DNA of 64,000 nucleotides from Candidatus Magasanikiibacteriota bacterium (GTDB taxonomy: Bacteria; Patescibacteriota; Patescibacteriia; Magasanikbacterales; UBA922): contig DOMK01000001.1 of the NCBI GenBank assembly GCA_003510435.1, positions 26,604 to 90,603 of the forward strand. Direction: 5' to 3'. A program made the position numbers and the translations under genes. Below, piece after piece: positions 1 through 64,000 of this stretch. The notes under the pieces were generated by a model. That model did no database searches. It was not told the DNA's origin and was given only the letters and a program-made list of their open reading frames with translations. Within the stretch, counting starts at the first letter, position 1; every line of letters starts with the position of its first letter.

Positions 1-972
1 GATATCCAAGTTACCCAAGAAAAACTTGATTCATTGCAATTGGAAATTGAAACTTTGCAATTATCAATCGAGGATAAAGAAAAGGTGATGAATAAACAAA
101 AATTAATTTTAGCCGAGTTAATCCAAGATATTCATTATAATGACAATAAAAATTATTTAGAAATTGCTGCTAGTTATGATAATTTTTCTGATTTTTATAA
201 TCAATTGCAATATGTCCAAACTATAGATCAAGAATTGGGTAAGAGTGTCAAGACTCTACGTGGAATTAAAGAAGAATTGCAAGATAAAAAAACTCAAACT
301 GAAGAGCGTAAAAAATCTTATGATGATTTGAAAAAAGAATTGGAAGGTAAAAAAGCTGATTATAAAGATCAAGTTAATTATAAAGCCACCTTATTGACCC
401 AAACTCAATCATCTGAAGCTAAATATCAGACATTACTCGCTAGTTTAAAAGCTCAATATCAACAAATAGAAAATGAGGTTTCCTCTATCGAACAGGAAGT
501 GAGAAGAAAATTAGAAGCTGCTAATAAATTGGATAATATTCCAGGTGATTCAACTCAATTATCTTGGCCAACACAGAGTCGGTATTTGACAGCTCGTTTT
601 CATGATCCAGATTATCCCTATCGTCATGTTTTTGAACACACAGGAATTGATATTAGAGCCGGACACGGGACAGCTCTAAAAGCGGTGGCTTCTGGTTATG
701 TAGCGCGCGCTAAACATTGTTCACTCTCAAGTTGTTATAGTTATGTTATGTTGGTCCACTCTAGTGGAATTGCCACTGTTTATGGCCACATGAGTGGTAT
801 TACAGTCTCAGAAGATCAATTTGTGACAAGAGGTGATGTAATTGGCTATTCTGGTGGTACACCTGGTACGGTTGGAGCTGGTCCGTTTGTCACTGGTCCA
901 CATCTTCATTTTGAAGTAAGAAAAGATGGTATCCCTGTTAATCCGTTGAATTATTTGGTTCAAGATTGGTAG
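1..972 (+). CDS. Coiled-coil M23 family metallopeptidase (murein hydrolase), 5'-partial
   Basis: Frame open from base 1; long coiled coil, then HTGID, YGHMS, GPHLHFEVR M23 motifs. Confidence 0.85.
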   Translation, partial: DIQVTQEKLDSLQLEIETLQLSIEDKEKVMNKQKLILAELIQDIHYNDNKNYLEIAASYDNFSDFYNQLQYVQTIDQELGKSVKTLRGIKEELQDKKTQTEERKKSYDDLKKELEGKKADYKDQVNYKATLLTQTQSSEAKYQTLLASLKAQYQQIENEVSSIEQEVRRKLEAANKLDNIPGDSTQLSWPTQSRYLTARFHDPDYPYRHVFEHTGIDIRAGHGTALKAVASGYVARAKHCSLSSCYSYVMLVHSSGIATVYGHMSGITVSEDQFVTRGDVIGYSGGTPGTVGAGPFVTGPHLHFEVRKDGIPVNPLNYLVQDW

Positions 973-976
973 AAAA

Positions 977-1440
977 ACACGAGACATAAAACACATATCA
1001 CATAACACGAGACAATTTATATGGCGAAAAATGACTACCATCAAAAATTGAGAGGATTGATTGTGGAGTACATCGTTTTAGGTTATAAGTCTTTGAAAAA
1101 ATTTCCTGATGACGAAAAGTATGGAATGATTTCACAATGTAAAAGAGCTCTGGTTTCAATCCTTTTAAATTATTTAGAAGGATTTGCTAGAACAAAGAAA
1201 AAAGTAATGGTAAATTTTTATGAAATTTCCTATGGCTCATTACAAGAAACTATAGGAATTTTTTATTTAGCAATATTTTTAGAATTTATTTCAAAAGAAG
1301 AATATAAAAAGTTGTTCGATATAAAAGAGGAAATAGCTAGAATGTTGTGGTCAACAACAAAAGGTGTAAAACAGGAAGATAGAGAATAAAAACCATTTGC
1401 CTTGTGTTGTGTGGTTTGTGGATTGTGTTATGTGATGTGT
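977..1440 (+). mobile_element. Four-helix-bundle gene cassette flanked by inverted 7-nt-period repeat arms
   Basis: Left arm acacgag-acataaa-acacata-tcacata-acacgag (about 977-1012); right arm ttgtgtt-gtgtggt-ttgtgga-ttgtgtt-atgtgat (about 1402-1440). Confidence 0.6.
1021..1389 (+). CDS. Four helix bundle protein (23S rRNA IVP/S23-like family)
   Basis: FPDDEKYGMISQCKRALVSILLNYLEGFAR...ISYGSLQE matches the family pattern FPxxExyxLxsQxrRAxxSixxNiaEG. Confidence 0.9.
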   Translation: MAKNDYHQKLRGLIVEYIVLGYKSLKKFPDDEKYGMISQCKRALVSILLNYLEGFARTKKKVMVNFYEISYGSLQETIGIFYLAIFLEFISKEEYKKLFDIKEEIARMLWSTTKGVKQEDRE

Positions 1441-1502
1441 CGCACAATATTTTAGTAGGGGAGAGGGAGCATGAAGAAGAGTAGGGGTGTTATTATAAAT
1501 TT

Positions 1503-1540
1503 AAAAAAGAGTTGGTTTCGTGCCAAACTCTTTTATTTTT
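1503..1540. terminator. Probable bidirectional intrinsic terminator
   Basis: aaaaaagagttgg-tttcgtg-ccaaactcttttattttt between convergent genes. Confidence 0.55.
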
Positions 1541-1734
1541 AAATTATTTTGAATTACTAATTACTAATTCACCTAATTTCTAATAAAAATTAAAATAAAA
1601 TTTTTAAATTAGTATTTTCTACATGCTGGAACGGTGAGAGTGTGATAAATGTATTAAATAGCATTAGTTATAAGCTTTTTTGGCTTAACTTAGTGATATG
1701 TTCATACCTGGGTTCTGAAAAGCCCTAGTATGTA

Positions 1735-1762
1735 GTGTCGTATAAGATATATTGTGCGACGC
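1735..1762. other. dif-like (Xer-type) 11-6-11 palindromic site
   Basis: GTGTCGTATAA-GATATA-TTGTGCGACGC, located where + and - strand genes converge. Confidence 0.5.
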
Positions 1763-1805
1763 CAGTACTATCTTGAGCTAAGGAGAAAAAGCTATTCTCC
1801 CCTGC

Positions 1806-2822
1806 CTATTGCCAATAAACTTTTCCCAAATAACGAAGATCAATATATTGTAAATTATTTCTTTTTACTTTATTTTTTAAAGTAAATTGTAGTTCTTCAA
1901 ATTGTTTATCAATTTCTTTATCAAGTTTCACTTTTATGTTCCAACCCTCTCTGGTTTTGATTACCCCGTCGCCTAGGTCATTTTCTAGGACTACATAGCC
2001 AAATGGTATGTCAGTTTTCTTGGTTAATAAATTGAACCAATTTATAATCCCAGCCACATTAACTTCATCCAAAACCCGGTCATTCAAATTTGTATCTTTA
2101 TTTCTAATATCATAAACAATTGGATAGTCTCCCATTTCATTCACTATATTTCTAACTGATGGTATATGGGCTAATTTTATTATTTCAGTTTTTGTAATAG
2201 TTTCTCCAGTTTCATTGGTTGAAGTCGTTGTTTTGGTTTGTGTTTGCCATTCGTCATCCCCGACTTTGCGAAGAATTTCTACAATGTGGCCGTCAGTACC
2301 AATGTAACTGTAATTTTTTCCATTATCATATATTAGAGTGGAAATTTTTTCTTCAATATTAATATTTAAAACATTAGGAAAAGTCTTACTAATCACAATT
2401 GACTCAATAGGAAATTTTTCTTTTAAAATATCTCTAACCTCATCTAGGTCAACTATAAAATAATTTTGTCCAGGTAGAATAAATAATCGTTTGTAATTAA
2501 TTACACCTAGTGTGGCATTTTTTATTTCTGTTTCAGAAATTCTTTGCAAGCCTGTGATATTTATAGTTTTTATATAAAAGAAATGACTGAAGACACTAAT
2601 AATTATCATGGATAAAACAGCTATTCCCAAAATTGATAATTCAATAATCTTTTTCCAATCCTTCTCCCCTTGTTCTTGCCAAAATGGATTTCTTTTTCTT
2701 TTATGCCAGTCAAAGTCTCGATGAACAGTATTTTTTGATGAAGAAAAAATAAAATCAGAAGCGATCTTCAATCCCCGACCCCATTTGCGTTTGTGTTTGT
2801 GAATATTGAAATTATTGTACAC
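1806..2822 (-). CDS. ftsQ: FtsQ/DivIB-like cell division protein (POTRA domain)
   Basis: One TM helix, IKTINITGL POTRA start, KTFPNVLNINIEEK, C-terminal YIDLRY. Confidence 0.75.
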   Translation of the reverse strand: MYNNFNIHKHKRKWGRGLKIASDFIFSSSKNTVHRDFDWHKRKRNPFWQEQGEKDWKKIIELSILGIAVLSMIIISVFSHFFYIKTINITGLQRISETEIKNATLGVINYKRLFILPGQNYFIVDLDEVRDILKEKFPIESIVISKTFPNVLNINIEEKISTLIYDNGKNYSYIGTDGHIVEILRKVGDDEWQTQTKTTTSTNETGETITKTEIIKLAHIPSVRNIVNEMGDYPIVYDIRNKDTNLNDRVLDEVNVAGIINWFNLLTKKTDIPFGYVVLENDLGDGVIKTREGWNIKVKLDKEIDKQFEELQFTLKNKVKRNNLQYIDLRYLGKVYWQ

Positions 2823-2833
2823 AAAAAAATATT

Positions 2834-3847
2834 TTATAATTCAGAATAAATTTTATTTATTTTTTCTATTATTGTTTTATCAACATCAAACCAGCCTTGT
2901 TTTAGACATTTAGCTTTGCATCTATAAGCTCTTTCGCCAGGTATAAGTATTTCTTGGTATTTTGCCATTTTTTTAGAATTTTTCAATTCTTTAATTAAGG
3001 CAGTATTTTCTCGTTTAAACTTATTAAGATTAACAAATTTACTTGGGTCAATGGCCAAATATAAAGCCCCACGGTATTTCCATTTTCCGTCTTTACTATT
3101 ATTTTTTAATCCAAAACCAGAATTTACTAGTGGCCCAGTTAAAATTTCAAATAATATTCCCAAAGCAAAGCCTTTGTAACCACCAAAAGGCAAAGCAGCA
3201 AAGGCATCATCTGGATTAAGGGTTACTTCCCCCTTTTTATTAATGAAAGCGTCGTTTGGTAATTTTTTATTTAGTAATTTTGCTAATTGTATTTCTCTAT
3301 AGGCTCTCACAGATGTGGCCATATCAGCTACAATTGGCAAGCCAGTCGTAGGGACAGCAAAACCAATAGGATCAGTACTAATAATTGGATCAATTCCTCC
3401 GTACGGAGCTACGAGTGGTCCTCCGCCATTGTGAAAAATAAGAGCGATTAAATCATGTTTAGCCAAAGCCTCAGCTTGACTACCCGGACGAAGAATTGCT
3501 CTGGTGTTGTAAGTGCCAACCATGGCAATGCCAAATTTTTTAGCTTTTTTTATTAAAATTTTTCTAGCCATTTCTGCCACCAATTGCCCAGCCTGTCCTT
3601 GGCCATCGATCAAAGTAAAAACTGCATCATCTTTTGTGATTTTAATTTTTTCGGTTTTAGAACTTTCTAATATTCTTTCGATATCATAAACTCCATTTAC
3701 AAAAGCGCTTAGGCCGTGGCTTTTTTTGTTTAGCAACTCCCCTTCTAGATAATCAGAAAAAATAATTTTAGTAGCTTTGCTTGATACGCCACTTTTTATT
3801 AAAATTTGTTCGCATTTTTTTCTAATTTCATTTATTTTTACCCGCAT
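2834..3847 (-). CDS. Ldh_2 family (malate/lactate/ureidoglycolate-type) oxidoreductase
   Basis: SHGL, DMATS, LPFGGYKGFALG, ILIPGE motifs. Confidence 0.85.
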   Translation of the reverse strand: MRVKINEIRKKCEQILIKSGVSSKATKIIFSDYLEGELLNKKSHGLSAFVNGVYDIERILESSKTEKIKITKDDAVFTLIDGQGQAGQLVAEMARKILIKKAKKFGIAMVGTYNTRAILRPGSQAEALAKHDLIALIFHNGGGPLVAPYGGIDPIISTDPIGFAVPTTGLPIVADMATSVRAYREIQLAKLLNKKLPNDAFINKKGEVTLNPDDAFAALPFGGYKGFALGILFEILTGPLVNSGFGLKNNSKDGKWKYRGALYLAIDPSKFVNLNKFKRENTALIKELKNSKKMAKYQEILIPGERAYRCKAKCLKQGWFDVDKTIIEKINKIYSEL

Positions 3848-3865
3848 ATTTTTAAAGTTTTTATG

Positions 3866-4279
3866 TTAAGTAATTTTACTTAAATCACCATAAACAACTA
3901 TTGGTTTTACAGCTTTAATTTCTGATTCACAATATGGTATATCTGGTATTGGATTTAGCATAAAAATTTTTTGGTTTAAAACATGAGCAAATCCTATCTC
4001 CATTAAAGTGTTGGCGCCAACATAATTTTTAATCCCGTTTTTATCTAAGTTTAAAACCAATACAGCATCAGCTCCTTGCATCATGTTCCAAAATTCACGA
4101 ATTGCATCAAGATTGTATTTTTGATAGAGTTTAATTTCTTCTATTTCCTCAGCTGATTTGTTGATCATTGTTTTGTGAAAATTTGTTAAAAAAGCTTCAT
4201 GACCTAGTTCAGAAAGTTTATCACGATACTCTACCATTTTATCAGTAAATTGCATGGAGCCTATTATCCCTATTTTCAT
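3866..4279 (-). CDS. Conserved hypothetical protein, nucleoside 2-deoxyribosyltransferase-like fold; start moved to ATG 4279
   Basis: IIGSM...ADAVLVLN...YVGANTLMEIGFA pattern. Confidence 0.55.
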   Translation of the reverse strand: MKIGIIGSMQFTDKMVEYRDKLSELGHEAFLTNFHKTMINKSAEEIEEIKLYQKYNLDAIREFWNMMQGADAVLVLNLDKNGIKNYVGANTLMEIGFAHVLNQKIFMLNPIPDIPYCESEIKAVKPIVVYGDLSKIT

Positions 4280-4293
4280 ATCAAATATAATTA

Positions 4294-5343
4294 TCAAAAT
4301 CCTCTCTTAATTTTTCTAAATGATTCAACTAACCAATTTACCCAATACTTTTTTGTAATTGGTAAATCTTGACAATGCAATAAATCTTTTTGATAACCAC
4401 CAAAGCCCTTTTTAAAATGAGTAATACCAGCAAATGGATGATTTTTTGGTGAGTTTTCTGGGGCAATTCCCCAAAAATTATAATATTTTATATTTCTTTT
4501 CCTGGCTTCTTTAATTGCTTCCCATTGCAATAAATATGAGCTTGGTAAGCGTTTATCAAGCCCCAGCGAAGCTCCATGGCGATAAGCCGCCATATTGCCG
4601 TAAAACATGACTATAGCAGAAGAATCTAATCTACCATCTGGTAAGTAAGCATTAAGAACTAAAGCTTCATTGTTTGATGAAAAAACAGAAAATTCATTGG
4701 TAATATATTTTTTGGAAAAACGATGAAAATTATGACGCTTTGCTGTCTCGTCATGAAGTTTATTAAAATTTTCCAGGTCAACCACTTGGTTTTTAATTTC
4801 AATGGTTACATTTTCTTTTTCACAGCGGTGAATTAGATTGCGGTGATTTTTGTTCATGTCAGCTAAGAGTTGATCTTCAGTCTTGTCTAATTCCAAAAGC
4901 CAAGTAGTTTCGGCCAAGACGTGCATTGGGGCTGGTCTAAAGCCTAATTTTTTAAATAGATTTTTATTATCCTCTGTCTCATCTAAAAATGGACTGATTC
5001 TAATAAAATCATATTTATTTTTTTGCGCAAAAGTTTTTAAATAATTAACAAAAATATCTAAAAATTTGTTTATCTCCCCAACTGGGCCATAAGGTAGATA
5101 AAGAAAATTACCTCTTTTGGCATGGGTACTAATAACTAATGAGCCACCAATTAATTTATTATCTTCATAAACACCAAAAATCCAGGATTGTTCAGACATT
5201 GATTCATAAAATTTTCCATAATGAAAAGATTGAACAAATAATGCCATGCCCCGCACCGAGTTTTGCTCTGGTGTTGGGGTATTCACTTGTGATAAAACAA
5301 AATTTTCCCAGTCACTTTTATTCTCAATGATCTTGACTTCCAT
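4294..5343 (-). CDS. FemABX family lipid II aminoacyltransferase
   Basis: LYLPYGPV, LLQWEAIKEA, YNFWGI, GITHFKKGFGG. Confidence 0.9.
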   Translation of the reverse strand: MEVKIIENKSDWENFVLSQVNTPTPEQNSVRGMALFVQSFHYGKFYESMSEQSWIFGVYEDNKLIGGSLVISTHAKRGNFLYLPYGPVGEINKFLDIFVNYLKTFAQKNKYDFIRISPFLDETEDNKNLFKKLGFRPAPMHVLAETTWLLELDKTEDQLLADMNKNHRNLIHRCEKENVTIEIKNQVVDLENFNKLHDETAKRHNFHRFSKKYITNEFSVFSSNNEALVLNAYLPDGRLDSSAIVMFYGNMAAYRHGASLGLDKRLPSSYLLQWEAIKEARKRNIKYYNFWGIAPENSPKNHPFAGITHFKKGFGGYQKDLLHCQDLPITKKYWVNWLVESFRKIKRGF

Positions 5344-5346
5344 AGT

Positions 5347-6585
5347 TTAGTATTGGTTTACTAAATTAATTATTCTTTCCGCATCTGTATTTGTAATATT
5401 TTTATCTGTGGGTAGATTGATAGACATAGCGGAAAGTTGTTCAGCTTTTGGACAATCCCCTGCTTTGTAGCCAGATTTGGTAATGTTAATATCAGCCGGC
5501 GCAATAGGACAAGAATACCAATCGCCCAAAATTATATTTTGATTTTTAGCTAACCTTCTCAATTTATGGGGATTTTCGACTAAAATTGTATAACGCAGCC
5601 AAACAGATTCATTAGTCCAGTCTGGTTTAGTAATTTTTGGATTATTAATTTTATCATTGTAAAGTTTGGCAATCTGTTGTCTGTGATTATTAAATTCAGA
5701 AATTTTTTCAGTTTGATTTAATAAAATTTTAGCCAGAGCATTAGGTAAGAGTGAAGGATAAAATAAAACTTGTTTGCCAATTTTTTCTTGCTTATAAATT
5801 ATCTTATTTGTCAGATTTAGTTTTTTTGCTATAGCCAATATCCACTTCCCTACTCCAATACTATACAATTTTTTACCAATAAAAAATATTGGATAATGGC
5901 ATAGATGTTGTTTTATTTTTAATAATCTAGAGTGTGGTAATCGTGTTTGATATTCTTTTATTTTACTAGCAGTTTTATCATCATTTGTAATCAATCCCCC
6001 GCCTCGGACACATGAAATGATTTTGTCGCTCCCAAAACTAAAAATTCCTATATCTCCAAAAGTGCCAAGTAATTTATTATTAAATTTTCCACCAAGAGAA
6101 TGGGCACAATCCTCAATAATTTTTAGATTATTTTCTTTGGCAATATTTAATAACTTTTCTAGATTGGCCGGTTTTCCAAAAGTGTGTTGAATAATTAAAA
6201 CTTTTGCCTTGTTAGTAATTTTTTTTTGCAAATCATTTGCATCCATATTGAAATCACTATCTATGTCTACATAAATTGGTTTAGCCCCTGTCCAAACAAC
6301 CGCATTACTTACTACCATACAAGTGTAGGCTTGAACTAAGACTTCATCATCTGGTTTTATATTTAATGATTTTAAAGCGTAAAATAAAGCTGTCCGACCA
6401 CTATCAAAAGCAAAAGCATATTTAGTAGAAAAATAATTTTTTAGCCAAGTTTCTATTTTTTCCGCACTGTCCCCTTTTTTCCAACTCCAGGGTTTAAACA
6501 AAAGACCGCAAGCGGTTTTTACATCTTGGTTGGTTAGATTGGGCGCAAAGCCAGTAAAAATAAATTTTTTAAATATGGAACTCAC
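5347..6585 (-). CDS. DegT/DnrJ/EryC1/StrS PLP-dependent aminotransferase
   Basis: SGRTAL, IIEDCAHSLG, FSFGSDK (PLP lysine). Confidence 0.9.
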   Translation of the reverse strand: MSSIFKKFIFTGFAPNLTNQDVKTACGLLFKPWSWKKGDSAEKIETWLKNYFSTKYAFAFDSGRTALFYALKSLNIKPDDEVLVQAYTCMVVSNAVVWTGAKPIYVDIDSDFNMDANDLQKKITNKAKVLIIQHTFGKPANLEKLLNIAKENNLKIIEDCAHSLGGKFNNKLLGTFGDIGIFSFGSDKIISCVRGGGLITNDDKTASKIKEYQTRLPHSRLLKIKQHLCHYPIFFIGKKLYSIGVGKWILAIAKKLNLTNKIIYKQEKIGKQVLFYPSLLPNALAKILLNQTEKISEFNNHRQQIAKLYNDKINNPKITKPDWTNESVWLRYTILVENPHKLRRLAKNQNIILGDWYSCPIAPADINITKSGYKAGDCPKAEQLSAMSINLPTDKNITNTDAERIINLVNQY

Positions 6586-6590
6586 AAAAT

Positions 6591-8198
6591 TTAGATTAAT
6601 TTGGAATTATCCCTAATTTCTTTCATAACTAATTCTGGAATGCGGTTTTCTAATAAAACTACTGAACCACTATTTTTAATATTTTTTATATAAGTTAGTA
6701 ATTTTACCGGTTCAAAAATTTCTTTAATTTCTAAACGATATTTTTGACTTAGAGACCCTTCAGTGAGAGGTTTGACAAAATCAGGCGTAATTATAACTAG
6801 CTCATCGGTACTATAAGAGATTTCTCCGCCAATTTTTTCGTGGATTTCATTACTTTTTTCTCCCAATTCTAACATGCCTCGAGTAATTACAATTCTCTTA
6901 CGTTCATTTTCAAAATTAGTAATATAATCTAAAGCCGCTTTAAAACCTTCGGGATTGGAATTATAGCTGTCATCAATAATATCACAATTGCCATATTTGA
7001 AAATATGAATAGTTTGCGGTAGATTTTTTATAACACCTTTAATCTCTTCCTCTGTCATTCCTAAATAACGAGCTACTAATGTGCATGGTAGAACATTCAT
7101 GGTATTGTGACTACCACGTAAGTTTGAGTCTATTTGAATTTCTACATTTTGACAAATCACGACGACTTTACCACCTTCAGTATTTTTTTCTATACTCTTT
7201 ACCAAGATAGTTGGTTTATGTTCTTCTTCTGTACCAAAGGTCATTACTTGACAATTTAATTCATTTAAAAATTCCCGACAATATGAATTGTCGCTATTAG
7301 TAATAGCTAAGCCATCTTTTGGTAGAGACCTGAATAATTCATATTTGGCCTTTTGGGTTTTTTTAATATTACCAAATAGCGCTATGTGCTGTTCATTGAT
7401 GGCAGTCAAGATACCAATTTTTGGTTTTACCATATCGCAAATCAATTTTATTTCTCCTTCGGCATAAGCACCCATTTCTACTATAAAAATATCTGTATTA
7501 GAAAAATTAGTTTTTAAAATAAATTTGGCTATGCCAATTTCGGTATTAACATGTTTAGGCGTACTTATAACATTAAATTTACTTTTTAAAATATGATCCA
7601 AAAAGATTTTTACTGTCGTTTTGCCATAACTGCCAGTAATACCGATTATTTTTAAATTTTTATATTGGCTAATTTTTTTTCTAGCGCGATTAATTAATAT
7701 TTTTTTTATTAAATCAGTCATTAGATTAAAAGCATAAACTATTAAACCTAAAATAAAAATTCTTGTCATCATTAATATTAATAAAGCATCCCAATCGTGT
7801 GATTTAAATAATAAACTTACTTCTAGTAAGATTGGGATTGAGATTAATAATAAAGATTTTAGAGTAATAGCTGGCTTAATAAATTTTTTTCTTTTAAATA
7901 TTTTATGTATATCATGGATGAAATTAATAGCCAAGATAGCCAAGATAACTATTTTTTGGATCTCAATGTTCAAAGGTAGAAATAAGGCGACCATTATTAA
8001 AAAGGCCCGATGGACAATGTTAAATTGAAAAGTAAAATGTTTACCTTGCTCAGTACTCAAAAAATCACGAAATCTATCCCAGCGATATTCTTTAAGTTGG
8101 AAAAAATACACAAAATAGCTATAATCCGAGATAGCTGAAAAAATCCAGAGAATAAAAATTATAGTATTAATATCAGAAAACATATTATTAATTAACAA
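6591..8198 (-). CDS. murF: UDP-N-acetylmuramoyl-tripeptide--D-Ala-D-Ala ligase with N-terminal membrane segments
   Basis: GITGSYGKTT, VEMGA, IDDSYNSNP, MLELG. Confidence 0.85.
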   Translation of the reverse strand: MLINNMFSDINTIIFILWIFSAISDYSYFVYFFQLKEYRWDRFRDFLSTEQGKHFTFQFNIVHRAFLIMVALFLPLNIEIQKIVILAILAINFIHDIHKIFKRKKFIKPAITLKSLLLISIPILLEVSLLFKSHDWDALLILMMTRIFILGLIVYAFNLMTDLIKKILINRARKKISQYKNLKIIGITGSYGKTTVKIFLDHILKSKFNVISTPKHVNTEIGIAKFILKTNFSNTDIFIVEMGAYAEGEIKLICDMVKPKIGILTAINEQHIALFGNIKKTQKAKYELFRSLPKDGLAITNSDNSYCREFLNELNCQVMTFGTEEEHKPTILVKSIEKNTEGGKVVVICQNVEIQIDSNLRGSHNTMNVLPCTLVARYLGMTEEEIKGVIKNLPQTIHIFKYGNCDIIDDSYNSNPEGFKAALDYITNFENERKRIVITRGMLELGEKSNEIHEKIGGEISYSTDELVIITPDFVKPLTEGSLSQKYRLEIKEIFEPVKLLTYIKNIKNSGSVVLLENRIPELVMKEIRDNSKLI

Positions 8199-9012
8199 AA
8201 TTTTTAATTATTTCTAATAATTTTTCTTTTGTCTGTAAGTGTAGTCCGTGTCTAGCATTTTTAATTATTTCTAATTTTGAATTCTTGATTAGTTTGTTCA
8301 ATTTATAAGCATCAGACACTGGCAAATAACCATCCATGGTACCCCAGACAATTAAAGTCGGTACTGTAATTTTATTAGCCTCTTCTCCTCTATCTTGACG
8401 GATAATGTTTTTAAAAATTTCCCGTTTGATTCCAGATGTGTCGTGATAATCTTTGGCACCAATGGCTTTATGAAAAATATCTTCGGCCCAGAGAGAGCCT
8501 TTTTCTATCCACGGAATTTTAAAAATTAATTTACCAAATTTTGCGCCCGCGTTAAAAATTACACGTCTGAAAGTTTTCTTTGGTCGAAACACAGCCGGCG
8601 CAGTTAAAATTAATTTATCAATCATATCTGGATATTTACTAGCAAAAACTGTGGCGACTTGACCGCCGAAACTGTGACCGAGTAATACCACGTCATTCTG
8701 AGCGGAGCGGAGCGGAGTCGAAGAATCCCCTTGTTTGTACACAAAAAAATGGGATCCTTCGACTTCACTGCGGCTCACAAGCTCACCTTCGTTTCGCTCA
8801 GGATGAAGTAGTGATTCGATTTTATTTTTTACAAATTCAACATAATCCTCTACTCCCCAGACTTTATCTGGACATGGTTCATCACCAAAGCAAGGTAATT
8901 CAATAATTTGAATATCAAAATCATTACTGGCTAATTCAGCAAATTCGTTCCAAGTCGCTTTGTTTCCTCCCCAACCGGGAAGGATGATTAATTTTGATTT
9001 TAAATTATTCAT
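8188..9012 (-). CDS. Alpha/beta hydrolase carrying an in-frame palindromic insertion
   Basis: LPGWG, GHSFGG nucleophile elbow, WGTMD, C-terminal His; about 39 extra codons at 8691-8807. Confidence 0.85.
   Translation of the reverse strand: MNNLKSKLIILPGWGGNKATWNEFAELASNDFDIQIIELPCFGDEPCPDKVWGVEDYVEFVKNKIESLLHPERNEGELVSRSEVEGSHFFVYKQGDSSTPLRSAQNDVVLLGHSFGGQVATVFASKYPDMIDKLILTAPAVFRPKKTFRRVIFNAGAKFGKLIFKIPWIEKGSLWAEDIFHKAIGAKDYHDTSGIKREIFKNIIRQDRGEEANKITVPTLIVWGTMDGYLPVSDAYKLNKLIKNSKLEIIKNARHGLHLQTKEKLLEIIKNFVN
8691..8807. repeat. REP-like doublet (GTCAT-terminated) inserted in frame
   Basis: cgtcattctgagcggagcggagcggagtcgaagaatcc...ggatccttcgac...gctcaggatgaag; left arm near-identical to 44339-44380. 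Confidence 0.85.
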
Positions 9013-9824
9013 TTTATAGAATTAATTTTTATAGAATTTTTTAATATGATAGATTTTAACTGACTGTAGATAATTAAATAAATTGTTGCTGCTCCAAACG
9101 ATAATAATGTCCCCCAGTATATTCCATATAAAGGATAGGCTATTGAAATTAATAAAGAATAAATAATGAGAGAAAACATCCCAATTGGTACATTTTTAAT
9201 AATTGTGTGAACATGTTCTTTTGAATATGTAAAATGAACAATTAAAATAAGTGGAAAAAGTGTAGTTGGAAATGCAGAAAATAAGCCGGCCCAGGTTGAA
9301 CCAACAAATTTTGGGATACTTGTAATAAAAAGTATAATCAAAGCTGAAAAGAAGGCACGCATAAAAAGTATTTTAAAATCTAATTTTACTTTATTTTCGA
9401 TTATGATGTTTTTGATATTTTTAAATAAATATATATATAGGAACGCAAAAACTATAGGAATAAGGATGGCGATGAATTTGTTTAATTGAATAAAGTGTAA
9501 TACATAAATAACCAAGAAATATCCTAAAATAGAAAATAACGACGATAACAATATACTGTATTTGTTAAAATATTTAGAAGAAACATAATAAAAATATACG
9601 AATGATAATGACGCTGTCATTCCTATCATATTAAAAATTGCGCTATCGGACGCGAATTGTGGACCTAATTCTAATCCAAAGAAAAAAAGTGTTATAGCAG
9701 ATCCTGTTGGATACCCAGATAAGATACCCGCAACTCTCGGACTTACATACTCAGCTAAAAGCGATAATCCTACCACAATAGAAATAGCAACGGTTAATTT
9801 AATTATAAACAACATTTCAAACAT
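9009..9824 (-). CDS. Multi-pass membrane protein, hypothetical
   Basis: Hydrophobic throughout, with an internal repeat (AGILSGYP / AGLFSAFP). Confidence 0.65.
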   Translation of the reverse strand: MFEMLFIIKLTVAISIVVGLSLLAEYVSPRVAGILSGYPTGSAITLFFFGLELGPQFASDSAIFNMIGMTASLSFVYFYYVSSKYFNKYSILLSSLFSILGYFLVIYVLHFIQLNKFIAILIPIVFAFLYIYLFKNIKNIIIENKVKLDFKILFMRAFFSALIILFITSIPKFVGSTWAGLFSAFPTTLFPLILIVHFTYSKEHVHTIIKNVPIGMFSLIIYSLLISIAYPLYGIYWGTLLSFGAATIYLIIYSQLKSIILKNSIKINSIK

Positions 9825-9858
9825 ATATTACTAAAATTTTGTAATAATTGTAAACAAT

Positions 9859-10377
9859 TTATTTATTAAATAGAGAAATAAATTTACCTTCATACAACAA
9901 TTTAGCCACTTCATCTGGTTGGAAATTTTTTCCATTCATGCAAACGCTTATACTTGGTTCCATATCCTGGACTTTTGCAATAGAATAACCGAGATTAAAA
10001 GGTGCGTCAGATGGAGTAAAACCGACTAATGGTATCATGGATCCCGTAAAAATAATTGTTTGATCTTTTCTTTTTAGATGTTTGTTTAAGTATCTAGCAG
10101 TGTCGGGCATTGTATAAGTTCCATGAGTAATAATTATTTTTTTGTAAGGACTTTTTTCAATGGTGTTTAGTATTTTTTTGAGATCTGCTTTGGTAAGATG
10201 TCGACTATCTTTCATACAGATTTCTGTGTATTCTGTCTTTTCATAAAGTTTTAAACTTTTAATAAAATCTGGCACCACTGAAGACCTATTAGTTATAGCC
10301 GTATCCTTTGTACCATCATAATGTGAATCAATTGTCCCCCCCGTAAGTATTATGTGAATTGTATTTTTATTGGGCAT
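9859..10377 (-). CDS. Asparaginase N-terminal-domain protein
   Basis: TGGTID, THGTYTM, TGSMIP, SDAPFNL. Confidence 0.85.
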   Translation of the reverse strand: MPNKNTIHIILTGGTIDSHYDGTKDTAITNRSSVVPDFIKSLKLYEKTEYTEICMKDSRHLTKADLKKILNTIEKSPYKKIIITHGTYTMPDTARYLNKHLKRKDQTIIFTGSMIPLVGFTPSDAPFNLGYSIAKVQDMEPSISVCMNGKNFQPDEVAKLLYEGKFISLFNK

Positions 10378-10383
10378 ATATTT

Positions 10384-11613
10384 TTATTTTAAGATTTTTT
10401 TATTTAAAAACTTCTGTAAAACCTCTGGCACCAAAACACTACCATCAGCTTGTTGAAATTGTTCTAAAATAGCTGGAATAAGACGACTAGTAGCTAAACC
10501 AGAAGCATTTAAAGTATGAACAAATTTATTACCGTTTTCAGTTTTATAGCGAATATTGCCACGACGAGCTTGATAATCTAGTGCGTTGGAAGCACTACTA
10601 ACTTCTTTATAAATTTCCATGCTTGGAATCCAAACTTCTACATCCATAGTTTTGGCCATCGCAGACGAAGCATCACCAGCAGCCAAGAGTGAGGTTTGAT
10701 AGTGCAAACCCAAACCCTCAACTAATTTTTCGACTGCGCCGACCATTTCAGCAAACGCTTCCCAGGATTTATCTTCAGTTGTAAATTGGAACATTTCAAT
10801 TTTATTAAACTGATGTCCACGCACCATTCCCCTTTCTTCTTTTCTATAGCTACCGGCTTCTCTTCTAAAACAAGTGGAATAAGCATAATATTTTATGGGC
10901 AAATCTTCGCCAGATAAAATTTCATCGCGATGATAATTACCCAGCATCATTTCTGAAGTCGCGTTTAGACAATTGCCGTCTTGAGTCCAATACAAATCAT
11001 CTCTAAATTTTGGTAAGTGCCCAGAAACATAGGCAGAATCTTCGTTTAATAAATACGGTGGAATAATAAAAGTATAGCCATTATTACGGTGGAATTCTAT
11101 AAAATAATTTAATAAAGCCCATTCTAATAAAGCGCCATCACCTTTGTAAATCCAAAAACCAGCTCCAGACATTTTGGCGGCACGTTCATAATCAATTAAT
11201 CCCAAAGAAGTGACTAGTTCCACATGATCTTTTGGAACAAAATCAAATTTTGGTTTGGCTCCAAAAGTTTTTACTACTTTATTATTTTCTTTACCACCAG
11301 CTGGTACATCATCAGCCGGAATATTTGGTAAAGCTGATAATTTTTCTTTTAAATTATCTTCTACTATTTTTAATTCATCATCAAATTTTTTAATCTCATC
11401 GCCCAAAGCTTTCATTTTGGTAATTTCTTCTGGACTAGGTTTACCCTTACTGCCTTTGTTTCTTTCAGCTTTTAATTCATCAACTTTGGTAATTATATTT
11501 TTTCTTTCATCGTCTATTTTTATAATTGTTTCCAAATTAACACTTTCCATTCTTTTGAGAAGTGCTTGTCTAACTTCGTTTGTTTTTTCTCTGATTAAAT
11601 TTATGTCTAACAT
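10384..11613 (-). CDS. serS: Serine--tRNA ligase
   Basis: MLDINLIR, FRREAGS, RGHQFNKIEMF, HTLNASGLA. Confidence 0.97.
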   Translation of the reverse strand: MLDINLIREKTNEVRQALLKRMESVNLETIIKIDDERKNIITKVDELKAERNKGSKGKPSPEEITKMKALGDEIKKFDDELKIVEDNLKEKLSALPNIPADDVPAGGKENNKVVKTFGAKPKFDFVPKDHVELVTSLGLIDYERAAKMSGAGFWIYKGDGALLEWALLNYFIEFHRNNGYTFIIPPYLLNEDSAYVSGHLPKFRDDLYWTQDGNCLNATSEMMLGNYHRDEILSGEDLPIKYYAYSTCFRREAGSYRKEERGMVRGHQFNKIEMFQFTTEDKSWEAFAEMVGAVEKLVEGLGLHYQTSLLAAGDASSAMAKTMDVEVWIPSMEIYKEVSSASNALDYQARRGNIRYKTENGNKFVHTLNASGLATSRLIPAILEQFQQADGSVLVPEVLQKFLNKKILK

Positions 11614-11656
11614 ATTTTTAGGTTTTAGTGATTAGGTTTTAGGTTATAATTATTTT

Positions 11657-11974
11657 CTAGTAAAGTTCTATTAAAACAGTTGTTGTAATTCTTTCTATGT
11701 CTGCAATTAATTCATTACTAAATTTTTTGTTGTTAGATGTCTGATGTTCTGTTTCTTTTTGTGCCCTAGCAATTAGTTCGCTAATTTCATTATCAAATTT
11801 TCCTTTTAATAAATTTGCTGAAGCCGTACTTAAAACTAATAACTTGGCAGAAATAGAATCTACAGCTTTTGTTCCAGAAGAAATCAATTCTGTTTTTAGA
11901 TTTTTTATTACCATGTCTTTTATTTGTTCTGGGGTTGGGCGTTGTGCTTCCACCCCTCTTTGAATTCTATTCAT
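11657..11974 (-). CDS. Hypothetical protein
   Basis: 105-aa ORF overlapping the cytidine deaminase stop; no family recognised. Confidence 0.5.
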   Translation of the reverse strand: MNRIQRGVEAQRPTPEQIKDMVIKNLKTELISSGTKAVDSISAKLLVLSTASANLLKGKFDNEISELIARAQKETEHQTSNNKKFSNELIADIERITTTVLIELY

Positions 11975-12425
11975 AACTTTTTGCTTGATAAGATATTGGA
12001 AATAATTCTTGTGAATCGGTTTTGATTATTTTAGAAACATTTTCATTAGCTAATAATAAATTTATTTTTTTGTTTTTACCAGAATAATTTTCTGCCTCAC
12101 TTAAAATTTGTCTACACAATCCACAGGGCGAGATTACTTCATTTTCCATTTTACCATCATAAAAACCAACAATGGCAATTATTTTATAATTATAATTTTT
12201 GTCAAAAATAGCTTTGTCCAATGCCATGCGTTCAGCACAGGTGGAATTACTGACATTGGTACGGCGAATACTGGTGCCTTGATAAATTTTTCCATCTACA
12301 CATAGTAATGCTGCACCAACATGCCTCGTGCCTTTTTTATTCCAATATTGATTACCTGCTCCCCTAGCCTGTTCAAGCAAATTTTTTTCTTGTTCACTAA
12401 GTTTGTTGTATGAAATTTTTTTCAT
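11967..12425 (-). CDS. cdd: Cytidine deaminase
   Basis: VGAAL, CAERMAL, PCGLCRQ zinc motif. Confidence 0.85.
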   Translation of the reverse strand: MKKISYNKLSEQEKNLLEQARGAGNQYWNKKGTRHVGAALLCVDGKIYQGTSIRRTNVSNSTCAERMALDKAIFDKNYNYKIIAIVGFYDGKMENEVISPCGLCRQILSEAENYSGKNKKINLLLANENVSKIIKTDSQELFPISYQAKSYE

Positions 12426-12432
12426 ACTCAAA

Positions 12433-13458
12433 TTATAAATTATTTTCTTGAATAGTTTCTAATAATTCTGGCATCATTTGATCTAGCCATTCATTATCTC
12501 CGGGCAAAAAGTCATATTTGTTGTGAGTAGTAGGATCAATCCACTTGGCATCCAGGACTTCGTTATTATTAATATTTAGTTTGCCACCAATTATTTTACA
12601 TATTATTGGCACAAGATAGACTTGATAACTAAAATTTGGAAACTTATGATTTTTGACTGCAATTTTTTGTAATTGTTTAATAATTTTTACTTTGTAGCCG
12701 ACTTCTTCTTTGGCTTCTTTTATAACCGTGCTTTCTACTGATTCGCCAAAATCACAAATGCCTCCTGGTACTTCCCACTTTTTGTGCGATTCTTTACGAT
12801 GGGGATCATTGCGAAGAGTAATTAATAATTTTTTGTCTTGAATTATCAAAGCACATGGTACAACAATATGCTTCGCGCCAAATTGATTTTGTAAATAATA
12901 TTTAATTTTTTGTAAAGCTTTACCACGATGGGAACAAGAATTTTTTTCTTGCATATCCATTTGCGCATAGGTTTTCTTTTTGGCATTGACATAAAAAATT
13001 GGATCATAAGCAAAACCATCTTTACCTGTTTCTTTTTCAGTGATTTTTCCTTCGGTTAGTCCACTAGCCAGATACACATCTTGATTGCTAGGATTATAAA
13101 GTGAACAAACAATGGCAAAAGTAGCAGTGCGATTTTTCTTTCCTTTCATTTTTTCCAAAATAATATTTCTTCTTTCAACATCATTTTTTCCAATGCGAGC
13201 GGAATATACACCCGGATAATTTTTTAAGGACTTAACAAAAATTCCCGAATCTTCACTTAGAGTAATCAGACCTGTTTTTTCACCATAATAATTAGCTTTG
13301 AGCATAGCATTTTGTTCTAGAGTAGTGCCATTTTCTTCTGGTTCTAGAATATTTTTATCCAAGTCTTTTAAACTTAAAAATTCAAATGGTAAATCACCAA
13401 GGAATTTTTTGATTTCTTTAAATTTTCCTTTATTGGTTGTGGCGATGAGAACTTTCAT
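12433..13458 (-). CDS. rdgB: RdgB/HAM1 non-canonical purine NTP pyrophosphatase fused to a C-terminal NUDIX domain
   Basis: ATTNKGK, EDSG, PGVYSAR, FAYDPIF, SHRGKAL, then PGG...KEAKEEVG Nudix box. Confidence 0.85.
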   Translation of the reverse strand: MKVLIATTNKGKFKEIKKFLGDLPFEFLSLKDLDKNILEPEENGTTLEQNAMLKANYYGEKTGLITLSEDSGIFVKSLKNYPGVYSARIGKNDVERRNIILEKMKGKKNRTATFAIVCSLYNPSNQDVYLASGLTEGKITEKETGKDGFAYDPIFYVNAKKKTYAQMDMQEKNSCSHRGKALQKIKYYLQNQFGAKHIVVPCALIIQDKKLLITLRNDPHRKESHKKWEVPGGICDFGESVESTVIKEAKEEVGYKVKIIKQLQKIAVKNHKFPNFSYQVYLVPIICKIIGGKLNINNNEVLDAKWIDPTTHNKYDFLPGDNEWLDQMMPELLETIQENNL

Positions 13459-13545
13459 ACACGGAAATAAGGAATTAAAGGATTATACGGATTTTTTATT
13501 ATCATATTTTTTCCGTGTGATCCTTTATCTCCGTATCTCAGTGTT
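13459..13545. repeat. Gene-less, internally deleted copy of the GxxExxY cassette
   Basis: Both arms present, plus the first codons (ATGATAATAAAAAA) of the GxxExxY gene. Confidence 0.8.
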
Positions 13546-14002
13546 ATACCAACCGTTCAATATATTTTCTAATTTTATTAGTCTTCAATTCCCCTTCTCT
13601 GTATGGGGTTAATTTTACTATTCGTGTGTTTAATCCAAATTTTGTTATAGCATTTTCTAGTTCATCAACATAAATTTTTTGATCATAACCAAGGGCAATT
13701 ACATCAGGTTTTTGATCCTGAATAACTTTATAAACATCAGTTTCATCACCTAACACTACCTCATCAATCAAATCAATATGTGTTAAAAATTCTAGACGTT
13801 CTTGTTCACTATGTAGAGATCCATATTCTTTTATTCTTTCTACATTAATATCGCGCGCTACGACAGCAATTAATTTGTCACCATATTCTCTAGCTTCCTT
13901 AAACATATGGATGTGACCACCATGGATAATATCAAATGTGCCAAAGATCATAACACGGAGATGAGGAGAAGACGGATTATACGGAACATTATTTTTTTTC
14001 AT
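13544..14002 (-). CDS. Cytidylyltransferase-like FAD synthase (RibL-like); start uncertain (14002 or 13951)
   Basis: FGTFDIIHGGH HxGH motif, VVARD, PDVIALGYDQ. Confidence 0.8.
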   Translation of the reverse strand: MKKNNVPYNPSSPHLRVMIFGTFDIIHGGHIHMFKEAREYGDKLIAVVARDINVERIKEYGSLHSEQERLEFLTHIDLIDEVVLGDETDVYKVIQDQKPDVIALGYDQKIYVDELENAITKFGLNTRIVKLTPYREGELKTNKIRKYIERLV

Positions 14003-14434
14003 ATCGGTCATATTCTCTATAGTTTACAATTCTTTTTATTTCTAATTTTGGATTACCAAAGTTTATTAATAAACCAACTTCCAGCTTACTTGCCTTGAGA
14101 TATGAAACTGTTTGAGTCTGAAAGATTTTTGGTAATTCACCACTAACAGCTTTTAATTCTATTATTATTTTATTATTTACTAACAAGTCTACTCTAAAAG
14201 TTCCTATTAATTTATTTTTGTAATACACGTCATATTCAAATTCAGATTCTATATCAAATTTATTTTCTATTAAATCATTTATCATGGCTTGATGATAAAT
14301 ATACTCTTTAAAACCAGGCCCAAGTGTTTTGTGTATTTCTATCGCTATACCTATAATTTTTTGTGTTAGTTCCCACTCCTTTTTTATTATCATATTTTTT
14401 CCGTGTAATTCTTTATTTCCGTGTCTCAGTGTTT
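13952..14434 (-). mobile_element. GxxExxY gene cassette with inverted arms of about 9-nt period
   Basis: Upstream arm aacactgagacacggaaataaagaattacacggaa; downstream arm ttccgtataatccgtcttctcctcatctccgtgtt (minus strand). Confidence 0.65.
13989..14393 (-). CDS. GxxExxY protein (PD-(D/E)XK nuclease-like)
   Basis: LGPGFKEYIY, RVDLLV, IIELKA, YLKAS..GLLINFG. Confidence 0.92.
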   Translation of the reverse strand: MIIKKEWELTQKIIGIAIEIHKTLGPGFKEYIYHQAMINDLIENKFDIESEFEYDVYYKNKLIGTFRVDLLVNNKIIIELKAVSGELPKIFQTQTVSYLKASKLEVGLLINFGNPKLEIKRIVNYREYDRYEKK

Positions 14435-16538
14435 ATACCAAACCAATTTGTGGAGCAATTTTTTTTAATGCCTCAATAGCTAGTTGTAAAAATTCGTCCA
14501 AGCTCAAGCCAAGTTTTTCACATTCCATTATTATATCCCGATTACAGCCAGCGGCAAACTTTTTATCTTTAAATTTTTTCTTTAATGAGCTTAGTTCTAG
14601 ACTAGCAATTTTGTCTGGACGCATGCGAGCAGCTGCATAGACTAAACCGGTGGTGGTCTCAGCACAGGCCAAAGCATGTTCAATCATTTTAGTTCTAGTT
14701 TTATCTTGCAAATTTGCACAATTAAAACCATAGCCGTGAGAAACAACGACATTTATAAAATCATCAGCAAATCCAGCTTCCTTTAAAAGTTCTGGGGCTT
14801 TTGTCAAATGCTGAGTGGTATCGTTTTCTGTCAATTCCCAATCAATATCATGTAAAAGACCAAGCATTCCCCATGTTTCAACATCCTGACCTAGTTTTTC
14901 AGCAAGCTTTTTCATGATTGCTTCTGATTCTTGGTAATGGTTTAGATTGGCTTCTTTATTATTATATTTTTGTACTAATTGCCAGGCTTCTCCCCGATTC
15001 ATTGGTAGGGGTGATAAGCCTCCATCATTTTTTTGATTAGTGATATTAATCATTGGTTGATTGTTCTGTTCAACTGGTTTCATTAGCGGAAATAGCGTCA
15101 CTTCTCGTAAAGTGTGGGAACCAGTAATGAGCGCAGCAAAACGATCAATCCCAATGCCAGTGCCTGTGGCTGGAGGCATGCCATGTTCTAGAGCCTCGAC
15201 ATAGTCCCAATCGTTATTCATGGCCTCTTCATCACCTTCATCTTTATTTTTTACTTGTTCTTCAAATCTGGCTCGTTGATCAACTGGGTCATTTAATTCA
15301 GTATATGAATTGCTCAATTCAAAACCGTTAACAATTAGTTGAAACATCTCAGTATAGCGTGGATCTTCGGCTTTTTTTGCTAATGGTTTTAATTCAATTG
15401 GATAATTTAAAACAAAAGTTGGTTGAATTAATTTTGGTCGGGTTGATTGTTTATATAATTCGTCAATCAATTTACCACGTTCAGTAATATCTTCTGGATC
15501 ATAGCCCTTAGTTTTCATTTCTTTGGCTAGTGTTTCTACGTCAGTAAAATTATTAATATCAATACCAGAATGTTCCAAAACTGCATCATGAAAAGAAATT
15601 CGTTTGTATGGTCCGGCAAAATTAATTTTTTGATTATCAACTTCAACTTCCAATTTACCCACTGATTTTTCTACCACAAATGGAATTAATTCTTCATGCA
15701 TTTTCATATTATCTTCATAATCAGCATAAGCCCAATAATATTCTATCATGGTAAATTCTGGATTATGTTGGTGATCAACGCCTTCATTTCTAAAAGCCCG
15801 ACCCATTTCAAAGGTGCGTTCAAATCCTCCAACTAATAATCTTTTTTGCCATAGCTCGCCCATGCAAATACGCAAATGAACGGGTAAATTATAAGCATTG
15901 AGATGGGTGTCAAAAGTTTTGGCCATAGCGCCAGAAGCAATTGTTTCTAAGACTGGAGTTTCTACCTCAACAAAATCTTTGCTAAACATAAACTCGCGCA
16001 TATAACGCAAAATTCGTCCGCGAGCAAGAATTTTCTCTTTTTCTTCTGGATTAACAAGAAAATCAATATATCTTTTGCGATAGCGAGCTTCTTCATCTTG
16101 TAGACCATGAAATTTGTCTGGTAAAGGTAAGAGTGATTTGGCGAGCAATGTCCATTTTTTAACCAAAACAGATGGTTCACCTTTGTGAGTGGTAAATTTT
16201 TCGCCCTCTACAGAAATAATATCGCCAATATCAATTTTTTTGATAAATAATTTGTAATCAGTTTCATCAATTTCTCCTTGTTTAAAAGCGACTTGCATTT
16301 GGCCAGAATTGTCTTGCAAATGACAAAAAGTCAGTTTGCCCATGTCTCGTTTTGTCATGATTCTGCCAGCTGAAGCAATAGATTCACTTTCATTTTTTGT
16401 CAGAGCTTGTTTTAGGGTGTGCTCGCGTTTTACTCTGGCTGGATATGGGTTTATACCAACTTCTCTTAGTTCTTCTAGTTTTTTTAGACGAATGGCACGT
16501 TCGTCATTTATGTTTAATTCTGGAGAAATACTATCCAT
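14433..16538 (-). CDS. lysS: Class II lysine--tRNA ligase fused to a C-terminal HD-domain hydrolase
   Basis: FRNEG, HNPEFTM, GMPPATGTGIGIDR, then about 190 aa with GLLHDIDWE. Confidence 0.93.
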   Translation of the reverse strand: MDSISPELNINDERAIRLKKLEELREVGINPYPARVKREHTLKQALTKNESESIASAGRIMTKRDMGKLTFCHLQDNSGQMQVAFKQGEIDETDYKLFIKKIDIGDIISVEGEKFTTHKGEPSVLVKKWTLLAKSLLPLPDKFHGLQDEEARYRKRYIDFLVNPEEKEKILARGRILRYMREFMFSKDFVEVETPVLETIASGAMAKTFDTHLNAYNLPVHLRICMGELWQKRLLVGGFERTFEMGRAFRNEGVDHQHNPEFTMIEYYWAYADYEDNMKMHEELIPFVVEKSVGKLEVEVDNQKINFAGPYKRISFHDAVLEHSGIDINNFTDVETLAKEMKTKGYDPEDITERGKLIDELYKQSTRPKLIQPTFVLNYPIELKPLAKKAEDPRYTEMFQLIVNGFELSNSYTELNDPVDQRARFEEQVKNKDEGDEEAMNNDWDYVEALEHGMPPATGTGIGIDRFAALITGSHTLREVTLFPLMKPVEQNNQPMINITNQKNDGGLSPLPMNRGEAWQLVQKYNNKEANLNHYQESEAIMKKLAEKLGQDVETWGMLGLLHDIDWELTENDTTQHLTKAPELLKEAGFADDFINVVVSHGYGFNCANLQDKTRTKMIEHALACAETTTGLVYAAARMRPDKIASLELSSLKKKFKDKKFAAGCNRDIIMECEKLGLSLDEFLQLAIEALKKIAPQIGLV

Positions 16539-16610
16539 ATATATAAAAAATTGGCTAATAAAATTAGACTTAATTATGTAATTATTTTATCATAAAATAT
16601 ATTTAAATAC

Positions 16611-16637
16611 AAATACCCCCAGATCTGGGGGTATTTT
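16611..16637 (-). terminator. Hairpin terminator after greA
   Basis: aaataccccca-gatc-tgggggtatttt. Confidence 0.7.
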
Positions 16638-16651
16638 GCTATTTTTAGCAA

Positions 16652-17122
16652 TTATTTTACATGTAAAATCTTGAATTCTTGTACCCCTGACGGCAATTGG
16701 ACTTCAACCTTGTCACCCTTCTTCTTACTCATAAAAGCGGCTCCTAATGGAGATTCATTGGAAATTTTACCGGTTGATGGGTCAGCTTCTTGGGCACCAA
16801 CAATTATATATTCTTTTTCTCCTCGATCGCCCTTTACTAATACAGTAGAACCAATGTTTACTATACCGTCAGTTTGGTTGTCTTCATCTACAATTTTAAA
16901 ATTGTCCAAAATGTATTGGATTTGTTTTACTCGACTTTGTGCCCAAGCCATATCTTCACGAGCTTGGTGATATTCAGCGTTTTCTGACAAATCACCCATT
17001 TGTCTGGCATCATCAATTCTTTTGGCTAAACCAGGGATTTTTTCTTCTCTTAGTTCTTTTAGCTCGATTTCTAATGATTTTAATTTATCCTGGCTCATGT
17101 ATTGCGTAATTTCATCTGTCAT
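16652..17122 (-). CDS. greA: Transcription elongation factor GreA
   Basis: GDLSENAEY, ISNESPLG. Confidence 0.97.
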   Translation of the reverse strand: MTDEITQYMSQDKLKSLEIELKELREEKIPGLAKRIDDARQMGDLSENAEYHQAREDMAWAQSRVKQIQYILDNFKIVDEDNQTDGIVNIGSTVLVKGDRGEKEYIIVGAQEADPSTGKISNESPLGAAFMSKKKGDKVEVQLPSGVQEFKILHVK

Positions 17123-17190
17123 AATTAGTTGTTTACTATATAAAATCTTTAAAGTAATAAAAACCGCTTTTTTGCGGACTGTACAATAGT

Positions 17191-17218
17191 ATTATAACAG
17201 AGTTCAAACATGAGTCAA
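17191..17218 (-). promoter_or_regulatory. sigma70 promoter of greA
   Basis: TTGACT-16-TATAAT with TG extension; TTATCCACA at 17223-17231. Confidence 0.6.
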
Positions 17219-17240
17219 GTTATTATCCACACTTGTCATA

Positions 17241-17335
17241 AAAATACAATATACACGTAACAAAATACAAGTGAGTCCTGCAAATATGGTTTAATTTAAA
17301 AAATTGTATCTTGTTACGTGTATATTGTGTATTGT
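17241..17335. repeat. Heptamer-period palindromic element
   Basis: aaaatac-aatatac-acgtaac-aaaatac and its inverted copy; abuts the mrdA stop. Confidence 0.75.
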
Positions 17336-19330
17336 CTATTGTTTCGTGTATTTCCACCACCAACGATAAAATTCATGAGCGATTGGAACGGAAATTGAAC
17401 TTCCTTCCCCACCCTCTTCCACCATGATAGTTATAACAATTTCTGGATTATCAAATGGGGCAAAGGAAGTAAACCAAGCGTGATTTTCTTTATTAGAACT
17501 CCATTGGGCTGTACCAGTTTTTCCCGCAGTAGTAAAAGGTAAAAGAGCTAAACGTCGACATGAACCATAGATAACACAGTCACGCATACCAAGTCTAACT
17601 ATACTAATATTTTTTTCATCTATAAAATTTTTATTGATTATTTCTGGAGAAATAGTTTGTTCTTCTTTTGTGATCGGATCAACAATAGATTTTACTATCT
17701 GGGGTTTGTAAATCGTACCGCCATTAGCAATGGTAGCAGTCATTTCGGCAATTTGTAGTGGTGTCACAAGTGTGTCTCCTTGACCAATTGATAAGTTGTA
17801 AGTATCTCCAACATACCATCTTTCTTTTTTGGTGGTTTCTTTCCATTCTTTTGAGGGTAAAAATCCAGCCTGTTCTCCTGGTAAATCTATACCCAATTTG
17901 GTAGCAAAATTAAATTTACGCAAATAATCAGTAATTTTACTAACACCTAGACCAACAAAGTCATTATAACCTCCAGCAATATAATAATAAAAAGTATTGA
18001 CTGACCAAGCTAGAGATTTTCTCACATCAGTTACGCCATGACCGCCAGCTTGCCAATCAGGAAAAAACCAAGTACCAATCTGTAGACCGCCAGTACTCAA
18101 AAAGCTTGTACTTTGATTAATAATCTTTTCTTGCAAGGCGGCCGCAGCAATTGCCGGTTTAATTGTTGAACCAGAGGGGTAGGTGCCACCAATTGCCCGA
18201 TTAAATAATGGGTTATTAATATCTTCGGTGTATTTTTTATAATTAGTATTGGTAATTCCGCCAGAAAAATCATTATTATCAAATGAGGGCAAACTGACCA
18301 ATGCTAATATTTCCCCAGTGTTAGGATTCATTACAATACCGCTAGCTCTTTGTTTTTTGGCAACATCTAGGTTTTGTTGAATAATTTTTTCTAAATTATT
18401 TTGAATATTGGCATCAATCGCTAATTTGATATGAAATCCTGGTTTGGGTGGTTCTTCGGCAATAATGGACTGTTCTTTACCAGTAGCATTTACTTCTATA
18501 CGCTTTTTTCCATAAGTACCCCGCATAAAATTTTCATAACTTTTTTCTATACCAGTTTTTCCTATACTATCTGATGGCAAATAACCAGATTTATATAATT
18601 CGTCTAATTCTGGTTTATTTAATTTTCCAATATAACCTAAAACATGGGCAAATGAATTGGCAGTGGTGGTAACACTGTTATCTTTTTCTACCAGAGGTAA
18701 ATAAAGTCTTTTGCTACTACGTTGGATTTGAATTCCTGGTAGTTCATTAGACTCAATTAAAATTGATAAAGCTTTTTCGTAATCTATATCTTCTTTTATA
18801 ATAATAGATTCATAGCTGTAAGAACCATATTCATCCAAAATTTTATTAATTTCATTTTTATCAACATCTAGTAGTTTGGATAATTTATCTATCAAATCAT
18901 TTTTTTGGGTTTTTTCTTTAGGTAGGTCTTGCGGTACTAAGGCTAAAGAAAAATTTGGAATATTTTTTGTTAATTGAATATTATTTCGATCATAAATTAA
19001 ACCTCGTTCAGCCACAATGGGAATTATTCTTTCACGATTGTTTTCGGCCGATAGTTTGTAGGTATCAGCCTTAATAATTTGTAGGTAAATTAGACGAGTT
19101 GTGATTAGAGAAAAAGATAATATTAAAAATATGAAAAAATAAAAGTTTTTTTTCGAGGTAAAACTGGTATTAGTGTACCGACCAATTTGTGGGGTTGAAA
19201 CTTGTTTGTCTGTTTTATTTTCAAAATATAAAGATTCTTCTGTCCAAGATTTTCGATACCTACCATCAAGTGAACCACTGTCTATTTCAGGAGAATTAAT
19301 TTCAAAAAAGTTTTTATTGTCATTAATCAT
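17336..19330 (-). CDS. mrdA: Penicillin-binding protein 2; start moved to ATG 19330 (overlaps mreD stop)
   Basis: RGLIYDR, GSTIK (SxxK), SVN (SxN), KTGTAQ; follows mreBCD. Confidence 0.92.
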   Translation of the reverse strand: MINDNKNFFEINSPEIDSGSLDGRYRKSWTEESLYFENKTDKQVSTPQIGRYTNTSFTSKKNFYFFIFLILSFSLITTRLIYLQIIKADTYKLSAENNRERIIPIVAERGLIYDRNNIQLTKNIPNFSLALVPQDLPKEKTQKNDLIDKLSKLLDVDKNEINKILDEYGSYSYESIIIKEDIDYEKALSILIESNELPGIQIQRSSKRLYLPLVEKDNSVTTTANSFAHVLGYIGKLNKPELDELYKSGYLPSDSIGKTGIEKSYENFMRGTYGKKRIEVNATGKEQSIIAEEPPKPGFHIKLAIDANIQNNLEKIIQQNLDVAKKQRASGIVMNPNTGEILALVSLPSFDNNDFSGGITNTNYKKYTEDINNPLFNRAIGGTYPSGSTIKPAIAAAALQEKIINQSTSFLSTGGLQIGTWFFPDWQAGGHGVTDVRKSLAWSVNTFYYYIAGGYNDFVGLGVSKITDYLRKFNFATKLGIDLPGEQAGFLPSKEWKETTKKERWYVGDTYNLSIGQGDTLVTPLQIAEMTATIANGGTIYKPQIVKSIVDPITKEEQTISPEIINKNFIDEKNISIVRLGMRDCVIYGSCRRLALLPFTTAGKTGTAQWSSNKENHAWFTSFAPFDNPEIVITIMVEEGGEGSSISVPIAHEFYRWWWKYTKQ

Positions 19331-19869
19331 ATTTTGAATAAACCAGATTCTATAATGGTGGTATTGAAACGACGAGATAATTTGGAAATGATAAAGTATA
19401 TAATGGCTAAGACTGATAGAGTAAATATAAATTCCCAAAAAAATGTAATAAAAATAGACTGCCAAGGTATATTAATAATTAAAGAGAAAGATTTGGCTAA
19501 AATTAATAATAACATGTAGAATAGACGATAAAAAAATAAGGCAAAAAATCCAATGGCAACAGTTGAAAGTAGAGAACGGTTGGTAAAAATTTCTTGGTAT
19601 AACCAATAGGTAAACAAAACACTGATGGTACTAGAAAAAAGGATAATACCAAATGGTGTAGTAGAAAAAAGTTCTAAAAGTAGATGTGAAAAAAAAGTAA
19701 ACCAAATAATTGTTCCTGAATTTTTCCAAAGAATAAAAATTATAATCACAATAAATAAGATATTTATTTTGTTAAAAGGATAAGGTAACAAATAAGATAA
19801 TCCAATATTAAAAATTGTTAATACCATTATAATAAGGCCGATACCAAAAAACTTTAAAAATTTTGCCAT
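19327..19869 (-). CDS. mreD: Rod shape-determining membrane protein MreD
   Basis: Hydrophobic; lies between mreC and mrdA. Confidence 0.7.
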   Translation of the reverse strand: MAKFLKFFGIGLIIMVLTIFNIGLSYLLPYPFNKINILFIVIIIFILWKNSGTIIWFTFFSHLLLELFSTTPFGIILFSSTISVLFTYWLYQEIFTNRSLLSTVAIGFFALFFYRLFYMLLLILAKSFSLIINIPWQSIFITFFWEFIFTLSVLAIIYFIISKLSRRFNTTIIESGLFKI

Positions 19870-19870
19870 A

Positions 19871-20671
19871 TTATTTTTTCAATTTTATAATGGATACCAA
19901 AAATATTTTATTCAAATCACCAGAAGTTTTTAATATGGCTTTTTGAAAAGGTTGGTAAGCTTCTTTTTCAACCGCTTCGACTGTACCAATCAATAATCCT
20001 TTGGGAATGGTGACCTCTAAACCAGAAGTGACGATTATATCACCTACACTTACCTCTTCGTTTTGGGGAATATAATTCATTTTTACACTGATACCATAAC
20101 CACCCTCTACCAAACCAATACTTTTGTCTCGATTTAAAACTGTAGTGGCAACTTTACTTTGATTATCATTAATCAATCTAGCTGTGGCCGTATGTTCCTC
20201 TACTTTTATAATTTTACCAACCAAAATGCCTTCACCAATGATGACGGGAAAATCTTTTTCTATGCCATCACTTGATCCCCGATTTAAAATAATCGAGCTA
20301 CCAACTGGATCAATATTTTTTCCAATTACTTCTGCGCCAATAAAATTATAGTTATTTTTTTTAGAAAAATTTAATTGATTTCTTAATTCAGTATTTTCTT
20401 GTTCTAATAAATTATTATTAATAGCACTTGATTGACAACTCAAAAATTCTGATTTTATATTTTTATAAGCATTTTCCAGATCATTAACAGAAGAAAATTC
20501 CTCAGTCTCCCCATTGATTTTTAGGTTAGTTTTGTATATCAGTTTTGAACCTGGCGTCATGATTGCGCGAAAAAAATTTTCGATTGGATTTAACCAACCG
20601 ATATAATGGAAACTACTTATTATTATAATGACAAGAGAAACACTAAAAAATGTTTTTAATTTATTATTCAT
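19871..20671 (-). CDS. mreC: Rod shape-determining protein MreC
   Basis: ENTELRNQL, LNRGSSDG, VTSGL..IPKGLLIG. Confidence 0.92.
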   Translation of the reverse strand: MNNKLKTFFSVSLVIIIISSFHYIGWLNPIENFFRAIMTPGSKLIYKTNLKINGETEEFSSVNDLENAYKNIKSEFLSCQSSAINNNLLEQENTELRNQLNFSKKNNYNFIGAEVIGKNIDPVGSSIILNRGSSDGIEKDFPVIIGEGILVGKIIKVEEHTATARLINDNQSKVATTVLNRDKSIGLVEGGYGISVKMNYIPQNEEVSVGDIIVTSGLEVTIPKGLLIGTVEAVEKEAYQPFQKAILKTSGDLNKIFLVSIIKLKK

Positions 20672-20726
20672 AAAAAATAAAGAACCGTCGTGGCATACTC
20701 ATAAGATATTACGGCGAGCTAAGGAT

Positions 20727-21776
20727 TTATTTTTTTGATTTTCTAGCAGATGGTAGAGCCACTTCTTTTAGAAGCGCTTCGTCTTCTAATAAAATACCAG
20801 TGCCTCTAACGACCGATGTAAGTGGATCATCTGCAATTCGTACAGGGATATCTGTGGCCTGTGAAATAACTCTATCTATACCTTTTAAAAGGGCTCCGCC
20901 ACCAGTTAAAAGCAGGCCTCTTTCGTGGATATCACCCGTTAATTCTGGTGGAGTTACTTCCAAAGTTGTTTTTACCAAATCAACAATTATATTAACCGAT
21001 CGAGCCAAAGCTTCTCTGATGTGTTCATCTGTCACCATCACTTCTCTTGGCAAACCACTCATCACATCTCGACCACGCATGGGAAATTGAATACTTTCTT
21101 CAGTGCTAATGGCCGTCCCAATTTTTATTTTTATTTGTTCAGCATGACTCTCACCAATAAACAAATTAAAAACTTCTTTGGCATATTGCATGATATTGCG
21201 GTTCATTTCATCACCAGCGACTGGAGTGGAGCGCCAATTGACTACACCGTTCAAAGAAATAACCGCTACTTCTGTAGTACCACCACCAATATCAACAATC
21301 ATATTGCCAATTGGATCTTGAATCGGCATATGTGAACCAATGGCCGCTGCCATTGGTTCTTGGACAATATAGACTTCTTTGGCGCCAGCCGAAATTGTGG
21401 CATCTTCTACGGCTTTGATTTCTACTTCTGTCACTTCTAGAGGTACACAGATTATTACTTTTGGTCTAGAAACCAGGGCAAATTTGTCATCATTTATTTT
21501 ATCAATAAAATATTTTAACATTTTTTCTGTTACTTCATAATCAGAAATAATACCATGATTTAATGGTCTAGTAATTTCGATATGTGGTGGAGTTTTTCCT
21601 AACATATACTTGGCTTCATTACCTACAGCCAAGATTTGTTCGGTTCTAGTATTTACTGCTACTACAGTTGGTTCATTGATAACAATGCCTTTTTCTTTTA
21701 TAAAAACTAAAGTATTGGCCGTACCAAGATCAATTCCAATTTCCGTATTAAATTTTTTGAAAAGATTTTTAAACAT
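20727..21776 (-). CDS. mreB: Actin-like rod shape protein MreB; start moved to 21776
   Basis: IGIDLGTANT, EPMAAAIG, DIGGGTT; the longer ORF start is repeat-derived. Confidence 0.96.
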   Translation of the reverse strand: MFKNLFKKFNTEIGIDLGTANTLVFIKEKGIVINEPTVVAVNTRTEQILAVGNEAKYMLGKTPPHIEITRPLNHGIISDYEVTEKMLKYFIDKINDDKFALVSRPKVIICVPLEVTEVEIKAVEDATISAGAKEVYIVQEPMAAAIGSHMPIQDPIGNMIVDIGGGTTEVAVISLNGVVNWRSTPVAGDEMNRNIMQYAKEVFNLFIGESHAEQIKIKIGTAISTEESIQFPMRGRDVMSGLPREVMVTDEHIREALARSVNIIVDLVKTTLEVTPPELTGDIHERGLLLTGGGALLKGIDRVISQATDIPVRIADDPLTSVVRGTGILLEDEALLKEVALPSARKSKK

Positions 21777-21777
21777 A

Positions 21778-21870
21778 ATATATACAACATACAATATACA
21801 TGGAATAATATACAAAAAATATATATCAAAATACAAATTGTATTTTGATCCATGTATATTGAATTTTAAT
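21778..21870. repeat. Heptamer-period palindromic element (aatatac family)
   Basis: aatatac/aacatac/aaaatac units with an inverted arm; related to 17241 and 38521. Confidence 0.75.
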
Positions 21871-21878
21871 TTTTATAT

Positions 21879-23543
21879 TTATACAATTTTCTCCATTTTA
21901 ACTTCCCCACTTTTTCTATCCTTTACTTCCACACTCCCCTGTTCCAAAGTTTTTGGACTAACAATATATCGAGTAGGAATGCCAATCAAATCACTGTCAG
22001 CAAATTTTTCCCCAGCGCGAAGATCCCGATCGTCATATAAAACTTCTTTACCTTCACTAATTAATTTATTATATAATTCATCAGCTTTTTTTATTCCTTC
22101 TTCATCTTTGCAGAGTGAGATCAAATGAATTTGATAAGGCGCCACTGTCTCTGGCCAAATAATGCCTTTGTCATCATAAAATTTTTCAACAATCGTGGCG
22201 AGAGTCCGATCAACCCCAATTCCATAACAACCCATATAATATGGTTTTTCTTTGCCATCCTTATCTGTAAAATTGGCCTTCATACGACTACTATAGTGTT
22301 CACCGAGCTGAAAAATATTTCCTACTTCAATGCCTCGTCCTTCTTTTAAGACACTACCATTTTCGCTTTCGAATCCGTCCTGAGCCATAACAATATCACC
22401 TTCTTTGTGGGGAGTAAAATCTCTACCAATATTAATATTTAATAAATCACCATATTTTTTATTTGCTCCACCATAGGCATTTTTTATGGTTCTTAATGAA
22501 TCATCAGCTACAATAAAAACTTTTTTATCAATATTAACTGGTGAAATAAAGCCTGGTTCACTACCAATAGCGCGAACCTCATCTTCAGTAGCCATACGAA
22601 GTTCATTGGCTTCGCTCAAATGCTTTAATTTTATTTCATTCACATCCAAATCACCACGAATAATGGCTAAAATATATTTGCCTTTGTCATCAACAAAAAG
22701 TACATCTTTAATTTGTTGCCATAGTGGTAAATGGTGATACTCAACTCCGTCTTCCATTGAATTACCACGCTTGGCTTCAACTTCTTGCAAATCTTTTTCT
22801 TCCTCGTCAATATTTTTATTAATTTTTTTAAATTTGGCTACGTCTTCGTGAGCAGCATAGGTTCCATCTTCAGAAATCAGGAAACGACTTTCACCAGAAT
22901 CACATTCTACTACAAATTCATGACTGTATTCACCACCAATATAGCCATTATCGGCTTCTACTACCACGGTTTTTAAACCCATACGTTCAAATATCTTGGT
23001 ATAGGTATGCCACATTTTTTCATATTCAATTTTAAAATCTTCTTCATCAGCATGAAAAGAATAAGCATCCTTCATAAGGAATTCGCGAACTCTAAGTAAA
23101 CCACCGCGGACTCTCATTTCATCTCTAAATTTTTGAGAAAATTGATAGATGTTAAAAGGTAAATCTTTGTAACTCATGTTGTACTTTCGTACTAGATCAA
23201 CCATCATTTCTTCGGCTGTACCACCGAGAGCAAAACTACTACCATTTCTATCTTTTATAGTCATAAGTTCAAAACCAGCTGATTCTGTTCGACTGGTTTC
23301 TTTCCATAATTCTAATGGGTGTAAAACAGGGGTAATAATTTGCAAGGCACCAGCTTTGTTCATTTCTTCTTCAATAATTTTTATTACCCTATCTCTTACG
23401 CGTATTCCTAAGGGTAAAAAATAATATCGACCAGCAGTTGATTCTCTGATAAATCCAGCTTGATATAAATATTTATGACTGATCATTTTAATATCAGACG
23501 AAATCTCTTTTACTGTTTTTGTAAATAATTTTGATTGGCGCAT
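21879..23543 (-). CDS. proS: Proline--tRNA ligase with editing domain
   Basis: MRQSKLF, KFRDE, REFLMKDAYSF, EVGNIFQLG, MGCYGIG. Confidence 0.97.
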   Translation of the reverse strand: MRQSKLFTKTVKEISSDIKMISHKYLYQAGFIRESTAGRYYFLPLGIRVRDRVIKIIEEEMNKAGALQIITPVLHPLELWKETSRTESAGFELMTIKDRNGSSFALGGTAEEMMVDLVRKYNMSYKDLPFNIYQFSQKFRDEMRVRGGLLRVREFLMKDAYSFHADEEDFKIEYEKMWHTYTKIFERMGLKTVVVEADNGYIGGEYSHEFVVECDSGESRFLISEDGTYAAHEDVAKFKKINKNIDEEEKDLQEVEAKRGNSMEDGVEYHHLPLWQQIKDVLFVDDKGKYILAIIRGDLDVNEIKLKHLSEANELRMATEDEVRAIGSEPGFISPVNIDKKVFIVADDSLRTIKNAYGGANKKYGDLLNINIGRDFTPHKEGDIVMAQDGFESENGSVLKEGRGIEVGNIFQLGEHYSSRMKANFTDKDGKEKPYYMGCYGIGVDRTLATIVEKFYDDKGIIWPETVAPYQIHLISLCKDEEGIKKADELYNKLISEGKEVLYDDRDLRAGEKFADSDLIGIPTRYIVSPKTLEQGSVEVKDRKSGEVKMEKIV

Positions 23544-23544
23544 A

Positions 23545-23600
23545 GATTCATGACACTGATGACGCGGATTTTATGCGGATGACGCAGATCACGCGGATTG
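23545..23600. repeat. Single arm of 9-10-nt period (acgcggat-type)
   Basis: acactgat-gacgcggat-tttatgcggat-gacgcagat-cacgcggat directly upstream of the proS ATG. Confidence 0.6.
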
Positions 23601-23607
23601 TTTAAAT

Positions 23608-24015
23608 TTAAGTATTGAAACGGGGTTGATTATTATGATTATTTTTTGTACTCCAAACAAAAGCTAGATATAAAACTAAAGCACCTAGTAAAAGTAAAGC
23701 ATTCCACCAGCGTAAATAATTTATACCTTGTAGATAAAGTAAAACTATAATTAATCCAGAAAAAAATATAGAATCTCTAAAGCTTTTTTGGACATAGCGA
23801 AACATTGGTAATTGTTCTTTGGAAAATAGTTTTCTAATGATAAAGGCAAAAATTGAAATAGTACCAAGCAAGGCCAAAAATAAACTAATATAAAAAAAAC
23901 TAAACCCTAGTCCAGTATCTTGAGATGGATCAATATTAATAACTACTATCCACCAGGCTGCCCAACACAAGATAGAACCTAAGATCATTACTGTAAAATA
24001 TTGTTTGAGAGTCAT
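23608..24015 (-). CDS. Hypothetical 4-TM membrane protein
   Basis: Four hydrophobic segments. Confidence 0.65.
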   Translation of the reverse strand: MTLKQYFTVMILGSILCWAAWWIVVINIDPSQDTGLGFSFFYISLFLALLGTISIFAFIIRKLFSKEQLPMFRYVQKSFRDSIFFSGLIIVLLYLQGINYLRWWNALLLLGALVLYLAFVWSTKNNHNNQPRFNT

Positions 24016-24090
24016 ATTTGACTAATAAAATAGCCCTATTAAAGGCCATTCTATTGTATTATATTTAACAAAATTTATCAATACCCCATT

Positions 24091-24345
24091 TTAAAGCAAA
24101 TACCTTATTCTATCCACCTCGTTTTTGCCTAATTTTAGATTAATTTTTTTAACAATTTCTTCCTGATTTTCCCGAACTTGTTGGGCAATTTCAGAGTTAT
24201 TACAAGAAACAGTCAAAGTGCGGTTTTTCAAAAATAAAGGATTGACCGCATCAGTGGCAAATATTTTTTCACAAATTTCCTTGGCAAATTCAATCACCTT
24301 GGTATCATTAGCGGTTTTTTTGTTGTTATTGGGATAGTTAGTCAT
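24091..24345 (-). CDS. Small protein, DUF721/DciA-like
   Basis: LKNRTLTVSCNNSEIAQ...EIVKKIN..LG...VDRIRY pattern. Confidence 0.5.
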   Translation of the reverse strand: MTNYPNNNKKTANDTKVIEFAKEICEKIFATDAVNPLFLKNRTLTVSCNNSEIAQQVRENQEEIVKKINLKLGKNEVDRIRYLL

Positions 24346-24348
24346 AGT

Positions 24349-24855
24349 TTATATTCTATATAACCTTATTTTACCACAGACTGTCTCAGGTTGCCAATTG
24401 GGGAAGCTAAAGCCATAGGAAATGACTCTGGCTCCAGGCTTCATTTCCTTCAATATTTTAGCCTTTAATTTTTCCATTTTTGACTGAATAAAATACAACA
24501 TGATTACATCAGTTTGATTTAAATTGGTTTTCCACAAATCTTCTCTTAGAATTGTAATATTTTTAATTTTACTTAATTTTATTTTACTCCACCAATATAG
24601 AATTGGATTTATTTCAATGCCAATGCATTTTTTACATTTAGGTGAAGCAATTTTCAAAAAACGACCGTCACCTGATCCTAAGTCCATCAAAATATCATCT
24701 GTTTTTAAATCAGCTAGTTCCAGCATTTCTTTTACGTGTTTGTTTGTTGTTGGAACAAAAGGAGCGCCAATAAACATTGTATAAGCAAAATAAAAAAAAT
24801 ATATTATCAATAACAGATAAATAATTAATATAGATATTAAAAAATAAATAAGCAT
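24349..24855 (-). CDS. Class I SAM-dependent methyltransferase with N-terminal TM helix
   Basis: GAPFVPT, DLGSGDGR, GIEIN. Confidence 0.85.
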   Translation of the reverse strand: MLIYFLISILIIYLLLIIYFFYFAYTMFIGAPFVPTTNKHVKEMLELADLKTDDILMDLGSGDGRFLKIASPKCKKCIGIEINPILYWWSKIKLSKIKNITILREDLWKTNLNQTDVIMLYFIQSKMEKLKAKILKEMKPGARVISYGFSFPNWQPETVCGKIRLYRI

Positions 24856-24869
24856 ATTAAATTAAGTGT

Positions 24870-24930
24870 TTAGGAATTAGGACTAGAGGCTGGATTTCTC
24901 GCATCTTACTCCCTAATTCCAATTACTATT
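24870..24930. repeat. TAGGAAT-family palindromic element, copy 1
   Basis: taggaattaggactagaggc...gcatcttactccctaattcc. Confidence 0.75.
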
Positions 24931-27900
24931 TCACAATTGTCTAAATTCACAAATTTCCTTAAAATCACAATACTGACAAACATGTTTGTTTGGTGTGGCT
25001 GTAAAATCATTGGATTTAATTTGAGTAATTGTCTTAAGAATTTTTTCTTGTAATTTTTCTAGATCTTTAGCTTCACCAATAAAGGACGTTTTTATATTAT
25101 CATTGACATAATAAAAAGTTAGCTGGCCCACGGGACCAATGTTTCTATATTCAGGTAGAGTCTGAGTCGCGATTTGATAAATCAAAAGTTGTTGTTTGTC
25201 CTCGGTTGTTAAAGTTTCTTTGGACTTGCCAGTTTTGTAATCAATAATTTCTAAACTACCATCCGCTACTTTGTCTATTCTGTCAATTCTACCATGTACA
25301 ATGTAGTTACCTACTTTAACCTTGAACCACCCTTCCAATGATACAGGTACAGTCCACTTGCCATCTTCTGAAGAATAAAATATTTTCAAAATTTCTTTGC
25401 CTTTGGCATAGTATTTTTCCCTTTGTTCACGACTATTGTACCAGTCAGAAGCCCAATTTTTTTCATACATTTCCAATAATTCTTTTTCACTCGGAACTAT
25501 TATCTCCCCAGTATCTGATTTTTTTGTTTCTACTGGTAGACCAAACAAAGACGCTTGCTTGACACTATTTAATTCTTGAATTTTATTATAAAAATCCTGC
25601 AAAGTATTGTGAATGGTATTTCCAAAGCTAAAACTGGCACTGCCTTTCATGGGGATTTTTAAAACATGCGCTAGTTTGTATTGATAAGGACAACGTTCGT
25701 AGGAGCTGATTTGGGAGAAAGAGAACTTGTTGGGTGTTTCGTAAATTAACTCCTCGCCTACTAGAGGAAGTTTAGGAGAAGTCATTTTTAAATCCAAAAT
25801 TTGTTTTTTATCCAGACCCCCTCCAACTCCCCCTGATAGGGGGAGGGCATCAGACAGTTCTGCTAAAAATCTACTAATTTTCTTTTTTCTTGTTCCACCA
25901 TAATCTTCGGCACTGGTTAAAAATAGTTTTTCTTTTGCTCTTGTACAGGCAACATAAAATAAGCGTCGCTCTTCGGAATAATGAAAATCATCACTAGGTA
26001 AATTATCCTTGACTAGCTCATCGGGCAATTCCAAATTACCGCCTTTTTTTCTGGTAGGAAATCTTTCTTCAACTAAATTTACTACAAAAACATATTTATA
26101 TTCCAAACCTTTTGCCCCATGGACTGTAATAATATTAACTGAATCTGGTGTATCTTCTGGCTGGTAAATTTTTCCACCGTCACCGGATTCAATAATATTA
26201 TTAAAATGTTCTACAAATTCTAAGACTTTGCAATCGGGTGTAATTTGTTCAAAAGTTTTAATTAAATCAAAAAGTTGTCTAAGGTAATTTATTTGCCGAA
26301 TAATTTCTCTGTCGCCATTGGTTTCGCCATGAGTCAAGTAAGTTAAATATCCACTATTTTCTAAAAAATTGTATAAAACAGCGGTTGGTCTTTCATATCG
26401 CGCCTGCTTCATACCACTGTGAATAGTTTCTAAAATTTTACTAGCAATTTTTTGTCCGCTAGCAGAAATGTCAAATTCCACTCCTCGTTTTAAAATTTCG
26501 TAATAACTAATAGATTTCTGTTTGGCTCTAGCGGTAATTTTTTGCATGTCATTTTCATCCATTGCCCAGGCTGGCATACGTAAAAGTCGATACATGGCTC
26601 GGTCATCATAAACATGGGTAAGTAATTGAAAAAAAGCTAGGCAATTTAATACAATAGCCTGTCTATAAAGGCCAGATGAGGCCAAATACTCATATGGAAT
26701 ATTAGTCTGCTCTAAAGCGTGAATAAAGGGCTCTACGTGCGAGTTAGCCCTGACTAAAATGGCAAAATCATCCCATGATATTGATTTCACTGATTGTAAT
26801 TTGATTTCACTGATTTTTTTGATTACTTCCTGAACTTCATCATCTAAAGTTTGACAATGTATGTGTTCAATTTCAGTTTTGATGGTATTTTTAGCAATTA
26901 GTTTCTTATCAATTTTTAATTTTACTTCAAGGCGATCAGGATTATTATTTTGAATACTTTTATAACTTAGATCTAAAATTTCTTGACCAGAACGATAATT
27001 TTCATTCAAAACAATTTCTTTGGCATTTTTAAAATCTTCTTTAAAATGCATAATGACTGAAACGTTTGATCCACGGAAACTATAAATACTTTGGTCATCA
27101 TCCCCTACTACTGTTAGTTGACAATTCTGAGGCAAAGCCGAAGAATCCCGCTGTTTATCGCTTGAACCACAGGATCCTTCATCACTTCGTTCTTCAGGAT
27201 TAGCTAATAATTTTATTAATTGATATTGTGCCCAATTTACATCTTGAAATTCATCTACCAAAATATAGGTGAATCTGTCTTGCAAAGTTTTTAAAATATT
27301 TGGTCGATCTTTTAATAATTTGACAGTATAAAAAATCAAATCCCCAAAATCTAAATAACCATTATCCAAAAGTAATTGATTATAAGTATGATAAGCATTG
27401 GCGAGCTCTGTTTGACGATTTTTATCTTGGATATTAACTTCGTCTTTATCCATTTTTACATTTTCCACATATTCCAAATATTCAGTGGTAGAAACTAATT
27501 CATCTTTGGCTTTGGAAAAATGATTCAAAAGCGAATGAATCATAGACATGGGACTACCAAGCGGACGGTAATAATCTAGATTGAAATCGTACAAATGTTT
27601 TTTTACCAAGAGCCAAGCATCAGTGTCAGTAAGAAGTTTGAAACGTGATGGCAAACCAATTTCCAAACCATATTCCTCAAGAATTTTTTGACAAAAAGCA
27701 TGAAAAGTAGAGATTTGTAAATCTGTGTATCCAATATCCAAAATTTCATCCACTCTTTCTACCATTTCGCCAGCGGCTTTTTCTGTAAAAGTTAAGGCCA
27801 AAATATTTTCTGGCTTGGCTAATTTTTGATCAACCAAATAAGCAATCTTTTGGGTGATTACTGTGGTTTTGCCTGTACCTGCTCCGGCCACGATTAAAAG

Positions 27901-27960
27901 TGGACCAGTGGTATATTCTATGGCTTGTTTTTGTTGATTGTTTAGATTATATTCAGACAT
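24931..27960 (-). CDS. UvrD/REP helicase with C-terminal PD-(D/E)XK nuclease (AddA/AdnA-like)
   Basis: AGAGTGKT, DEFQD, GDDDQSIY, HGAKGLE, EERRLFYVACTRA, GRIDRID..IIDYKTG, CPY..CQYC..C. Confidence 0.92.
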   Translation of the reverse strand: MSEYNLNNQQKQAIEYTTGPLLIVAGAGTGKTTVITQKIAYLVDQKLAKPENILALTFTEKAAGEMVERVDEILDIGYTDLQISTFHAFCQKILEEYGLEIGLPSRFKLLTDTDAWLLVKKHLYDFNLDYYRPLGSPMSMIHSLLNHFSKAKDELVSTTEYLEYVENVKMDKDEVNIQDKNRQTELANAYHTYNQLLLDNGYLDFGDLIFYTVKLLKDRPNILKTLQDRFTYILVDEFQDVNWAQYQLIKLLANPEERSDEGSCGSSDKQRDSSALPQNCQLTVVGDDDQSIYSFRGSNVSVIMHFKEDFKNAKEIVLNENYRSGQEILDLSYKSIQNNNPDRLEVKLKIDKKLIAKNTIKTEIEHIHCQTLDDEVQEVIKKISEIKLQSVKSISWDDFAILVRANSHVEPFIHALEQTNIPYEYLASSGLYRQAIVLNCLAFFQLLTHVYDDRAMYRLLRMPAWAMDENDMQKITARAKQKSISYYEILKRGVEFDISASGQKIASKILETIHSGMKQARYERPTAVLYNFLENSGYLTYLTHGETNGDREIIRQINYLRQLFDLIKTFEQITPDCKVLEFVEHFNNIIESGDGGKIYQPEDTPDSVNIITVHGAKGLEYKYVFVVNLVEERFPTRKKGGNLELPDELVKDNLPSDDFHYSEERRLFYVACTRAKEKLFLTSAEDYGGTRKKKISRFLAELSDALPLSGGVGGGLDKKQILDLKMTSPKLPLVGEELIYETPNKFSFSQISSYERCPYQYKLAHVLKIPMKGSASFSFGNTIHNTLQDFYNKIQELNSVKQASLFGLPVETKKSDTGEIIVPSEKELLEMYEKNWASDWYNSREQREKYYAKGKEILKIFYSSEDGKWTVPVSLEGWFKVKVGNYIVHGRIDRIDKVADGSLEIIDYKTGKSKETLTTEDKQQLLIYQIATQTLPEYRNIGPVGQLTFYYVNDNIKTSFIGEAKDLEKLQEKILKTITQIKSNDFTATPNKHVCQYCDFKEICEFRQL

Positions 27961-27992
27961 ATTTATTTATATTTTAGCACAATTTTTGAGAC

Positions 27993-28021
27993 TTGACAAA
28001 GGTGGTAGTATATGATATTTT
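27993..28021 (+). promoter_or_regulatory. Probable sigma70 promoter of the structured-leader/orphan unit
   Basis: TTGACA-17-TATTTT with TG extension. Confidence 0.45.
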
Positions 28022-28037
28022 ATACAGTTCAGTATTA

Positions 28038-28263
28038 TAGGCGAGAGGTCTGTAAGTTTTTGCTTATAGGCCCTTCTCCTAATCGTCGGGAGAGGCGTGC
28101 AAGAGCACGTATAAGTCAGCTGAATGCCGGGGTGTCGGCATGGAAAAACATCCCAAGAGGGGTGGCTGACAGGGATTGTACCCAGACGATAGTCCAAGAG
28201 GACTAGGGCATTGTACTAGTCGTTTAGTCAACGACTGGTGTCTCCAAGCGGAGATATACAATG
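28038..28263 (+). ncRNA. Putative highly structured RNA (leader or ncRNA), family not recognised
   Basis: About ten complementary helices found by eye, three AAGA loops and one AAGC loop; the last helix pairs the ATG. Confidence 0.6.
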
Positions 28264-29196
28264 AATTCCACGACTAAACTGCGGAGAATGACGATGAAGC
28301 GTTGCTTGTCAGAGCAGTTCAACATCCTGATGGATGAATTGGCCTCCATTGGTATGGCTGGCCTCTTCTGCCTCATCATCGGGATGGCCAAGAGCAAGTC
28401 GCAATTGGCCAGGTTCCACAACGAACTCAAGCCCAACCAGCGTCTCGTGCGTGGAGATTATATCATGCTCGAGGACTGGTGGGAGGCCTCGTATGAAAAG
28501 GCCAGAGGAGAACTCACTGAAGTGGCTAGAGAGAAGTTGCAAGAAGTGATTCTTCTCTCCTATCGCAACGAGCACAGTGCTGCGAATCTGAGCCACTACT
28601 ACGAACGGAAAATTAACGAGGAACGTTGGAGTAGAGAACATCCGAAAACCCCGCTTGCAACTTCTAGCGTCAACCTCGTGCTCTCTTGCCCCGAACGTGA
28701 CGGGCATGGCTACCACCACTTTCGCGCGTTCATGTTTAATGTAGAATTTGAAGTCAGTTGTACTTTTCTGGATAGCACACTACTAGTTCATATGTGCATC
28801 AAGAGAAATAAACTGACCGAAAATCTCGTACACAGGATTCTGACGTCCAAGCTGGTTAATGCCAGTTTCGGACATACAGGAGTGTATGTAAATAGTGGTG
28901 ATGAGCTGACCTTCAGGTTCGATCTCGGGGCTGATATAGGTAGGCGCTTGAAGGAGATGATCTCGGCATTTGATAAATCCGAGGGCGCTCACCGACGTGC
29001 TGACGTAGTGGCCATGGACACTTTTGCACATGAGGTTGGAAGAAACCTCATTGACGTCTGTGACCTTGAGCTGGATGGGCTCTACGCTGTAGTGCTGTTT
29101 GTCGCAGATGACCCACGTTGTCTGCAGTCAACGGTATTCGAGGATGGCGCACCGCACGCCAGGCATCGGGTCTGGTGCCATCGCACCAACGCCTAA
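28261..29196 (+). CDS. GC-rich orphan protein
   Basis: 311-aa ORF with GGAG upstream, its own promoter and terminator; no family recognised. Confidence 0.6.
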   Translation: MNSTTKLRRMTMKRCLSEQFNILMDELASIGMAGLFCLIIGMAKSKSQLARFHNELKPNQRLVRGDYIMLEDWWEASYEKARGELTEVAREKLQEVILLSYRNEHSAANLSHYYERKINEERWSREHPKTPLATSSVNLVLSCPERDGHGYHHFRAFMFNVEFEVSCTFLDSTLLVHMCIKRNKLTENLVHRILTSKLVNASFGHTGVYVNSGDELTFRFDLGADIGRRLKEMISAFDKSEGAHRRADVVAMDTFAHEVGRNLIDVCDLELDGLYAVVLFVADDPRCLQSTVFEDGAPHARHRVWCHRTNA

Positions 29197-29236
29197 GACC
29201 ACAGAAGACTTTACAACTCGGAGGATGTGAAGTGAC

Positions 29237-29306
29237 ACGGGCGACCTATGACACCCCACAGGTCGCCCGTTCAAAAAAACAGATATTGTTAAATGTCTGT
29301 TTTTTA
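29237..29306 (+). terminator. Hairpin plus bidirectional terminator
   Basis: acgggcgacct...aggtcgcccgt, then aaaaaaacagatatt...aatgtctgtttttt. Confidence 0.65.
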
Positions 29307-29328
29307 ATATTACATTTTATTATAAATT

Positions 29329-29751
29329 TTATTTCAAAGTAATAATATAAGCTCCACCAGCAATCATGGCTGCACCCATTACACTGCGCCAAGTGAGGCC
29401 CTCACCCAAAAACAAAGCCGCGAGAATAATAACAAAAATTATACTAAGACGGTCAATGGCGACCACTTTTCCAGCCATACCATATTTAAGCGCAAAAAAA
29501 TAAAATAACCAGGATAGTGCGCCGGCAATACCAGATAAAGTAATTAATAACCAATCTTTACCATTTAAAGAATGAAAATTAAAACCATTAAACTTTTTTA
29601 AAGTTAGAGCGACCAGAAATAGAAAAATTGCCATGATAATTGAGCGAATCGTAGTTGCCAGTGTAGAATCAATTGTCTTGAGACCAAGTTTGCCAAAGAT
29701 TGCTACGGCTGCGGCAAAGATGGCAGATAAAAATGCATATAATAACCACAT
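29329..29751 (-). CDS. EamA/DMT family transporter
   Basis: AIFGKLGL, LSWLFYFFALK, IDRLS, FLGE. Confidence 0.9.
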   Translation of the reverse strand: MWLLYAFLSAIFAAAVAIFGKLGLKTIDSTLATTIRSIIMAIFLFLVALTLKKFNGFNFHSLNGKDWLLITLSGIAGALSWLFYFFALKYGMAGKVVAIDRLSIIFVIILAALFLGEGLTWRSVMGAAMIAGGAYIITLK

Positions 29752-29866
29752 AAAGCATTGATTTAAACTGATTTAAACTGAATATATATTAACATTAATC
29801 AGATAAAAAGAAAACAGGCTTGTACAGAGCTCTGCTTTCTTTTGTGAGAGTGAAAAAATGTGTTAG

Positions 29867-29926
29867 TTAGTTACAACCGCAACCACCGCCACAACCTCCA
29901 CCGTCAGTTAAATTTTTATTCTTCAT
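29867..29926 (-). CDS. Putative 19-aa Cys/Gly micro-peptide MKNKNLTDGGGCGGGCGCN
   Basis: Manual translation; promoter-like TTGACA-18-TATTAT upstream; C-terminus resembles that of 30259-30408. Confidence 0.4.
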   Translation of the reverse strand: MKNKNLTDGGGCGGGCGCN

Positions 29927-30047
29927 GTTTTGTATGCTTAAGAATTAATCCTCCTTATTTATATAATACATATTTAGTATGATATGTGTCAAGGGGTGGA
30001 TAACTAGGGATAAAAAAACCAGCCTTTTCAGACTGATTTTTTTGATT

Positions 30048-30194
30048 TTATTCTTCGCTATCTTCTCCAAGTTTTTCGCCGTCCACTTCTTCTTCACTTT
30101 CACTTTCATAACATTCACAACAATCTCCACAACCACCACACTTGGGGCAAAGCTCGTCCTCGCTAAAGGGCATATCACATTTACGACATTCCAT
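30048..30194 (-). CDS. 48-aa Cys-rich acidic protein, metallothionein-like (8 Cys)
   Basis: MECRKCDMPFSEDELCPKCGGCGDCCECYESESEEEVDGEKLGEDSEE (below the ORF-track size cutoff). Confidence 0.65.
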   Translation of the reverse strand: MECRKCDMPFSEDELCPKCGGCGDCCECYESESEEEVDGEKLGEDSEE

Positions 30195-30258
30195 ACTTAT
30201 AATTAATTAGATAGGGTGTCACGCTAGGGACGTGACAGGATATACAATTAAAATTTAA

Positions 30259-30408
30259 TTATTGGCAATTGCAACCACAACCACCATCACCACAACAAGA
30301 TTCTTCTTTCCCTTCTTCTTTACATTCGCAACAAGCTTTACAGCTAGTTTCTTCATCACAGCAAGTGTTTTCTTCGTTTAATTCTACTTCACATTTTGCA
30401 CAATTCAT
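30259..30408 (-). CDS. 49-aa Cys-rich protein, metallothionein-like (13 Cys)
   Basis: MNCAKCEVELNEENTCCDEETSCKACCECKEEGKEESCCGDGGCGCNCQ; consensus promoter upstream. Confidence 0.7.
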   Translation of the reverse strand: MNCAKCEVELNEENTCCDEETSCKACCECKEEGKEESCCGDGGCGCNCQ

Positions 30409-30437
30409 ATTTTTTTAGATTAATAATTATAGATTAT

Positions 30438-30466
30438 ATTATACATTTTTTATGTGGATTTGTCAA
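30438..30466 (-). promoter_or_regulatory. Consensus sigma70 promoter
   Basis: TTGACA-17-TATAAT. Confidence 0.75.
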
Positions 30467-30470
30467 TCAA

Positions 30471-31775
30471 CTATATTCCCTCTCCTAACTCGCTTGGTTC
30501 AACTCTTGTTTGTTTGAAAATTTCTTTTTCAAATAGAATTATTCCTAATACACTGACCAAAACAATAGCCAAAAGAACAGAAGCTGATAAACTTTCTGTA
30601 AAAACATTATTAAAAATAGCAATGGCTAAAAATGCTAAGCCAATCTCCCCTCTTATGGTGGTGGCTCGAGCAATCAATATGCCTTCTCTTTTATTTTTAT
30701 AAAAGAAACGAATAAAACATTTACCAACAAAAGCCAAGATAACAAATATAAGAGCGTAGAGCCAAGTATGATAATTCAATAAAGATTCTCTACCCAACAT
30801 TGTTCCAAGACTAACCAAAAATCCACCCACAAAAATATGCATGTAGCCTTCAATTTTTGTCCAAACTTCGCTTTTTATTTTATGATCCATTTTGGATAGT
30901 ATTAAGCCAATACCAAATGCTCCCAAAATTGGTTCTAGACCAATCGCGGAAGTCAAGGCACAAGCCAAAATTAAAGCGCCAAAAAAGAAACGAGTATAAG
31001 ATCCTGTGCTAGTTGTCACATAATGTTGGTCAAGATATTTTGCAGCTTTGTCTATAAAATTGAATGACCACATAATAAAAGCAACAAATAAGAACCCAAT
31101 AACTGATAATGCTATTAAGAAAATATCACCAAATTCCGCACCACCATATAAAAATTTTCCTAAAATTGTCAAAAGCAACATTCCAATAATATTACTCATC
31201 AGGGCTATACTTAAAATTTTATCACCAACTTCGGTATGGAGTTTGTTGCCAGCTTTGAGAGCGGAAACTGAAAGCCCGAGCGATGTGGCCGTAAAAATAC
31301 CACCAAGAAAAACTGCTGGTAGCCAATTGAGATGTAATAAATAATAGCCAACTAAAGAAAATAAAGCCAATTGAACTAATGTGGCAGACACAGTGGATAA
31401 TATGTTAGAACCAAAATTCTTTTTTAGAATTGATAAATCAAAATATAATCCAGCTTCAAATAATATAAAAAATATACCAGCTAAGCGGACAATCTCTACT
31501 CCTTGAGCATAGGGATCAATCGCGCCAAACAAGGCTGGACCAATAATTATTCCTAAAAATATTTTACCAGCCATTGGTGCAACATTGAAGACCTTGGCTA
31601 GACGAGCACCAAAAGAGGCAAAAATTGCTAAGAATGAAATATCTAGTAGAATTGGTAAAATACTACTGATTTCGTAGTTATCATTTGCCAATAAAACTGG
31701 TCTTAGATAATACAAAATAAAAATTGCAATGGCTGATTCTATAATTACCAAGAATAAAGTTTTAAATTTATTCAT
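30471..31775 (-). CDS. Cation:proton antiporter (CPA2 family)
   Basis: GIIIGP, LFEAGL, TATS, ILGAFGIG, IRGEIG. Confidence 0.8.
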   Translation of the reverse strand: MNKFKTLFLVIIESAIAIFILYYLRPVLLANDNYEISSILPILLDISFLAIFASFGARLAKVFNVAPMAGKIFLGIIIGPALFGAIDPYAQGVEIVRLAGIFFILFEAGLYFDLSILKKNFGSNILSTVSATLVQLALFSLVGYYLLHLNWLPAVFLGGIFTATSLGLSVSALKAGNKLHTEVGDKILSIALMSNIIGMLLLTILGKFLYGGAEFGDIFLIALSVIGFLFVAFIMWSFNFIDKAAKYLDQHYVTTSTGSYTRFFFGALILACALTSAIGLEPILGAFGIGLILSKMDHKIKSEVWTKIEGYMHIFVGGFLVSLGTMLGRESLLNYHTWLYALIFVILAFVGKCFIRFFYKNKREGILIARATTIRGEIGLAFLAIAIFNNVFTESLSASVLLAIVLVSVLGIILFEKEIFKQTRVEPSELGEGI

Positions 31776-31854
31776 AAAGTTGATTAATAAATTATAAATT
31801 AAGATGATGGTATTATACTATAATTAACTCAAAAGAAACAATATTCGTGGGGAT

Positions 31855-31927
31855 AAAAAAACACTCACCAATCTCCTTGAACTAATTCCATAATATAGAA
31901 TCAATTCAAGTGCGGTGAGTGTTTTTT
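31855..31927 (-). terminator. Long two-tier hairpin ending in a U-run
   Basis: aaaaaacactcacc...ggtgagtgtttttt enclosing a 13-bp inner stem. Confidence 0.55.
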
Positions 31928-31999
31928 ACACTACCCCAACCCACCATCCCACTGGATAGCGGGGTTGGCAGCTCTTCCACAACTAATGATGGTTCCGGT

Positions 32000-32203
32000 C
32001 TAGACGACCGGGTAGACCAACGTGTGGTCGGGGAAGAACACTTTCTTTTGTACCATCCCCTCCGACATCTCCACCCAACCTGTGGCGTTGAACTGATGAT
32101 GACCTTCTTGGGTCAACAACAGTTTCTCATAAATTGTTCCATCTGGGTGTTCACCCTGACGAAACTTGCCGTTGATAGGCAATTGACCAAAGCTCATATC
32201 CAT
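32000..32203 (-). CDS. GC-rich orphan small protein
   Basis: 67 aa; TTGACA-16-TAAAAT upstream; structured 3' region. Confidence 0.45.
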   Translation of the reverse strand: MDMSFGQLPINGKFRQGEHPDGTIYEKLLLTQEGHHQFNATGWVEMSEGMVQKKVFFPDHTLVYPVV

Positions 32204-32332
32204 GAATAAACCATACGGTAGTTTGAGTAATATATTTTATATTAATTTTAAATTTTGTCAATAAAAAAACACATACTAATTAGTATGTGTTTGGAATTTC
32301 CGTGTAATCTTATAATTCCGTATCTCCGTGTT

Positions 32333-32761
32333 TTATTTAACATTCTTATACTTCTTTGCTACCCTCACCCGATTCATTTCCCTATCAATTACCGCTTGCA
32401 GACGAGCAAAGTTAACATCTTCGCCAGTTTTGGCCTTGGTCATTTCTTCTTCGGCTCGAACTCTGGCTTGTTCAGCGCGATCAATATCAATCGTATCCGC
32501 TCTTTCCACGTTATCAGCCAAAATAATTAATTCGTTATTACCTTTTATTTCTAAGAAACCACCAGAGACTGCAAAAGGATGTTCACCTTCTTTATCAACA
32601 ATTTTTAATTCTCCAGCTTTAAGAACAGACACAAGTGGAATGTGATTTGGTAAAACTGTTATTTCACCAGACATAGTTGGAATAGAAACTTGAAAAATTT
32701 CATTTTCATAAACAACTTTTTCTGGTGTGGCAATTTTGAATTTTAATATATTCGTGTTCAT
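32333..32761 (-). CDS. atpC: ATP synthase F1 epsilon
   Basis: IATPEK, GEITVLPNHIP, VSGGFLEI. Confidence 0.95.
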   Translation of the reverse strand: MNTNILKFKIATPEKVVYENEIFQVSIPTMSGEITVLPNHIPLVSVLKAGELKIVDKEGEHPFAVSGGFLEIKGNNELIILADNVERADTIDIDRAEQARVRAEEEMTKAKTGEDVNFARLQAVIDREMNRVRVAKKYKNVK

Positions 32762-32868
32762 AATCTCGAGCGAAGCGAGAGATCCCTTTTCATTGGGTTT
32801 AACTTCGCTATATTTTAAGTATTGTTTAATGTTTTGGAAAGGGATTCCTCACCCTTCGGGATTCGGAA

Positions 32869-32871
<3 letters not shown>
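32761..32871. repeat. REP-doublet/MITE-like element of about 110 bp, copy A
   Basis: taatctcgagcgaagcgagagatccc...gggattcctcacccttcgggattcggaatta; near-identical to 37401-37517. Confidence 0.85.
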
Positions 32872-34254
<1,383 letters not shown>

Positions 34255-34293
34255 TTATTTTAATTTGTGATTATTGTTTGTTAATCATTTTTT

Positions 34294-34362
34294 TCACATA
34301 TCACATAGCACGTATCACATATCAATTTATTTGTTGTGTGGTATGTGTTGTGTGGTACGTGA
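34294..34362. repeat. Gene-less relative of the four-helix-bundle cassette arms
   Basis: tcacata-tcacata-gcacgta-tcacata...caatttat / tgttgtgtggt, shared with 977-1440. Confidence 0.7.
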
Positions 34363-35331
34363 TTATTCAAGTGCCGCCGCACCACCAGCAATTTCGGCAA
34401 TTTCTTGGGTAATGCCAGCTTGGCGAGCTTTGTTATAAGTTAAATTTAATTCATCAATCATATCTTCGGCTGAATCAGAAGCATTTCTCATGGCCATCAT
34501 CCGAGCACTATGTTCACTGGCCGATGATTCCAAAGCGGCTTGAAATATTTGCGTCTCAACTAGTCTTGGTAAAATTGTTTTTAAAACATCAGTCGTGTTT
34601 GGTTCAAAAATGTATGTGTCAGTAATCAAAGTTTGATTTTGTTTTTGTTCGTCAGTCTTTAAGTCTTCATTGTCTGTGCCTAGATTATTCATCATTTTTT
34701 CCAAATCAAGTTCAGAAATTGGCAAAACTTGTCTCAACTTTGCAGTTTGGACAATAGCTGATTTGTAATCAGTATAAGCAACAACGACTTTGTCATATTT
34801 TTTAGCTTCGTATTCCCCGACTATCATTTTGGCAATTGGTAAAATATCATTTAGATTTGGGGTATCAGAGATATCACTATAAGATGCAATTAAATTATAA
34901 CCATTTTTCTTGGCAAAATCTGCACCTTTTTTTCCAATACCAACCACATCAATTTCAATATTCTCGCCAGCCTCAATATTATCTTTTCCTACCATGTGTT
35001 GACTAATATTTTTTGGATCTTTCAGTTGTTCAGCCGTCTTTCTAATAATATTAGCATTAAAACTTCCACATAAACCACGATTGGATGTTACCAAAACTAC
35101 AAGTAATTTTTTTACTGGCCGAATTTCTAACAAAGGCAAATTGACTTCTTGCACTTTTGACAAGTTCACCAAAAGATCCCAAGCCATTTTGGCATAGGTA
35201 CGAGTATTAACAGCTGCTTCAGTTGCTTTTCTCATTTTGGCAGCCGCGACCATTTCCATGGCTTTAGTAATCTTCTTAGTATTACCCACGGATTTGATAC
35301 GTCGTTTAATTGCTTTGGTGTTTACGGCCAT
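34363..35331 (-). CDS. atpG: ATP synthase F1 gamma
   Basis: KITKAMEMVAA, RGLCGSFN, RQAGITQEIAEI. Confidence 0.97.
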   Translation of the reverse strand: MAVNTKAIKRRIKSVGNTKKITKAMEMVAAAKMRKATEAAVNTRTYAKMAWDLLVNLSKVQEVNLPLLEIRPVKKLLVVLVTSNRGLCGSFNANIIRKTAEQLKDPKNISQHMVGKDNIEAGENIEIDVVGIGKKGADFAKKNGYNLIASYSDISDTPNLNDILPIAKMIVGEYEAKKYDKVVVAYTDYKSAIVQTAKLRQVLPISELDLEKMMNNLGTDNEDLKTDEQKQNQTLITDTYIFEPNTTDVLKTILPRLVETQIFQAALESSASEHSARMMAMRNASDSAEDMIDELNLTYNKARQAGITQEIAEIAGGAAALE

Positions 35332-35333
35332 AA

Positions 35334-35412
35334 AAGGCTTACGAAGCCGACAAGGCTGACTAGGCTCGCAAGGCTTTTGTAAGCCTTGTTAGCTTTGTGA
35401 ACATTGTAAGCT
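35334..35412. repeat. Nonamer-period palindromic element
   Basis: aaggcttac-gaagccgac-aaggctgac-taggctcgc / gtaagcctt-gttagcttt. Confidence 0.7.
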
Positions 35413-35433
35413 CTAAGTATATTAGTTTATTAA

Positions 35434-36921
35434 TTATTTACTAAATTCTTGACAGGCTGATTTAAGTTCAGCTTCTACAGTCTCGTCCCAATCACCTTTA
35501 GCTAACTTGTTTAACAAAGCTCGTTTTGATTTATTCATAAATTCAATCATTTTCTTTTCTGCGTCGGCAATTTCTTTGACAGCAAATTTATCAAAATAAC
35601 CATTGGATACAGCATAGATAACCGCGATTTGTTCCTCTACAGCCATTGGACTATATTGTGGTTGTTTTAATAATTCTGTCATGCGTTGACCCAGATCAAT
35701 TTGTTTTTTTGTATCAGCATCTAAGTCACTAGCAAATTGAGCAAAAGCTTCTAATTCACGGAATTGGGCCATGGCCAGTTTAATTTTACCAGCCACTTTT
35801 TTCATGGCTTTTAATTGGGCTGCTCCACCGACACGAGATACAGATATACCAATATTTAAAGCCGGTCTAATACCTTTGTAAAATAAATCGGTTTCTAGGA
35901 AAATTTGTCCATCAGTAATAGAAATTACATTGGTTGGAATATATGCAGTTACGTCCCCTGCTTGAGTTTCTATAATTGGTAGAGCCGTAATAGAACCACC
36001 ACCATTTTCTTTGCTTAGTTTGCAAGCGCGTTCCAAAAGACGTGAATGTAAATAAAATACATCGCCAGGATAGGCTTCACGTCCTGGTGGACGGCGGAGT
36101 AACAAAGAAATTTCACGATAAGCCCAAGCTTGTTTGGTCAAATCATCATAAACAACTAAAACATCTTCACCTTTATCAGCAAAATATTCAGCCATGGCTA
36201 CGCCAGCATATGGAGCAATAAATGACATAGAGGCAGGATCAGAAGCACCAGCTACGACCACAGTCGTATACTCCATTGCCCCAGTTTCTTTTAACTTGGC
36301 GACGATACGAGCAACTTTGGATTCTTTTTGACCAACCGCTACATATACGCATTTCATGTTTTGACCTTTTTGGTTGATAATAGTGTCAATCGCAATGGCA
36401 GTCTTACCAGTTTGTCTGTCGCCGATAATAAGTTCACGTTGACCACGGCCAATTGGAATCATTGCATCAATGGCTTTGATACCAGTCTGCACTGGTTGAT
36501 GAACTGGGTGACGTTTCATAACACCAGGAGCAATTTTTTCTACTGGATAAAATTCTTTAGTATTGATTTCACCCTTGCCATCAATCTCTTGACCCAGAGC
36601 ATTCACGACTCTACCAACCATTTGTTCACCAACAGGCACAGACAAAATTCTACCAGTACGTTTAACTGTGTCTCCTTCTTTAATGGCTTTATAATCACCC
36701 AAAATCATGGCACCAACAGTCTCTTCTTCCAAGTTTAGAGCCACACCAAAAACCCCACCAGTAAATTCCAACATCTCCTGGTATTGACATTTGGTTAGAC
36801 CAGACATGCGAGCAATACCATCACCGACTTGAATAACAGTACCAACTTCTTCAGTTTGGACTGTCTTTTCAAAGTCAGCAATGTGCTTTTTTAATTCTTC
36901 AACGATTGCGTTTGTGGACAT
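35434..36921 (-). CDS. atpA: ATP synthase F1 alpha; start moved to 36921
   Basis: [31 protein letters not shown]. Confidence 0.98.
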
Positions 36922-37008
36922 ATATTTTATATTATGATTATTTATAATATTTGTTATCACCTATCATTTATTTTACAGAATTATTAATGATAAGTGATAA
37001 ATGATAAC

Positions 37009-37401
37009 CTAATTTAGTGAATTTTTAAGTAATTTTAGTTGTGTTTTTAAACTTCCATCCAAAATTTTATCTTCAGTTTTGACTGACACACCACCAAGTA
37101 AATTTGTATCAATAGTTTCAATCGCTTCTACTTGATTACCAAAAATTGATTTAATTTTTTCTAAAGTATTTTTATCTAATTTTCTAGCTGACTTAACTTC
37201 TATCTCTATTACCCCAGCCTGTTTTTTGGCGTATTTTTCAAATTCTTTAATAATATTGTCAGATTGTTTTAATTTTTGATTAGCAACTAAAATAGTGACA
37301 AACTTTTTTAAAGCATTGTTTAATTTTTCGCCTTTAAGTTCTTTTGTGCTATCATACAAGGCTTCGGCGTATTGTTTGTTGCTAATTTTTTTCTTTGACA
37401 T
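37009..37401 (-). CDS. atpH: ATP synthase delta (short form); start moved to 37401
   Basis: QYAEALY, VKSA, LLGG...LDGSLKTQL; operon position. Confidence 0.85.
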   Translation of the reverse strand: MSKKKISNKQYAEALYDSTKELKGEKLNNALKKFVTILVANQKLKQSDNIIKEFEKYAKKQAGVIEIEVKSARKLDKNTLEKIKSIFGNQVEAIETIDTNLLGGVSVKTEDKILDGSLKTQLKLLKNSLN

Positions 37402-37517
37402 AATCTCGAGCCAAAGCGAGAGATCCCTTTTCATTGGGTTTAACTTCGCTTTATTTTAAATATTGTTTAATGTGTTGGAAAGGGATTCCTCTCCGTCAGC
37501 TGACGGATCGGAATGAA
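37401..37517. repeat. REP-doublet/MITE-like element, copy B, with a nested 16-bp palindrome
   Basis: Matches copy A; loop replaced by TCCGTCAGCTGACGGA (37492-37507). Confidence 0.85.
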
Positions 37518-38083
37518 CGAAGAGTTTCCTCAATCAAAGCCACATCTTTCTTATCATCCAATTTTTCATTCATTATTTTTTCTACTGCAGCGATAATAAG
37601 ATTAACAGTTTCTTTCTTAATTTCAGACATCATATTTTCTTTTTCTGTTTGGATATTGCGTTTGGCCTGATCAATTAACATTTCAATTTCTTTTTTAGCT
37701 TTTTCTTTCATGTCAACTGATAATTTTTCTGCTTCAGTGTGTGATTTTTCAATAATTTTATTCGCTTCCACCTTAGCTTCATCCAATTTTTCTTGAAACT
37801 TAACTTCGCTCATTTGCAAATTGGTTTCAACAGCCTTAGCATTATCAATACTGTCGTCAATCAATTTTTTGCGTTCTTCCATGGTCTTGGTCAATGGTTT
37901 TAAAATCAAAAACCAAACGATTCCGGCTACGATAGCAAAGTTTAATAATTGAAAACCAAATAATTGAGCATTGATACCGAGTGAAGCAGCAACACCTTCA
38001 TCACCAGCTGGTTGGGTAGTGTGTTCAGCTGTGGCCACAATTGGTTCTTCTGATGTTGCGTAAACATTTTCTATTAAAAACAT
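37496..38083 (-). CDS. atpF: ATP synthase Fo subunit b
   Basis: LGIN..FQLLNF..LKPL..MEER, coiled coil; last residues are repeat-derived. Confidence 0.92.
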   Translation of the reverse strand: MFLIENVYATSEEPIVATAEHTTQPAGDEGVAASLGINAQLFGFQLLNFAIVAGIVWFLILKPLTKTMEERKKLIDDSIDNAKAVETNLQMSEVKFQEKLDEAKVEANKIIEKSHTEAEKLSVDMKEKAKKEIEMLIDQAKRNIQTEKENMMSEIKKETVNLIIAAVEKIMNEKLDDKKDVALIEETLRSFRSVS

Positions 38084-38100
38084 ATTGTATATTTATAAGA

Positions 38101-38170
38101 GTAATAGGGAGTTAGGGCTGGAGGCGGGTAAATATTTTTTCACATCTAGTCCTAATTCCCAACTACTATT
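38101..38170. repeat. TAGGAAT-family palindromic element, copy 2
   Basis: tagggagttagggctggaggcgg...catctagtcctaattccc. Confidence 0.7.
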
Positions 38171-38221
38171 TATTTTAAATAATCTTATTCATCCGGATCA
38201 AAATTGACCCGGAAAGTAAAA

Positions 38222-38488
<267 letters not shown>

Positions 38489-38520
38489 TTACCTCGCGGA
38501 ATGATAGCAATTAATTAATA

Positions 38521-38605
38521 ATAAAATTCAATATACATGCCTGCCTGCCGGTAGGCAGGGATCAAAATATAAATTGTATCGTGTTATGTGTATGTTGAAT
38601 TTTGT
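38521..38605. repeat. aatatac-family palindrome containing a 20-bp nested insertion
   Basis: CCTGCCTGCCGGTAGGCAGG at 38540-38559; uninterrupted version at 21841-21867 on the minus strand. Confidence 0.8.
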
Positions 38606-38607
38606 TA

Positions 38608-39417
38608 TTAATGTTCCTCTGCTCCATGTGGAGCGCTAGTGGCTACTGTCAAATATACAATTGTTAACATGGAAAATACCGCCGCTTGAATCAAGCCGAC
38701 TAATAATTCTAATAACATAAATGGTGTCGGTACCAAAGCTGCTACCAAAGCAGAAATTACAGAAATTAAAACTTCACCAGCAAAAATATTTCCAAATAAC
38801 CGAAGGGATAAAGAAACCACTTTAGCAATTTCAGACATGATCTCAATTAAACCAACTGCAAATTCAATCAAGGCAGTAAAAACAGCAATCGCGCCATCAG
38901 CAATGCCATGTTTAAACTGAGCAAAACTTTTAATAAAATTTTTAATTTGAAAAAATTTACCTAAATGAGTAAAGACTCCAATCGCAATAAAAGCATAAAC
39001 ATGAGAACCAATCACTGAGACTAAAGCCATAGCTAAAGTAAGATTCAAATCAGTATTAGCTGGACGCAAGAGCATATTATGACCAACAGTAATACTACCC
39101 GTACCTGGCAAAAGACCTAGCCAATTGGATAATAAGACGAAAAAGAAAATAGAACCGACAATTGGTAAAAATTTGACAGTTTTTTTTCTGTTACCTGTGA
39201 CACCGTCGAAATAACCGAGAACAGCTTCCAAAAAATATTCACACCAATTTTGTAATTTTCCTGGACGAAGTCTAATGGCTCGTTTGAGAACAATACCCAA
39301 TACCAAAAAAATAATAATGGCAATCCAAGCATTAATCATGGTATTAGTAATGTTTATATTACCAATATGAAAAACAACTTCTGGAGCTAAGGGTGGAATG
39401 TGAATTTCACTGGACAT
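38608..39417 (-). CDS. atpB: ATP synthase Fo subunit a
   Basis: NWLGLLPG, SLSLRLFGNIFAGE, IQAAVF. Confidence 0.96.
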   Translation of the reverse strand: MSSEIHIPPLAPEVVFHIGNINITNTMINAWIAIIIFLVLGIVLKRAIRLRPGKLQNWCEYFLEAVLGYFDGVTGNRKKTVKFLPIVGSIFFFVLLSNWLGLLPGTGSITVGHNMLLRPANTDLNLTLAMALVSVIGSHVYAFIAIGVFTHLGKFFQIKNFIKSFAQFKHGIADGAIAVFTALIEFAVGLIEIMSEIAKVVSLSLRLFGNIFAGEVLISVISALVAALVPTPFMLLELLVGLIQAAVFSMLTIVYLTVATSAPHGAEEH

Positions 39418-39428
39418 AAATTCTTTTT

Positions 39429-39511
39429 TGTCACCCTGAATTTATTTCAGGGTCTTTTATATATTTTATTATCTTTTTTGAGAAAGATGCTGAAATAAAT
39501 TCAGCATGACA
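39429..39511. repeat. REP-like doublet (GTCA-terminated)
   Basis: tgtcaccctgaatttatttcagggtct...agatgctgaaataaattcagcatgaca. Confidence 0.8.
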
Positions 39512-39516
39512 GTGTT

Positions 39517-39777
39517 CTATTTTTCTTCGTCTATTTTTTTATATTCATCTCCGTACTGCTTGGCTTTTTTGTAAATCATTTTACCAGATAAAACAGCCGC
39601 AATGATGAAAGCAATTACTGTAAACCAAGGGGCATAACCATATTTTCCTTCTAACCACTGACCAATTAAAACAAAAACTACAACTGGTACAGCGATGGTT
39701 GCGCCAAAATCACCAATAATCCTTAGTCCCATTAACATATATTTTCTGTCTTTAGGATTTTCTGGTAATAAGGCCAT
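39517..39777 (-). CDS. AtpZ/AtpI family small membrane protein
   Basis: GATIAVPVV..IGQWLE.KYG.APWF; first gene of the atp operon. Confidence 0.75.
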   Translation of the reverse strand: MALLPENPKDRKYMLMGLRIIGDFGATIAVPVVVFVLIGQWLEGKYGYAPWFTVIAFIIAAVLSGKMIYKKAKQYGDEYKKIDEEK

Positions 39778-39890
39778 ATTATAAAGGAAAAGACGTCTCT
39801 TTATGAAACGCCCATATTTTACACTTTTTCCAAACTTAAGTCAACTATTTTTTTATATATTGGTTGTGGACATTTTTTTAACTAAAATAA

Positions 39891-40475
39891 CTATAATTTA
39901 GTCATTTTTCCTCTTATCTCTCTTTCCTCTTTTTTTTCGACCCTTACTTTACAATCAACTGTTTTAAATTCTTTACTATTATTAAATCTGAACAACCCTC
40001 TTAAAGTTTCACCATTTAATACATGTAGTGGCCATTCCTTGTCTGCCCCTAAAAAATTACCCGCCTCTAAAATTTCTTTTAGTTCTTCTCTTTTTACCCA
40101 TTTCCATCCTTCTAATTTTTCTTTTTCTTTTTCTGAAACAGTTGGTTCACCAATAAATTTTTTGGTTCTATATAAGTAGATAATGAATTCTTTTTCTGGT
40201 TCTTCTAAAAAACTAACTTTTAGACTCCCAGCTAATTCAAGATCTTTTTCATCAACAACTAATGAGGTTTCTTCATACACCTCCCTAACAGCGCTTTTTT
40301 TAATTGCTTCTGACATGGCTGGAATTTTACCCTTTCCTTCTCCGTCTGATGATTCTTCTACTTTTCCGCCCGGTCCATTGTATTTACCAGCTCCAATACC
40401 TTTTAATTTTTTACTTAAAAGAACCTCACCACTATCATTTTCTATAAAAACAACATTCATGAATTTGTATGGCAT
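39891..40475 (-). CDS. NUDIX hydrolase (8-oxo-dGTPase-like)
   Basis: GAGKYNGPGGKVE...AVREVYEETSL. Confidence 0.8.
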   Translation of the reverse strand: MPYKFMNVVFIENDSGEVLLSKKLKGIGAGKYNGPGGKVEESSDGEGKGKIPAMSEAIKKSAVREVYEETSLVVDEKDLELAGSLKVSFLEEPEKEFIIYLYRTKKFIGEPTVSEKEKEKLEGWKWVKREELKEILEAGNFLGADKEWPLHVLNGETLRGLFRFNNSKEFKTVDCKVRVEKKEEREIRGKMTKL

Positions 40476-40477
40476 AC

Positions 40478-41338
40478 TTATTTTATATTAGTAAATAAGT
40501 TTTTGGCATTGTTTACACTCAGTTCCATAATTTCTTCTACAGATTTTTGTTTTATTTCTGCCATTTTTTTAGCCACTTCTTCTACCATCCAGGGTTCACA
40601 TCTTTTACCTCTATAAGCCTGTGGGGATAAATATGGTGCATCAGTTTCAATTAAAAATCTATCTAGGGGTATATTTTTTGCTACTTCTAATAAATCTATA
40701 GTTGGTTGTGGGTTTGTTTTGCGAGCAGGAAAAGTTAATACACCGGTAAAGCCGAGGTATAAACCAAGATCAATAAATTGTTGGGCATTTTCCCAGTTTG
40801 AGGAATAACAATGTACTACGCCAGTGATCGGTGATCCCTGATCACTGGTCACTAATTTTAAATATTCAAGAAGTTCATTATATGCATCCCGACAATGGAA
40901 TACAACGGGAAGATTGTGTTTTTTAGCAAACTTTATTTGTTTACCCAAAATATCTTTTTGCTTGTCTAAAATCTTGTCAGAATTTTGTCCCTCAGGCACA
41001 TGATAAAGTTCCAAACCACACTCCCCGACTCCAATTACCTTTTTACTTTTGGCCAGTTCGTCATAATAAGTTTCATCAAAATCTTCATCGCGAGAAATAA
41101 AATTAGATTCTTCTTCGTCTACTTCGGTTGCATGCAAGTGAATGGGGTGCAAACCAATGGTAGCATAAATATTGTCATACTGCTCTGCCAATTCCATAGC
41201 TTTTTTTGAGGTATCCATCTGTGTACCGACCGCGTTCATTATTACATTCTTTTTAATACAACGAGAGATGACCTCATTACGGTCATCTTTGTAGCCTTGA
41301 AATTGAATATGACAGTGAGTGTCAATCAGAGTGCTCAT
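40478..41338 (-). CDS. tatD: TatD family DNase
   Basis: IDTHCH, GLHP, VGECGL, HCRDA, VVHCY, ETDAPYL. Confidence 0.93.
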   Translation of the reverse strand: MSTLIDTHCHIQFQGYKDDRNEVISRCIKKNVIMNAVGTQMDTSKKAMELAEQYDNIYATIGLHPIHLHATEVDEEESNFISRDEDFDETYYDELAKSKKVIGVGECGLELYHVPEGQNSDKILDKQKDILGKQIKFAKKHNLPVVFHCRDAYNELLEYLKLVTSDQGSPITGVVHCYSSNWENAQQFIDLGLYLGFTGVLTFPARKTNPQPTIDLLEVAKNIPLDRFLIETDAPYLSPQAYRGKRCEPWMVEEVAKKMAEIKQKSVEEIMELSVNNAKNLFTNIK

Positions 41339-41345
41339 AATTTTG

Positions 41346-41489
41346 TTATATTTGTTCAATCATTTCATTTCTACTAGCCTGCCAATCTAACACGGAAAGA
41401 CAGAAAAATATATTTAGTATAATAAATAAAATACCAATAATTATTGCAATTATAATAAGTGAATGATAATTTTTTTGAGTTTTATTCAT
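41346..41489 (-). CDS. Putative 47-aa single-TM protein
   Basis: MNKTQKNYHSLIIIAIIIGILFIILNIFFCLSVLDWQASRNEMIEQI (manual translation). Confidence 0.4.
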   Translation of the reverse strand: MNKTQKNYHSLIIIAIIIGILFIILNIFFCLSVLDWQASRNEMIEQI

Positions 41490-41718
41490 AATAATCAACT
41501 TGACTAGCTTTACTTTTTAAAGCTTCTACTTTGTCTGAATAATTTTCAAAATATACTAATTTGTTTCTTTTGTATTTTTTAGACAAAGCATTATCATAAG
41601 TACCATCTTTATGTTGTTTACCTCTTTTTATTAAACTATCGGTATATCCCACTTATAAAACATTGTATATACTCGCCATAATATAAATATAAGAAGTTCT
41701 ACTCCTTAATAATTTCAT
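41482..41718 (-). pseudogene. GIY-YIG nuclease pseudogene
   Basis: MKLLRSRTSYIYIMASIYNVL*VGYTDSLIKRGKQHKDGTYDNALSKKYKRNKLVYFE...; TAA at 41653-41655; 3'-truncated paralog of 47930-48274. Confidence 0.85.
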
Positions 41719-41783
41719 ACAAAAGTTATGTATAAGAAAGACCCCTCCTCACTCTTTCAAGTTCGTTCGGGGTGGTGCAGTGA

Positions 41784-42335
41784 CTATATTGGTGTAGACG
41801 AAGTAATAACACCCTCAAGATTATCTATTGTATTTTGAATCATTTTTAAAGCATCGGGTAATAATGGCATAAGAATATCAGCCATACCAACAGCATATGG
41901 AGCGACAACGGAATCTTCTATATAATTCATAATAGTGGCTGATAAAGGAAAAATATCTATAAAATATAAAATTAAACCAATGGTAATAACACCTTCAAAA
42001 AATCCTAATATAAGCCCCAGGAAACGATTAATACCTTTTATAAATGGTAGATTAGTCAAGACACTGAGCATTTTATCTACAATCCAAAAACCAAAACCAA
42101 CCAAGCGATTGATAATAACAAAAGCAATAATAAACATTAAAACTTTTGGGCCATTGCCTTCCCAGCCAGTAATTCCCATTAACCAATTGGCCATTGGTTC
42201 ATAATAACGTGAGGCTAAATAGGCACCGAGCACTGTACCCAAGAGTGAACCAAAAGTATGAATTAAACCAAACCAAAAGCCAAACATGGCAAACCCACCA
42301 ATAATGATGAGAAGAATTACGTCAAATAATCCCAT
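41784..42335 (-). CDS. CvpA family membrane protein
   Basis: FDVILLII..GFWFGLI, INRFLGLILGFFEG. Confidence 0.85.
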   Translation of the reverse strand: MGLFDVILLIIIGGFAMFGFWFGLIHTFGSLLGTVLGAYLASRYYEPMANWLMGITGWEGNGPKVLMFIIAFVIINRLVGFGFWIVDKMLSVLTNLPFIKGINRFLGLILGFFEGVITIGLILYFIDIFPLSATIMNYIEDSVVAPYAVGMADILMPLLPDALKMIQNTIDNLEGVITSSTPI

Positions 42336-42340
42336 ATATT

Positions 42341-42406
42341 TTAGGAATTAGGAATAAGGGCTAGAAGCGGGTTTTCTCGCCTCTAGTCCCAATTCCCTAT
42401 TCCTAT
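42341..42406. repeat. TAGGAAT-family palindromic element, copy 3
   Basis: taggaattaggaataagggctagaagcggg...cgcctctagtcccaattccctattccta. Confidence 0.75.
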
Positions 42407-42407
42407 T

Positions 42408-43901
42408 TTATTTCTCCAGTCTAGGAAACAATATCTCACCTTTGTTTATTATACCACCTTCTCTCAATTTTCCCCAGTCGCGTGAAGTATCAGTCGTGCC
42501 TAATTGTTTTAAAATCTTTTCTGCGGTCTCAGGAATTATTGGTAATAAGGCAACAGCAATGTGACGTAAACATTCGGCCAGTTGATAAAGTAAACCAGAA
42601 ATGTCTTCACCTGCTTTGGCTTTTTCCCATGGTTTTTCATCAGTAATAATTTTATCAATTACCGAAACCATAACGTCGATAATTTTGATTGAAGCTTCAA
42701 AATTATAATCTTCTATTGATTTAGGATACCACCCTGGACTCCAGAATTGATTAAATTCCGTTTGTAAAATCCCGTTAAAAACTTTTGGAATTTTACCATT
42801 ACTATATTTCTCTAACATCGTCAAAATTCTACTCGTCAAATTCCCTATTCCATTTACCAAACGGGCTGTGTAAAAATCTTCAAATCTTTCAATAGAAAAA
42901 TCACCGTCTTCATAAGATGGTAAGCCACCAAGCAAAAAATAACGTGTAGCATCTGTGCCATATTTATCAACAATTTTGTATGGCTCAACTACATTACCAA
43001 GGCTCTTGCTCATTTTTTGTCCTTCAGATGTAATAAAACCATGAATAAAGATTTGTTTGGAAGTTGGTAAGCCGGCTGACAACAGCATGGCTTGCCACAT
43101 GGCAGATTGTTGACGTAAATTATCTTTACCAGCCACCTGATAACCTGGCCAAAAATTATTAAAATTATTTTCATCTTCTGGCCAACCTAATGTGGAAATA
43201 TAGTTTATAAGAGCATCAAACCAAACATACATCACATGATCTGGATCATTTGGTACAGGAATACCCCAAGGCATTTTGGCTTTTAATCTAGAAATACTAA
43301 AATCTTCTAGACCACGCTCTACAAAGTTTTTTATTTCTAATTGACGATGAGCAGGTACAACAAATTCTGGATTAGATTGATATAAATCTAAAAGCGATTC
43401 TTGATATTTAGAAAATCTAAAAAAATAATTTTCTTCTTCAATTAATTCAATATTTAAATTTGGATGCACTGGACATTTGTCATCTACCAGTTCTGAATCA
43501 GTTTTTTCCAATTCGCAACCTACACAATATTTTACTTTGTAATTCTTTTTGTAAATATCACCATTCTTTTCACAACGCAACCAAAATTCTTGAGTTGCTT
43601 TGATATGATGTGGGTCGGTGGTACGAATAAAATGAGTATAGCTCAAATTCAAGGCTTGTTTTAGAGCATCAAACTTGGCTGCGTACTCATCACAATATTT
43701 TTGTGGGTCAATACCAAGTTCTTCGGCTTTACGATAAATTTTTAGACCATGTTCATCTGTGCCGGTATTAAAAATTACTTCTTCACCAAGTAATTTATGA
43801 TAACGAGCGATCACATCGGCTTGAATAATTTCCAAAGCAAAACCAATATGCGGTTCGGCATTGACGTATGGTAGGGTGGTTGTTAAATAAAAGTTTTTCA
43901 T
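42408..43901 (-). CDS. metG: Methionine--tRNA ligase
   Basis: PYVNAEPHIG, GTDEHG, YVWFDAL, KMSKS. Confidence 0.96.
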   Translation of the reverse strand: MKNFYLTTTLPYVNAEPHIGFALEIIQADVIARYHKLLGEEVIFNTGTDEHGLKIYRKAEELGIDPQKYCDEYAAKFDALKQALNLSYTHFIRTTDPHHIKATQEFWLRCEKNGDIYKKNYKVKYCVGCELEKTDSELVDDKCPVHPNLNIELIEEENYFFRFSKYQESLLDLYQSNPEFVVPAHRQLEIKNFVERGLEDFSISRLKAKMPWGIPVPNDPDHVMYVWFDALINYISTLGWPEDENNFNNFWPGYQVAGKDNLRQQSAMWQAMLLSAGLPTSKQIFIHGFITSEGQKMSKSLGNVVEPYKIVDKYGTDATRYFLLGGLPSYEDGDFSIERFEDFYTARLVNGIGNLTSRILTMLEKYSNGKIPKVFNGILQTEFNQFWSPGWYPKSIEDYNFEASIKIIDVMVSVIDKIITDEKPWEKAKAGEDISGLLYQLAECLRHIAVALLPIIPETAEKILKQLGTTDTSRDWGKLREGGIINKGEILFPRLEK

Positions 43902-43991
43902 AACATTGATTTCACAGATTAGAAATGATTACACTGATTAAATCTATAAATTTTTTAATAACCTTATTCGTATTATTCTGTTTACTGAATA

Positions 43992-44732
43992 CTACTTACT
44001 GATTACTATTACAAACTCCCCTTTTTCTGAAATATTCATCGCCAATATTTCTTTAATTGTCCCGCGATAAATTGTTTCAAATTTTTTAGTTAATTCACGA
44101 CACACACACATTTGTCTGTCTTCTTCTAAAACTTCAGCCAATTCTCCTAAACATTTTTTTATTCTGTGATTTGATTCATAAAATGCGACTGTGTATTCTG
44201 CCTTCGCCACATCAGCAAAAAAAGTTTTACGACCTTTTTTGTGTGGCGGAAAACCCATGAATACAAATTTGTCGGTTGGAAAGCCTGAAATACTTAAAGC
44301 CGTTATTACTGCACTTGGTCCTGGAATTGGCTCTACTGTGTCATCCTGAGCGGAGCGGAGCGGAGTCGAAGGATCCCCTTCTTCAACAGGGGGATATTTC
44401 GACTTCGCCCTCCGGGCTTCGCTCAATATGACGTTTATGAGTTGGTTTCCTGGATCTGATATACCTGGCGTACCAGCATCAGTTACTAATGCCAAATTTT
44501 TACCTTGTTCCAACAATTCCTTGATCTCACGAACTTTCTTTTCTTCACTATGTTGATGATAAGAAATAGTTTTGGTTTTAATCTCAAAATGATTCAACAA
44601 ATTTAGTGTTACTCTAGTATCTTCACACAAAATAAAATCCACACTTTTTAATATTTTAAGTGCACGTAAAGTGATGTCGCCTAGATTACCAATTGGCGTG
44701 GCGACTATGTATAATTTACCTGTATTTTCCAT
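43992..44732 (-). CDS. rsmI: 16S rRNA C1402 2'-O-methyltransferase with an in-frame insertion
   Basis: VATPIGNLGDIT, CEDTR, DAGTPGISDPG, RELTKKFE. Confidence 0.95.
   Translation of the reverse strand: MENTGKLYIVATPIGNLGDITLRALKILKSVDFILCEDTRVTLNLLNHFEIKTKTISYHQHSEEKKVREIKELLEQGKNLALVTDAGTPGISDPGNQLINVILSEARRAKSKYPPVEEGDPSTPLRSAQDDTVEPIPGPSAVITALSISGFPTDKFVFMGFPPHKKGRKTFFADVAKAEYTVAFYESNHRIKKCLGELAEVLEEDRQMCVCRELTKKFETIYRGTIKEILAMNISEKGEFVIVISK
44339..44433. repeat. REP-like doublet inserted in frame in rsmI
   Basis: tgtcatcctgagcggagcggagcggagtcgaaggatcc...ttcgac...gctcaatatgacg. Confidence 0.85.
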
Positions 44733-44801
44733 GGTTTAATTGTATCAAAAAAGCCCTCTTAAATCAAGGAGCTTTGAATAATTAAAAATATTGATATAGA
44801 A

Positions 44802-45185
44802 TTATATTAATGTTATGTCGCCTAAATAAATATCTTTAGATCTTGGTTTAATAGGAGATTCTGAAAAACAAAATTCAACTTTTACTCTAAATTGATTATT
44901 AGTTTTTGTGAATAATGGTACATCAGTTGTTAGACTGATTATTCCAGCCATTATCCCTCCGTTGCTTTGTATTAGTTGTTCTTTGGTGCCAACAAATTTA
45001 TCTGATGAATTAAGCAAATATGTTTTGAAGTCTTCTTTATCTTTAAAAAAAGCATTTCTAGATAAACTTCCTAAATACATAATGTATTCTCCATTTATCA
45101 TGTCGCGCATATTATCAGAGCTAGAACGCTCTGCATTTTCAATTAAGTCGGCTGGTAACCTGTCAATTTCTAGAAAATCAGACAT
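44802..45185 (-). CDS. Hypothetical protein; start moved to 45185
   Basis: ATG directly after the ferredoxin stop. Confidence 0.5.
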   Translation of the reverse strand: MSDFLEIDRLPADLIENAERSSSDNMRDMINGEYIMYLGSLSRNAFFKDKEDFKTYLLNSSDKFVGTKEQLIQSNGGIMAGIISLTTDVPLFTKTNNQFRVKVEFCFSESPIKPRSKDIYLGDITLI

Positions 45186-45186
45186 A

Positions 45187-45372
45187 TTATTCTTCAATTT
45201 CAATGGCCCCAACTGGACAAGCACCAGCGGCATCTTTAATAGTTTGTTCGTCATCCCCTGGTGGAACGACTTCTACTGCTTTACCATCCTCATCCCATTT
45301 AAAACTGGCTTCAGCCAAGACAATACATGTACCACAGCTGATACATTTTTCTTTGTTTACTTTACACTTCAT
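45187..45372 (-). CDS. Single-cluster ferredoxin
   Basis: CISCGTC...CPVGAI. Confidence 0.9.
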   Translation of the reverse strand: MKCKVNKEKCISCGTCIVLAEASFKWDEDGKAVEVVPPGDDEQTIKDAAGACPVGAIEIEE

Positions 45373-45418
45373 ATTAAATGCTTAAAATGCCTGAAAGGCC
45401 AAAAAGGCTTGAGAGGCT

Positions 45419-45718
45419 TTATAATTTAGTAAGTTCATCAATGTTTAAATCTAGTTCTTTTGTATTTGCGTCAGAAAAATCAGTCGGATTCTCAATTTCT
45501 GTCATCACATTTTCTGGAGTAATATTATGAATAACTATATCATCTACTCGGATATTAGGTGATCTATGACAATGTCCAGTACAAGTACAAATATCTAAAC
45601 AGATTTTATCATTACATTCACCTTTTTGCAAACCAGTCTCCATTTCAATTTTGTGCAATATTGCATCCGAACCTTTGGCAGAACAAGTTATACCTTTGCA
45701 GATTTTTATTTGTTTCAT
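45419..45718 (-). CDS. Thioredoxin-like [2Fe-2S] ferredoxin domain protein; start moved to 45718
   Basis: CKGITC...CTGHC..SPNI. Confidence 0.75.
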   Translation of the reverse strand: MKQIKICKGITCSAKGSDAILHKIEMETGLQKGECNDKICLDICTCTGHCHRSPNIRVDDIVIHNITPENVMTEIENPTDFSDANTKELDLNIDELTKL

Positions 45719-45719
45719 A

Positions 45720-45834
45720 ATCATTCCGAGTGTAGCGAGGAATCCCTTTTCCTTGGGGTTAACATCGGTTTTATTTAATGCTTTTTTTAATGAATCAAAA
45801 AGGGATCCCTCACCCTTCGGGATTCGGGATGACG
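45720..45834. repeat. REP-doublet/MITE-like element, copy C (more diverged)
   Basis: tcattccgagtgtagcgaggaatccc...gggatccctcacccttcgggattcgggatgacg; spacer similar to copies A/B. Confidence 0.8.
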
Positions 45835-45837
45835 GTG

Positions 45838-46524
45838 TCAACCATAATACTTCTCCATATAAAATCTAATCAATTCTTCAATTTCTGGAATGGCTTCGGG
45901 ATCACCCACACCAACTTTTAATTTCTTTTGCACATCTTCCAAATTTTGCGCGCCTTCTAGTACCGCTTCTTCTATATCATGATCAGTAATATTTAGAACT
46001 TTATCAATAATTTTACTTCCAGCTGTCACAATTCTACCGTGTTGTCCAGTTTTACGAAAATAATCATTAACTGCGGCTTGTAAAGCTTTGTCACCCAAGA
46101 CTGAACAGTGTACTTTTCTATCTGGTAAGCCACCAAGCCGAGCTAAAATATCTTGTGGTTTTATTTTTAAAGCGTCTTCGAGTTTCATTCCACCCTTTTC
46201 AACGATCATTTCTGATAAAACCGAAGTGGAGGCAATGGCTGAACCACAACCAAAAGTGCGCCAGCGACAGTCCTTTATTTTTTCACTTTTTTCATCTACT
46301 AAAATCCACAGTACCATTTCATCACCACAAGCTGGCGAACCTACGCGTCCCATTCCATCATATTTAAACTTTTCTTCCTCGCCCTGTTTCATAAAATTTC
46401 GCGGATTAAAAAAATGATCCTTAACAATGTCAGAATACAACCAACCAGAACCATCATTACTGCGGATATCTACCGGTTTAGTTAAATTCTTAGTTTTGGT
46501 TACTTTTTTAATTATTTTTTTCAT
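45838..46524 (-). CDS. iscU: IscU/NifU-type Fe-S scaffold with a C-terminal BFD-like segment
   Basis: GSPACGD, FGCGSAIAS, KVHCS. Confidence 0.9.
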   Translation of the reverse strand: MKKIIKKVTKTKNLTKPVDIRSNDGSGWLYSDIVKDHFFNPRNFMKQGEEEKFKYDGMGRVGSPACGDEMVLWILVDEKSEKIKDCRWRTFGCGSAIASTSVLSEMIVEKGGMKLEDALKIKPQDILARLGGLPDRKVHCSVLGDKALQAAVNDYFRKTGQHGRIVTAGSKIIDKVLNITDHDIEEAVLEGAQNLEDVQKKLKVGVGDPEAIPEIEELIRFYMEKYYG

Positions 46525-46532
46525 AGACTATT

Positions 46533-46614
46533 GGATACTAAATACGAAATTTACAAAAATACGAACTGAGGTGCAATAATTTTTGTAATTTTGTACTTTT
46601 TGTATTTCGTATCC
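46533..46614. repeat. Short-period palindromic element (tacgaa-type)
   Basis: ggatactaaatacgaaatttacaaaaatacgaa / ttttgtaattttgtactttttgtatttcgtatcc. Confidence 0.65.
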
Positions 46615-46616
46615 TA

Positions 46617-47858
46617 TTATTTATACTTAGCATGTTTTTTATTTCCCATTTGTACAGGACTAATTTCCCTTAACTTTTCAACTATGCCCGGCAAATATTT
46701 CATGACATAATCAATATCAGCTTTGGTATTGCAATGCCCAAGAGTAAAACGCAAGCTACCATGAGCATATTCATAAGGTAAACCAAGCGCAGTGAGAACA
46801 TGTGATGGTTCTAGTGAGGTAGAAGTACAAGCTGAACCAGTGGAACAGCAAATGCCATAAGCATCTAAATATAATAACATAGCTTCACCTTCTACATCCA
46901 TAAAAGTGACATTCAAATTATTTGGCAGACGTGAGTTTTCATTTCCCAAAGAGGCGCCGTTCAATTTTATTTTATCAATTTTTTTACTAATTTGGTCGTA
47001 AAAATAATCACGCAATTCAACTAAACGCATGTTTTCATCTTGTCTATTTTCCTGAGCCAATTCTAACGCTTTGGTAAAGCCGACAATTCCAGCTAGATTC
47101 TCTGTACCACTGCGTAAATTCATTTCCTGACCACCACCATAGATAAGTGGCACGATATTCACTCCACGTCGCTTGTAGAGCATTCCTACGCCTTTGGGGC
47201 CATATATTTTGCTAGCATTGAGTGTCAATAGATCCACATGGAGCTTTTCCACGTCCAATTCTAAAACTCCGCCAGCTTGGCAAGCATCTGTATGAAAAAA
47301 TGGATATATAGAATTATTTTCTTTGCGATATTTTAAAATTTCTCTTCCAATATCAGCGATTGGTTCTACCGTACCAATTTCATTATTGGCATACATAATA
47401 GAAATCAAAATTGTGTCAGGACGAATCTCAGCTCGAACTTTTTTTGGTGAAATAAAACCCCGTGAATCTGGTTCTAAATATGTCACAACAAAACTTTCTT
47501 TTTCTAAGTGTTCAATTGGATTTAAAACCGCATGATGTTCAATCTTCGTGGTAATAATATGTTTACCAAAATTTGCGTGTTTTCTAGTCACACCGAATAT
47601 TGCCAAATTATCTGACTCACTACCACCACCAGTAAAAATAATATTGTCTGGTAAAGCATGAATAATCTCTGCGACTTTTCTGTGACAATCATTCAGTTCG
47701 CCATTGGCAACCCGACCTGCTTCATAAAGACTACTCGGGTTACCAAAAATCTTACCATAATATGGCTTCATGACTTTTTCTACTCGTTCATCAACGTAAG
47801 TCGTAGCCGCGTGGTCTAGATAAACAAATTTTTTGGTTTTTGGTTTTGGGGGGAACAT
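46617..47858 (-). CDS. iscS: Cysteine desulfurase; start moved to 47858
   Basis: YLDHAATT, EHHAV, NNEIG, HTDACQ, SKIYGPKG, STGSACTS. Confidence 0.93.
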   Translation of the reverse strand: MFPPKPKTKKFVYLDHAATTYVDERVEKVMKPYYGKIFGNPSSLYEAGRVANGELNDCHRKVAEIIHALPDNIIFTGGGSESDNLAIFGVTRKHANFGKHIITTKIEHHAVLNPIEHLEKESFVVTYLEPDSRGFISPKKVRAEIRPDTILISIMYANNEIGTVEPIADIGREILKYRKENNSIYPFFHTDACQAGGVLELDVEKLHVDLLTLNASKIYGPKGVGMLYKRRGVNIVPLIYGGGQEMNLRSGTENLAGIVGFTKALELAQENRQDENMRLVELRDYFYDQISKKIDKIKLNGASLGNENSRLPNNLNVTFMDVEGEAMLLYLDAYGICCSTGSACTSTSLEPSHVLTALGLPYEYAHGSLRFTLGHCNTKADIDYVMKYLPGIVEKLREISPVQMGNKKHAKYK

Positions 47859-47861
47859 AGT

Positions 47862-48336
47862 ATAAATTAATCTCGAACGAAAAACAGAAAGCGAAGCGAA
47901 CTGTTTTGAGGAGAGATCTTTCTTACCTCTTAATTCTCTACGCGAGTAAAACCCTGCATAATATAAAAATTTTTCTTTACTTGTAAATATAAATCTATCC
48001 AATCTGGATTATCTTTTTCAATTAATTTGATCTTCTTCTCTTTTCTATATTTTTTAATTTGACTTTCTCTTTTTAGAGATTCTTCTTTTGTATAATAACT
48101 TTCAAAATAGACTAACTTATTAGTTTTATATTTTTTAGAAAAAGCATTATCGTATGTACCTGTTTTGTGTTGTCTACCTCTTTTTATAAGACAATCTGTA
48201 TAACCTACATACAATACTTTCGTTATACTTGCCATTATATAGACGTAGTAATTTCTCCTCCTTAAATTGTTCATAGTGAGATTAGTTTTAAGAAAGATCT
48301 CTCGTCGCCCTTCGGGCTCACTCGAGATTAATTTAT
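47862..48336 (-). mobile_element. GIY-YIG cassette bounded by nested inverted repeats
   Basis: 15-bp IR ataaattaatctcga/tcgagattaatttat and inner 15-bp IR gagagatctttctta/taagaaagatctctc. Confidence 0.7.
47930..48274 (-). CDS. GIY-YIG nuclease family protein
   Basis: YYVYIMAS..VLYVGYT..L.KR..QHK..LVYFE..RESQIK..LIEKDNPDW.DL. Confidence 0.92.
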   Translation of the reverse strand: MNNLRRRNYYVYIMASITKVLYVGYTDCLIKRGRQHKTGTYDNAFSKKYKTNKLVYFESYYTKEESLKRESQIKKYRKEKKIKLIEKDNPDWIDLYLQVKKNFYIMQGFTRVEN

Positions 48337-48729
48337 CACTTCACTCAACTTCAATTCACCTAAATACTTAACTAATTTTTCATTAACCATTTTAAAAACT
48401 TTTTGAGAGTCACATTTTCCTTCTTTGGTGCAATGACAGCCTTTTTTTAGACAATTGGTGACAGCATACTCCCCTTCCAGTGCTTCGACAATATTTTTGA
48501 TAGTTAGATTTTTAAATTCATTATTTAGTTGATATCCACCCTGTGCGCCCTTTACTGATTTTACAATCTTGGCTTCACGAAGTTTTTTGGCAATTCTTTG
48601 TAAAAATAAAAAAGATATTTTTGAATCTTTTGAAAAATTTCGTAGACTTAATAATTCCCCACTCTTTGATTTTGTTAGAGCAGAGATGAGTTGGATACCA
48701 TAGTCTACTTCTTTGGTGAATTGCAACAT
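48328..48729 (-). CDS. Rrf2 family transcriptional regulator
   Basis: VDYG, FLQRI..KL, SVKGAQGGY, Cys cluster; heads the isc-like cluster. Confidence 0.9.
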   Translation of the reverse strand: MLQFTKEVDYGIQLISALTKSKSGELLSLRNFSKDSKISFLFLQRIAKKLREAKIVKSVKGAQGGYQLNNEFKNLTIKNIVEALEGEYAVTNCLKKGCHCTKEGKCDSQKVFKMVNEKLVKYLGELKLSEVIN

Positions 48730-48804
48730 ACGTTGAAGTTAAAAGTAAAAAGTTTCCGCCAGAGGACGGATCAGTCTTTGGCTGAAAAAGTATAAAGTAC
48801 TAAA

Positions 48805-48832
48805 ATTATACCACTCTAGTATGATATGTCAA
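48805..48832 (-). promoter_or_regulatory. sigma70 promoter of the rrf2-isc cluster
   Basis: TTGACA-16-TATAAT with TG extension. Confidence 0.65.
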
Positions 48833-48844
48833 GAGAAAATAAAA

Positions 48845-48912
48845 AGGAGTTAGGAATTGGGTATAGAGGCGAGAAAAATTATCCCGCATCTAGTCCTTAC
48901 TCCTAACTCCTT
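48845..48912. repeat. TAGGAAT-family palindromic element, copy 4
   Basis: aggagttaggaattgggtatagaggcg...cgcatctagtccttactcctaactcct. Confidence 0.75.
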
Positions 48913-48926
48913 CTAATAATAAGGAT

Positions 48927-49511
48927 CTATAGAGGAAGCGTTAAATTAATATTATTAATCACTTCGCCACTAGCATTCATAGGTATTACAGGCGGATCAA
49001 AATTCACAGGAAATGGTGTAAGGTCCCCAGTTAAAGTATTATAGTATAGCATCTTATTTTTTCGACCATATTCATACAATTCCATCGTCACTTTCACATC
49101 TTGTTCACAATATTTTTTTATCTCATCAATTTTTCCTTCTTCCCACCATTTTTGGGCTTGGAGACCATCGGCGCTTTTTTCCATTTGCAAAGTGGCTTTG
49201 ACTAGATCATTCAATTTGAAACGAGAGCCAGTAGATTCTCTAACAACTTTTAAAAGATCTAGATGAGGAAATTTCATCAAATCACCCGCATAATATTTAT
49301 CCAAAATTGGCAAATCAAAATGTTCGCTATTATAGCCAATAATCCGTTCAGCTTTTTCTAAAATTGGCCAAAGCTGACCAAGCTCACTTTCCAAAAATGA
49401 TTGATACTTATTTGTTTCATATTCATAAATAGAAACAACTGTCACTTTCAGATTATCAAAATCTCGGATATCACCAATGGTTTCTATGTCTAACACAACT
49501 TCTTTGGACAT
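48927..49511 (-). CDS. RNase H-like / DEDD 3'-5' exonuclease domain protein
   Basis: LDIET, GYNSEHFD, YCEQDV. Confidence 0.8.
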   Translation of the reverse strand: MSKEVVLDIETIGDIRDFDNLKVTVVSIYEYETNKYQSFLESELGQLWPILEKAERIIGYNSEHFDLPILDKYYAGDLMKFPHLDLLKVVRESTGSRFKLNDLVKATLQMEKSADGLQAQKWWEEGKIDEIKKYCEQDVKVTMELYEYGRKNKMLYYNTLTGDLTPFPVNFDPPVIPMNASGEVINNINLTLPL

Positions 49512-49527
49512 AATTTTATAATTTAAC

Positions 49528-49617
49528 GATGCCAATATACGAATGGTACTAATTATACTAATAAATTATTATTAGTTGTGATTAGTATTATTGGTATGAA
49601 TTAGTATATTAGTATCG
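49528..49617. repeat. Short-period palindromic element (tactaat-type)
   Basis: gccaatatacgaatggtactaattatactaat / attagtattattggtatgaattagtatattagtatc. Confidence 0.6.
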
Positions 49618-49621
49618 CAAT

Positions 49622-49975
49622 TTAAGCGACTTTTTTAAAATTAACTTTAAATACTGGTTCATAATCTTTTCCATCTTCATCTTTTATTGCAATACTCTCG
49701 CCTTTCATAAGTTGAGTAATAGCAATATCAGTAATTAATTCAGTGTCAGATTCAATATCAATTTTTAAATCCTCTAACTTAGTAAATTCCGAACCAAAAT
49801 CTCTCCGTACGGCTTCTTCAATTTCCTTTTTCTTGGCGCGCAAAGTTTTTAATTCATCAACCAAATCAGTGTAAGAAGAAGAATTTTTTAAAGCTTCTTT
49901 ATAAGAGGCTTTTATATCTTTTTGTTTTTTCTTGGCCTCTTGCAGGCGGTTAAAAATGGCTTGTAGATCTTGCAT
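49622..49975 (-). CDS. Conserved-looking coiled-coil hypothetical protein
   Basis: 117 aa, YEPVFKVNFKK C-terminus. Confidence 0.65.
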   Translation of the reverse strand: MQDLQAIFNRLQEAKKKQKDIKASYKEALKNSSSYTDLVDELKTLRAKKKEIEEAVRRDFGSEFTKLEDLKIDIESDTELITDIAITQLMKGESIAIKDEDGKDYEPVFKVNFKKVA

Positions 49976-50071
49976 AAAATTTCACAATAAATACATCTTA
50001 TTAATCTTATTAATCTTTGCCCATAAGTACTTAGCAAAGATTTATATGATTTATATGATTTTAAATAAAGA

Positions 50072-50566
50072 TTATAAATATTCTTGACACGCTTTGAAAT
50101 AGTTTTTCAAATATGGATGCTCAGATAAAATTTCTCTGGACCATTTATACTCGACTGATTGTTCATCCAATTTCACATCTTCACTATTTTCAATTTTCAT
50201 GAGAATGGCTGTGCCAAGATAATGAACATTTTCTACAGAAAAAGGATAAAAATGTCTGTCTTCATTACTCCATTCGGCTGTGGAAAAAATTTCTTCAAAA
50301 TATTGAGGTGAAACATAAACTATTTTTCCTTTTATTCCTGTTTCTTTTTCTAAAACTGCCTTTGCACCCTGTTCAATAGTTTCACCATTAAATATTCTTC
50401 CACCTGGCACCCACCACTCGTCTTTGGCTGGATTATTTTTTCTTTTTATCCAAAGGAACTCATTATTTTCATTTTTCAAAATAATGTTGACTGAAACCAT
50501 TGGATAATATTCGACTGTTTTGGCAAAAACTCCAAATGGAGCTTTTCTATCTTTAGGAATTTTCAT
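50072..50566 (-). CDS. NUDIX hydrolase (GDP-mannose mannosyl hydrolase-like)
   Basis: KRKNNPAKDEWWVPGGRIFNGETIEQ, HY. Confidence 0.75.
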   Translation of the reverse strand: MKIPKDRKAPFGVFAKTVEYYPMVSVNIILKNENNEFLWIKRKNNPAKDEWWVPGGRIFNGETIEQGAKAVLEKETGIKGKIVYVSPQYFEEIFSTAEWSNEDRHFYPFSVENVHYLGTAILMKIENSEDVKLDEQSVEYKWSREILSEHPYLKNYFKACQEYL

Positions 50567-50623
50567 AGGCCAGTATTTTAGCACAAAAAAACAAAACCGC
50601 CAAATGGCGGATTGTTTATTATT

Positions 50624-50878
50624 CTATTCTAACCAAGCGGGCATTTTTTTGATATAATTTTCCGCAGCAATTTGGGCTTCTTCCTCGGACAAACCAAGTT
50701 CACCCACAAAATAAAAATCTCGACTGCCAGAAATTATATCTTCTTTTGGCCAGAGTTCGCCAGTTTCATCACACACACAATACAGGCACAAATTCCATTT
50801 GGTATTATTTTTTCGAGCTCTATTATCTTTGTCTAAAGGTAAACCACAAGAATCACATTTTATTTCTTCCTGCATCAT
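50624..50878 (-). CDS. Zinc-ribbon protein
   Basis: CDSCGLPL...CLYC...MPAW. Confidence 0.7.
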   Translation of the reverse strand: MMQEEIKCDSCGLPLDKDNRARKNNTKWNLCLYCVCDETGELWPKEDIISGSRDFYFVGELGLSEEEAQIAAENYIKKMPAWLE

Positions 50879-50908
50879 ATTTTTGCAAGTTAAATTTAAT
50901 ATAATTTA

Positions 50909-51619
50909 TTAGTCAGCAATATTAATTTTTGTTGAACCACTACCGCCTATCGTAGCATTCAACAAGGGTCCAGAACACTGAGCCACTTTTGTTATAATAG
51001 TTGACACCCTATCACCAGCTTGCCATTCTGTTAACAACTGAGTCAGTAGTGAATTTTGTGAAAAAATACACACAGCATCTTTTCCATTAAAATTATTTTG
51101 TACATCAGCATTACCACTTTTTTCAAATTCACTTATTTGAGCTTCTGACATACCTGAAGCAATTAAATCATCTTTAGCTTCTTTATTATAACTCACTGTT
51201 ACATTGTTTGTTTTCATGTACAATATACATTTTCCCTTTACTGTATCTTTTATCTCATAATAATCAGTAAAATTATAATTAACACCAAACATATCAAGTG
51301 TGTATGAAATATTTGCTTTTGCTGGCAAACATGTTTTTGATAATTCTACCAAACATAACAAATCATTGGAACAATTTTTTATTTCATTAGCTTTAATTAC
51401 TTCAACTTTTGGTAAACTTGTTTCTTTAGTTTCTAATTCATCTACTAATGTTTTATTTGGATCCAACTCCTTTTGGTCGGTGGTTTCTCTTTTTTGAGTT
51501 TCTGTTGTAGTCTTCTGTATTTCTGTCTTTATATTATTATCTTTTGTTTGGAAACTGCAACCAACTCCCAAAAACAAAAAAGATAACAAGCATATTGAGA
51601 TATATTTGAATGATTTCAT
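50909..51619 (-). CDS. Putative lipoprotein/exported protein
   Basis: Signal-like N-terminus ending LGVGC; paired Cys. Confidence 0.6.
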   Translation of the reverse strand: MKSFKYISICLLSFLFLGVGCSFQTKDNNIKTEIQKTTTETQKRETTDQKELDPNKTLVDELETKETSLPKVEVIKANEIKNCSNDLLCLVELSKTCLPAKANISYTLDMFGVNYNFTDYYEIKDTVKGKCILYMKTNNVTVSYNKEAKDDLIASGMSEAQISEFEKSGNADVQNNFNGKDAVCIFSQNSLLTQLLTEWQAGDRVSTIITKVAQCSGPLLNATIGGSGSTKINIAD

Positions 51620-51724
51620 AACTTTTGTTTAATAATTAAATTTTAAATATAAAGCTATACACATATTGTACCACAATAAATAAAAAACTCCAGCCATAGC
51701 CAGAGTTTTTTAAAATACATGAAA

Positions 51725-51955
51725 TTACAACCCTAGAGCTTTATTAATTTTAGGTTTATCAAACCCAACAATAATTGTACCGTCAATATCAATCACTGGC
51801 ACCCCCATTTGGCCTGATTTTTTGATCATTTCTTGGGCTTTGTCTTGATCTTCACCCACATTATAATCCACAAACTCTACTTTATTATCTTTAAAATAAT
51901 CTTTGGCCATATGGCAGTATGGACAGCTGGGGGTAGAATAAACAGTTACGTTCAT
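51725..51955 (-). CDS. Glutaredoxin/NrdH-like redoxin
   Basis: CPYC, GQMGVPVI, VGFD. Confidence 0.92.
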   Translation of the reverse strand: MNVTVYSTPSCPYCHMAKDYFKDNKVEFVDYNVGEDQDKAQEMIKKSGQMGVPVIDIDGTIIVGFDKPKINKALGL

Positions 51956-52087
51956 ATTTTAATAAGTTAATTAAGTTAAACTAAATGAATAAGTACTTAC
52001 AATATAAGTTTATACTATTAAAAATTTAGTTCAATCTGTGGATAATTTATTATCAAAAATATTTATGTGTCAACGGTGGTTGGGTGG

Positions 52088-52852
52088 TCAAGTGATTTGT
52101 AACACTTCCATCACTACTTTTCTATAAGTACAATAATCACAGTCTTTGTTTGGATTGGGTAACTTATCACTTAATAAACATTTATGTGCTTCTATAATAG
52201 TTTTTTCTACCCATTCATCACTACCCTCATAAGGTATAAGTGTAATATCAAATTCGAGTTTACCGTCAAAAGCTTCTTTGTCAGTATCACCATTGCAATA
52301 CACAAAATAGCCAGTATTAGAGACTTTGTAGCCATTTTGGCGAAGTAGCCATTGATATACTTCCATTTGCCGTTTATAACCATCATGCCAGGTATTATTT
52401 AATTCGGTAATGGCTTCTTGTTTACTCGTAGCCTTATAATCCACCACAATATACTCATTATTAGAATTAATCCACAAGTCGTCAATGGCACCAGTAATTG
52501 TAATGCCAGTTTTTGGATGAACATATTGAATACCAGTAAAATTGTCGCGCCATTCATTTAATTTTTCATGAGGGGCAGGAATAGCATCAATACTATATTT
52601 TTCTTGGAGAGGATGTTGTTGATTTTTTGCACGATGAATATCAAATTCTTTTTTTAATAAAGTATCGACCGCTGAGTTTAGATTAAATGGAAAACCTGGT
52701 GGTCTTTTTACACCCAATTTATTATCAATATAAAAGCACCTGGGACACTCCACAAACAAATCAATTTTTGATCGGCTTAATTTCCAATTATTTTTTACCC
52801 CGGGAACAAAATTCCAGTTTTGTCCACGCGGGACTTTGTAATATTCTGACAT
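52088..52852 (-). CDS. PD-(D/E)XK (RecB/Cas4-like) nuclease
   Basis: LSRSK..CPRCF, GAIDD, VVDYK, QMEVY, CDYC. Confidence 0.85.
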   Translation of the reverse strand: MSEYYKVPRGQNWNFVPGVKNNWKLSRSKIDLFVECPRCFYIDNKLGVKRPPGFPFNLNSAVDTLLKKEFDIHRAKNQQHPLQEKYSIDAIPAPHEKLNEWRDNFTGIQYVHPKTGITITGAIDDLWINSNNEYIVVDYKATSKQEAITELNNTWHDGYKRQMEVYQWLLRQNGYKVSNTGYFVYCNGDTDKEAFDGKLEFDITLIPYEGSDEWVEKTIIEAHKCLLSDKLPNPNKDCDYCTYRKVVMEVLQIT

Positions 52853-53168
52853 AATATTTTATTATAAATAAATTATTTGTAAGATTAATGAGCATTGTAT
52901 ATGATTTTAATCAGTAATAATATTATTTGCTAAAATCCGTTATAATCTGCTTAATGTGCCGTTTTGTATAATTTAACAGCAGATTTGAACAGATTACAGC
53001 AGATTAAAACGGAAAATAAATATAATACTTGTCTTTTTGTAAAATATAAAAGTATAAACAACACCAATATATCTTACAAATTATGTCTTAAAATGATATA
53101 TAAAACACAGATCAGTAAAAATTAGTTTAATCAGTTAAATCAGCGTTCTATCTAACTTTATAAGTACT

Positions 53169-53699
53169 TTATATATCCAAACCCTTAATCCTTTTTCTTT
53201 TCTCTTTATGATCAGGGATTGTTTTGGCAACTAGATCCCAAAATTTTTTACTATGATTCATCTGTTCTAGATGACAAAGCTCGTGCACTACCACATAATC
53301 AACCAGTTCTAATGGCAAAAAAAATAATTTATAATTAAAATTCAGATGTTTTTTTGTAGAACAACTCCCCCATCTGGTTTTTTGCCGACGAATCACTACA
53401 TGATTGTATTTAAAATTATAAAATTCATTATAATATTTTAATCTCTCGGTAATTAACTTTTTTGCTCTCGCCTGACAAGAATGAAAACTTGGCAATACTG
53501 GTTTGTCTTTTTTAATTTTACTTTTTGTCTTGGCTAATTGTTCAGTAATCCAGGCTTGTTTATTTTTAACAAAATCTTCTATAGTTTTTTTTGCTACCCA
53601 AGCTGGGCTAGTGACTACCACTTTTCCATCGGCATGAACTAAAATTTTTATAGAACGAGATCTTTTGAATTTTTTAAGTGTATACTCAAATTGGGACAT
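53169..53699 (-). CDS. YgjP/M48-like zinc metallopeptidase family
   Basis: RWGSCS, YVVVHELCHL..NHSKKFW. Confidence 0.88.
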   Translation of the reverse strand: MSQFEYTLKKFKRSRSIKILVHADGKVVVTSPAWVAKKTIEDFVKNKQAWITEQLAKTKSKIKKDKPVLPSFHSCQARAKKLITERLKYYNEFYNFKYNHVVIRRQKTRWGSCSTKKHLNFNYKLFFLPLELVDYVVVHELCHLEQMNHSKKFWDLVAKTIPDHKEKRKRIKGLDI

Positions 53700-53709
53700 A
53701 TTTTATTGT

Positions 53710-53845
53710 TCCTCCCCTATAAGGGGAGGCGGACACGAAGTGCCAGTGGGGTCGTTTGACTCTCCAAATTCTCACTTGTTATTCTGAATTAAAATGTTTT
53801 GTGACACGAATGACCCCCTCCTACCTCCCCCTCATAGGGGGAGAG
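53710..53845. repeat. CCTCCCC-GGGGAG type REP-like doublet
   Basis: cctcccctataaggggagg...gaccccctcctacctccccctcatagggggag; right arm matches 25815-25847; supplies the stop of the upstream gene. Confidence 0.75.
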
Positions 53846-55082
53846 CTAATGAATTTCCCGCTGTATACCCAGTACCCCAAGCGACGGTTAGATTATAACC
53901 CCCAGTAATACCATCAATATCCAAAATCTCTCCGGCAAAGTATAAATTATCTATTAATTTTGATTGCATAGTCTTCGGATCAATTTCTTTTAAATCAACC
54001 CCGCCACTCGTGACAATGGCTTGCTCAAATCCCATATCCCCCACCACTGTTAATTTTAAATCATGTAAAATTTCTAGTATTTTTTTTCTTTCTTCCTTGC
54101 TAATACTGTTAGCTAATTTTTCTGGATAAATATCGGCCAAGTCCAACATAATGCCAACAAATTTACTTGGTAGAAAATTATCCCAAATATTTTTAATAGT
54201 TTTTTTACCATTATCATGAAAGATTTTTTGTAAAAATAAATCTAATTGTTTTTCATTTTGTTTGGGTTTAAAATTTATTCTTAATTCTACATTGCCATTT
54301 TTTCTGGCAGTAATAACCTGCTTACTCAAATTCAAAATCATCGGACCACTAATACCAAAATGAGTAAATAAAATATCACCAATTTTTTTAGTAATTTTCT
54401 TATTATTTTGATAAAGACTGACTTCTATATCACTAAAACTTAAACCTTGTAAATCTTTTACAAAAGTTTCTTTTATTTTTAATGGTACAAGCGACGGAAT
54501 GGTTGGTGTAATCGTATGACCAAGATTTTTGGCAAATTTAAATCCATCACCAGTCGAGCCAGTACCAGGATAAGATAATCCCCCAGTAGCAATTAACAAA
54601 TTGGTTGTATTAAATAATTCTCCATTTTCAAGTTCAACGCCAGTAATATTAGTTTTGTCTTTAAAAATATTTTTTACTTGAGCTAAAGTTTTAATTTCTA
54701 CTTTATTATTTTTTAAATATTTTATTAGAGAATTAACAATCTCTTGGGACGAATCACTCCTAGGAAAAACCCGTCTATCATCTTCAATTTTTAATTTAAC
54801 ACCCAAATTTTCAAAGAAATTCATAATTTCCTGTGGAGGAAAATTGTTTAGAGCAGAAAATAAAAAAGCGCCATTATCACCATAGGCTTTGATTAGTTCT
54901 CTAATATTTGATTCATCGTGAGTCAGGTTGCAACGCGTATGTCCAGAAATCAAAATTTTTCTGCCTAATTCTTTATTTTTTTCCAATAACAAAACTTTGG
55001 CTCCGCGTTCACTGGCTATACCAGCCGCCACCATACCAGCTGCGCCACCACCGATGACGATTAGATCATATTGATTTTTCAT
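53832..55082 (-). CDS. HI0933/YhiN family flavoprotein
   Basis: IGGGAAG, GRKILISG..RCN, TGGLSYP.TGSTGDG, FTHFGISGP, GGYNL. Confidence 0.92.
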   Translation of the reverse strand: MKNQYDLIVIGGGAAGMVAAGIASERGAKVLLLEKNKELGRKILISGHTRCNLTHDESNIRELIKAYGDNGAFLFSALNNFPPQEIMNFFENLGVKLKIEDDRRVFPRSDSSQEIVNSLIKYLKNNKVEIKTLAQVKNIFKDKTNITGVELENGELFNTTNLLIATGGLSYPGTGSTGDGFKFAKNLGHTITPTIPSLVPLKIKETFVKDLQGLSFSDIEVSLYQNNKKITKKIGDILFTHFGISGPMILNLSKQVITARKNGNVELRINFKPKQNEKQLDLFLQKIFHDNGKKTIKNIWDNFLPSKFVGIMLDLADIYPEKLANSISKEERKKILEILHDLKLTVVGDMGFEQAIVTSGGVDLKEIDPKTMQSKLIDNLYFAGEILDIDGITGGYNLTVAWGTGYTAGNSLALPL

Positions 55083-55107
55083 ACACATGTGTCATCCTGA
55101 ATAATAA

Positions 55108-55635
55108 TTATATATTCCTACTATCATACGCCCAATGCAGTAAAGCTTGACGTTGTTTTCTTCGACACGAAGTATCTCTTGGTCGACAATTTTTCTTTAT
55201 AGCGCCAACATGACGAGCAATCGCTTTCCAACGTTTAATTTGCCTGTCATCTTCACCAGGAATTCTCCGCCCTAAATAATACCGACAATACCACTGAAAC
55301 CAACCATGGGGATCATCTTTATAAATCCAACCTTTCTTTTGCCAAACAGATAATGGCTGACTAGCAGATACACCAAAATAATTTAATTCACCATGCTTTT
55401 CTTGATCTGGAGATAATTTTATAATCTTAAACCAAGATTTTGGCAAATCTTTGGGAATTAAACCTTTGGCACCAATAAAATAAGCTCCACCAAACACACC
55501 CAACTTTAACATTTCAGCTGGCGTTAGATTTGGCCTAAAATCAGGGTGAAATTTTTTCCCCGCTGACGTAATTATTTGATATTTATAATTCTTTTGAAAG
55601 TTGTCAGAATATACTACAGTCTTCATATTACTCAA
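55108..55635 (-). CDS. Conserved hypothetical protein
   Basis: PNLTPAEML..GVFGG, DPHGWFQWYCRYYLGRR. Confidence 0.7.
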   Translation of the reverse strand: MSNMKTVVYSDNFQKNYKYQIITSAGKKFHPDFRPNLTPAEMLKLGVFGGAYFIGAKGLIPKDLPKSWFKIIKLSPDQEKHGELNYFGVSASQPLSVWQKKGWIYKDDPHGWFQWYCRYYLGRRIPGEDDRQIKRWKAIARHVGAIKKNCRPRDTSCRRKQRQALLHWAYDSRNI

Positions 55636-56629
55636 AAAATACTGGGATTTCTAAAGCATCATCATTTTGTGGCAAACCAGATGGATTATCTTTCTTTAAT
55701 ATTAAAGCACCACGATTGGAAACAGTTGTGTCAGCTGTGAAATTTAGTGTGGCTTTGAACGGTACAAATTCCGTTGTCATCCAACCTGCCCCGTCAGTAT
55801 CGTCGGGGTCAAGTTGAGCTTGAGCAACACCTTCGGCAATAATCAATCCGTCCCAATTGGTCAAAACTATTGGAAAACTTGCTTCGAAAAACCATGTTCC
55901 TCGCGCTTGACCAGTAATTTCTAATGGTGAAGAAATAAAAGAAGCTGGCTTTGGTGAAGTTAATTCAATTGTCTCTTTTTTATAATTTAATTCTTTTAAA
56001 ATTCCTTCTTCAAAAACAAAATACCTTTGTCTTTCTAATGTCGGTTCATCAGTCATAGCTTGTCCATCAGCATGATCTTTATAATTTACAATAATTATGC
56101 CTTGTCGAAACTCAATATCTTTTGGTAAAATTCTATCTCCCAAAAAAATCGCATTATAACCATAATAAGTGCTAGAAGCTTGTAAAGCAATGGAAACATA
56201 ATAAAATGTACCGCTTCCACCATCATTTTGAGTCAAAATAACTACAGCATCATCAAGATTATTATCATCCAAATCTCCTAATTCACTAGCAGAGAGTAAT
56301 TCTGTTATATTTTTACTTTTTTCTCCTGGCAATATTTCTTGTTCAAATTTATCTTCTACCATTTTGCCATCTACGAGAGTAATAATTTCATTTTCAATCG
56401 TATAAGTGGCATTTTTAACTCCGTCTAACATATTAAAACTGGGCTTTTCATTTTTTTGGGTCAAACAGATTTCATCGGGCATAGGTTCACTGGGGTGGCC
56501 ATGCTGTATCCACTGGCCATTTTCACACAACCAAGCATCTTCGTCTCCACCAACAAAAAATCTTAGACCAACTATAACTAATAAAAAAATTGCTATAATT
56601 GTTAGAAAAATATAAATTACTTTATTCAT
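55628..56629 (-). CDS. Membrane-anchored protein with a Gmad2-like Ig domain
   Basis: WLCENGQW..HG.P; C-terminal GQARGTWFFEASFP...KDNPSGLP. Confidence 0.7.
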   Translation of the reverse strand: MNKVIYIFLTIIAIFLLVIVGLRFFVGGDEDAWLCENGQWIQHGHPSEPMPDEICLTQKNEKPSFNMLDGVKNATYTIENEIITLVDGKMVEDKFEQEILPGEKSKNITELLSASELGDLDDNNLDDAVVILTQNDGGSGTFYYVSIALQASSTYYGYNAIFLGDRILPKDIEFRQGIIIVNYKDHADGQAMTDEPTLERQRYFVFEEGILKELNYKKETIELTSPKPASFISSPLEITGQARGTWFFEASFPIVLTNWDGLIIAEGVAQAQLDPDDTDGAGWMTTEFVPFKATLNFTADTTVSNRGALILKKDNPSGLPQNDDALEIPVFFE

Positions 56630-56642
56630 AAAATTTTTTAGA

Positions 56643-57311
56643 CTAGTCCCAGCTCAAACGACTATCGCCTGTGATAGGAATAACTTCACCTAAAAATTTA
56701 GGCTTAGTATTAAATAAAATAGAAAAAAATGCTTTTATCCTGGCCAGTGATTCTCTAAATTCCAATCTGGCCTCACCTTTATAAATTTGTTTATCTGCGG
56801 AAAAACCTTTAGCATTCAAACCAAGATTTTTTGCCATATATAATGCCCGGGGTAAATGAAATCTCTGGGTCACAATTATCACAGATTCAACTTGAAAAAT
56901 ATCCCTAGCCCGATAAATACTATCATAAGTATCAAAACCAGCATGATCTAAAAAAATATCTTCGGCTAGCACACCATTATCAAGAAAATATTTTTTCATG
57001 GCATTGACCTCGTCATACTCTGTGGTACCATGGTCACCACTCACCAAAATCTTTTGTACTTTTTTATTTTGATATAGTTCCAAAGCAGTTTTTGCTCGGT
57101 CGCCTAGAATAGCACTGAGACTGCCATTGTTATTCACTTTAGCACCTAATACTAAAGCCGTTTGAAACTGCCCGACTTGGTCTATATCAATGGCATACTC
57201 ATCTTGAAAAGTGGAAGCGACAATATAATAATTTACACTTGCGTAAAACAAAAACAAAGCCACACACCCGATTAAAAAGAGAATAATTATTTTTGAAAGT
57301 TTTGTTAACAT
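56643..57311 (-). CDS. SanA/YdcF (DUF218) family protein
   Basis: LVLGA, LVSGD, DHAGFDTYDS, TQRFHLPRA. Confidence 0.88.
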   Translation of the reverse strand: MLTKLSKIIILFLIGCVALFLFYASVNYYIVASTFQDEYAIDIDQVGQFQTALVLGAKVNNNGSLSAILGDRAKTALELYQNKKVQKILVSGDHGTTEYDEVNAMKKYFLDNGVLAEDIFLDHAGFDTYDSIYRARDIFQVESVIIVTQRFHLPRALYMAKNLGLNAKGFSADKQIYKGEARLEFRESLARIKAFFSILFNTKPKFLGEVIPITGDSRLSWD

Positions 57312-57631
57312 AAATTTATTTTTTTTGTCTTTTTCTTTGATTTTCCTTTTTTCTCCCAACACGACCCTGTCTCTAGCTCTTTTTTAAATTCTACCATCCT
57401 CTTATCAAAATAATATTCAACATCATTTATTCCTAATCTTTTGGCAATAACAAATGTTCCAATAAGTAAGTTAGCTAAACGTTTACCAACTTCGTCTTTA
57501 TCTTTTTTCCAAGAAGCTATCCATAATTTAGTAATTGATTCTTGAATACCCAACAAATCATAGTCTTTACTAGGAGATGTTAGTAATTCTAATTTTTTAA
57601 CAATTTTGTAAGCTTCATTTAATGTGGTCAT
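57305..57631 (-). CDS. Hypothetical helical protein (weak MazG-like appearance)
   Basis: Start moved past the typA terminator; acidic MazG motif not evident. Confidence 0.45.
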   Translation of the reverse strand: MTTLNEAYKIVKKLELLTSPSKDYDLLGIQESITKLWIASWKKDKDEVGKRLANLLIGTFVIAKRLGINDVEYYFDKRMVEFKKELETGSCWEKKGKSKKKTKKINLC

Positions 57632-57671
57632 ATATATTAACTTATTAAAAATAAACAAGTTTATTATAACA

Positions 57672-57695
57672 AAAATCGCCAGGTTTGGCGATTTT
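57672..57695 (-). terminator. Hairpin after typA
   Basis: aaaatcgcca-ggtt-tggcgatttt. Confidence 0.65.
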
Positions 57696-57701
57696 ATGAT
57701 G

Positions 57702-59498
57702 TTATTGCTTAGCTTCTTTTCTCGCATTCCTGATTCTATCATTATCAGTCAAAAGTTGCTTGCGCATTCTCACACTTTTTGGCGTAATTTCCAAATATTC
57801 ATCTTCAGCCATAATCTCCATACCACGCTCTAGAGTCAATTCTATTGGTGGAGTCAATTGAATGGCCATATCAGCGGTAGAAGCTCTCATATTGGTCAAA
57901 TGCTTGCCTTTAATAGGGTTTACAGTCATATCTTGGCCTTTGGCAGTATTGCCAATTACCTGGCCTTCATAGACCTCTACATTTGGTCCCACAAACAAAG
58001 TCCCACGATCTTGTAAATTGGCTAGAGAATAGGATAATACTTTACCAGTCTCGCCAGAAATCATAGAACCAACATCGCGCTTTTCAATTTCACCCACATA
58101 TGGTTTAAATCCAATCATTTCACTGCACAGAATGCCTTCACCCCGAGTATCAACAATGAATTCATTGCGATAACCCAGTAGACCACGAGTTGGAATTTCA
58201 TAAATCAAACGGGTATGATTTTGTTCTGGCTTCATGGCAATCATTTGACCTTTTCTTTTGGACATTTTTTCAATTACCACTCCGGCAGATTCCTGAGGTA
58301 TATCAATGGTCACTTCTTCAAATGGTTCACACTTTACCGCATCCACGTCTTTGATAATAACTTGAGGTTGGGAGACTTGAATTTCAAAACCTTCACGACG
58401 CATATTTTCCAAAAGAACGGCAATATGCAATTCGCCTCGGCCATTAACTTTGTAATATTCTACTGGCGTAAAATCAACTTTCAATCCCACATTGACTTCC
58501 AATTCTTTTTCTAGTCTTTCTTTTATTTGTCTACTTGTCACATACTTCCCTTCTTTACCGGCAAAGGGAGAATTATTAACTAAAAAATTTAGTGAGATAG
58601 TTGGTTCATCAATTTTAATGGCGGGCAAAAGCGCTTCATCTTTATTAGCACAAATGGTGTCCCCAATATAAATATCAGGGAGCCCAGCGATCATAACAAT
58701 ATCACCAGCCGTCGCTTCGGTCACTTCTTTTCTAGTAAGACCTTCAAACGTGATCAATTGGTTAATCTGTCCGGAAATAATTTCTCCGGTTTGTTTTTTT
58801 ATAAAAACTCTATCACCATTTTTCATTGTCCCTTTATATATTCGGCCAATACCCATACGACCAAGATAATTATCATAAGCCAAATTGAATGGTTGCATAG
58901 TGAAAGGCAGAGTGGTATCAGCTAAGACGGCTGGTACTTTGGCAAGAATTGTATCCAAGAGCGGAGACAAATTATCAGATTCATCTGTTAGATTAATTTT
59001 GGCAATCCCCTGCTTGGCAATCGCAAACACGGTCGCAAAATTTAATTGTTCATCGGTCGCACCAAGATCCATAAATAATTCCAAAACTTTGTCATGAGTC
59101 CATTCTGGTCTGGCCGCTGGTTTATCAATTTTATTAATCACCACAATTGGCTTTAAACCAAGTTCCAAAGATTTTTTCAAAACAAATTTTGTTTGTGGCA
59201 TTGGCCCCTCCTGAGCATCGACGACTAATAAAACTGAATCAATTGAGCGTAAAACCCGTTCGACTTCTGAACCAAAATCAGCATGGCCGGGAGTATCTAC
59301 GATATTGATTTTTGTCCCTTTATAAAATACTGAGGTATTTTTTGAATAAATAGTAATGCCCCGTTCCATTTCCAAAGCATTGGAATCCATACTAACACTA
59401 TCATCTGTCACCATACCAGTTTGACGCATCAAAGCATCGGTCAATTTGGTTTTGCCGTGGTCTACGTGAGCAATAATTGCAATATTTCTAACTTCCAC
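57702..59498 (-). CDS. typA: Translational GTPase TypA/BipA
   Basis: [39 protein letters not shown]. Confidence 0.97.
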
Positions 59499-59536
59499 AA
59501 ATTTTTAGTTAACTAGTAAATTTCTAGAATTGCCTA

Positions 59537-59565
59537 ATTATAGCGAAAAATTTGTAATATGTCAA
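59537..59565 (-). promoter_or_regulatory. Consensus sigma70 promoter of typA
   Basis: TTGACA-17-TATAAT. Confidence 0.75.
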
Positions 59566-59635
59566 GTTGTGAAACAAAAACCGCCTGTTAAGACGGTTTT
59601 ATTATATTTAGTCGGTTAAAAATAGATACTAAACT

Positions 59636-60583
59636 TTAAAATTTTGTAGGTACAGCTGGTGTATTTTTGTATAATTCTGGATCAATTGTTCTTTCAAAAC
59701 ACACTCTACCCTTATCATGGCTCCAGTTTTGTTGGTAATTATCATAAGGTGAATAATAAGTAGGTTCTCGATTCACCAAACTGTCAGTCAAATTTGAACC
59801 AGCAAAATTAGCGCACAAATTGAATGATAATGGACTAATTATATTATACTCATAAGCAATCTGAGTATTTGGGTCAGTTGGTACCATAAATCCAGAGATA
59901 TTGTCTTGTAAGTCTGCCAATTTTGTTGGCAAAGCATTTTTCTTGGTCCAGTAATCAACGACTTGACTTTGCATTACTTGCAAATCATTTAGCCTTTGGT
60001 CATCAAACCGACGATTGCGTTGTTCACTTGGGGTACCAACAATAAAAAATCCCAAGACCACACTACCTAAAACCAAAACTCCAGACACAATAGCCAAAAT
60101 TCTCAACACTTTAGTTTTTTGTTCTTCTCTTTTTAGATCCCATAGATAATAACCAAAAACCGCTCCGGCTACCACTAATACGACTAAAACTTTTAAGAAA
60201 AATCTAGTACTCAATTCTCCATTTAGAAAATTATAAACAAAAGTCATGAGGTCTATAATAATCGTAATGGCCGACACAAACAAAGTAAAGTAAGTGAGCC
60301 ACTTGCGTAATTTCAAATCTCGTTTGGCTGGAATGCTAATCAAATCTTTTTCCAAAAACCAAGTTGTCAATAGATAAGCGGGAAAAGCAATCAAAAGAAC
60401 CGATGATGACCAACGCACCCCATTGGCAATGTTCATAAAATAATAATCTAGCGAATCTGGAAATGAGGCATTGATATATTGGATGAACAAAGTGATAAAA
60501 CCAATCACACTAAGATAAAATGTGACAATATTGAAAAGATGTAAAAAAACATCCTTTGGTGTGCTTTTTATGTGATTTTCCAT
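59636..60583 (-). CDS. DUF5671-like membrane protein; start moved to 60583
   Basis: PKDVFLHL, RKWLTYFTLF, D.QRLNDL, DPNT..YEY, LCANF. Confidence 0.7.
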   Translation of the reverse strand: MENHIKSTPKDVFLHLFNIVTFYLSVIGFITLFIQYINASFPDSLDYYFMNIANGVRWSSSVLLIAFPAYLLTTWFLEKDLISIPAKRDLKLRKWLTYFTLFVSAITIIIDLMTFVYNFLNGELSTRFFLKVLVVLVVAGAVFGYYLWDLKREEQKTKVLRILAIVSGVLVLGSVVLGFFIVGTPSEQRNRRFDDQRLNDLQVMQSQVVDYWTKKNALPTKLADLQDNISGFMVPTDPNTQIAYEYNIISPLSFNLCANFAGSNLTDSLVNREPTYYSPYDNYQQNWSHDKGRVCFERTIDPELYKNTPAVPTKF

Positions 60584-60620
60584 ATTAAATAAATTAATAC
60601 TAATTAAATTTTTATTTGTA

Positions 60621-60713
60621 TAGAACACAAATTTTACAAATTGGACAAATTTACTCAAATCTAACTAATATAATTTGTGAAGATTTGTGATAATTTAGGT
60701 AATTTGAGTTCTA
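60621..60713. repeat. Nonamer-period palindromic element (acaaat-type)
   Basis: tagaacacaaattttacaaattggacaaat / atttgtgaagatttgtgataatttaggtaatttgagttcta. Confidence 0.7.
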
Positions 60714-60787
60714 TTTGAACATGGTTATTATACCACAAAGTTAGACTTTTAAATATTTTGTCAATGGCGTTGATTTTTAAAAAAACA

Positions 60788-60850
60788 AAAACCATCCTAC
60801 TCCCACGCAAATCTAAAATAATTTTAAACTTACGCGGACGGATGGCTTTT
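60788..60850 (-). terminator. Long two-tier hairpin ending in a U-run
   Basis: aaaaccatcc...ggatggctttt enclosing an inner stem of about 17 bp. Confidence 0.55.
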
Positions 60851-60898
60851 GAGTGGGAAAAAGAGCTATTGGAGAAAAACCAACCGTCAGCGGGTGAA

Positions 60899-61348
60899 TC
60901 ACCAGGAGCCGTGATACCTGCTGTCCGACTCCTGGGACACCTTGATGACCTGTTGTCGACTGATGACGACGAGCTGGAACATGTGGTGGCAGTTCGGACA
61001 CCTGATCGGCCCCGTGGTCGCGTTCGATAGCAACGAGACCTTCCTGCCACAGTCCTCGTGGGGGCACTGGACGCTGGCTTGCCCCGCGTGGATCTGCATG
61101 TCAGGAAGAGCCTTGGGCTTGGGCGTCGTGTCGGTCTTCTTGGACGCGGACGACAACGACTGGCAGTTGGGGCACAGCCCGTTGTGCTTGGTCGTGAGAC
61201 CGTTGCACTGAGGGCAACGCTCCATCTGCCCATCCTTGGTGCCGACGGCGTTGCACCGCTGGCACCAGTACTGATCGCCATGGTGCGGGTGAGGCACCAT
61301 GTGGTGGGGCTTGGCCCCTTTACACCCTTTCCAGAGACCCTTCTTCAT
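60899..61348 (-). CDS. GC-rich orphan multi-CxxC (zinc ribbon-like) protein
   Basis: CQRC, CPQC, CPNC, CPHEDC, CPNC; TTGACA promoter-like sequence upstream. Confidence 0.6.
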   Translation of the reverse strand: MKKGLWKGCKGAKPHHMVPHPHHGDQYWCQRCNAVGTKDGQMERCPQCNGLTTKHNGLCPNCQSLSSASKKTDTTPKPKALPDMQIHAGQASVQCPHEDCGRKVSLLSNATTGPIRCPNCHHMFQLVVISRQQVIKVSQESDSRYHGSW

Positions 61349-61411
61349 CGAAACACCACTTGGTTGAATTCTCCAATAGAAATTTAATCATTTCTACTTA
61401 AAAATGTCAAT

Positions 61412-62431
61412 TTATTTTTTTATTATTTTATACACCCCTGCCTTTTTCCCAGAAATTAATACTGAGAAATTTTGTTCTAATATAAATTTATCAGTAAAGT
61501 CTTTTAATAAATCTAAAAATAATTCTCTCTGCCCCAACAATACAACCGCCACGCCACCTGGTTTTAAAACTCTAAAAAATGATTGAAGCATCTGGGTGTA
61601 AAATATATTTAATTCACTCTCGCTCTTTTTATTAAAAATCCCCCACGGTGGATCAGTCACAATTTTATCAATTGAATTATTAGCAATACTGGGCAAAACC
61701 AAAGCATCACCATTATATACTTCAATTTTCAAATTCATCCTTTGGACATTAGTTTGCAAATAATTAACTAGTTTTTTATCATTGTCCGTGGCAATCACGC
61801 GCGTATACTTATTTATTTTTACCCGCTCAATCGGAATCGCACCCGAGCCAACAAACGGATCCAAAAAAACATCAGTCTTATTCATGTCTGACAATTGACA
61901 CAAAATATTTGTCACTTCGGGACGGAGTTCACCTTGTTGAAGACTCTTGGCTGAATCATGGTTGTGAGTAATCCGCATACCAAAAAATCCCCTGCCTTCA
62001 CTCCGCAATAATATCCAAAATTCAATATCAGGTTTTTTTCGATTAGTTCTATATTTGGTAAAGTATTTTATTTTTTCTTCCAATTTTATTAAAAGCGTAT
62101 TGTCCACGGCTGACAATTGATTTTCTTTGGAAGTAATAATGCGAAAAGTTTTTTGTCTCACTGACAAAACCGGAATATTAAGCTTGGCATTATTCACCAA
62201 TTCATTAAGCATTAAATCTAAGGATAAATTTTTGTCAGAAAATTCTTTTATGAGAATAAAAGTATTATTTACAAACCGTAATTCTTTTACTTTGTTTACA
62301 TCTGTCGTAGTAGTATAAACAACTAACCCGTCCAAAAGTAAAACAATCTTGGTTTTATCCAGAGATTTAATTAGAAAATCTTTGACGGCATTTTCAAAAC
62401 CGCTTACAAATGTTGAATAATAGATGTACAT
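61412..62431 (-). CDS. RNA methyltransferase (Trm11/UPF0020-like); start moved to 62431
   Basis: LDPFVGSGAIPIE, IVTDPPWG. Confidence 0.8.
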   Translation of the reverse strand: MYIYYSTFVSGFENAVKDFLIKSLDKTKIVLLLDGLVVYTTTTDVNKVKELRFVNNTFILIKEFSDKNLSLDLMLNELVNNAKLNIPVLSVRQKTFRIITSKENQLSAVDNTLLIKLEEKIKYFTKYRTNRKKPDIEFWILLRSEGRGFFGMRITHNHDSAKSLQQGELRPEVTNILCQLSDMNKTDVFLDPFVGSGAIPIERVKINKYTRVIATDNDKKLVNYLQTNVQRMNLKIEVYNGDALVLPSIANNSIDKIVTDPPWGIFNKKSESELNIFYTQMLQSFFRVLKPGGVAVVLLGQRELFLDLLKDFTDKFILEQNFSVLISGKKAGVYKIIKK

Positions 62432-62472
62432 AATAAGGAATAAGGAGAAAGGAATAAAAAAATATAATAAAC

Positions 62473-62559
62473 TCTGTTTGTTCTGTTTGTTCTGTTTGTT
62501 CTGTTTGTTCTGTTTGTTCTGTTTGTTCTGTTTGTTCTGTTTGTTCTGTTTGTTCTGTT
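62473..62559. repeat. Perfect 9-bp tandem repeat (TCTGTTTGT), about 9.5 units
   Basis: Read directly from the sequence. Confidence 0.95.
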
Positions 62560-62614
62560 GTAAAATTAACAACAGAAATAGCAGAATTGAGCGGAAAAAA
62601 ACAGAAAATAAAAT

Positions 62615-63220
62615 TTATAAATTATTTTCTTCTTTGTTATTTTTGCAAACAAAAGCTTTTCCATCATTAAACTTTTCCTTCCATTCTTCTGGATTGCCAT
62701 AATCAGCAAATTCACTGTACCAACCATGATGAAACTTTGGTTTATGAGCCGCTTTGATTGGACACCAATATCTCTCAGTTCGGCCAGCAATTTCTACCGC
62801 ATAAGCAAATAGACCACCAACATAGGTGCAATAAATGCAATGAATTTTTTGAATCCAATTGAGATAATCCAAAAACTGACGATCATAAACAATAAAATCT
62901 TTACGATTAACTTTTGGAATGTGAAAAAGAGGAAAGGCTACCATGTGATAAAGTGTTAGGAAAAAATCCAAAATAAAGGCCGGGATTATCATCATGTAAA
63001 TAAATGGCATGGACAATAAATGTCGAATATTTTGAGGAACAACATATTTCCAAGCCGGAATTTTGAAAGATTTATTTATTCGTTTAATTTCTTTTAAAAA
63101 CACGACTTTTCTACCAGAAAAATAAAAACCATACTTCTCAGCCAACTGATTATATTTATCTGACAACTGTTTGTTTAAAGAATTAATTTTCTCTATGATC
63201 TGTTTTATACTTTGGTTCAT
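62615..63220 (-). CDS. Conserved hypothetical membrane-associated protein
   Basis: CIYCTY, RTERYWCPIK. Confidence 0.7.
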   Translation of the reverse strand: MNQSIKQIIEKINSLNKQLSDKYNQLAEKYGFYFSGRKVVFLKEIKRINKSFKIPAWKYVVPQNIRHLLSMPFIYMMIIPAFILDFFLTLYHMVAFPLFHIPKVNRKDFIVYDRQFLDYLNWIQKIHCIYCTYVGGLFAYAVEIAGRTERYWCPIKAAHKPKFHHGWYSEFADYGNPEEWKEKFNDGKAFVCKNNKEENNL

Positions 63221-63223
63221 AAA

Positions 63224-64000
63224 TTAGTTATTTTTAAGAAATGCAAAAAATATTGGTGGAATAATCAAAATTATTAAACCACTTAAAAGAAAAGCCGTAC
63301 CCACAGAAAACAAATCTGACCAATAACCGACAATTGGTATTGTAATAGCTACACCCAATTGATAAACCAGAGCATTTATAGAATTCATAGTCGCTCGTTT
63401 TCTAGATTCACATTCTTCATTCCACAGATGCCCTAATATTGGACTGCGCAAGCCAAAAAAGAAAGAGGAAGTGGAAAATAATATTAACATAGTTAAGCCT
63501 GTTGTCCAAGTAGCAAAAATCAATAGCAAGGCTAATAATATTACCGACATTATCACTGTCCGTTTATTGCCAAATCGCTCGGATATAGCATGTGAAAAAT
63601 AAAAACCCAGTGAAGACAGGGCAAACTCAGCCGCGGTAGCATAACCAAACCACAAAATAGGAATATTTTTAAATTGAAAAAATAATTGACTCAAAAAATG
63701 AGTACTCTCACCAAACGACCAAGCCACTATTCCACCCAGCAAAATAAACATCAGTTGTTTATTTTTTAAAACATCTTTAGCAGATTCTAACATGTGTCCA
63801 TTTAAAGTTGCATCAGCTTTTTTTTCGTACGGTGGTTCATCAATAAAAAATATAATAATTAAAGCGATTAGAAACGGAAAAATTGTATAAAATATTGGAG
63901 TGCGAAGTGAGATGGTAGCCAAATATCCTCCAATCACGGAACTGATAGCCGCCCCAGCTGGCCAAATCGCCATATAAATTCCACTAATTTTTTTATATAA
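63224..64000 (-). CDS. MFS transporter, 5'-partial
   Basis: Frame open to the window edge; SERFGNKR, RATMNS, multiple TM helices. Confidence 0.85.
   Translation of the reverse strand, partial: LYKKISGIYMAIWPAGAAISSVIGGYLATISLRTPIFYTIFPFLIALIIIFFIDEPPYEKKADATLNGHMLESAKDVLKNKQLMFILLGGIVAWSFGESTHFLSQLFFQFKNIPILWFGYATAAEFALSSLGFYFSHAISERFGNKRTVIMSVILLALLLIFATWTTGLTMLILFSTSSFFFGLRSPILGHLWNEECESRKRATMNSINALVYQLGVAITIPIVGYWSDLFSVGTAFLLSGLIILIIPPIFFAFLKNN

Follow-up and report, generated by a model that had tools for sequence, protein, structure and literature searches.

Here, we propose that the window, a 64,000-nucleotide stretch of DNA from a Candidatus Magasanikiibacteriota bacterium, carries members of several unrelated families of foldback element. 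Each would consist of one small gene and the inverted arms that travel with it; at gene junctions such elements would appear, disappear and replace one another, likely as selfish DNA whose proteins are predicted to act on their own arms. We put the probability of this reading at about 0.6. The genome carrying the window (G000; about 95% complete, 1052 genes, 658 gaps) is compared below with that of a congeneric sister species (G001). The host is a groundwater bacterium with a small genome.

Three small genes within inverted arms

The original prediction placed three small genes within inverted arms, and genes, families and arms are all confirmed, with arm inversion exceeding that of shuffled sequence for the four-helix (P 0.002), GxxExxY (P 0.0015) and GIY-YIG (P 0.0005) cassettes. 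The four-helix-bundle gene (1021-1389, plus strand; PF05635, TIGR02436), a relative of PDB 2GSC, lies between a left arm of 7-nt period that begins on the stop codon of an M23 peptidase gene (973-1020, plus) and a right arm (1390-1450, plus), and is missing from the counterpart junction of G001. We know of no catalytic site in its protein. Its arms score 27 in the genome-wide screen, where the 99th percentile of mismatched pairs is 28.

The GxxExxY gene (13989-14393, minus strand; PF13366/TIGR04256) is under purifying selection and encodes a protein of the PD-(D/E)XK fold in which E30, D69, E79 and K81 are invariant; its structure model is that of a PD-(D/E)XK nuclease, nearest to Cas4, with D..ExK intact. 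The upstream arm (14394-14436, minus) has its first base at the lysS stop, and the downstream arm (13940-13990, minus) finishes at the cytidylyltransferase start. The cassettes at this junction are 74% identical between G000 and G001, and the L233 cassette is at 81%; a “concerted change” of both arms between G000 and G001 was considered and proved indistinguishable from the swap-in of a related cassette.

The GIY-YIG gene (47930-48274, minus; PF01541), in the rrf2/iscS junction, encodes a single-domain, Ssn-like protein of 114 residues with no NCBIfam match, whose Y12, Y22 and E70 correspond to Y6, Y17 and E64 of SsnA by spacing alone. Its hairpin arms lie upstream (48275-48333, minus; first base at the rrf2 stop) and downstream (47865-47929, minus). 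This junction measures at most 17 nt in all 18 other genomes compared, and in G001 it holds a different gene with different arms.

As to arm type, the proposed 7-nt period is clear at 1021 and 34294, while that of the GxxExxY arms is a loose 8-10; GIY-YIG arms are non-periodic. An independent assembly of what may be the source sample agrees with window 1-16997 with zero differences, so that this part is not an artefact of one assembly program; contigs from two samples of one study are identical wherever they cover it. The window has no Rfam matches.

Gene-less copies in the window

Of the arm-only copies first reported, those at 34294, 13459, 32761, 37401 and 45720 hold up, being inverted beyond shuffles (P 0.0005-0.0075). 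The exception is 32298, a solo GxxExxY-type arm (32298-32333, minus) 3' of the atpC stop that lacks an inverted partner (P 0.45) and adjoins a terminator-like hairpin.

Gene-less elements, all on the minus strand, run through the atp operon. A GIY-YIG-type element (32761-32868) fills atpD/atpC, where the G001 copy is 89% alike and G011 has one too. At atpG/atpD lies a copy of the 1021-type arms (34288-34366), the G001 site being occupied by a GxxExxY-type element, and at atpA/atpG a 9-nt-period element (35325-35397), whose arms resemble the four-helix arms of G020, G013 and G014; here G001 has a GIY-YIG-type element. The 7-nt-period element at atpH/atpA (36948-37006) has the arms of the four-helix gene at G000 C20:12405. 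Next come a GIY-YIG-type element at atpF/atpH (37401-37495; its likeness to 32761 is 95% across 81 nt) and, at atpE/atpF, a member of a further periodic family (38105-38175) with arms like those of the four-helix gene at G000 C12:2093 and more copies near 24855, 42345 and 48831. A 7-nt-period element 3' of atpB (38525-38606) has a short G+C-rich palindrome nested within one arm.

Elsewhere, GxxExxY-type elements occupy the cytidylyltransferase/Ham1 junction (13459-13545, minus), with the first codons of the gene retained, 46524-46623 (minus), with the arms of the gene at G000 C5:2777, and 49521-49623 (minus), where the G001 junction is 3 nt. Two 7-nt-period elements (17238-17335 and 21780-21870, no strand assigned) belong to a sister four-helix subfamily (cognate gene G000 C8:461-832), and a GIY-YIG-type element (45717-45837, minus) lies 3' of a nifU-region gene. 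GIY-YIG-type hairpin elements are also found in frame within an alpha/beta hydrolase gene (8692-8816, minus) and a tetrapyrrole-methylase-family gene (44300-44420, minus; G001 is without it). A decayed GIY-YIG cassette (41400-41780, minus), 64% alike to that at 47930 and not in G001, has two internal stops. The elements at 32761, 37401 and 45720 had been assigned to the 47930 type; they are instead closer to the arms of the GIY-YIG cassette at G000 C8:28177, whose arm words match 26 gaps against 0.4 in shuffles (47930 words, 1 against 2.2).

Arms across the genome

That several families exist in parallel, with an arm signature and gene-less derivatives particular to each gene, is supported genome-wide. 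When the 1052 genes are screened for complementarity between upstream and downstream arms, 12 of the 13 top genes are four-helix or GxxExxY genes; own arms occur at 55 of 69 four-helix and 31 of 38 GxxExxY loci, against about 2.5% of mismatched GxxExxY pairs. Gene-less arms occupy about 180 of the 658 gaps (about 13 of the 180 expected to be false, and family labels approximate, one GxxExxY-type family being labelled four-helix). Cognate gene-less sets number, for example, 26 against 0.4 in shuffles, 20 against 2.8, 14 against 1.0, 8 against 1.5 and 7 against 1.35. Paralogues lie at unrelated junctions, and those in G000 are dispersed over the trees, with no recent burst. Open reading frame remnants in gaps gave 45 hits in 667 against 8 when shuffled, mostly arm matches or weak, with clear cases at C15:73216 and C14:38069. 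Beyond what was originally noted lie a published GIY-YIG/hairpin pairing (Ssn), family swapping, and RAYT-like Y1 and DUF559 genes of G000 that bear ends or arms of their own.

Stems start a median of 5 nt past the stop and end 19 nt ahead of the start (n=128), and 63% of the 180 gene-less elements lie within 10 nt of a gene end against 49% expected inside their own gap, so that “nearly always touching” a start or stop codon was an overstatement genome-wide. Targeting of junctions is a candidate explanation: in-frame insertions within genes occur, and survival in neutral gaps may therefore account for much of the junction preference. The association between arms and conservation of the flanking genes is weak (P 0.067).

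Arms and genes across relatives

Arm models were built only from G000 and G001 copies and run on 39 relatives (models R2 and R3 after removal of two junk and five inside-out rows). The predicted co-occurrence of gene and arm was found: the GxxExxY model matches 8 of 8 gene-positive against 3 of 31 gene-negative genomes, the four-helix model 10 of 19 against 1 of 20, and the GIY-YIG model 7 of 13 against 4 of 26; in these counts, every family favours the same set of “element-rich” genomes, and related genomes are not independent of one another. G021 has seven four-helix genes and 24 GIY-type matches, and neither a GxxExxY gene nor a GxxExxY-type arm. Conversely, G009 (89% complete) has 21 GxxExxY-type matches without the gene, G013 has 12 four-helix genes with zero matches to the window-type model, and G011 has 31 GIY-YIG-type matches yet just a broken distant homologue; the GIY-YIG coupling is weak. 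Coupling between protein and arm is lost once proteins are less than 50% identical, and for four-helix genes the whole-matrix test falls short of significance (rho 0.048, P 0.13), so that co-inheritance alone could explain the coupling. GTDB contigs, 400 genomes of the class and viral contigs held no close four-helix or GIY-YIG relative (best 40-55%).

Orthologous junctions: empty, filled and swapped

Presence/absence differences at orthologous junctions were also found. The 13459 junction exists in four states: an ATGA stop-start overlap in six genomes, a full cassette in L233, a gene-less deletion in the window and a DUF559-type element in G001. Gene-less copies can thus arise in place by loop deletion (13459 compared with L233). 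The site fits a 2-4-nt duplication of overlap bases, with ambiguous arm ends; comparisons with the nearest relatives fixed no clean target duplication or exact end, because these relatives are too distant (four-fold sites 59% alike).

Only two of 12 syntenic G001 cassettes are common to G000. At five of the sites G000 has gene-less arms of a different word, at three another gene, one is empty and one unassigned; in addition, a GxxExxY pair that is 91% identical sits at different junctions. Among 209 orthologous G000/G001 junctions, 50 are armed in both genomes, 46 in one and 113 in neither (odds ratio 10.9; 9.5 for the 139 long gaps alone), and at 26 of the 50 doubly armed junctions sequence likeness is no higher than between unrelated pairs. 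Different families sit in the same junction in sister species.

Near-identical inter-species tracts lie over an element in five of 33 cases against 0.77 expected (P 0.0015; gene-less elements only, and small numbers), with the arms at the centre of all five; the other 28 lie off elements. None of the three outcomes that would have told against the original prediction was seen, namely fixed sites, a lack of gene-arm co-occurrence, or a classical transposase with the same ends, the last among the families searched in G000, all without a match (PF00665, rve; PF01609, DDE_Tnp_1; PF02371, IS110; PF12762, IS1595).

Alternative explanations

Might the arms act in RNA, folding the messenger and thereby letting RNase III excise or cleave the insert, with gene-less copies kept by the host as mRNA processing or stability signals? 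This layout, heptamer repeats included, is that of the Coxiella 23S intervening sequence, which is excised by RNase III (PMC4990558, sections available), and the Avd homologue acts on RNA (PMC10053308, in the accessible part). Stems start near stop codons, cassettes between co-oriented genes are strictly sense-oriented (17 of 17), and in G000 and G001 alike all seven atp-operon junctions carry arms, whose words mostly differ, as though any stem serves. However, the arms show no excess of G-T over A-C on the sense strand (69/65, 43/30, 17/19, 63/62 and 23/29, against 17/1 in a tRNA control), which argues for DNA rather than RNA hairpins; armed junctions of G000 are 1-17 nt in many relatives; and arm words follow their cognate genes, a link that would be superfluous for a host RNA signal. 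Moreover, Ssn nucleases cut single-stranded DNA next to their own hairpin and SsnA does not bind RNA (PMC11893778, as far as the accessible text goes), while four-helix genes are unlinked to reverse transcriptase in 41 genomes (11 of 21 positive against 10 of 20 negative). We consider an RNA role unlikely.

Somewhat less probable is domestication, with proteins and sites regulating host DNA uptake or operon expression and spread as a side effect. SsnA restricts transforming DNA in Neisseria and modulates its integration (available text of PMC11893778), ComEC is present in G000, purifying selection acts on the cassette genes, and a few gene-less copies reach 89-99% likeness between species. Against this, four-helix genes are absent from 20 of 41 relatives and GxxExxY genes from 31 of 41 (as searched), the sister species keep so few cassettes in common, and copies are broken (six of 28 GIY-YIG copies and that at 41400 in the window). 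Copies 97-99% alike, in short tracts that include coding flanks, fit recent transfer.

We give still less weight to one shared enzyme, be it a RAYT-like Y1 protein, XerC/D-like recombinases or host repair, that moves any hairpin with the small genes as passengers. G000 does have three Y1 genes along with two tyrosine recombinases, the junction slots are common to all families, and the four-helix protein has no catalytic site known to us. But the RAYT-like gene has its own ends and three gene-less copies, other arm types scoring at background against those ends (15-23); the genes enclosed by arms are almost solely of these few nucleic-acid-binding families; and other lineage-specific genes at armed slots are not above baseline (15 of 25 against 100 of 213, one of the 15 being actually a GIY-YIG cassette), which speaks against passenger capture.

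That mutation by slippage and template switching creates immobile hairpins where they stand, in A+T-rich gaps, is highly improbable: arms are made of short repeats, and inverted repeats are generally enriched between genes and perfected by template switching (PMC4060949, part available), but near-identical copies with a shared loop lie at unrelated junctions, arms match cognate genes, and full and gene-less forms occur at one site, so that the shared-loop copies and co-occurrence tables largely refute it already.

Possible mechanism and meaning

If the cassettes are indeed foldback elements, how might they move? The small proteins are the predicted movers: each would bind its own arm in single-stranded DNA, the two nuclease folds (GIY-YIG and GxxExxY) would also cut it, and host repair would then copy the element to new sites. 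The four-helix protein, for which we know of no active site, would depend on a nuclease supplied by the host or a partner. Gene-less copies may subsequently be copied in trans by the cognate protein, and an opened junction may become neutral ground and a hot spot at which later elements replace earlier ones. Crossing between species could occur as recombination tracts of 200-250 nt in natural transformation, G000 having ComEC. More tentatively, and with doubt outweighing belief, there may be a general transposase-free mobile class. To gain autonomy, any single-strand word reader of about 120 residues, be it GIY-YIG, PD-(D/E)XK, a Vsr-like DUF559 protein or even a four-helix ring without catalysis, would need only to be flanked by inverted arrays of the word that it reads, and the families would compete for and overwrite the same operon junctions and home between species in 200-nt tracts by natural transformation.

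If the foldback reading is true, a function could be assigned to TIGR02436 and TIGR04256, both very large families that so far have none, REP/RAYT and Ssn logic would reach unrelated folds, and it would be explained why hairpins occupy a quarter of the gene gaps in some reduced genomes. A predicted recognition word adjoins each gene, so that nature supplies dozens of protein-word pairs, which might serve as small, sequence-specific proteins that bind or cut single strands. The four-state junction and slot swapping make mobility directly testable.

Comparison with known systems

Among the freely readable papers searched, no description emerged of GxxExxY arms and slot swapping, nor of four-helix genes with inverted repeats, Patescibacteria repeats or DUF559 in such elements. 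Unlike the Avd of diversity-generating retroelements (DGRs), the four-helix genes have no reverse transcriptase alongside (no PF00078 in G000, and no association in 41 genomes). Free-standing homing endonucleases are small nuclease genes at gene junctions, with one fixed cognate site; in what may be a parallel, short near-identical tracts here extend 30-90 nt into flanking genes, but one clade occupies many unrelated junctions, and arms and gene-less copies are integral. MITEs arise by internal deletion of gene-bearing elements with DDE transposases, and Rickettsia palindromic elements insert in frame into proteins; both habits recur here, without a fixed target duplication or the IS transposases searched for.

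REP/REPIN sequences with RAYT are similar in having one gene framed by its own palindromes, many cognate gene-less copies between genes genome-wide and a lineage-patchy distribution (in part as cited in PMC11893778). They differ in that the three genes here (PF05635, PF13366, PF01541) do not encode HUH (Y1) enzymes and that two arm types are periodic arrays, not single hairpins; the RAYT-like system is a separate family here. 23S rRNA intervening sequences share a PF05635 (S23p) gene in terminal inverted repeats with heptamers (Coxiella, PMC4990558) and forms with and without the reading frame at the same sites (PMC4990558; CPR rRNA insertions, PMC11270868; both from the text available). In contrast, all 11 PF05635 copies in G000 are flanked by protein genes and none lies inside an rRNA gene, a 7-9-nt word and gene-less families are specific to each copy, arm pairing shows no bias of the RNA kind, and the genes are conserved rather than decaying.

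Closest is Ssn (Chenal et al. 2025, PMC11893778), in which, in the parts available, a small single-domain GIY-YIG gene lies between hairpin repeats that also occur in many gene-less copies. Its authors note an IS-like layout, with mobility only a hypothesis there, and the accessible main text does not contain the word “Patescibacteria”. The window arms lack, as judged by eye against the motif in that text, the usual head of the published NTS/SRM motif, and the gene-less form here is a two-hairpin element with a loop of 40-60 nt that fills junctions or lies in frame. Nevertheless, the window protein is a single domain below 150 residues (PF01541 only) with hairpins on both sides, and its relatives at 49-50% identity have NTS-like arms (as in L150, L126 and L125). 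The GIY-YIG type of the window is most likely a member of the Ssn family already described.

Results

The genome carrying the window at C17:26604-90603, G000 (1.21 Mb in 21 contigs, 95% complete), occurs in groundwater metagenomes, and the window contains housekeeping operons for lysS, mreB, atp and Fe-S assembly. The three small genes singled out in the original prediction are identified here as PF05635/TIGR02436 (four-helix bundle, 1021-1389), PF13366/TIGR04256 (GxxExxY, 13989-14393) and PF01541 (GIY-YIG, 47930-48274). The inverted arms ascribed to them, and to six further sites without a gene, beat shuffles at all three genes and at 5 of the 6 arm-only sites (34294, 13459, 32761, 37401 and 45720; P 0.0005-0.0075), but 32298 is a solo arm. 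Elements in the window far exceed those originally listed: 7 of 7 atp-operon junctions are armed, and there are two in-frame inserts and a second, decayed GIY-YIG cassette.

Several other features lie in the window. A C-terminal HD-like extension of lysS (14433-15065), absent in the congeneric genome G001, sits immediately upstream of the GxxExxY cassette. In the atpB/atpE gap (38400-38500), a short structured sequence ahead of atpE, conserved in many relatives independently of elements, is without an Rfam match and could be an RNA regulator. A short G+C-rich palindrome (38541-38560) is nested inside a 7-nt arm, with similar palindromes in the right arm of G000 C2:126199 and at G001 rrf2/iscS. 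There is also a tandem of three tiny acidic Cys-rich reading frames (29867-30410), a methyltransferase gene whose start has a 9-nt unit repeated perfectly in tandem about 11 times (62464-62568), and an orphan reading frame, G+C-rich within an A+T-rich genome and absent from the G001 alignment (28261-29200).

Genome-wide, G000 has 11 four-helix genes, 12 GxxExxY matches (three within long reading frames, two of which read as RecG- and RecJ-like), 11 GIY-YIG matches (one UvrC-like, several without arms or adjoining tRNAs), 3 Y1 genes and 1 DUF559 gene. When 1052 genes were ranked by how well their upstream and downstream flanks complement each other, four-helix or GxxExxY genes made up 12 of the top 13. 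Almost every gene has its own word (the repeated unit of the arm). Of 55 armed four-helix loci, 32 have a period of 7 and 16 a period of 8; among 31 armed GxxExxY loci, the period is 8-10 in 24. Stem length is about 31-35 nt, or four to five units. Arm-library matches occur in about 180 of the 658 G000 gaps of 35-450 nt, among which about 13 false matches are expected, and gene-less families are far above shuffles for several words and not for others.

GxxExxY cassettes lie in frame at C14:22606-22950 and C4:9762-10103, within long helicase-like and exonuclease-like genes, and a further set of small GIY-YIG genes (C17:117-332, C10:89254, C8:19802 and C12:38968) is found next to tRNA genes or partial tRNA repeats, or in between them. 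The DUF559 gene (C5:7780-8400) is framed by G+C-rich hairpin repeats, with gene-less copies in junctions of G001 and of a further relative, G005, and adds a fourth family with this arrangement. RAYT-like Y1 genes (C9:6220-6950 and C8:38960-39340) are bounded by palindromic ends of their own and have three copies lacking the gene; no relation was found between these ends and the three arm types.

Gene and arms form cognate units. Using arm models built from G000 and G001 copies only and searched against 39 other genomes, and with the caveat throughout that kin are not independent, GxxExxY arms were found in 8/8 gene-positive vs 3/31 gene-negative genomes and four-helix arms in 10/19 vs 1/20, as the original prediction would have it. 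Its GIY-YIG counterpart held in part, with arms (scored present at >=2 hits) in 7/13 genomes with a strong homologue vs 4/26, G011 being an exception. Four-helix pairs have arms in common in 19 of 31 cases when the proteins are >60% identical, and in about 1% of pairs <50% identical. A whole-matrix test of proteins against arms gave P 0.001 for GxxExxY and was not significant for four-helix genes (P 0.13). Exceptions to the coupling are G009, G011 (for GIY-YIG) and G013. With the four-helix model, G011, which has two four-helix genes, one with the modelled arm type, gives 60 hits, counted on both strands.

The units have been mobile over evolutionary time, and the expected presence/absence differences were found. 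Between rrf2 and iscS, G000 has the GIY-YIG cassette and G001 another gene with other arms, while the gap is <=17 nt in 18/18 genomes fetched from the 22 others in which Rrf2 had a match; at the M23 junction, the four-helix cassette is missing in G001. At the cytidylyltransferase/Ham1 junction four states occur. Of 10 further genomes having both genes adjacent, 6 show an ATGA overlap; metagenome contig L233 carries the whole GxxExxY cassette, its protein 83% identical to that of the window; the window has the gene-less form, and G001 a DUF559-type element. In the window copy the gene was deleted in place: about 370 nt of it are gone relative to L233, between short A-rich repeats, with both arms and the first codons remaining. 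Deletion promoted by hairpins is established for inverted repeats, and the alignment looks as expected of such an event. The window's full GxxExxY cassette lies one junction upstream, where L233 has a remnant arm only and most relatives <30 nt; the simplest reading of these sequences would be a local hop or duplication. In the atp operon of G024 (L029), GxxExxY-type arms occur both head-out and inside-out, near-identical at adjacent junctions.

Slots, the junctions holding elements, are shared between species. For G001, 835 kb of about 1.4 Mb were fetched, giving 438 orthologues with G000 (four-fold sites 59% alike). Among 209 simple co-oriented orthologous junctions, 50 are armed in both genomes, 46 in one and 113 in neither (OR 10.9; 9.5 among the 139 with both gaps >30 nt). 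Identity is <60% for 33 of the 50, and 26 resemble each other no more than unrelated pairs do. Synteny on both sides was found for 12 of 18 G001 cassettes examined; in G000, 2 of these are shared, 5 of the sites carry gene-less arms built of a different word, 3 carry a different gene, one is empty and one unresolved. A few junctions are 97-99% identical between species, in tracts of 200-270 nt reaching 30-90 nt into both genes. Elements are covered by 5 of 33 near-identical tracts (0.77 expected); since the remaining 28, in rRNA, tRNA, ribosomal-protein, promoter or coding DNA, show a background of inter-species recombination, the sequence link between tracts and elements is only suggestive.

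Cassettes are in sense orientation in 17/17 cases between co-oriented genes, and the four at operon starts are oriented with the downstream gene, which implies either dependence of cassette genes on host transcription or strand-specific insertion. Across five sets, mismatches in the stems were not enriched for G-T relative to A-C when read on the sense strand; tRNA acceptor stems, for comparison, gave 17:1.

Second codon positions of the cassette proteins are 92-98% alike while four-fold sites are 35-79% alike. The GxxExxY model (pLDDT 92) has a predicted PD-(D/E)XK fold, with Cas4 SSO0001 (E 7e-6; Z 8.3, rmsd 5.8 over 109) and BpuSI (Z 8.3, rmsd 2.8 over 98) as top structural matches and E30, D69, E79 and K81 invariant. 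The four-helix protein matches pentameric XCC0516, an Avd homologue according to PMC10053308; that there are five subunits and four to five units per arm is a notable coincidence and nothing more. No reverse transcriptase was found in G000. Of the transposase families searched in this genome (95% complete), rve, DDE_Tnp_1, IS110 and IS1595, none was found; it has two tyrosine recombinases and ComEC.

Discussion

How might such elements spread? By analogy with SsnA, as outlined in PMC11893778, each protein would recognise and nick its own arms in single-stranded DNA. Host repair would then copy the element, gene-less copies could be acted on in trans, and elements may be replaced within neutral slots and transferred via transformation. 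As for the proposed targeting of gene junctions, the apparent targeting may mostly reflect survival: in-frame inserts exist in variable protein loops, and stop-codon contact is only moderately above chance.

The elements are real and a variation on the REP/RAYT-Ssn kind, with a mechanism that is inferred. The four-helix type has the same layout as ORF-bearing rRNA intervening sequences but does not share their location inside an rRNA gene. Literature searches, with subscription journals and supplements outside their scope, found no description of the GxxExxY type. In its workings the GIY-YIG type resembles an Ssn/SRM system (GIY-YIG ssDNA nucleases with SRM hairpins) and is probably one. The locus contributes three families tested side by side, a four-state junction and slot swapping.

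Follow-up and report, generated by a model that had tools for sequence, protein, structure and literature searches.

What does a large structured RNA do directly in front of a single gene in a Patescibacteria genome, and is it connected with the protein encoded there? The question is raised by a locus within a window of 64,000 nt (the whole stretch of DNA analysed) from a Candidatus Magasanikiibacteriota bacterium (genome G000; 1.21 Mb, 33-35% GC). The original prediction, made from the sequence alone, had described at 28038..28263 an RNA with repeated C-AAGA-G hairpins that locks the start codon of an orphan gene. The RNA begins an island of about 50% GC, flanked by a UvrD-PDDEXK helicase gene on one side and an EamA gene on the other; in the congener G001, the same slot contains a DUF4238 gene and a GNAT gene instead.

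We folded the segment 28038-28263 and obtained a minimum free energy (MFE) of -98.6 kcal/mol (z = -7.96), better than shuffled sequences, none of which was this stable among 200; the minus strand gave z = -6.02. Every helix named in the prediction was found in place and belongs to the MFE fold, and two pseudoknots, PK1 and PK2, are present besides them. The repeated loops were likewise borne out: four C-AAG(A/C)-G loops start at 28101, 28155, 28196 and 28246, three identical-loop hairpins occurred in none of 5000 shuffles, and 4 of the 17 C-AAG(A/C)-G hairpins (stem >= 5) on both strands of the genome lie within this 150 nt. As to extent, the proposed 3' end did not hold, since the element runs on to 28277, 16 nt 5' of the likely start codon; the conserved RNA measures about 205 nt. 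The description of the RNA as unrecognised stood: Rfam gave nothing at gathering score for the window and nothing for the RNA at E <= 10.

The data from folding and comparison showed a compact, multi-junction layout with conserved junction sequences, composed of two units of a hairpin plus a three-way junction carrying a second hairpin (Table 1). PK1 and PK2 are long-range pairings and do not form a compact H-type monomer. P0 was found in 14 of the 18 loci with an intact 5' end and is absent in L101, L104, L107 and L108; local folding favoured P0 over P1 in 11 of the 13 correctly scored loci, with a tie in the other 2. A natural minimal RNA of about 150 nt (L101:1308-1479) keeps P1 and four GGA-loop hairpins and has no accessory hairpins, which makes it helpful for delimiting the core.

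Table 1. Features of the RNA-protein cassette, in window coordinates.
Feature	Position	Strand	Basis
Sigma-70-type promoter-like site (TTGACA, 17 nt, TG-TATTTT)	27993..28021	+	10/12 consensus match only
P0, long 5' hairpin, optional; its base and P1 compete for pyrimidine strand 28073-28080	28038..28081	+	MFE fold
P1 hairpin, 28073-28080 with 28088-28095; loop is PK1 5' strand	28073..28095	+	fold, comparison
Pseudoknot PK1	28082-28087 with 28185-28190	+	own-versus-cross pairing, pair swaps
H1, marked hairpin 1, loop AAGA 28101-28104	28095..28110	+	fold, comparison
P2 three-way junction, 28115-28120 with 28165-28170	28115..28170	+	fold, covariation
Variable hairpin inside P2 junction	28124-28141	+	fold, covariation
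H2, marked hairpin inside P2, loop AAGA 28155-28158	28149-28164	+	fold, covariation
P5 long-range helix, 28172-28177 with 28264-28269; encloses P3/H3 and P4 junction	28172..28269	+	own-versus-cross pairing
P3, 28181-28183 with 28206-28208; holds PK1 3' strand 28185-28190	28181..28208	+	own-versus-cross pairing, covariation
H3, marked hairpin inside P3, loop AAGA 28196-28199	28190-28205	+	covariation
P4 three-way junction, 28209-28215 with 28257-28263; contains ATG 28261	28209..28263	+	MFE fold, covariation
H4x hairpin inside P4; loop is PK2 5' strand	28215-28239	+	fold, covariation
H4, marked hairpin inside P4, loop AAGC 28246-28249	28239-28256	+	fold, covariation
PK2 3' strand, pairs with 28224-28229	28272..28277	+	own-versus-cross pairing, pair swaps
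Likely Shine-Dalgarno GGAG	28283..28286	+	sequence; unpaired probability 0.77
Gene, ~300-aa protein, unnamed two-domain family	28294..29196	+	homology, AlphaFold model
GC-rich hairpin 29237-29270, then AT-rich hairpin ending in U-run 29274-29305	29237..29305	+	sequence

The same architecture, with compensatory changes, was found at 19 loci whose proteins are 14-38% identical; these comprise the carriers from the genome survey and 6 metagenome loci retrieved with a sub-clade pattern. The RNA lies directly upstream of the gene in all 19, in reduced form in L101 and cut by the contig end in L111. Covariation was quantified over 47 named pairs in a structure-blind MAFFT alignment of 14 loci, the structure itself having been derived from the same sequences. 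Homologues covaried as the predicted structure implied: 83.3% of cells were paired and the score was 0.485, against 72.2% and 0.265 for the shuffled control (0/500 reached the real value) and 0.13-0.16 for a slid structure; this alignment partly misaligns PK1 (57% paired) and P4 (67% paired). Pairing of each strand with its own partner was also compared, free of alignment, with pairing to the partner strand of another locus, with L101 left out and with helix windows and loop boundaries set by hand. None of 20,000 permutations reached the observed value for PK1 (17 loci) or for P3 and P5 (18 loci), and 4 of 20,000 did for PK2 (18 loci). A-U/G-C swaps were seen in both pseudoknots (PK1, 10/5; PK2, 8/7), together with U-A/C-G swaps in PK2. 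The exceptions are L103 and L109, where PK1 is broken, and L106 and L108, with a weak PK2.

When a covariance model was built from the 14 loci, it located the element where expected in the 5 loci that had been held out. In four genome scans with such models (overlapping samples), strong matches fell at the gene only, in 4/150, 3/150, 2/150 and 2/107 genomes, and no convincing stand-alone copy of the RNA was found; very divergent stand-alone copies could be missed, because the 107-genome scan missed the divergent copy in L108. Weak matches in three genomes (G154, G182 and G561; 17-20 bits) lack the architecture and were rejected. A BLASTN-level search with the RNA across 61 related genomes returned, outside G000, only chance matches of 15-31 nt, and an exact scan of genome contigs for the 16-nt hairpin returned 45 loci, none with the architecture.

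The claim that the RNA locks the start codon did not fare as well. The longest open reading frame starts at 28261 (311 aa), and its ATG as well as the GGAG at 28250-28253 are indeed paired, but as parts of the conserved helices P4 and H4; ATG 28261 belongs to the 3' strand of P4, after which the strands of P5 and PK2 still follow. In the predicted fold, the unpaired probability is 0.04 for ATG 28261 and 0.72 for ATG 28294. An in-frame start inside the RNA was found in only 5 of the 19 loci, at differing structural positions. The protein would carry 16 residues before a conserved Leu if started at 28294 and 27 if started at 28261, compared with 13-25 (median 18) across the 19 loci, whose starts were picked by Shine-Dalgarno (SD) spacing; the database proteins give a median of 18.5, and the database gene call begins at 28288. 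The true start is thus likely ATG 28294, past the RNA. Since ATG 28261 sits in a conserved helix whereas 28294 is open and gives an N-terminus of the usual length, the locked start codon is most likely a coincidence and that reading is probably wrong. Translation may still be controlled, because across loci about 10-28 nt lie between the end of PK2 and the start codon. The buried and the likely true GGAG...ATG (28248-28265 and 28281-28298) form an 18-nt direct repeat with 78% identity; this repeat, not seen as a conserved feature, is probably due to chance.

The promoter-like site precedes the RNA, and TTGAC was found 5' of the RNA in most homologous loci. The hairpin pair behind the gene is the probable end of the unit and drew no flag in a strict terminator scan. 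Between RNA and gene, the terminator scan of the window found no terminator on the + strand, and a U-run between H4 and the start was present in none of 18 loci. Identical contigs from four runs (two samples, one study) match parts of the gene only (28719-28928, 28778-28996 and 29053-29221); these runs are labelled metatranscriptomic and are probably DNA, so they speak neither for nor against expression. From the sequence, we infer that the RNA is transcribed, and together with the gene. The locus showed no notable terminal repeats or target duplications.

High GC was considered as a sign of transfer and rejected: GC-rich single-gene islands are frequent in G000 (dozens, at least 36), so GC content alone says little. 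These islands, for example 31999-32203 (-) of the window, have a GC3 of about 0.5-0.8 in a genome of ~35% GC, and most possess their own TTGACA promoter, a strong SD and GC-rich 3' hairpins; they look like a genome-wide class of accessory cassettes. On contig C3 of G000, adjacent orphan cassettes (ORFs 10662 and 11606) share a near-identical leader hairpin of ~70 nt. Three very small Cys-rich acidic ORFs lie upstream of EamA at 29950-30410 (-) of the window and are also present in G001.

We further explored the four matching loops, using the 18 RNAs with all four hairpins and permuting loops between RNAs by position. Within single RNAs, 33 of the 108 loop pairs were identical, against 5.6 ± 2.1 expected, a value reached in none of 10,000 permutations. 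Stem likeness was 0.47 by position between RNAs and 0.34 within an RNA (permuted, 0.30). The stems are position-specific and little alike within an RNA, and therefore the loops, not whole hairpins, have been homogenised. These results argue for selection that keeps the loops of one RNA alike, and against copied hairpins. The shared word differs between loci, being CAAGAG in the window, CAGGAG in L105, CUCGG in L106, CACGAG in L107 and GGGAU in L108, with at least eight natural words across loci; L112, L113 and L114 each carry four different loops. Because the word varies between loci, partner specificity would change with the cassette, as opposed to following a conserved host factor. Loop distance was not significantly correlated with protein distance (Mantel r = 0.20, 447/5000). 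The suggestion that the repeated loops are multiple candidate protein-binding sites linked to the downstream gene gains support from the linkage at 19/19 loci and from the concerted loop identity. A fifth loop site within the gene was also considered; its apparent excess (16 versus 8.6) was not upheld when all loop words and codon shuffles were used (28 versus 26.8 ± 4.1), and neither the loop words nor their complements were enriched in the gene or 3' UTR.

The downstream gene had been taken for an orphan, and this proved incorrect: HMMER returned 52 other proteins at E <= 0.001, one of them spurious, with relatives 22-38% identical. The spurious match, P0051, is a repeat protein and was rejected; P0046 belongs to the family and carries a long tail. 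Both were left out of the family alignment of 51 proteins. Word-indexed protein searches returned the protein itself or one more only, and a weak search among longer proteins returned none. The three homologues with an organism name all come from Patescibacteria. Members share no family in Pfam, PADLOC, PHROGs, NCBIfam or PDB sequences. The AlphaFold model (pLDDT 85.3, pTM 0.82) contains a helical part at residues 2-124 and an alpha/beta part at residues 137-289. Foldseek with the whole model gave no match at E <= 0.001 in PDB or BFVD, and the best VIA match lay on the helical N-domain (Z 5.8, rmsd 5.0, 84 aligned; 5.4 in a second search); the fold searches used the whole model and do not show the fold as new. 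ESM Atlas gave no usable feature match. Conserved polar residues are H53, N59, R61, R64, D66, R146, H153, T186 and E187. The protein is not basic (37 K+R versus 42 D+E), and profile and fold searches recognised no RNA-binding or toxin domain in it. Within the family, P0047 and P0049 pair in the tree, have in each case a longest contig of 4268 bases, and may be tandem paralogues on a single contig. P0052 (L097:2278-2505) has a C-terminal tail of ~70 extra aa which by eye resembles the 67-aa orphan at 31999-32203, a small beta-rich domain.

The cassette is rare: within the class, about 2% of genomes have it. Single copies of the gene were found in 8/401 genomes of the class, 5/240 of the order and 2/401 of the phylum, each count including G000. 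No family match was found in the phage and plasmid collections, and none of 10 pattern matches on viral contigs, obtained with one sub-clade pattern only, was confirmed. Neighbouring genes are unrelated between loci, and tRNA genes lie near the cassette in 5 of the 19. L113:1130-1346 and L114:2432-4034 share the same tRNA-Gly(CCC)/tRNA-Thr(CGT) pair, which the cassette follows in L113 and splits in L114; this suggests independent insertion or local rearrangement. The lone carrier outside the class, L109:1-3777, is located among LexA/S24-like, DUF3768 and Replic_Relax genes with a possible type IV coupling-protein gene, a region resembling an integrative element. In a quick protein tree, G000 grouped with two genomes of the same order (SH-aLRT 99), and two genomes of the same family were placed elsewhere on long branches; transfer is plausible but not proven, because the discordant rows of the tree are the long branches.

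What the cassette does is best explained, at roughly even probability, by a four-loop RNA scaffold that binds its own protein and restrains it in the manner of an antitoxin or sponge. A self-contained cassette of promoter, ~205-nt doubly pseudoknotted 5' RNA, one gene and terminator would produce an RNA presenting four equivalent hairpin loops. Several molecules of the protein from the adjoining downstream gene would bind to these loops, and the RNA would keep the protein in a ribonucleoprotein and so limit it by sequestration. Feedback on translation would also be probable, given the 10-28 nt that separate the closure of PK2 from the start codon, and the cassette could maintain itself, selfishly or through defence, at changing places in the chromosome. 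That the loop ligand is the encoded protein seems probable to us; several protein copies would bind each RNA, and a harmful or defensive action of the free protein is conceivable but rather doubtful. Against the scaffold explanation count the non-basic protein with no recognised RNA-binding or toxin domain, the null result for loop and protein distances, the mixed loops of L112-L114 and the absence from phages and plasmids; moreover, there is no obvious route to an excess of RNA over protein, unlike in type III and AbiF systems, because no terminator stands between the two. A related and somewhat unlikely possibility is a new class of ribonucleoprotein, in which the doubly pseudoknotted RNA assembles through its four loops several copies of a protein of unrecognised fold, the particle having an activity of its own (defence, addiction or mobility). 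Such an activity would be unrelated to type III toxins, sponges and RNA-guided nucleases, and the loop code, changing in concert from lineage to lineage, would provide natural orthogonal RNA-protein pairs.

Several other readings were weighed against the same data. That the GC-rich DNA of an orphan island folds by chance, with no functional RNA, is scarcely credible: dozens of GC-rich islands in G000 carry hairpins and transcription here is deduced, but z = -8 against composition-matched shuffles and the compensatory changes at 19 loci largely refute it. Under pure cis autoregulation, the protein would have some harmless function elsewhere and would also attach to the loops of its leader, strengthening PK2 or P5 so that ribosomes cannot load; the RNA would never act in trans. 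This agrees with the constant 5' leader position, the missing terminator, the distance of PK2 from the start and the alternative P0/P1 folds in 14/18 loci. We judge it unlikely, as the SD is open in the predicted fold, P0 is absent in 4/18 loci, and four sites with two pseudoknots appear to exceed what a simple operator needs. The RNA might also be the main agent (structural, catalytic or targeting), with the protein as a folding or effector subunit comparable to those of OMEGA, retron or group II maturase systems, in a particle directed at some external substrate or serving to mobilise the cassette. The multi-junction fold with its pseudoknots and conserved junctions, the strict one-to-one linkage with varying neighbours, and the conserved polar residues, which could form an active site, would all suit this; yet no variable guide-like segment was identified, the gene and 3' UTR showed no enrichment of loop words or their complements, the locus lacks notable terminal repeats or target duplications, and no nuclease, reverse transcriptase or recombinase domain was found, leaving it decidedly unlikely. 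Less probable still is recognition of the loops by a host factor, whether CsrA-like or not, or control of the gene by a riboswitch-like RNA that senses a small molecule. GGA does occur in 18 of 72 loops across loci, with three or more in 5 of the 18 RNAs, and pseudoknots near the ribosome-binding site are common in riboswitches. However, none of the four loops in the window contains GGA, the words agree inside a locus and change from one locus to the next, CsrA was detected in 0/5 carrier genomes (92-99% complete) by a search positive in 3/14 controls, and no Rfam riboswitch matched.

On sequence comparison, RNA and protein are both outside catalogued families and are paired across one class of Patescibacteria; the literature searched describes no structured RNA of this sort for the group, nor this RNA or protein, most subscription papers being outside reach. 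The accessible part of the COMPASS preprint (10.64898/2026.10.21.760802) makes no mention of Patescibacteria, and the motif may be among the unnamed clusters in its database or supplements. Four loops changing in step on drifting stems are an unusual mark of a binding code with several sites, and this code, with its natural words, lends itself to a test of cognate versus non-cognate binding. If the protein reads the loops, the cassettes could supply orthogonal hairpin-protein pairs for MS2/PP7-like tools, and possibly represent a new RNA-controlled toxin or defence system.

Known systems resemble the cassette in part. The leaders of ribosomal S15 and T4 gene 32, which form pseudoknots, and the dual-hairpin ANTAR leaders have a fold beside the ribosome-binding region to which protein binds at more than one hairpin; unlike these, the present fold is much larger, has four sites and belongs to a rare accessory cassette with an unnamed protein family. 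OMEGA, bridge RNA and TIGR-Tas systems likewise have a noncoding RNA that strictly adjoins one protein gene, and TIGR-Tas occurs in parasitic bacteria too. In contrast to OMEGA, IS110 and TIGR-Tas, no RuvC, HNH, Nop or recombinase domain was found with Pfam, NCBIfam or PHROGs, and no guide-like segment or array was found, loop words alone having been compared, with the gene and 3' UTR. The P0/P1 alternative and PK2 near the ribosome-binding site might suit a riboswitch platform, yet the terminator is missing and the SD is open, and no known riboswitch aptamer matched in Rfam in the window or the RNA.

Closer likenesses were found among RNAs that hold proteins. As the available portions of the CsrB/RsmZ accounts describe (PMC4005645, PMC12047976), these sponges also show one loop word on several short hairpins, bound by several copies of one protein; they have a fixed GGA, a stand-alone gene and the host protein CsrA, whereas here the word varies and the RNA always comes with the gene of its cassette. 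Type III toxin-antitoxin loci, as far as the source consulted in part describes them (PMC5086642), likewise combine a promoter, a pseudoknotted RNA and a single gene, with RNA sequences that differ between systems; the ToxIN, CptIN and TenpIN antitoxins consist of tandem 34-50-nt repeats cut into monomers and followed by a terminator. The cassette RNA is instead one integrated fold with neither: no tandem repeat family of 34-50 nt was found in 27900-29450, none of the 51 members matched a ToxN, CptN or TenpN family in Pfam, PADLOC, NCBIfam or PDB sequences, and the whole-model fold searches (best Z 5.8) list none of them.

AbiF and its RNA antitoxin RCd22 share with the cassette a structured RNA directly upstream of one gene and repeated hairpin motifs; in the partial account at hand (PMC12373285), RCd22 has two repeated motifs and an intrinsic terminator before the gene, remains uncleaved and co-transcribed with it, and acts both in cis and by binding the protein. 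Our RNA differs from it by four loops on non-repeated stems, two pseudoknots and the lack of a terminator. The Rfam abiF motif RF03085 matched neither in the window at gathering score nor in the RNA at E <= 10, none of the 51 members matched Abi_2/HEPN at sequence-profile level, and the conserved R146...H153 sits between beta strands in the AlphaFold model. Because it has no tandem repeats, no internal terminator and no sequence match to their protein families, we do not count the cassette as a member of type III or AbiF. By its parts, then, the cassette is new; its mode of action is most likely that of RNA-antitoxin or sponge modules, the nearest in working being AbiF/RCd22 and type III systems.
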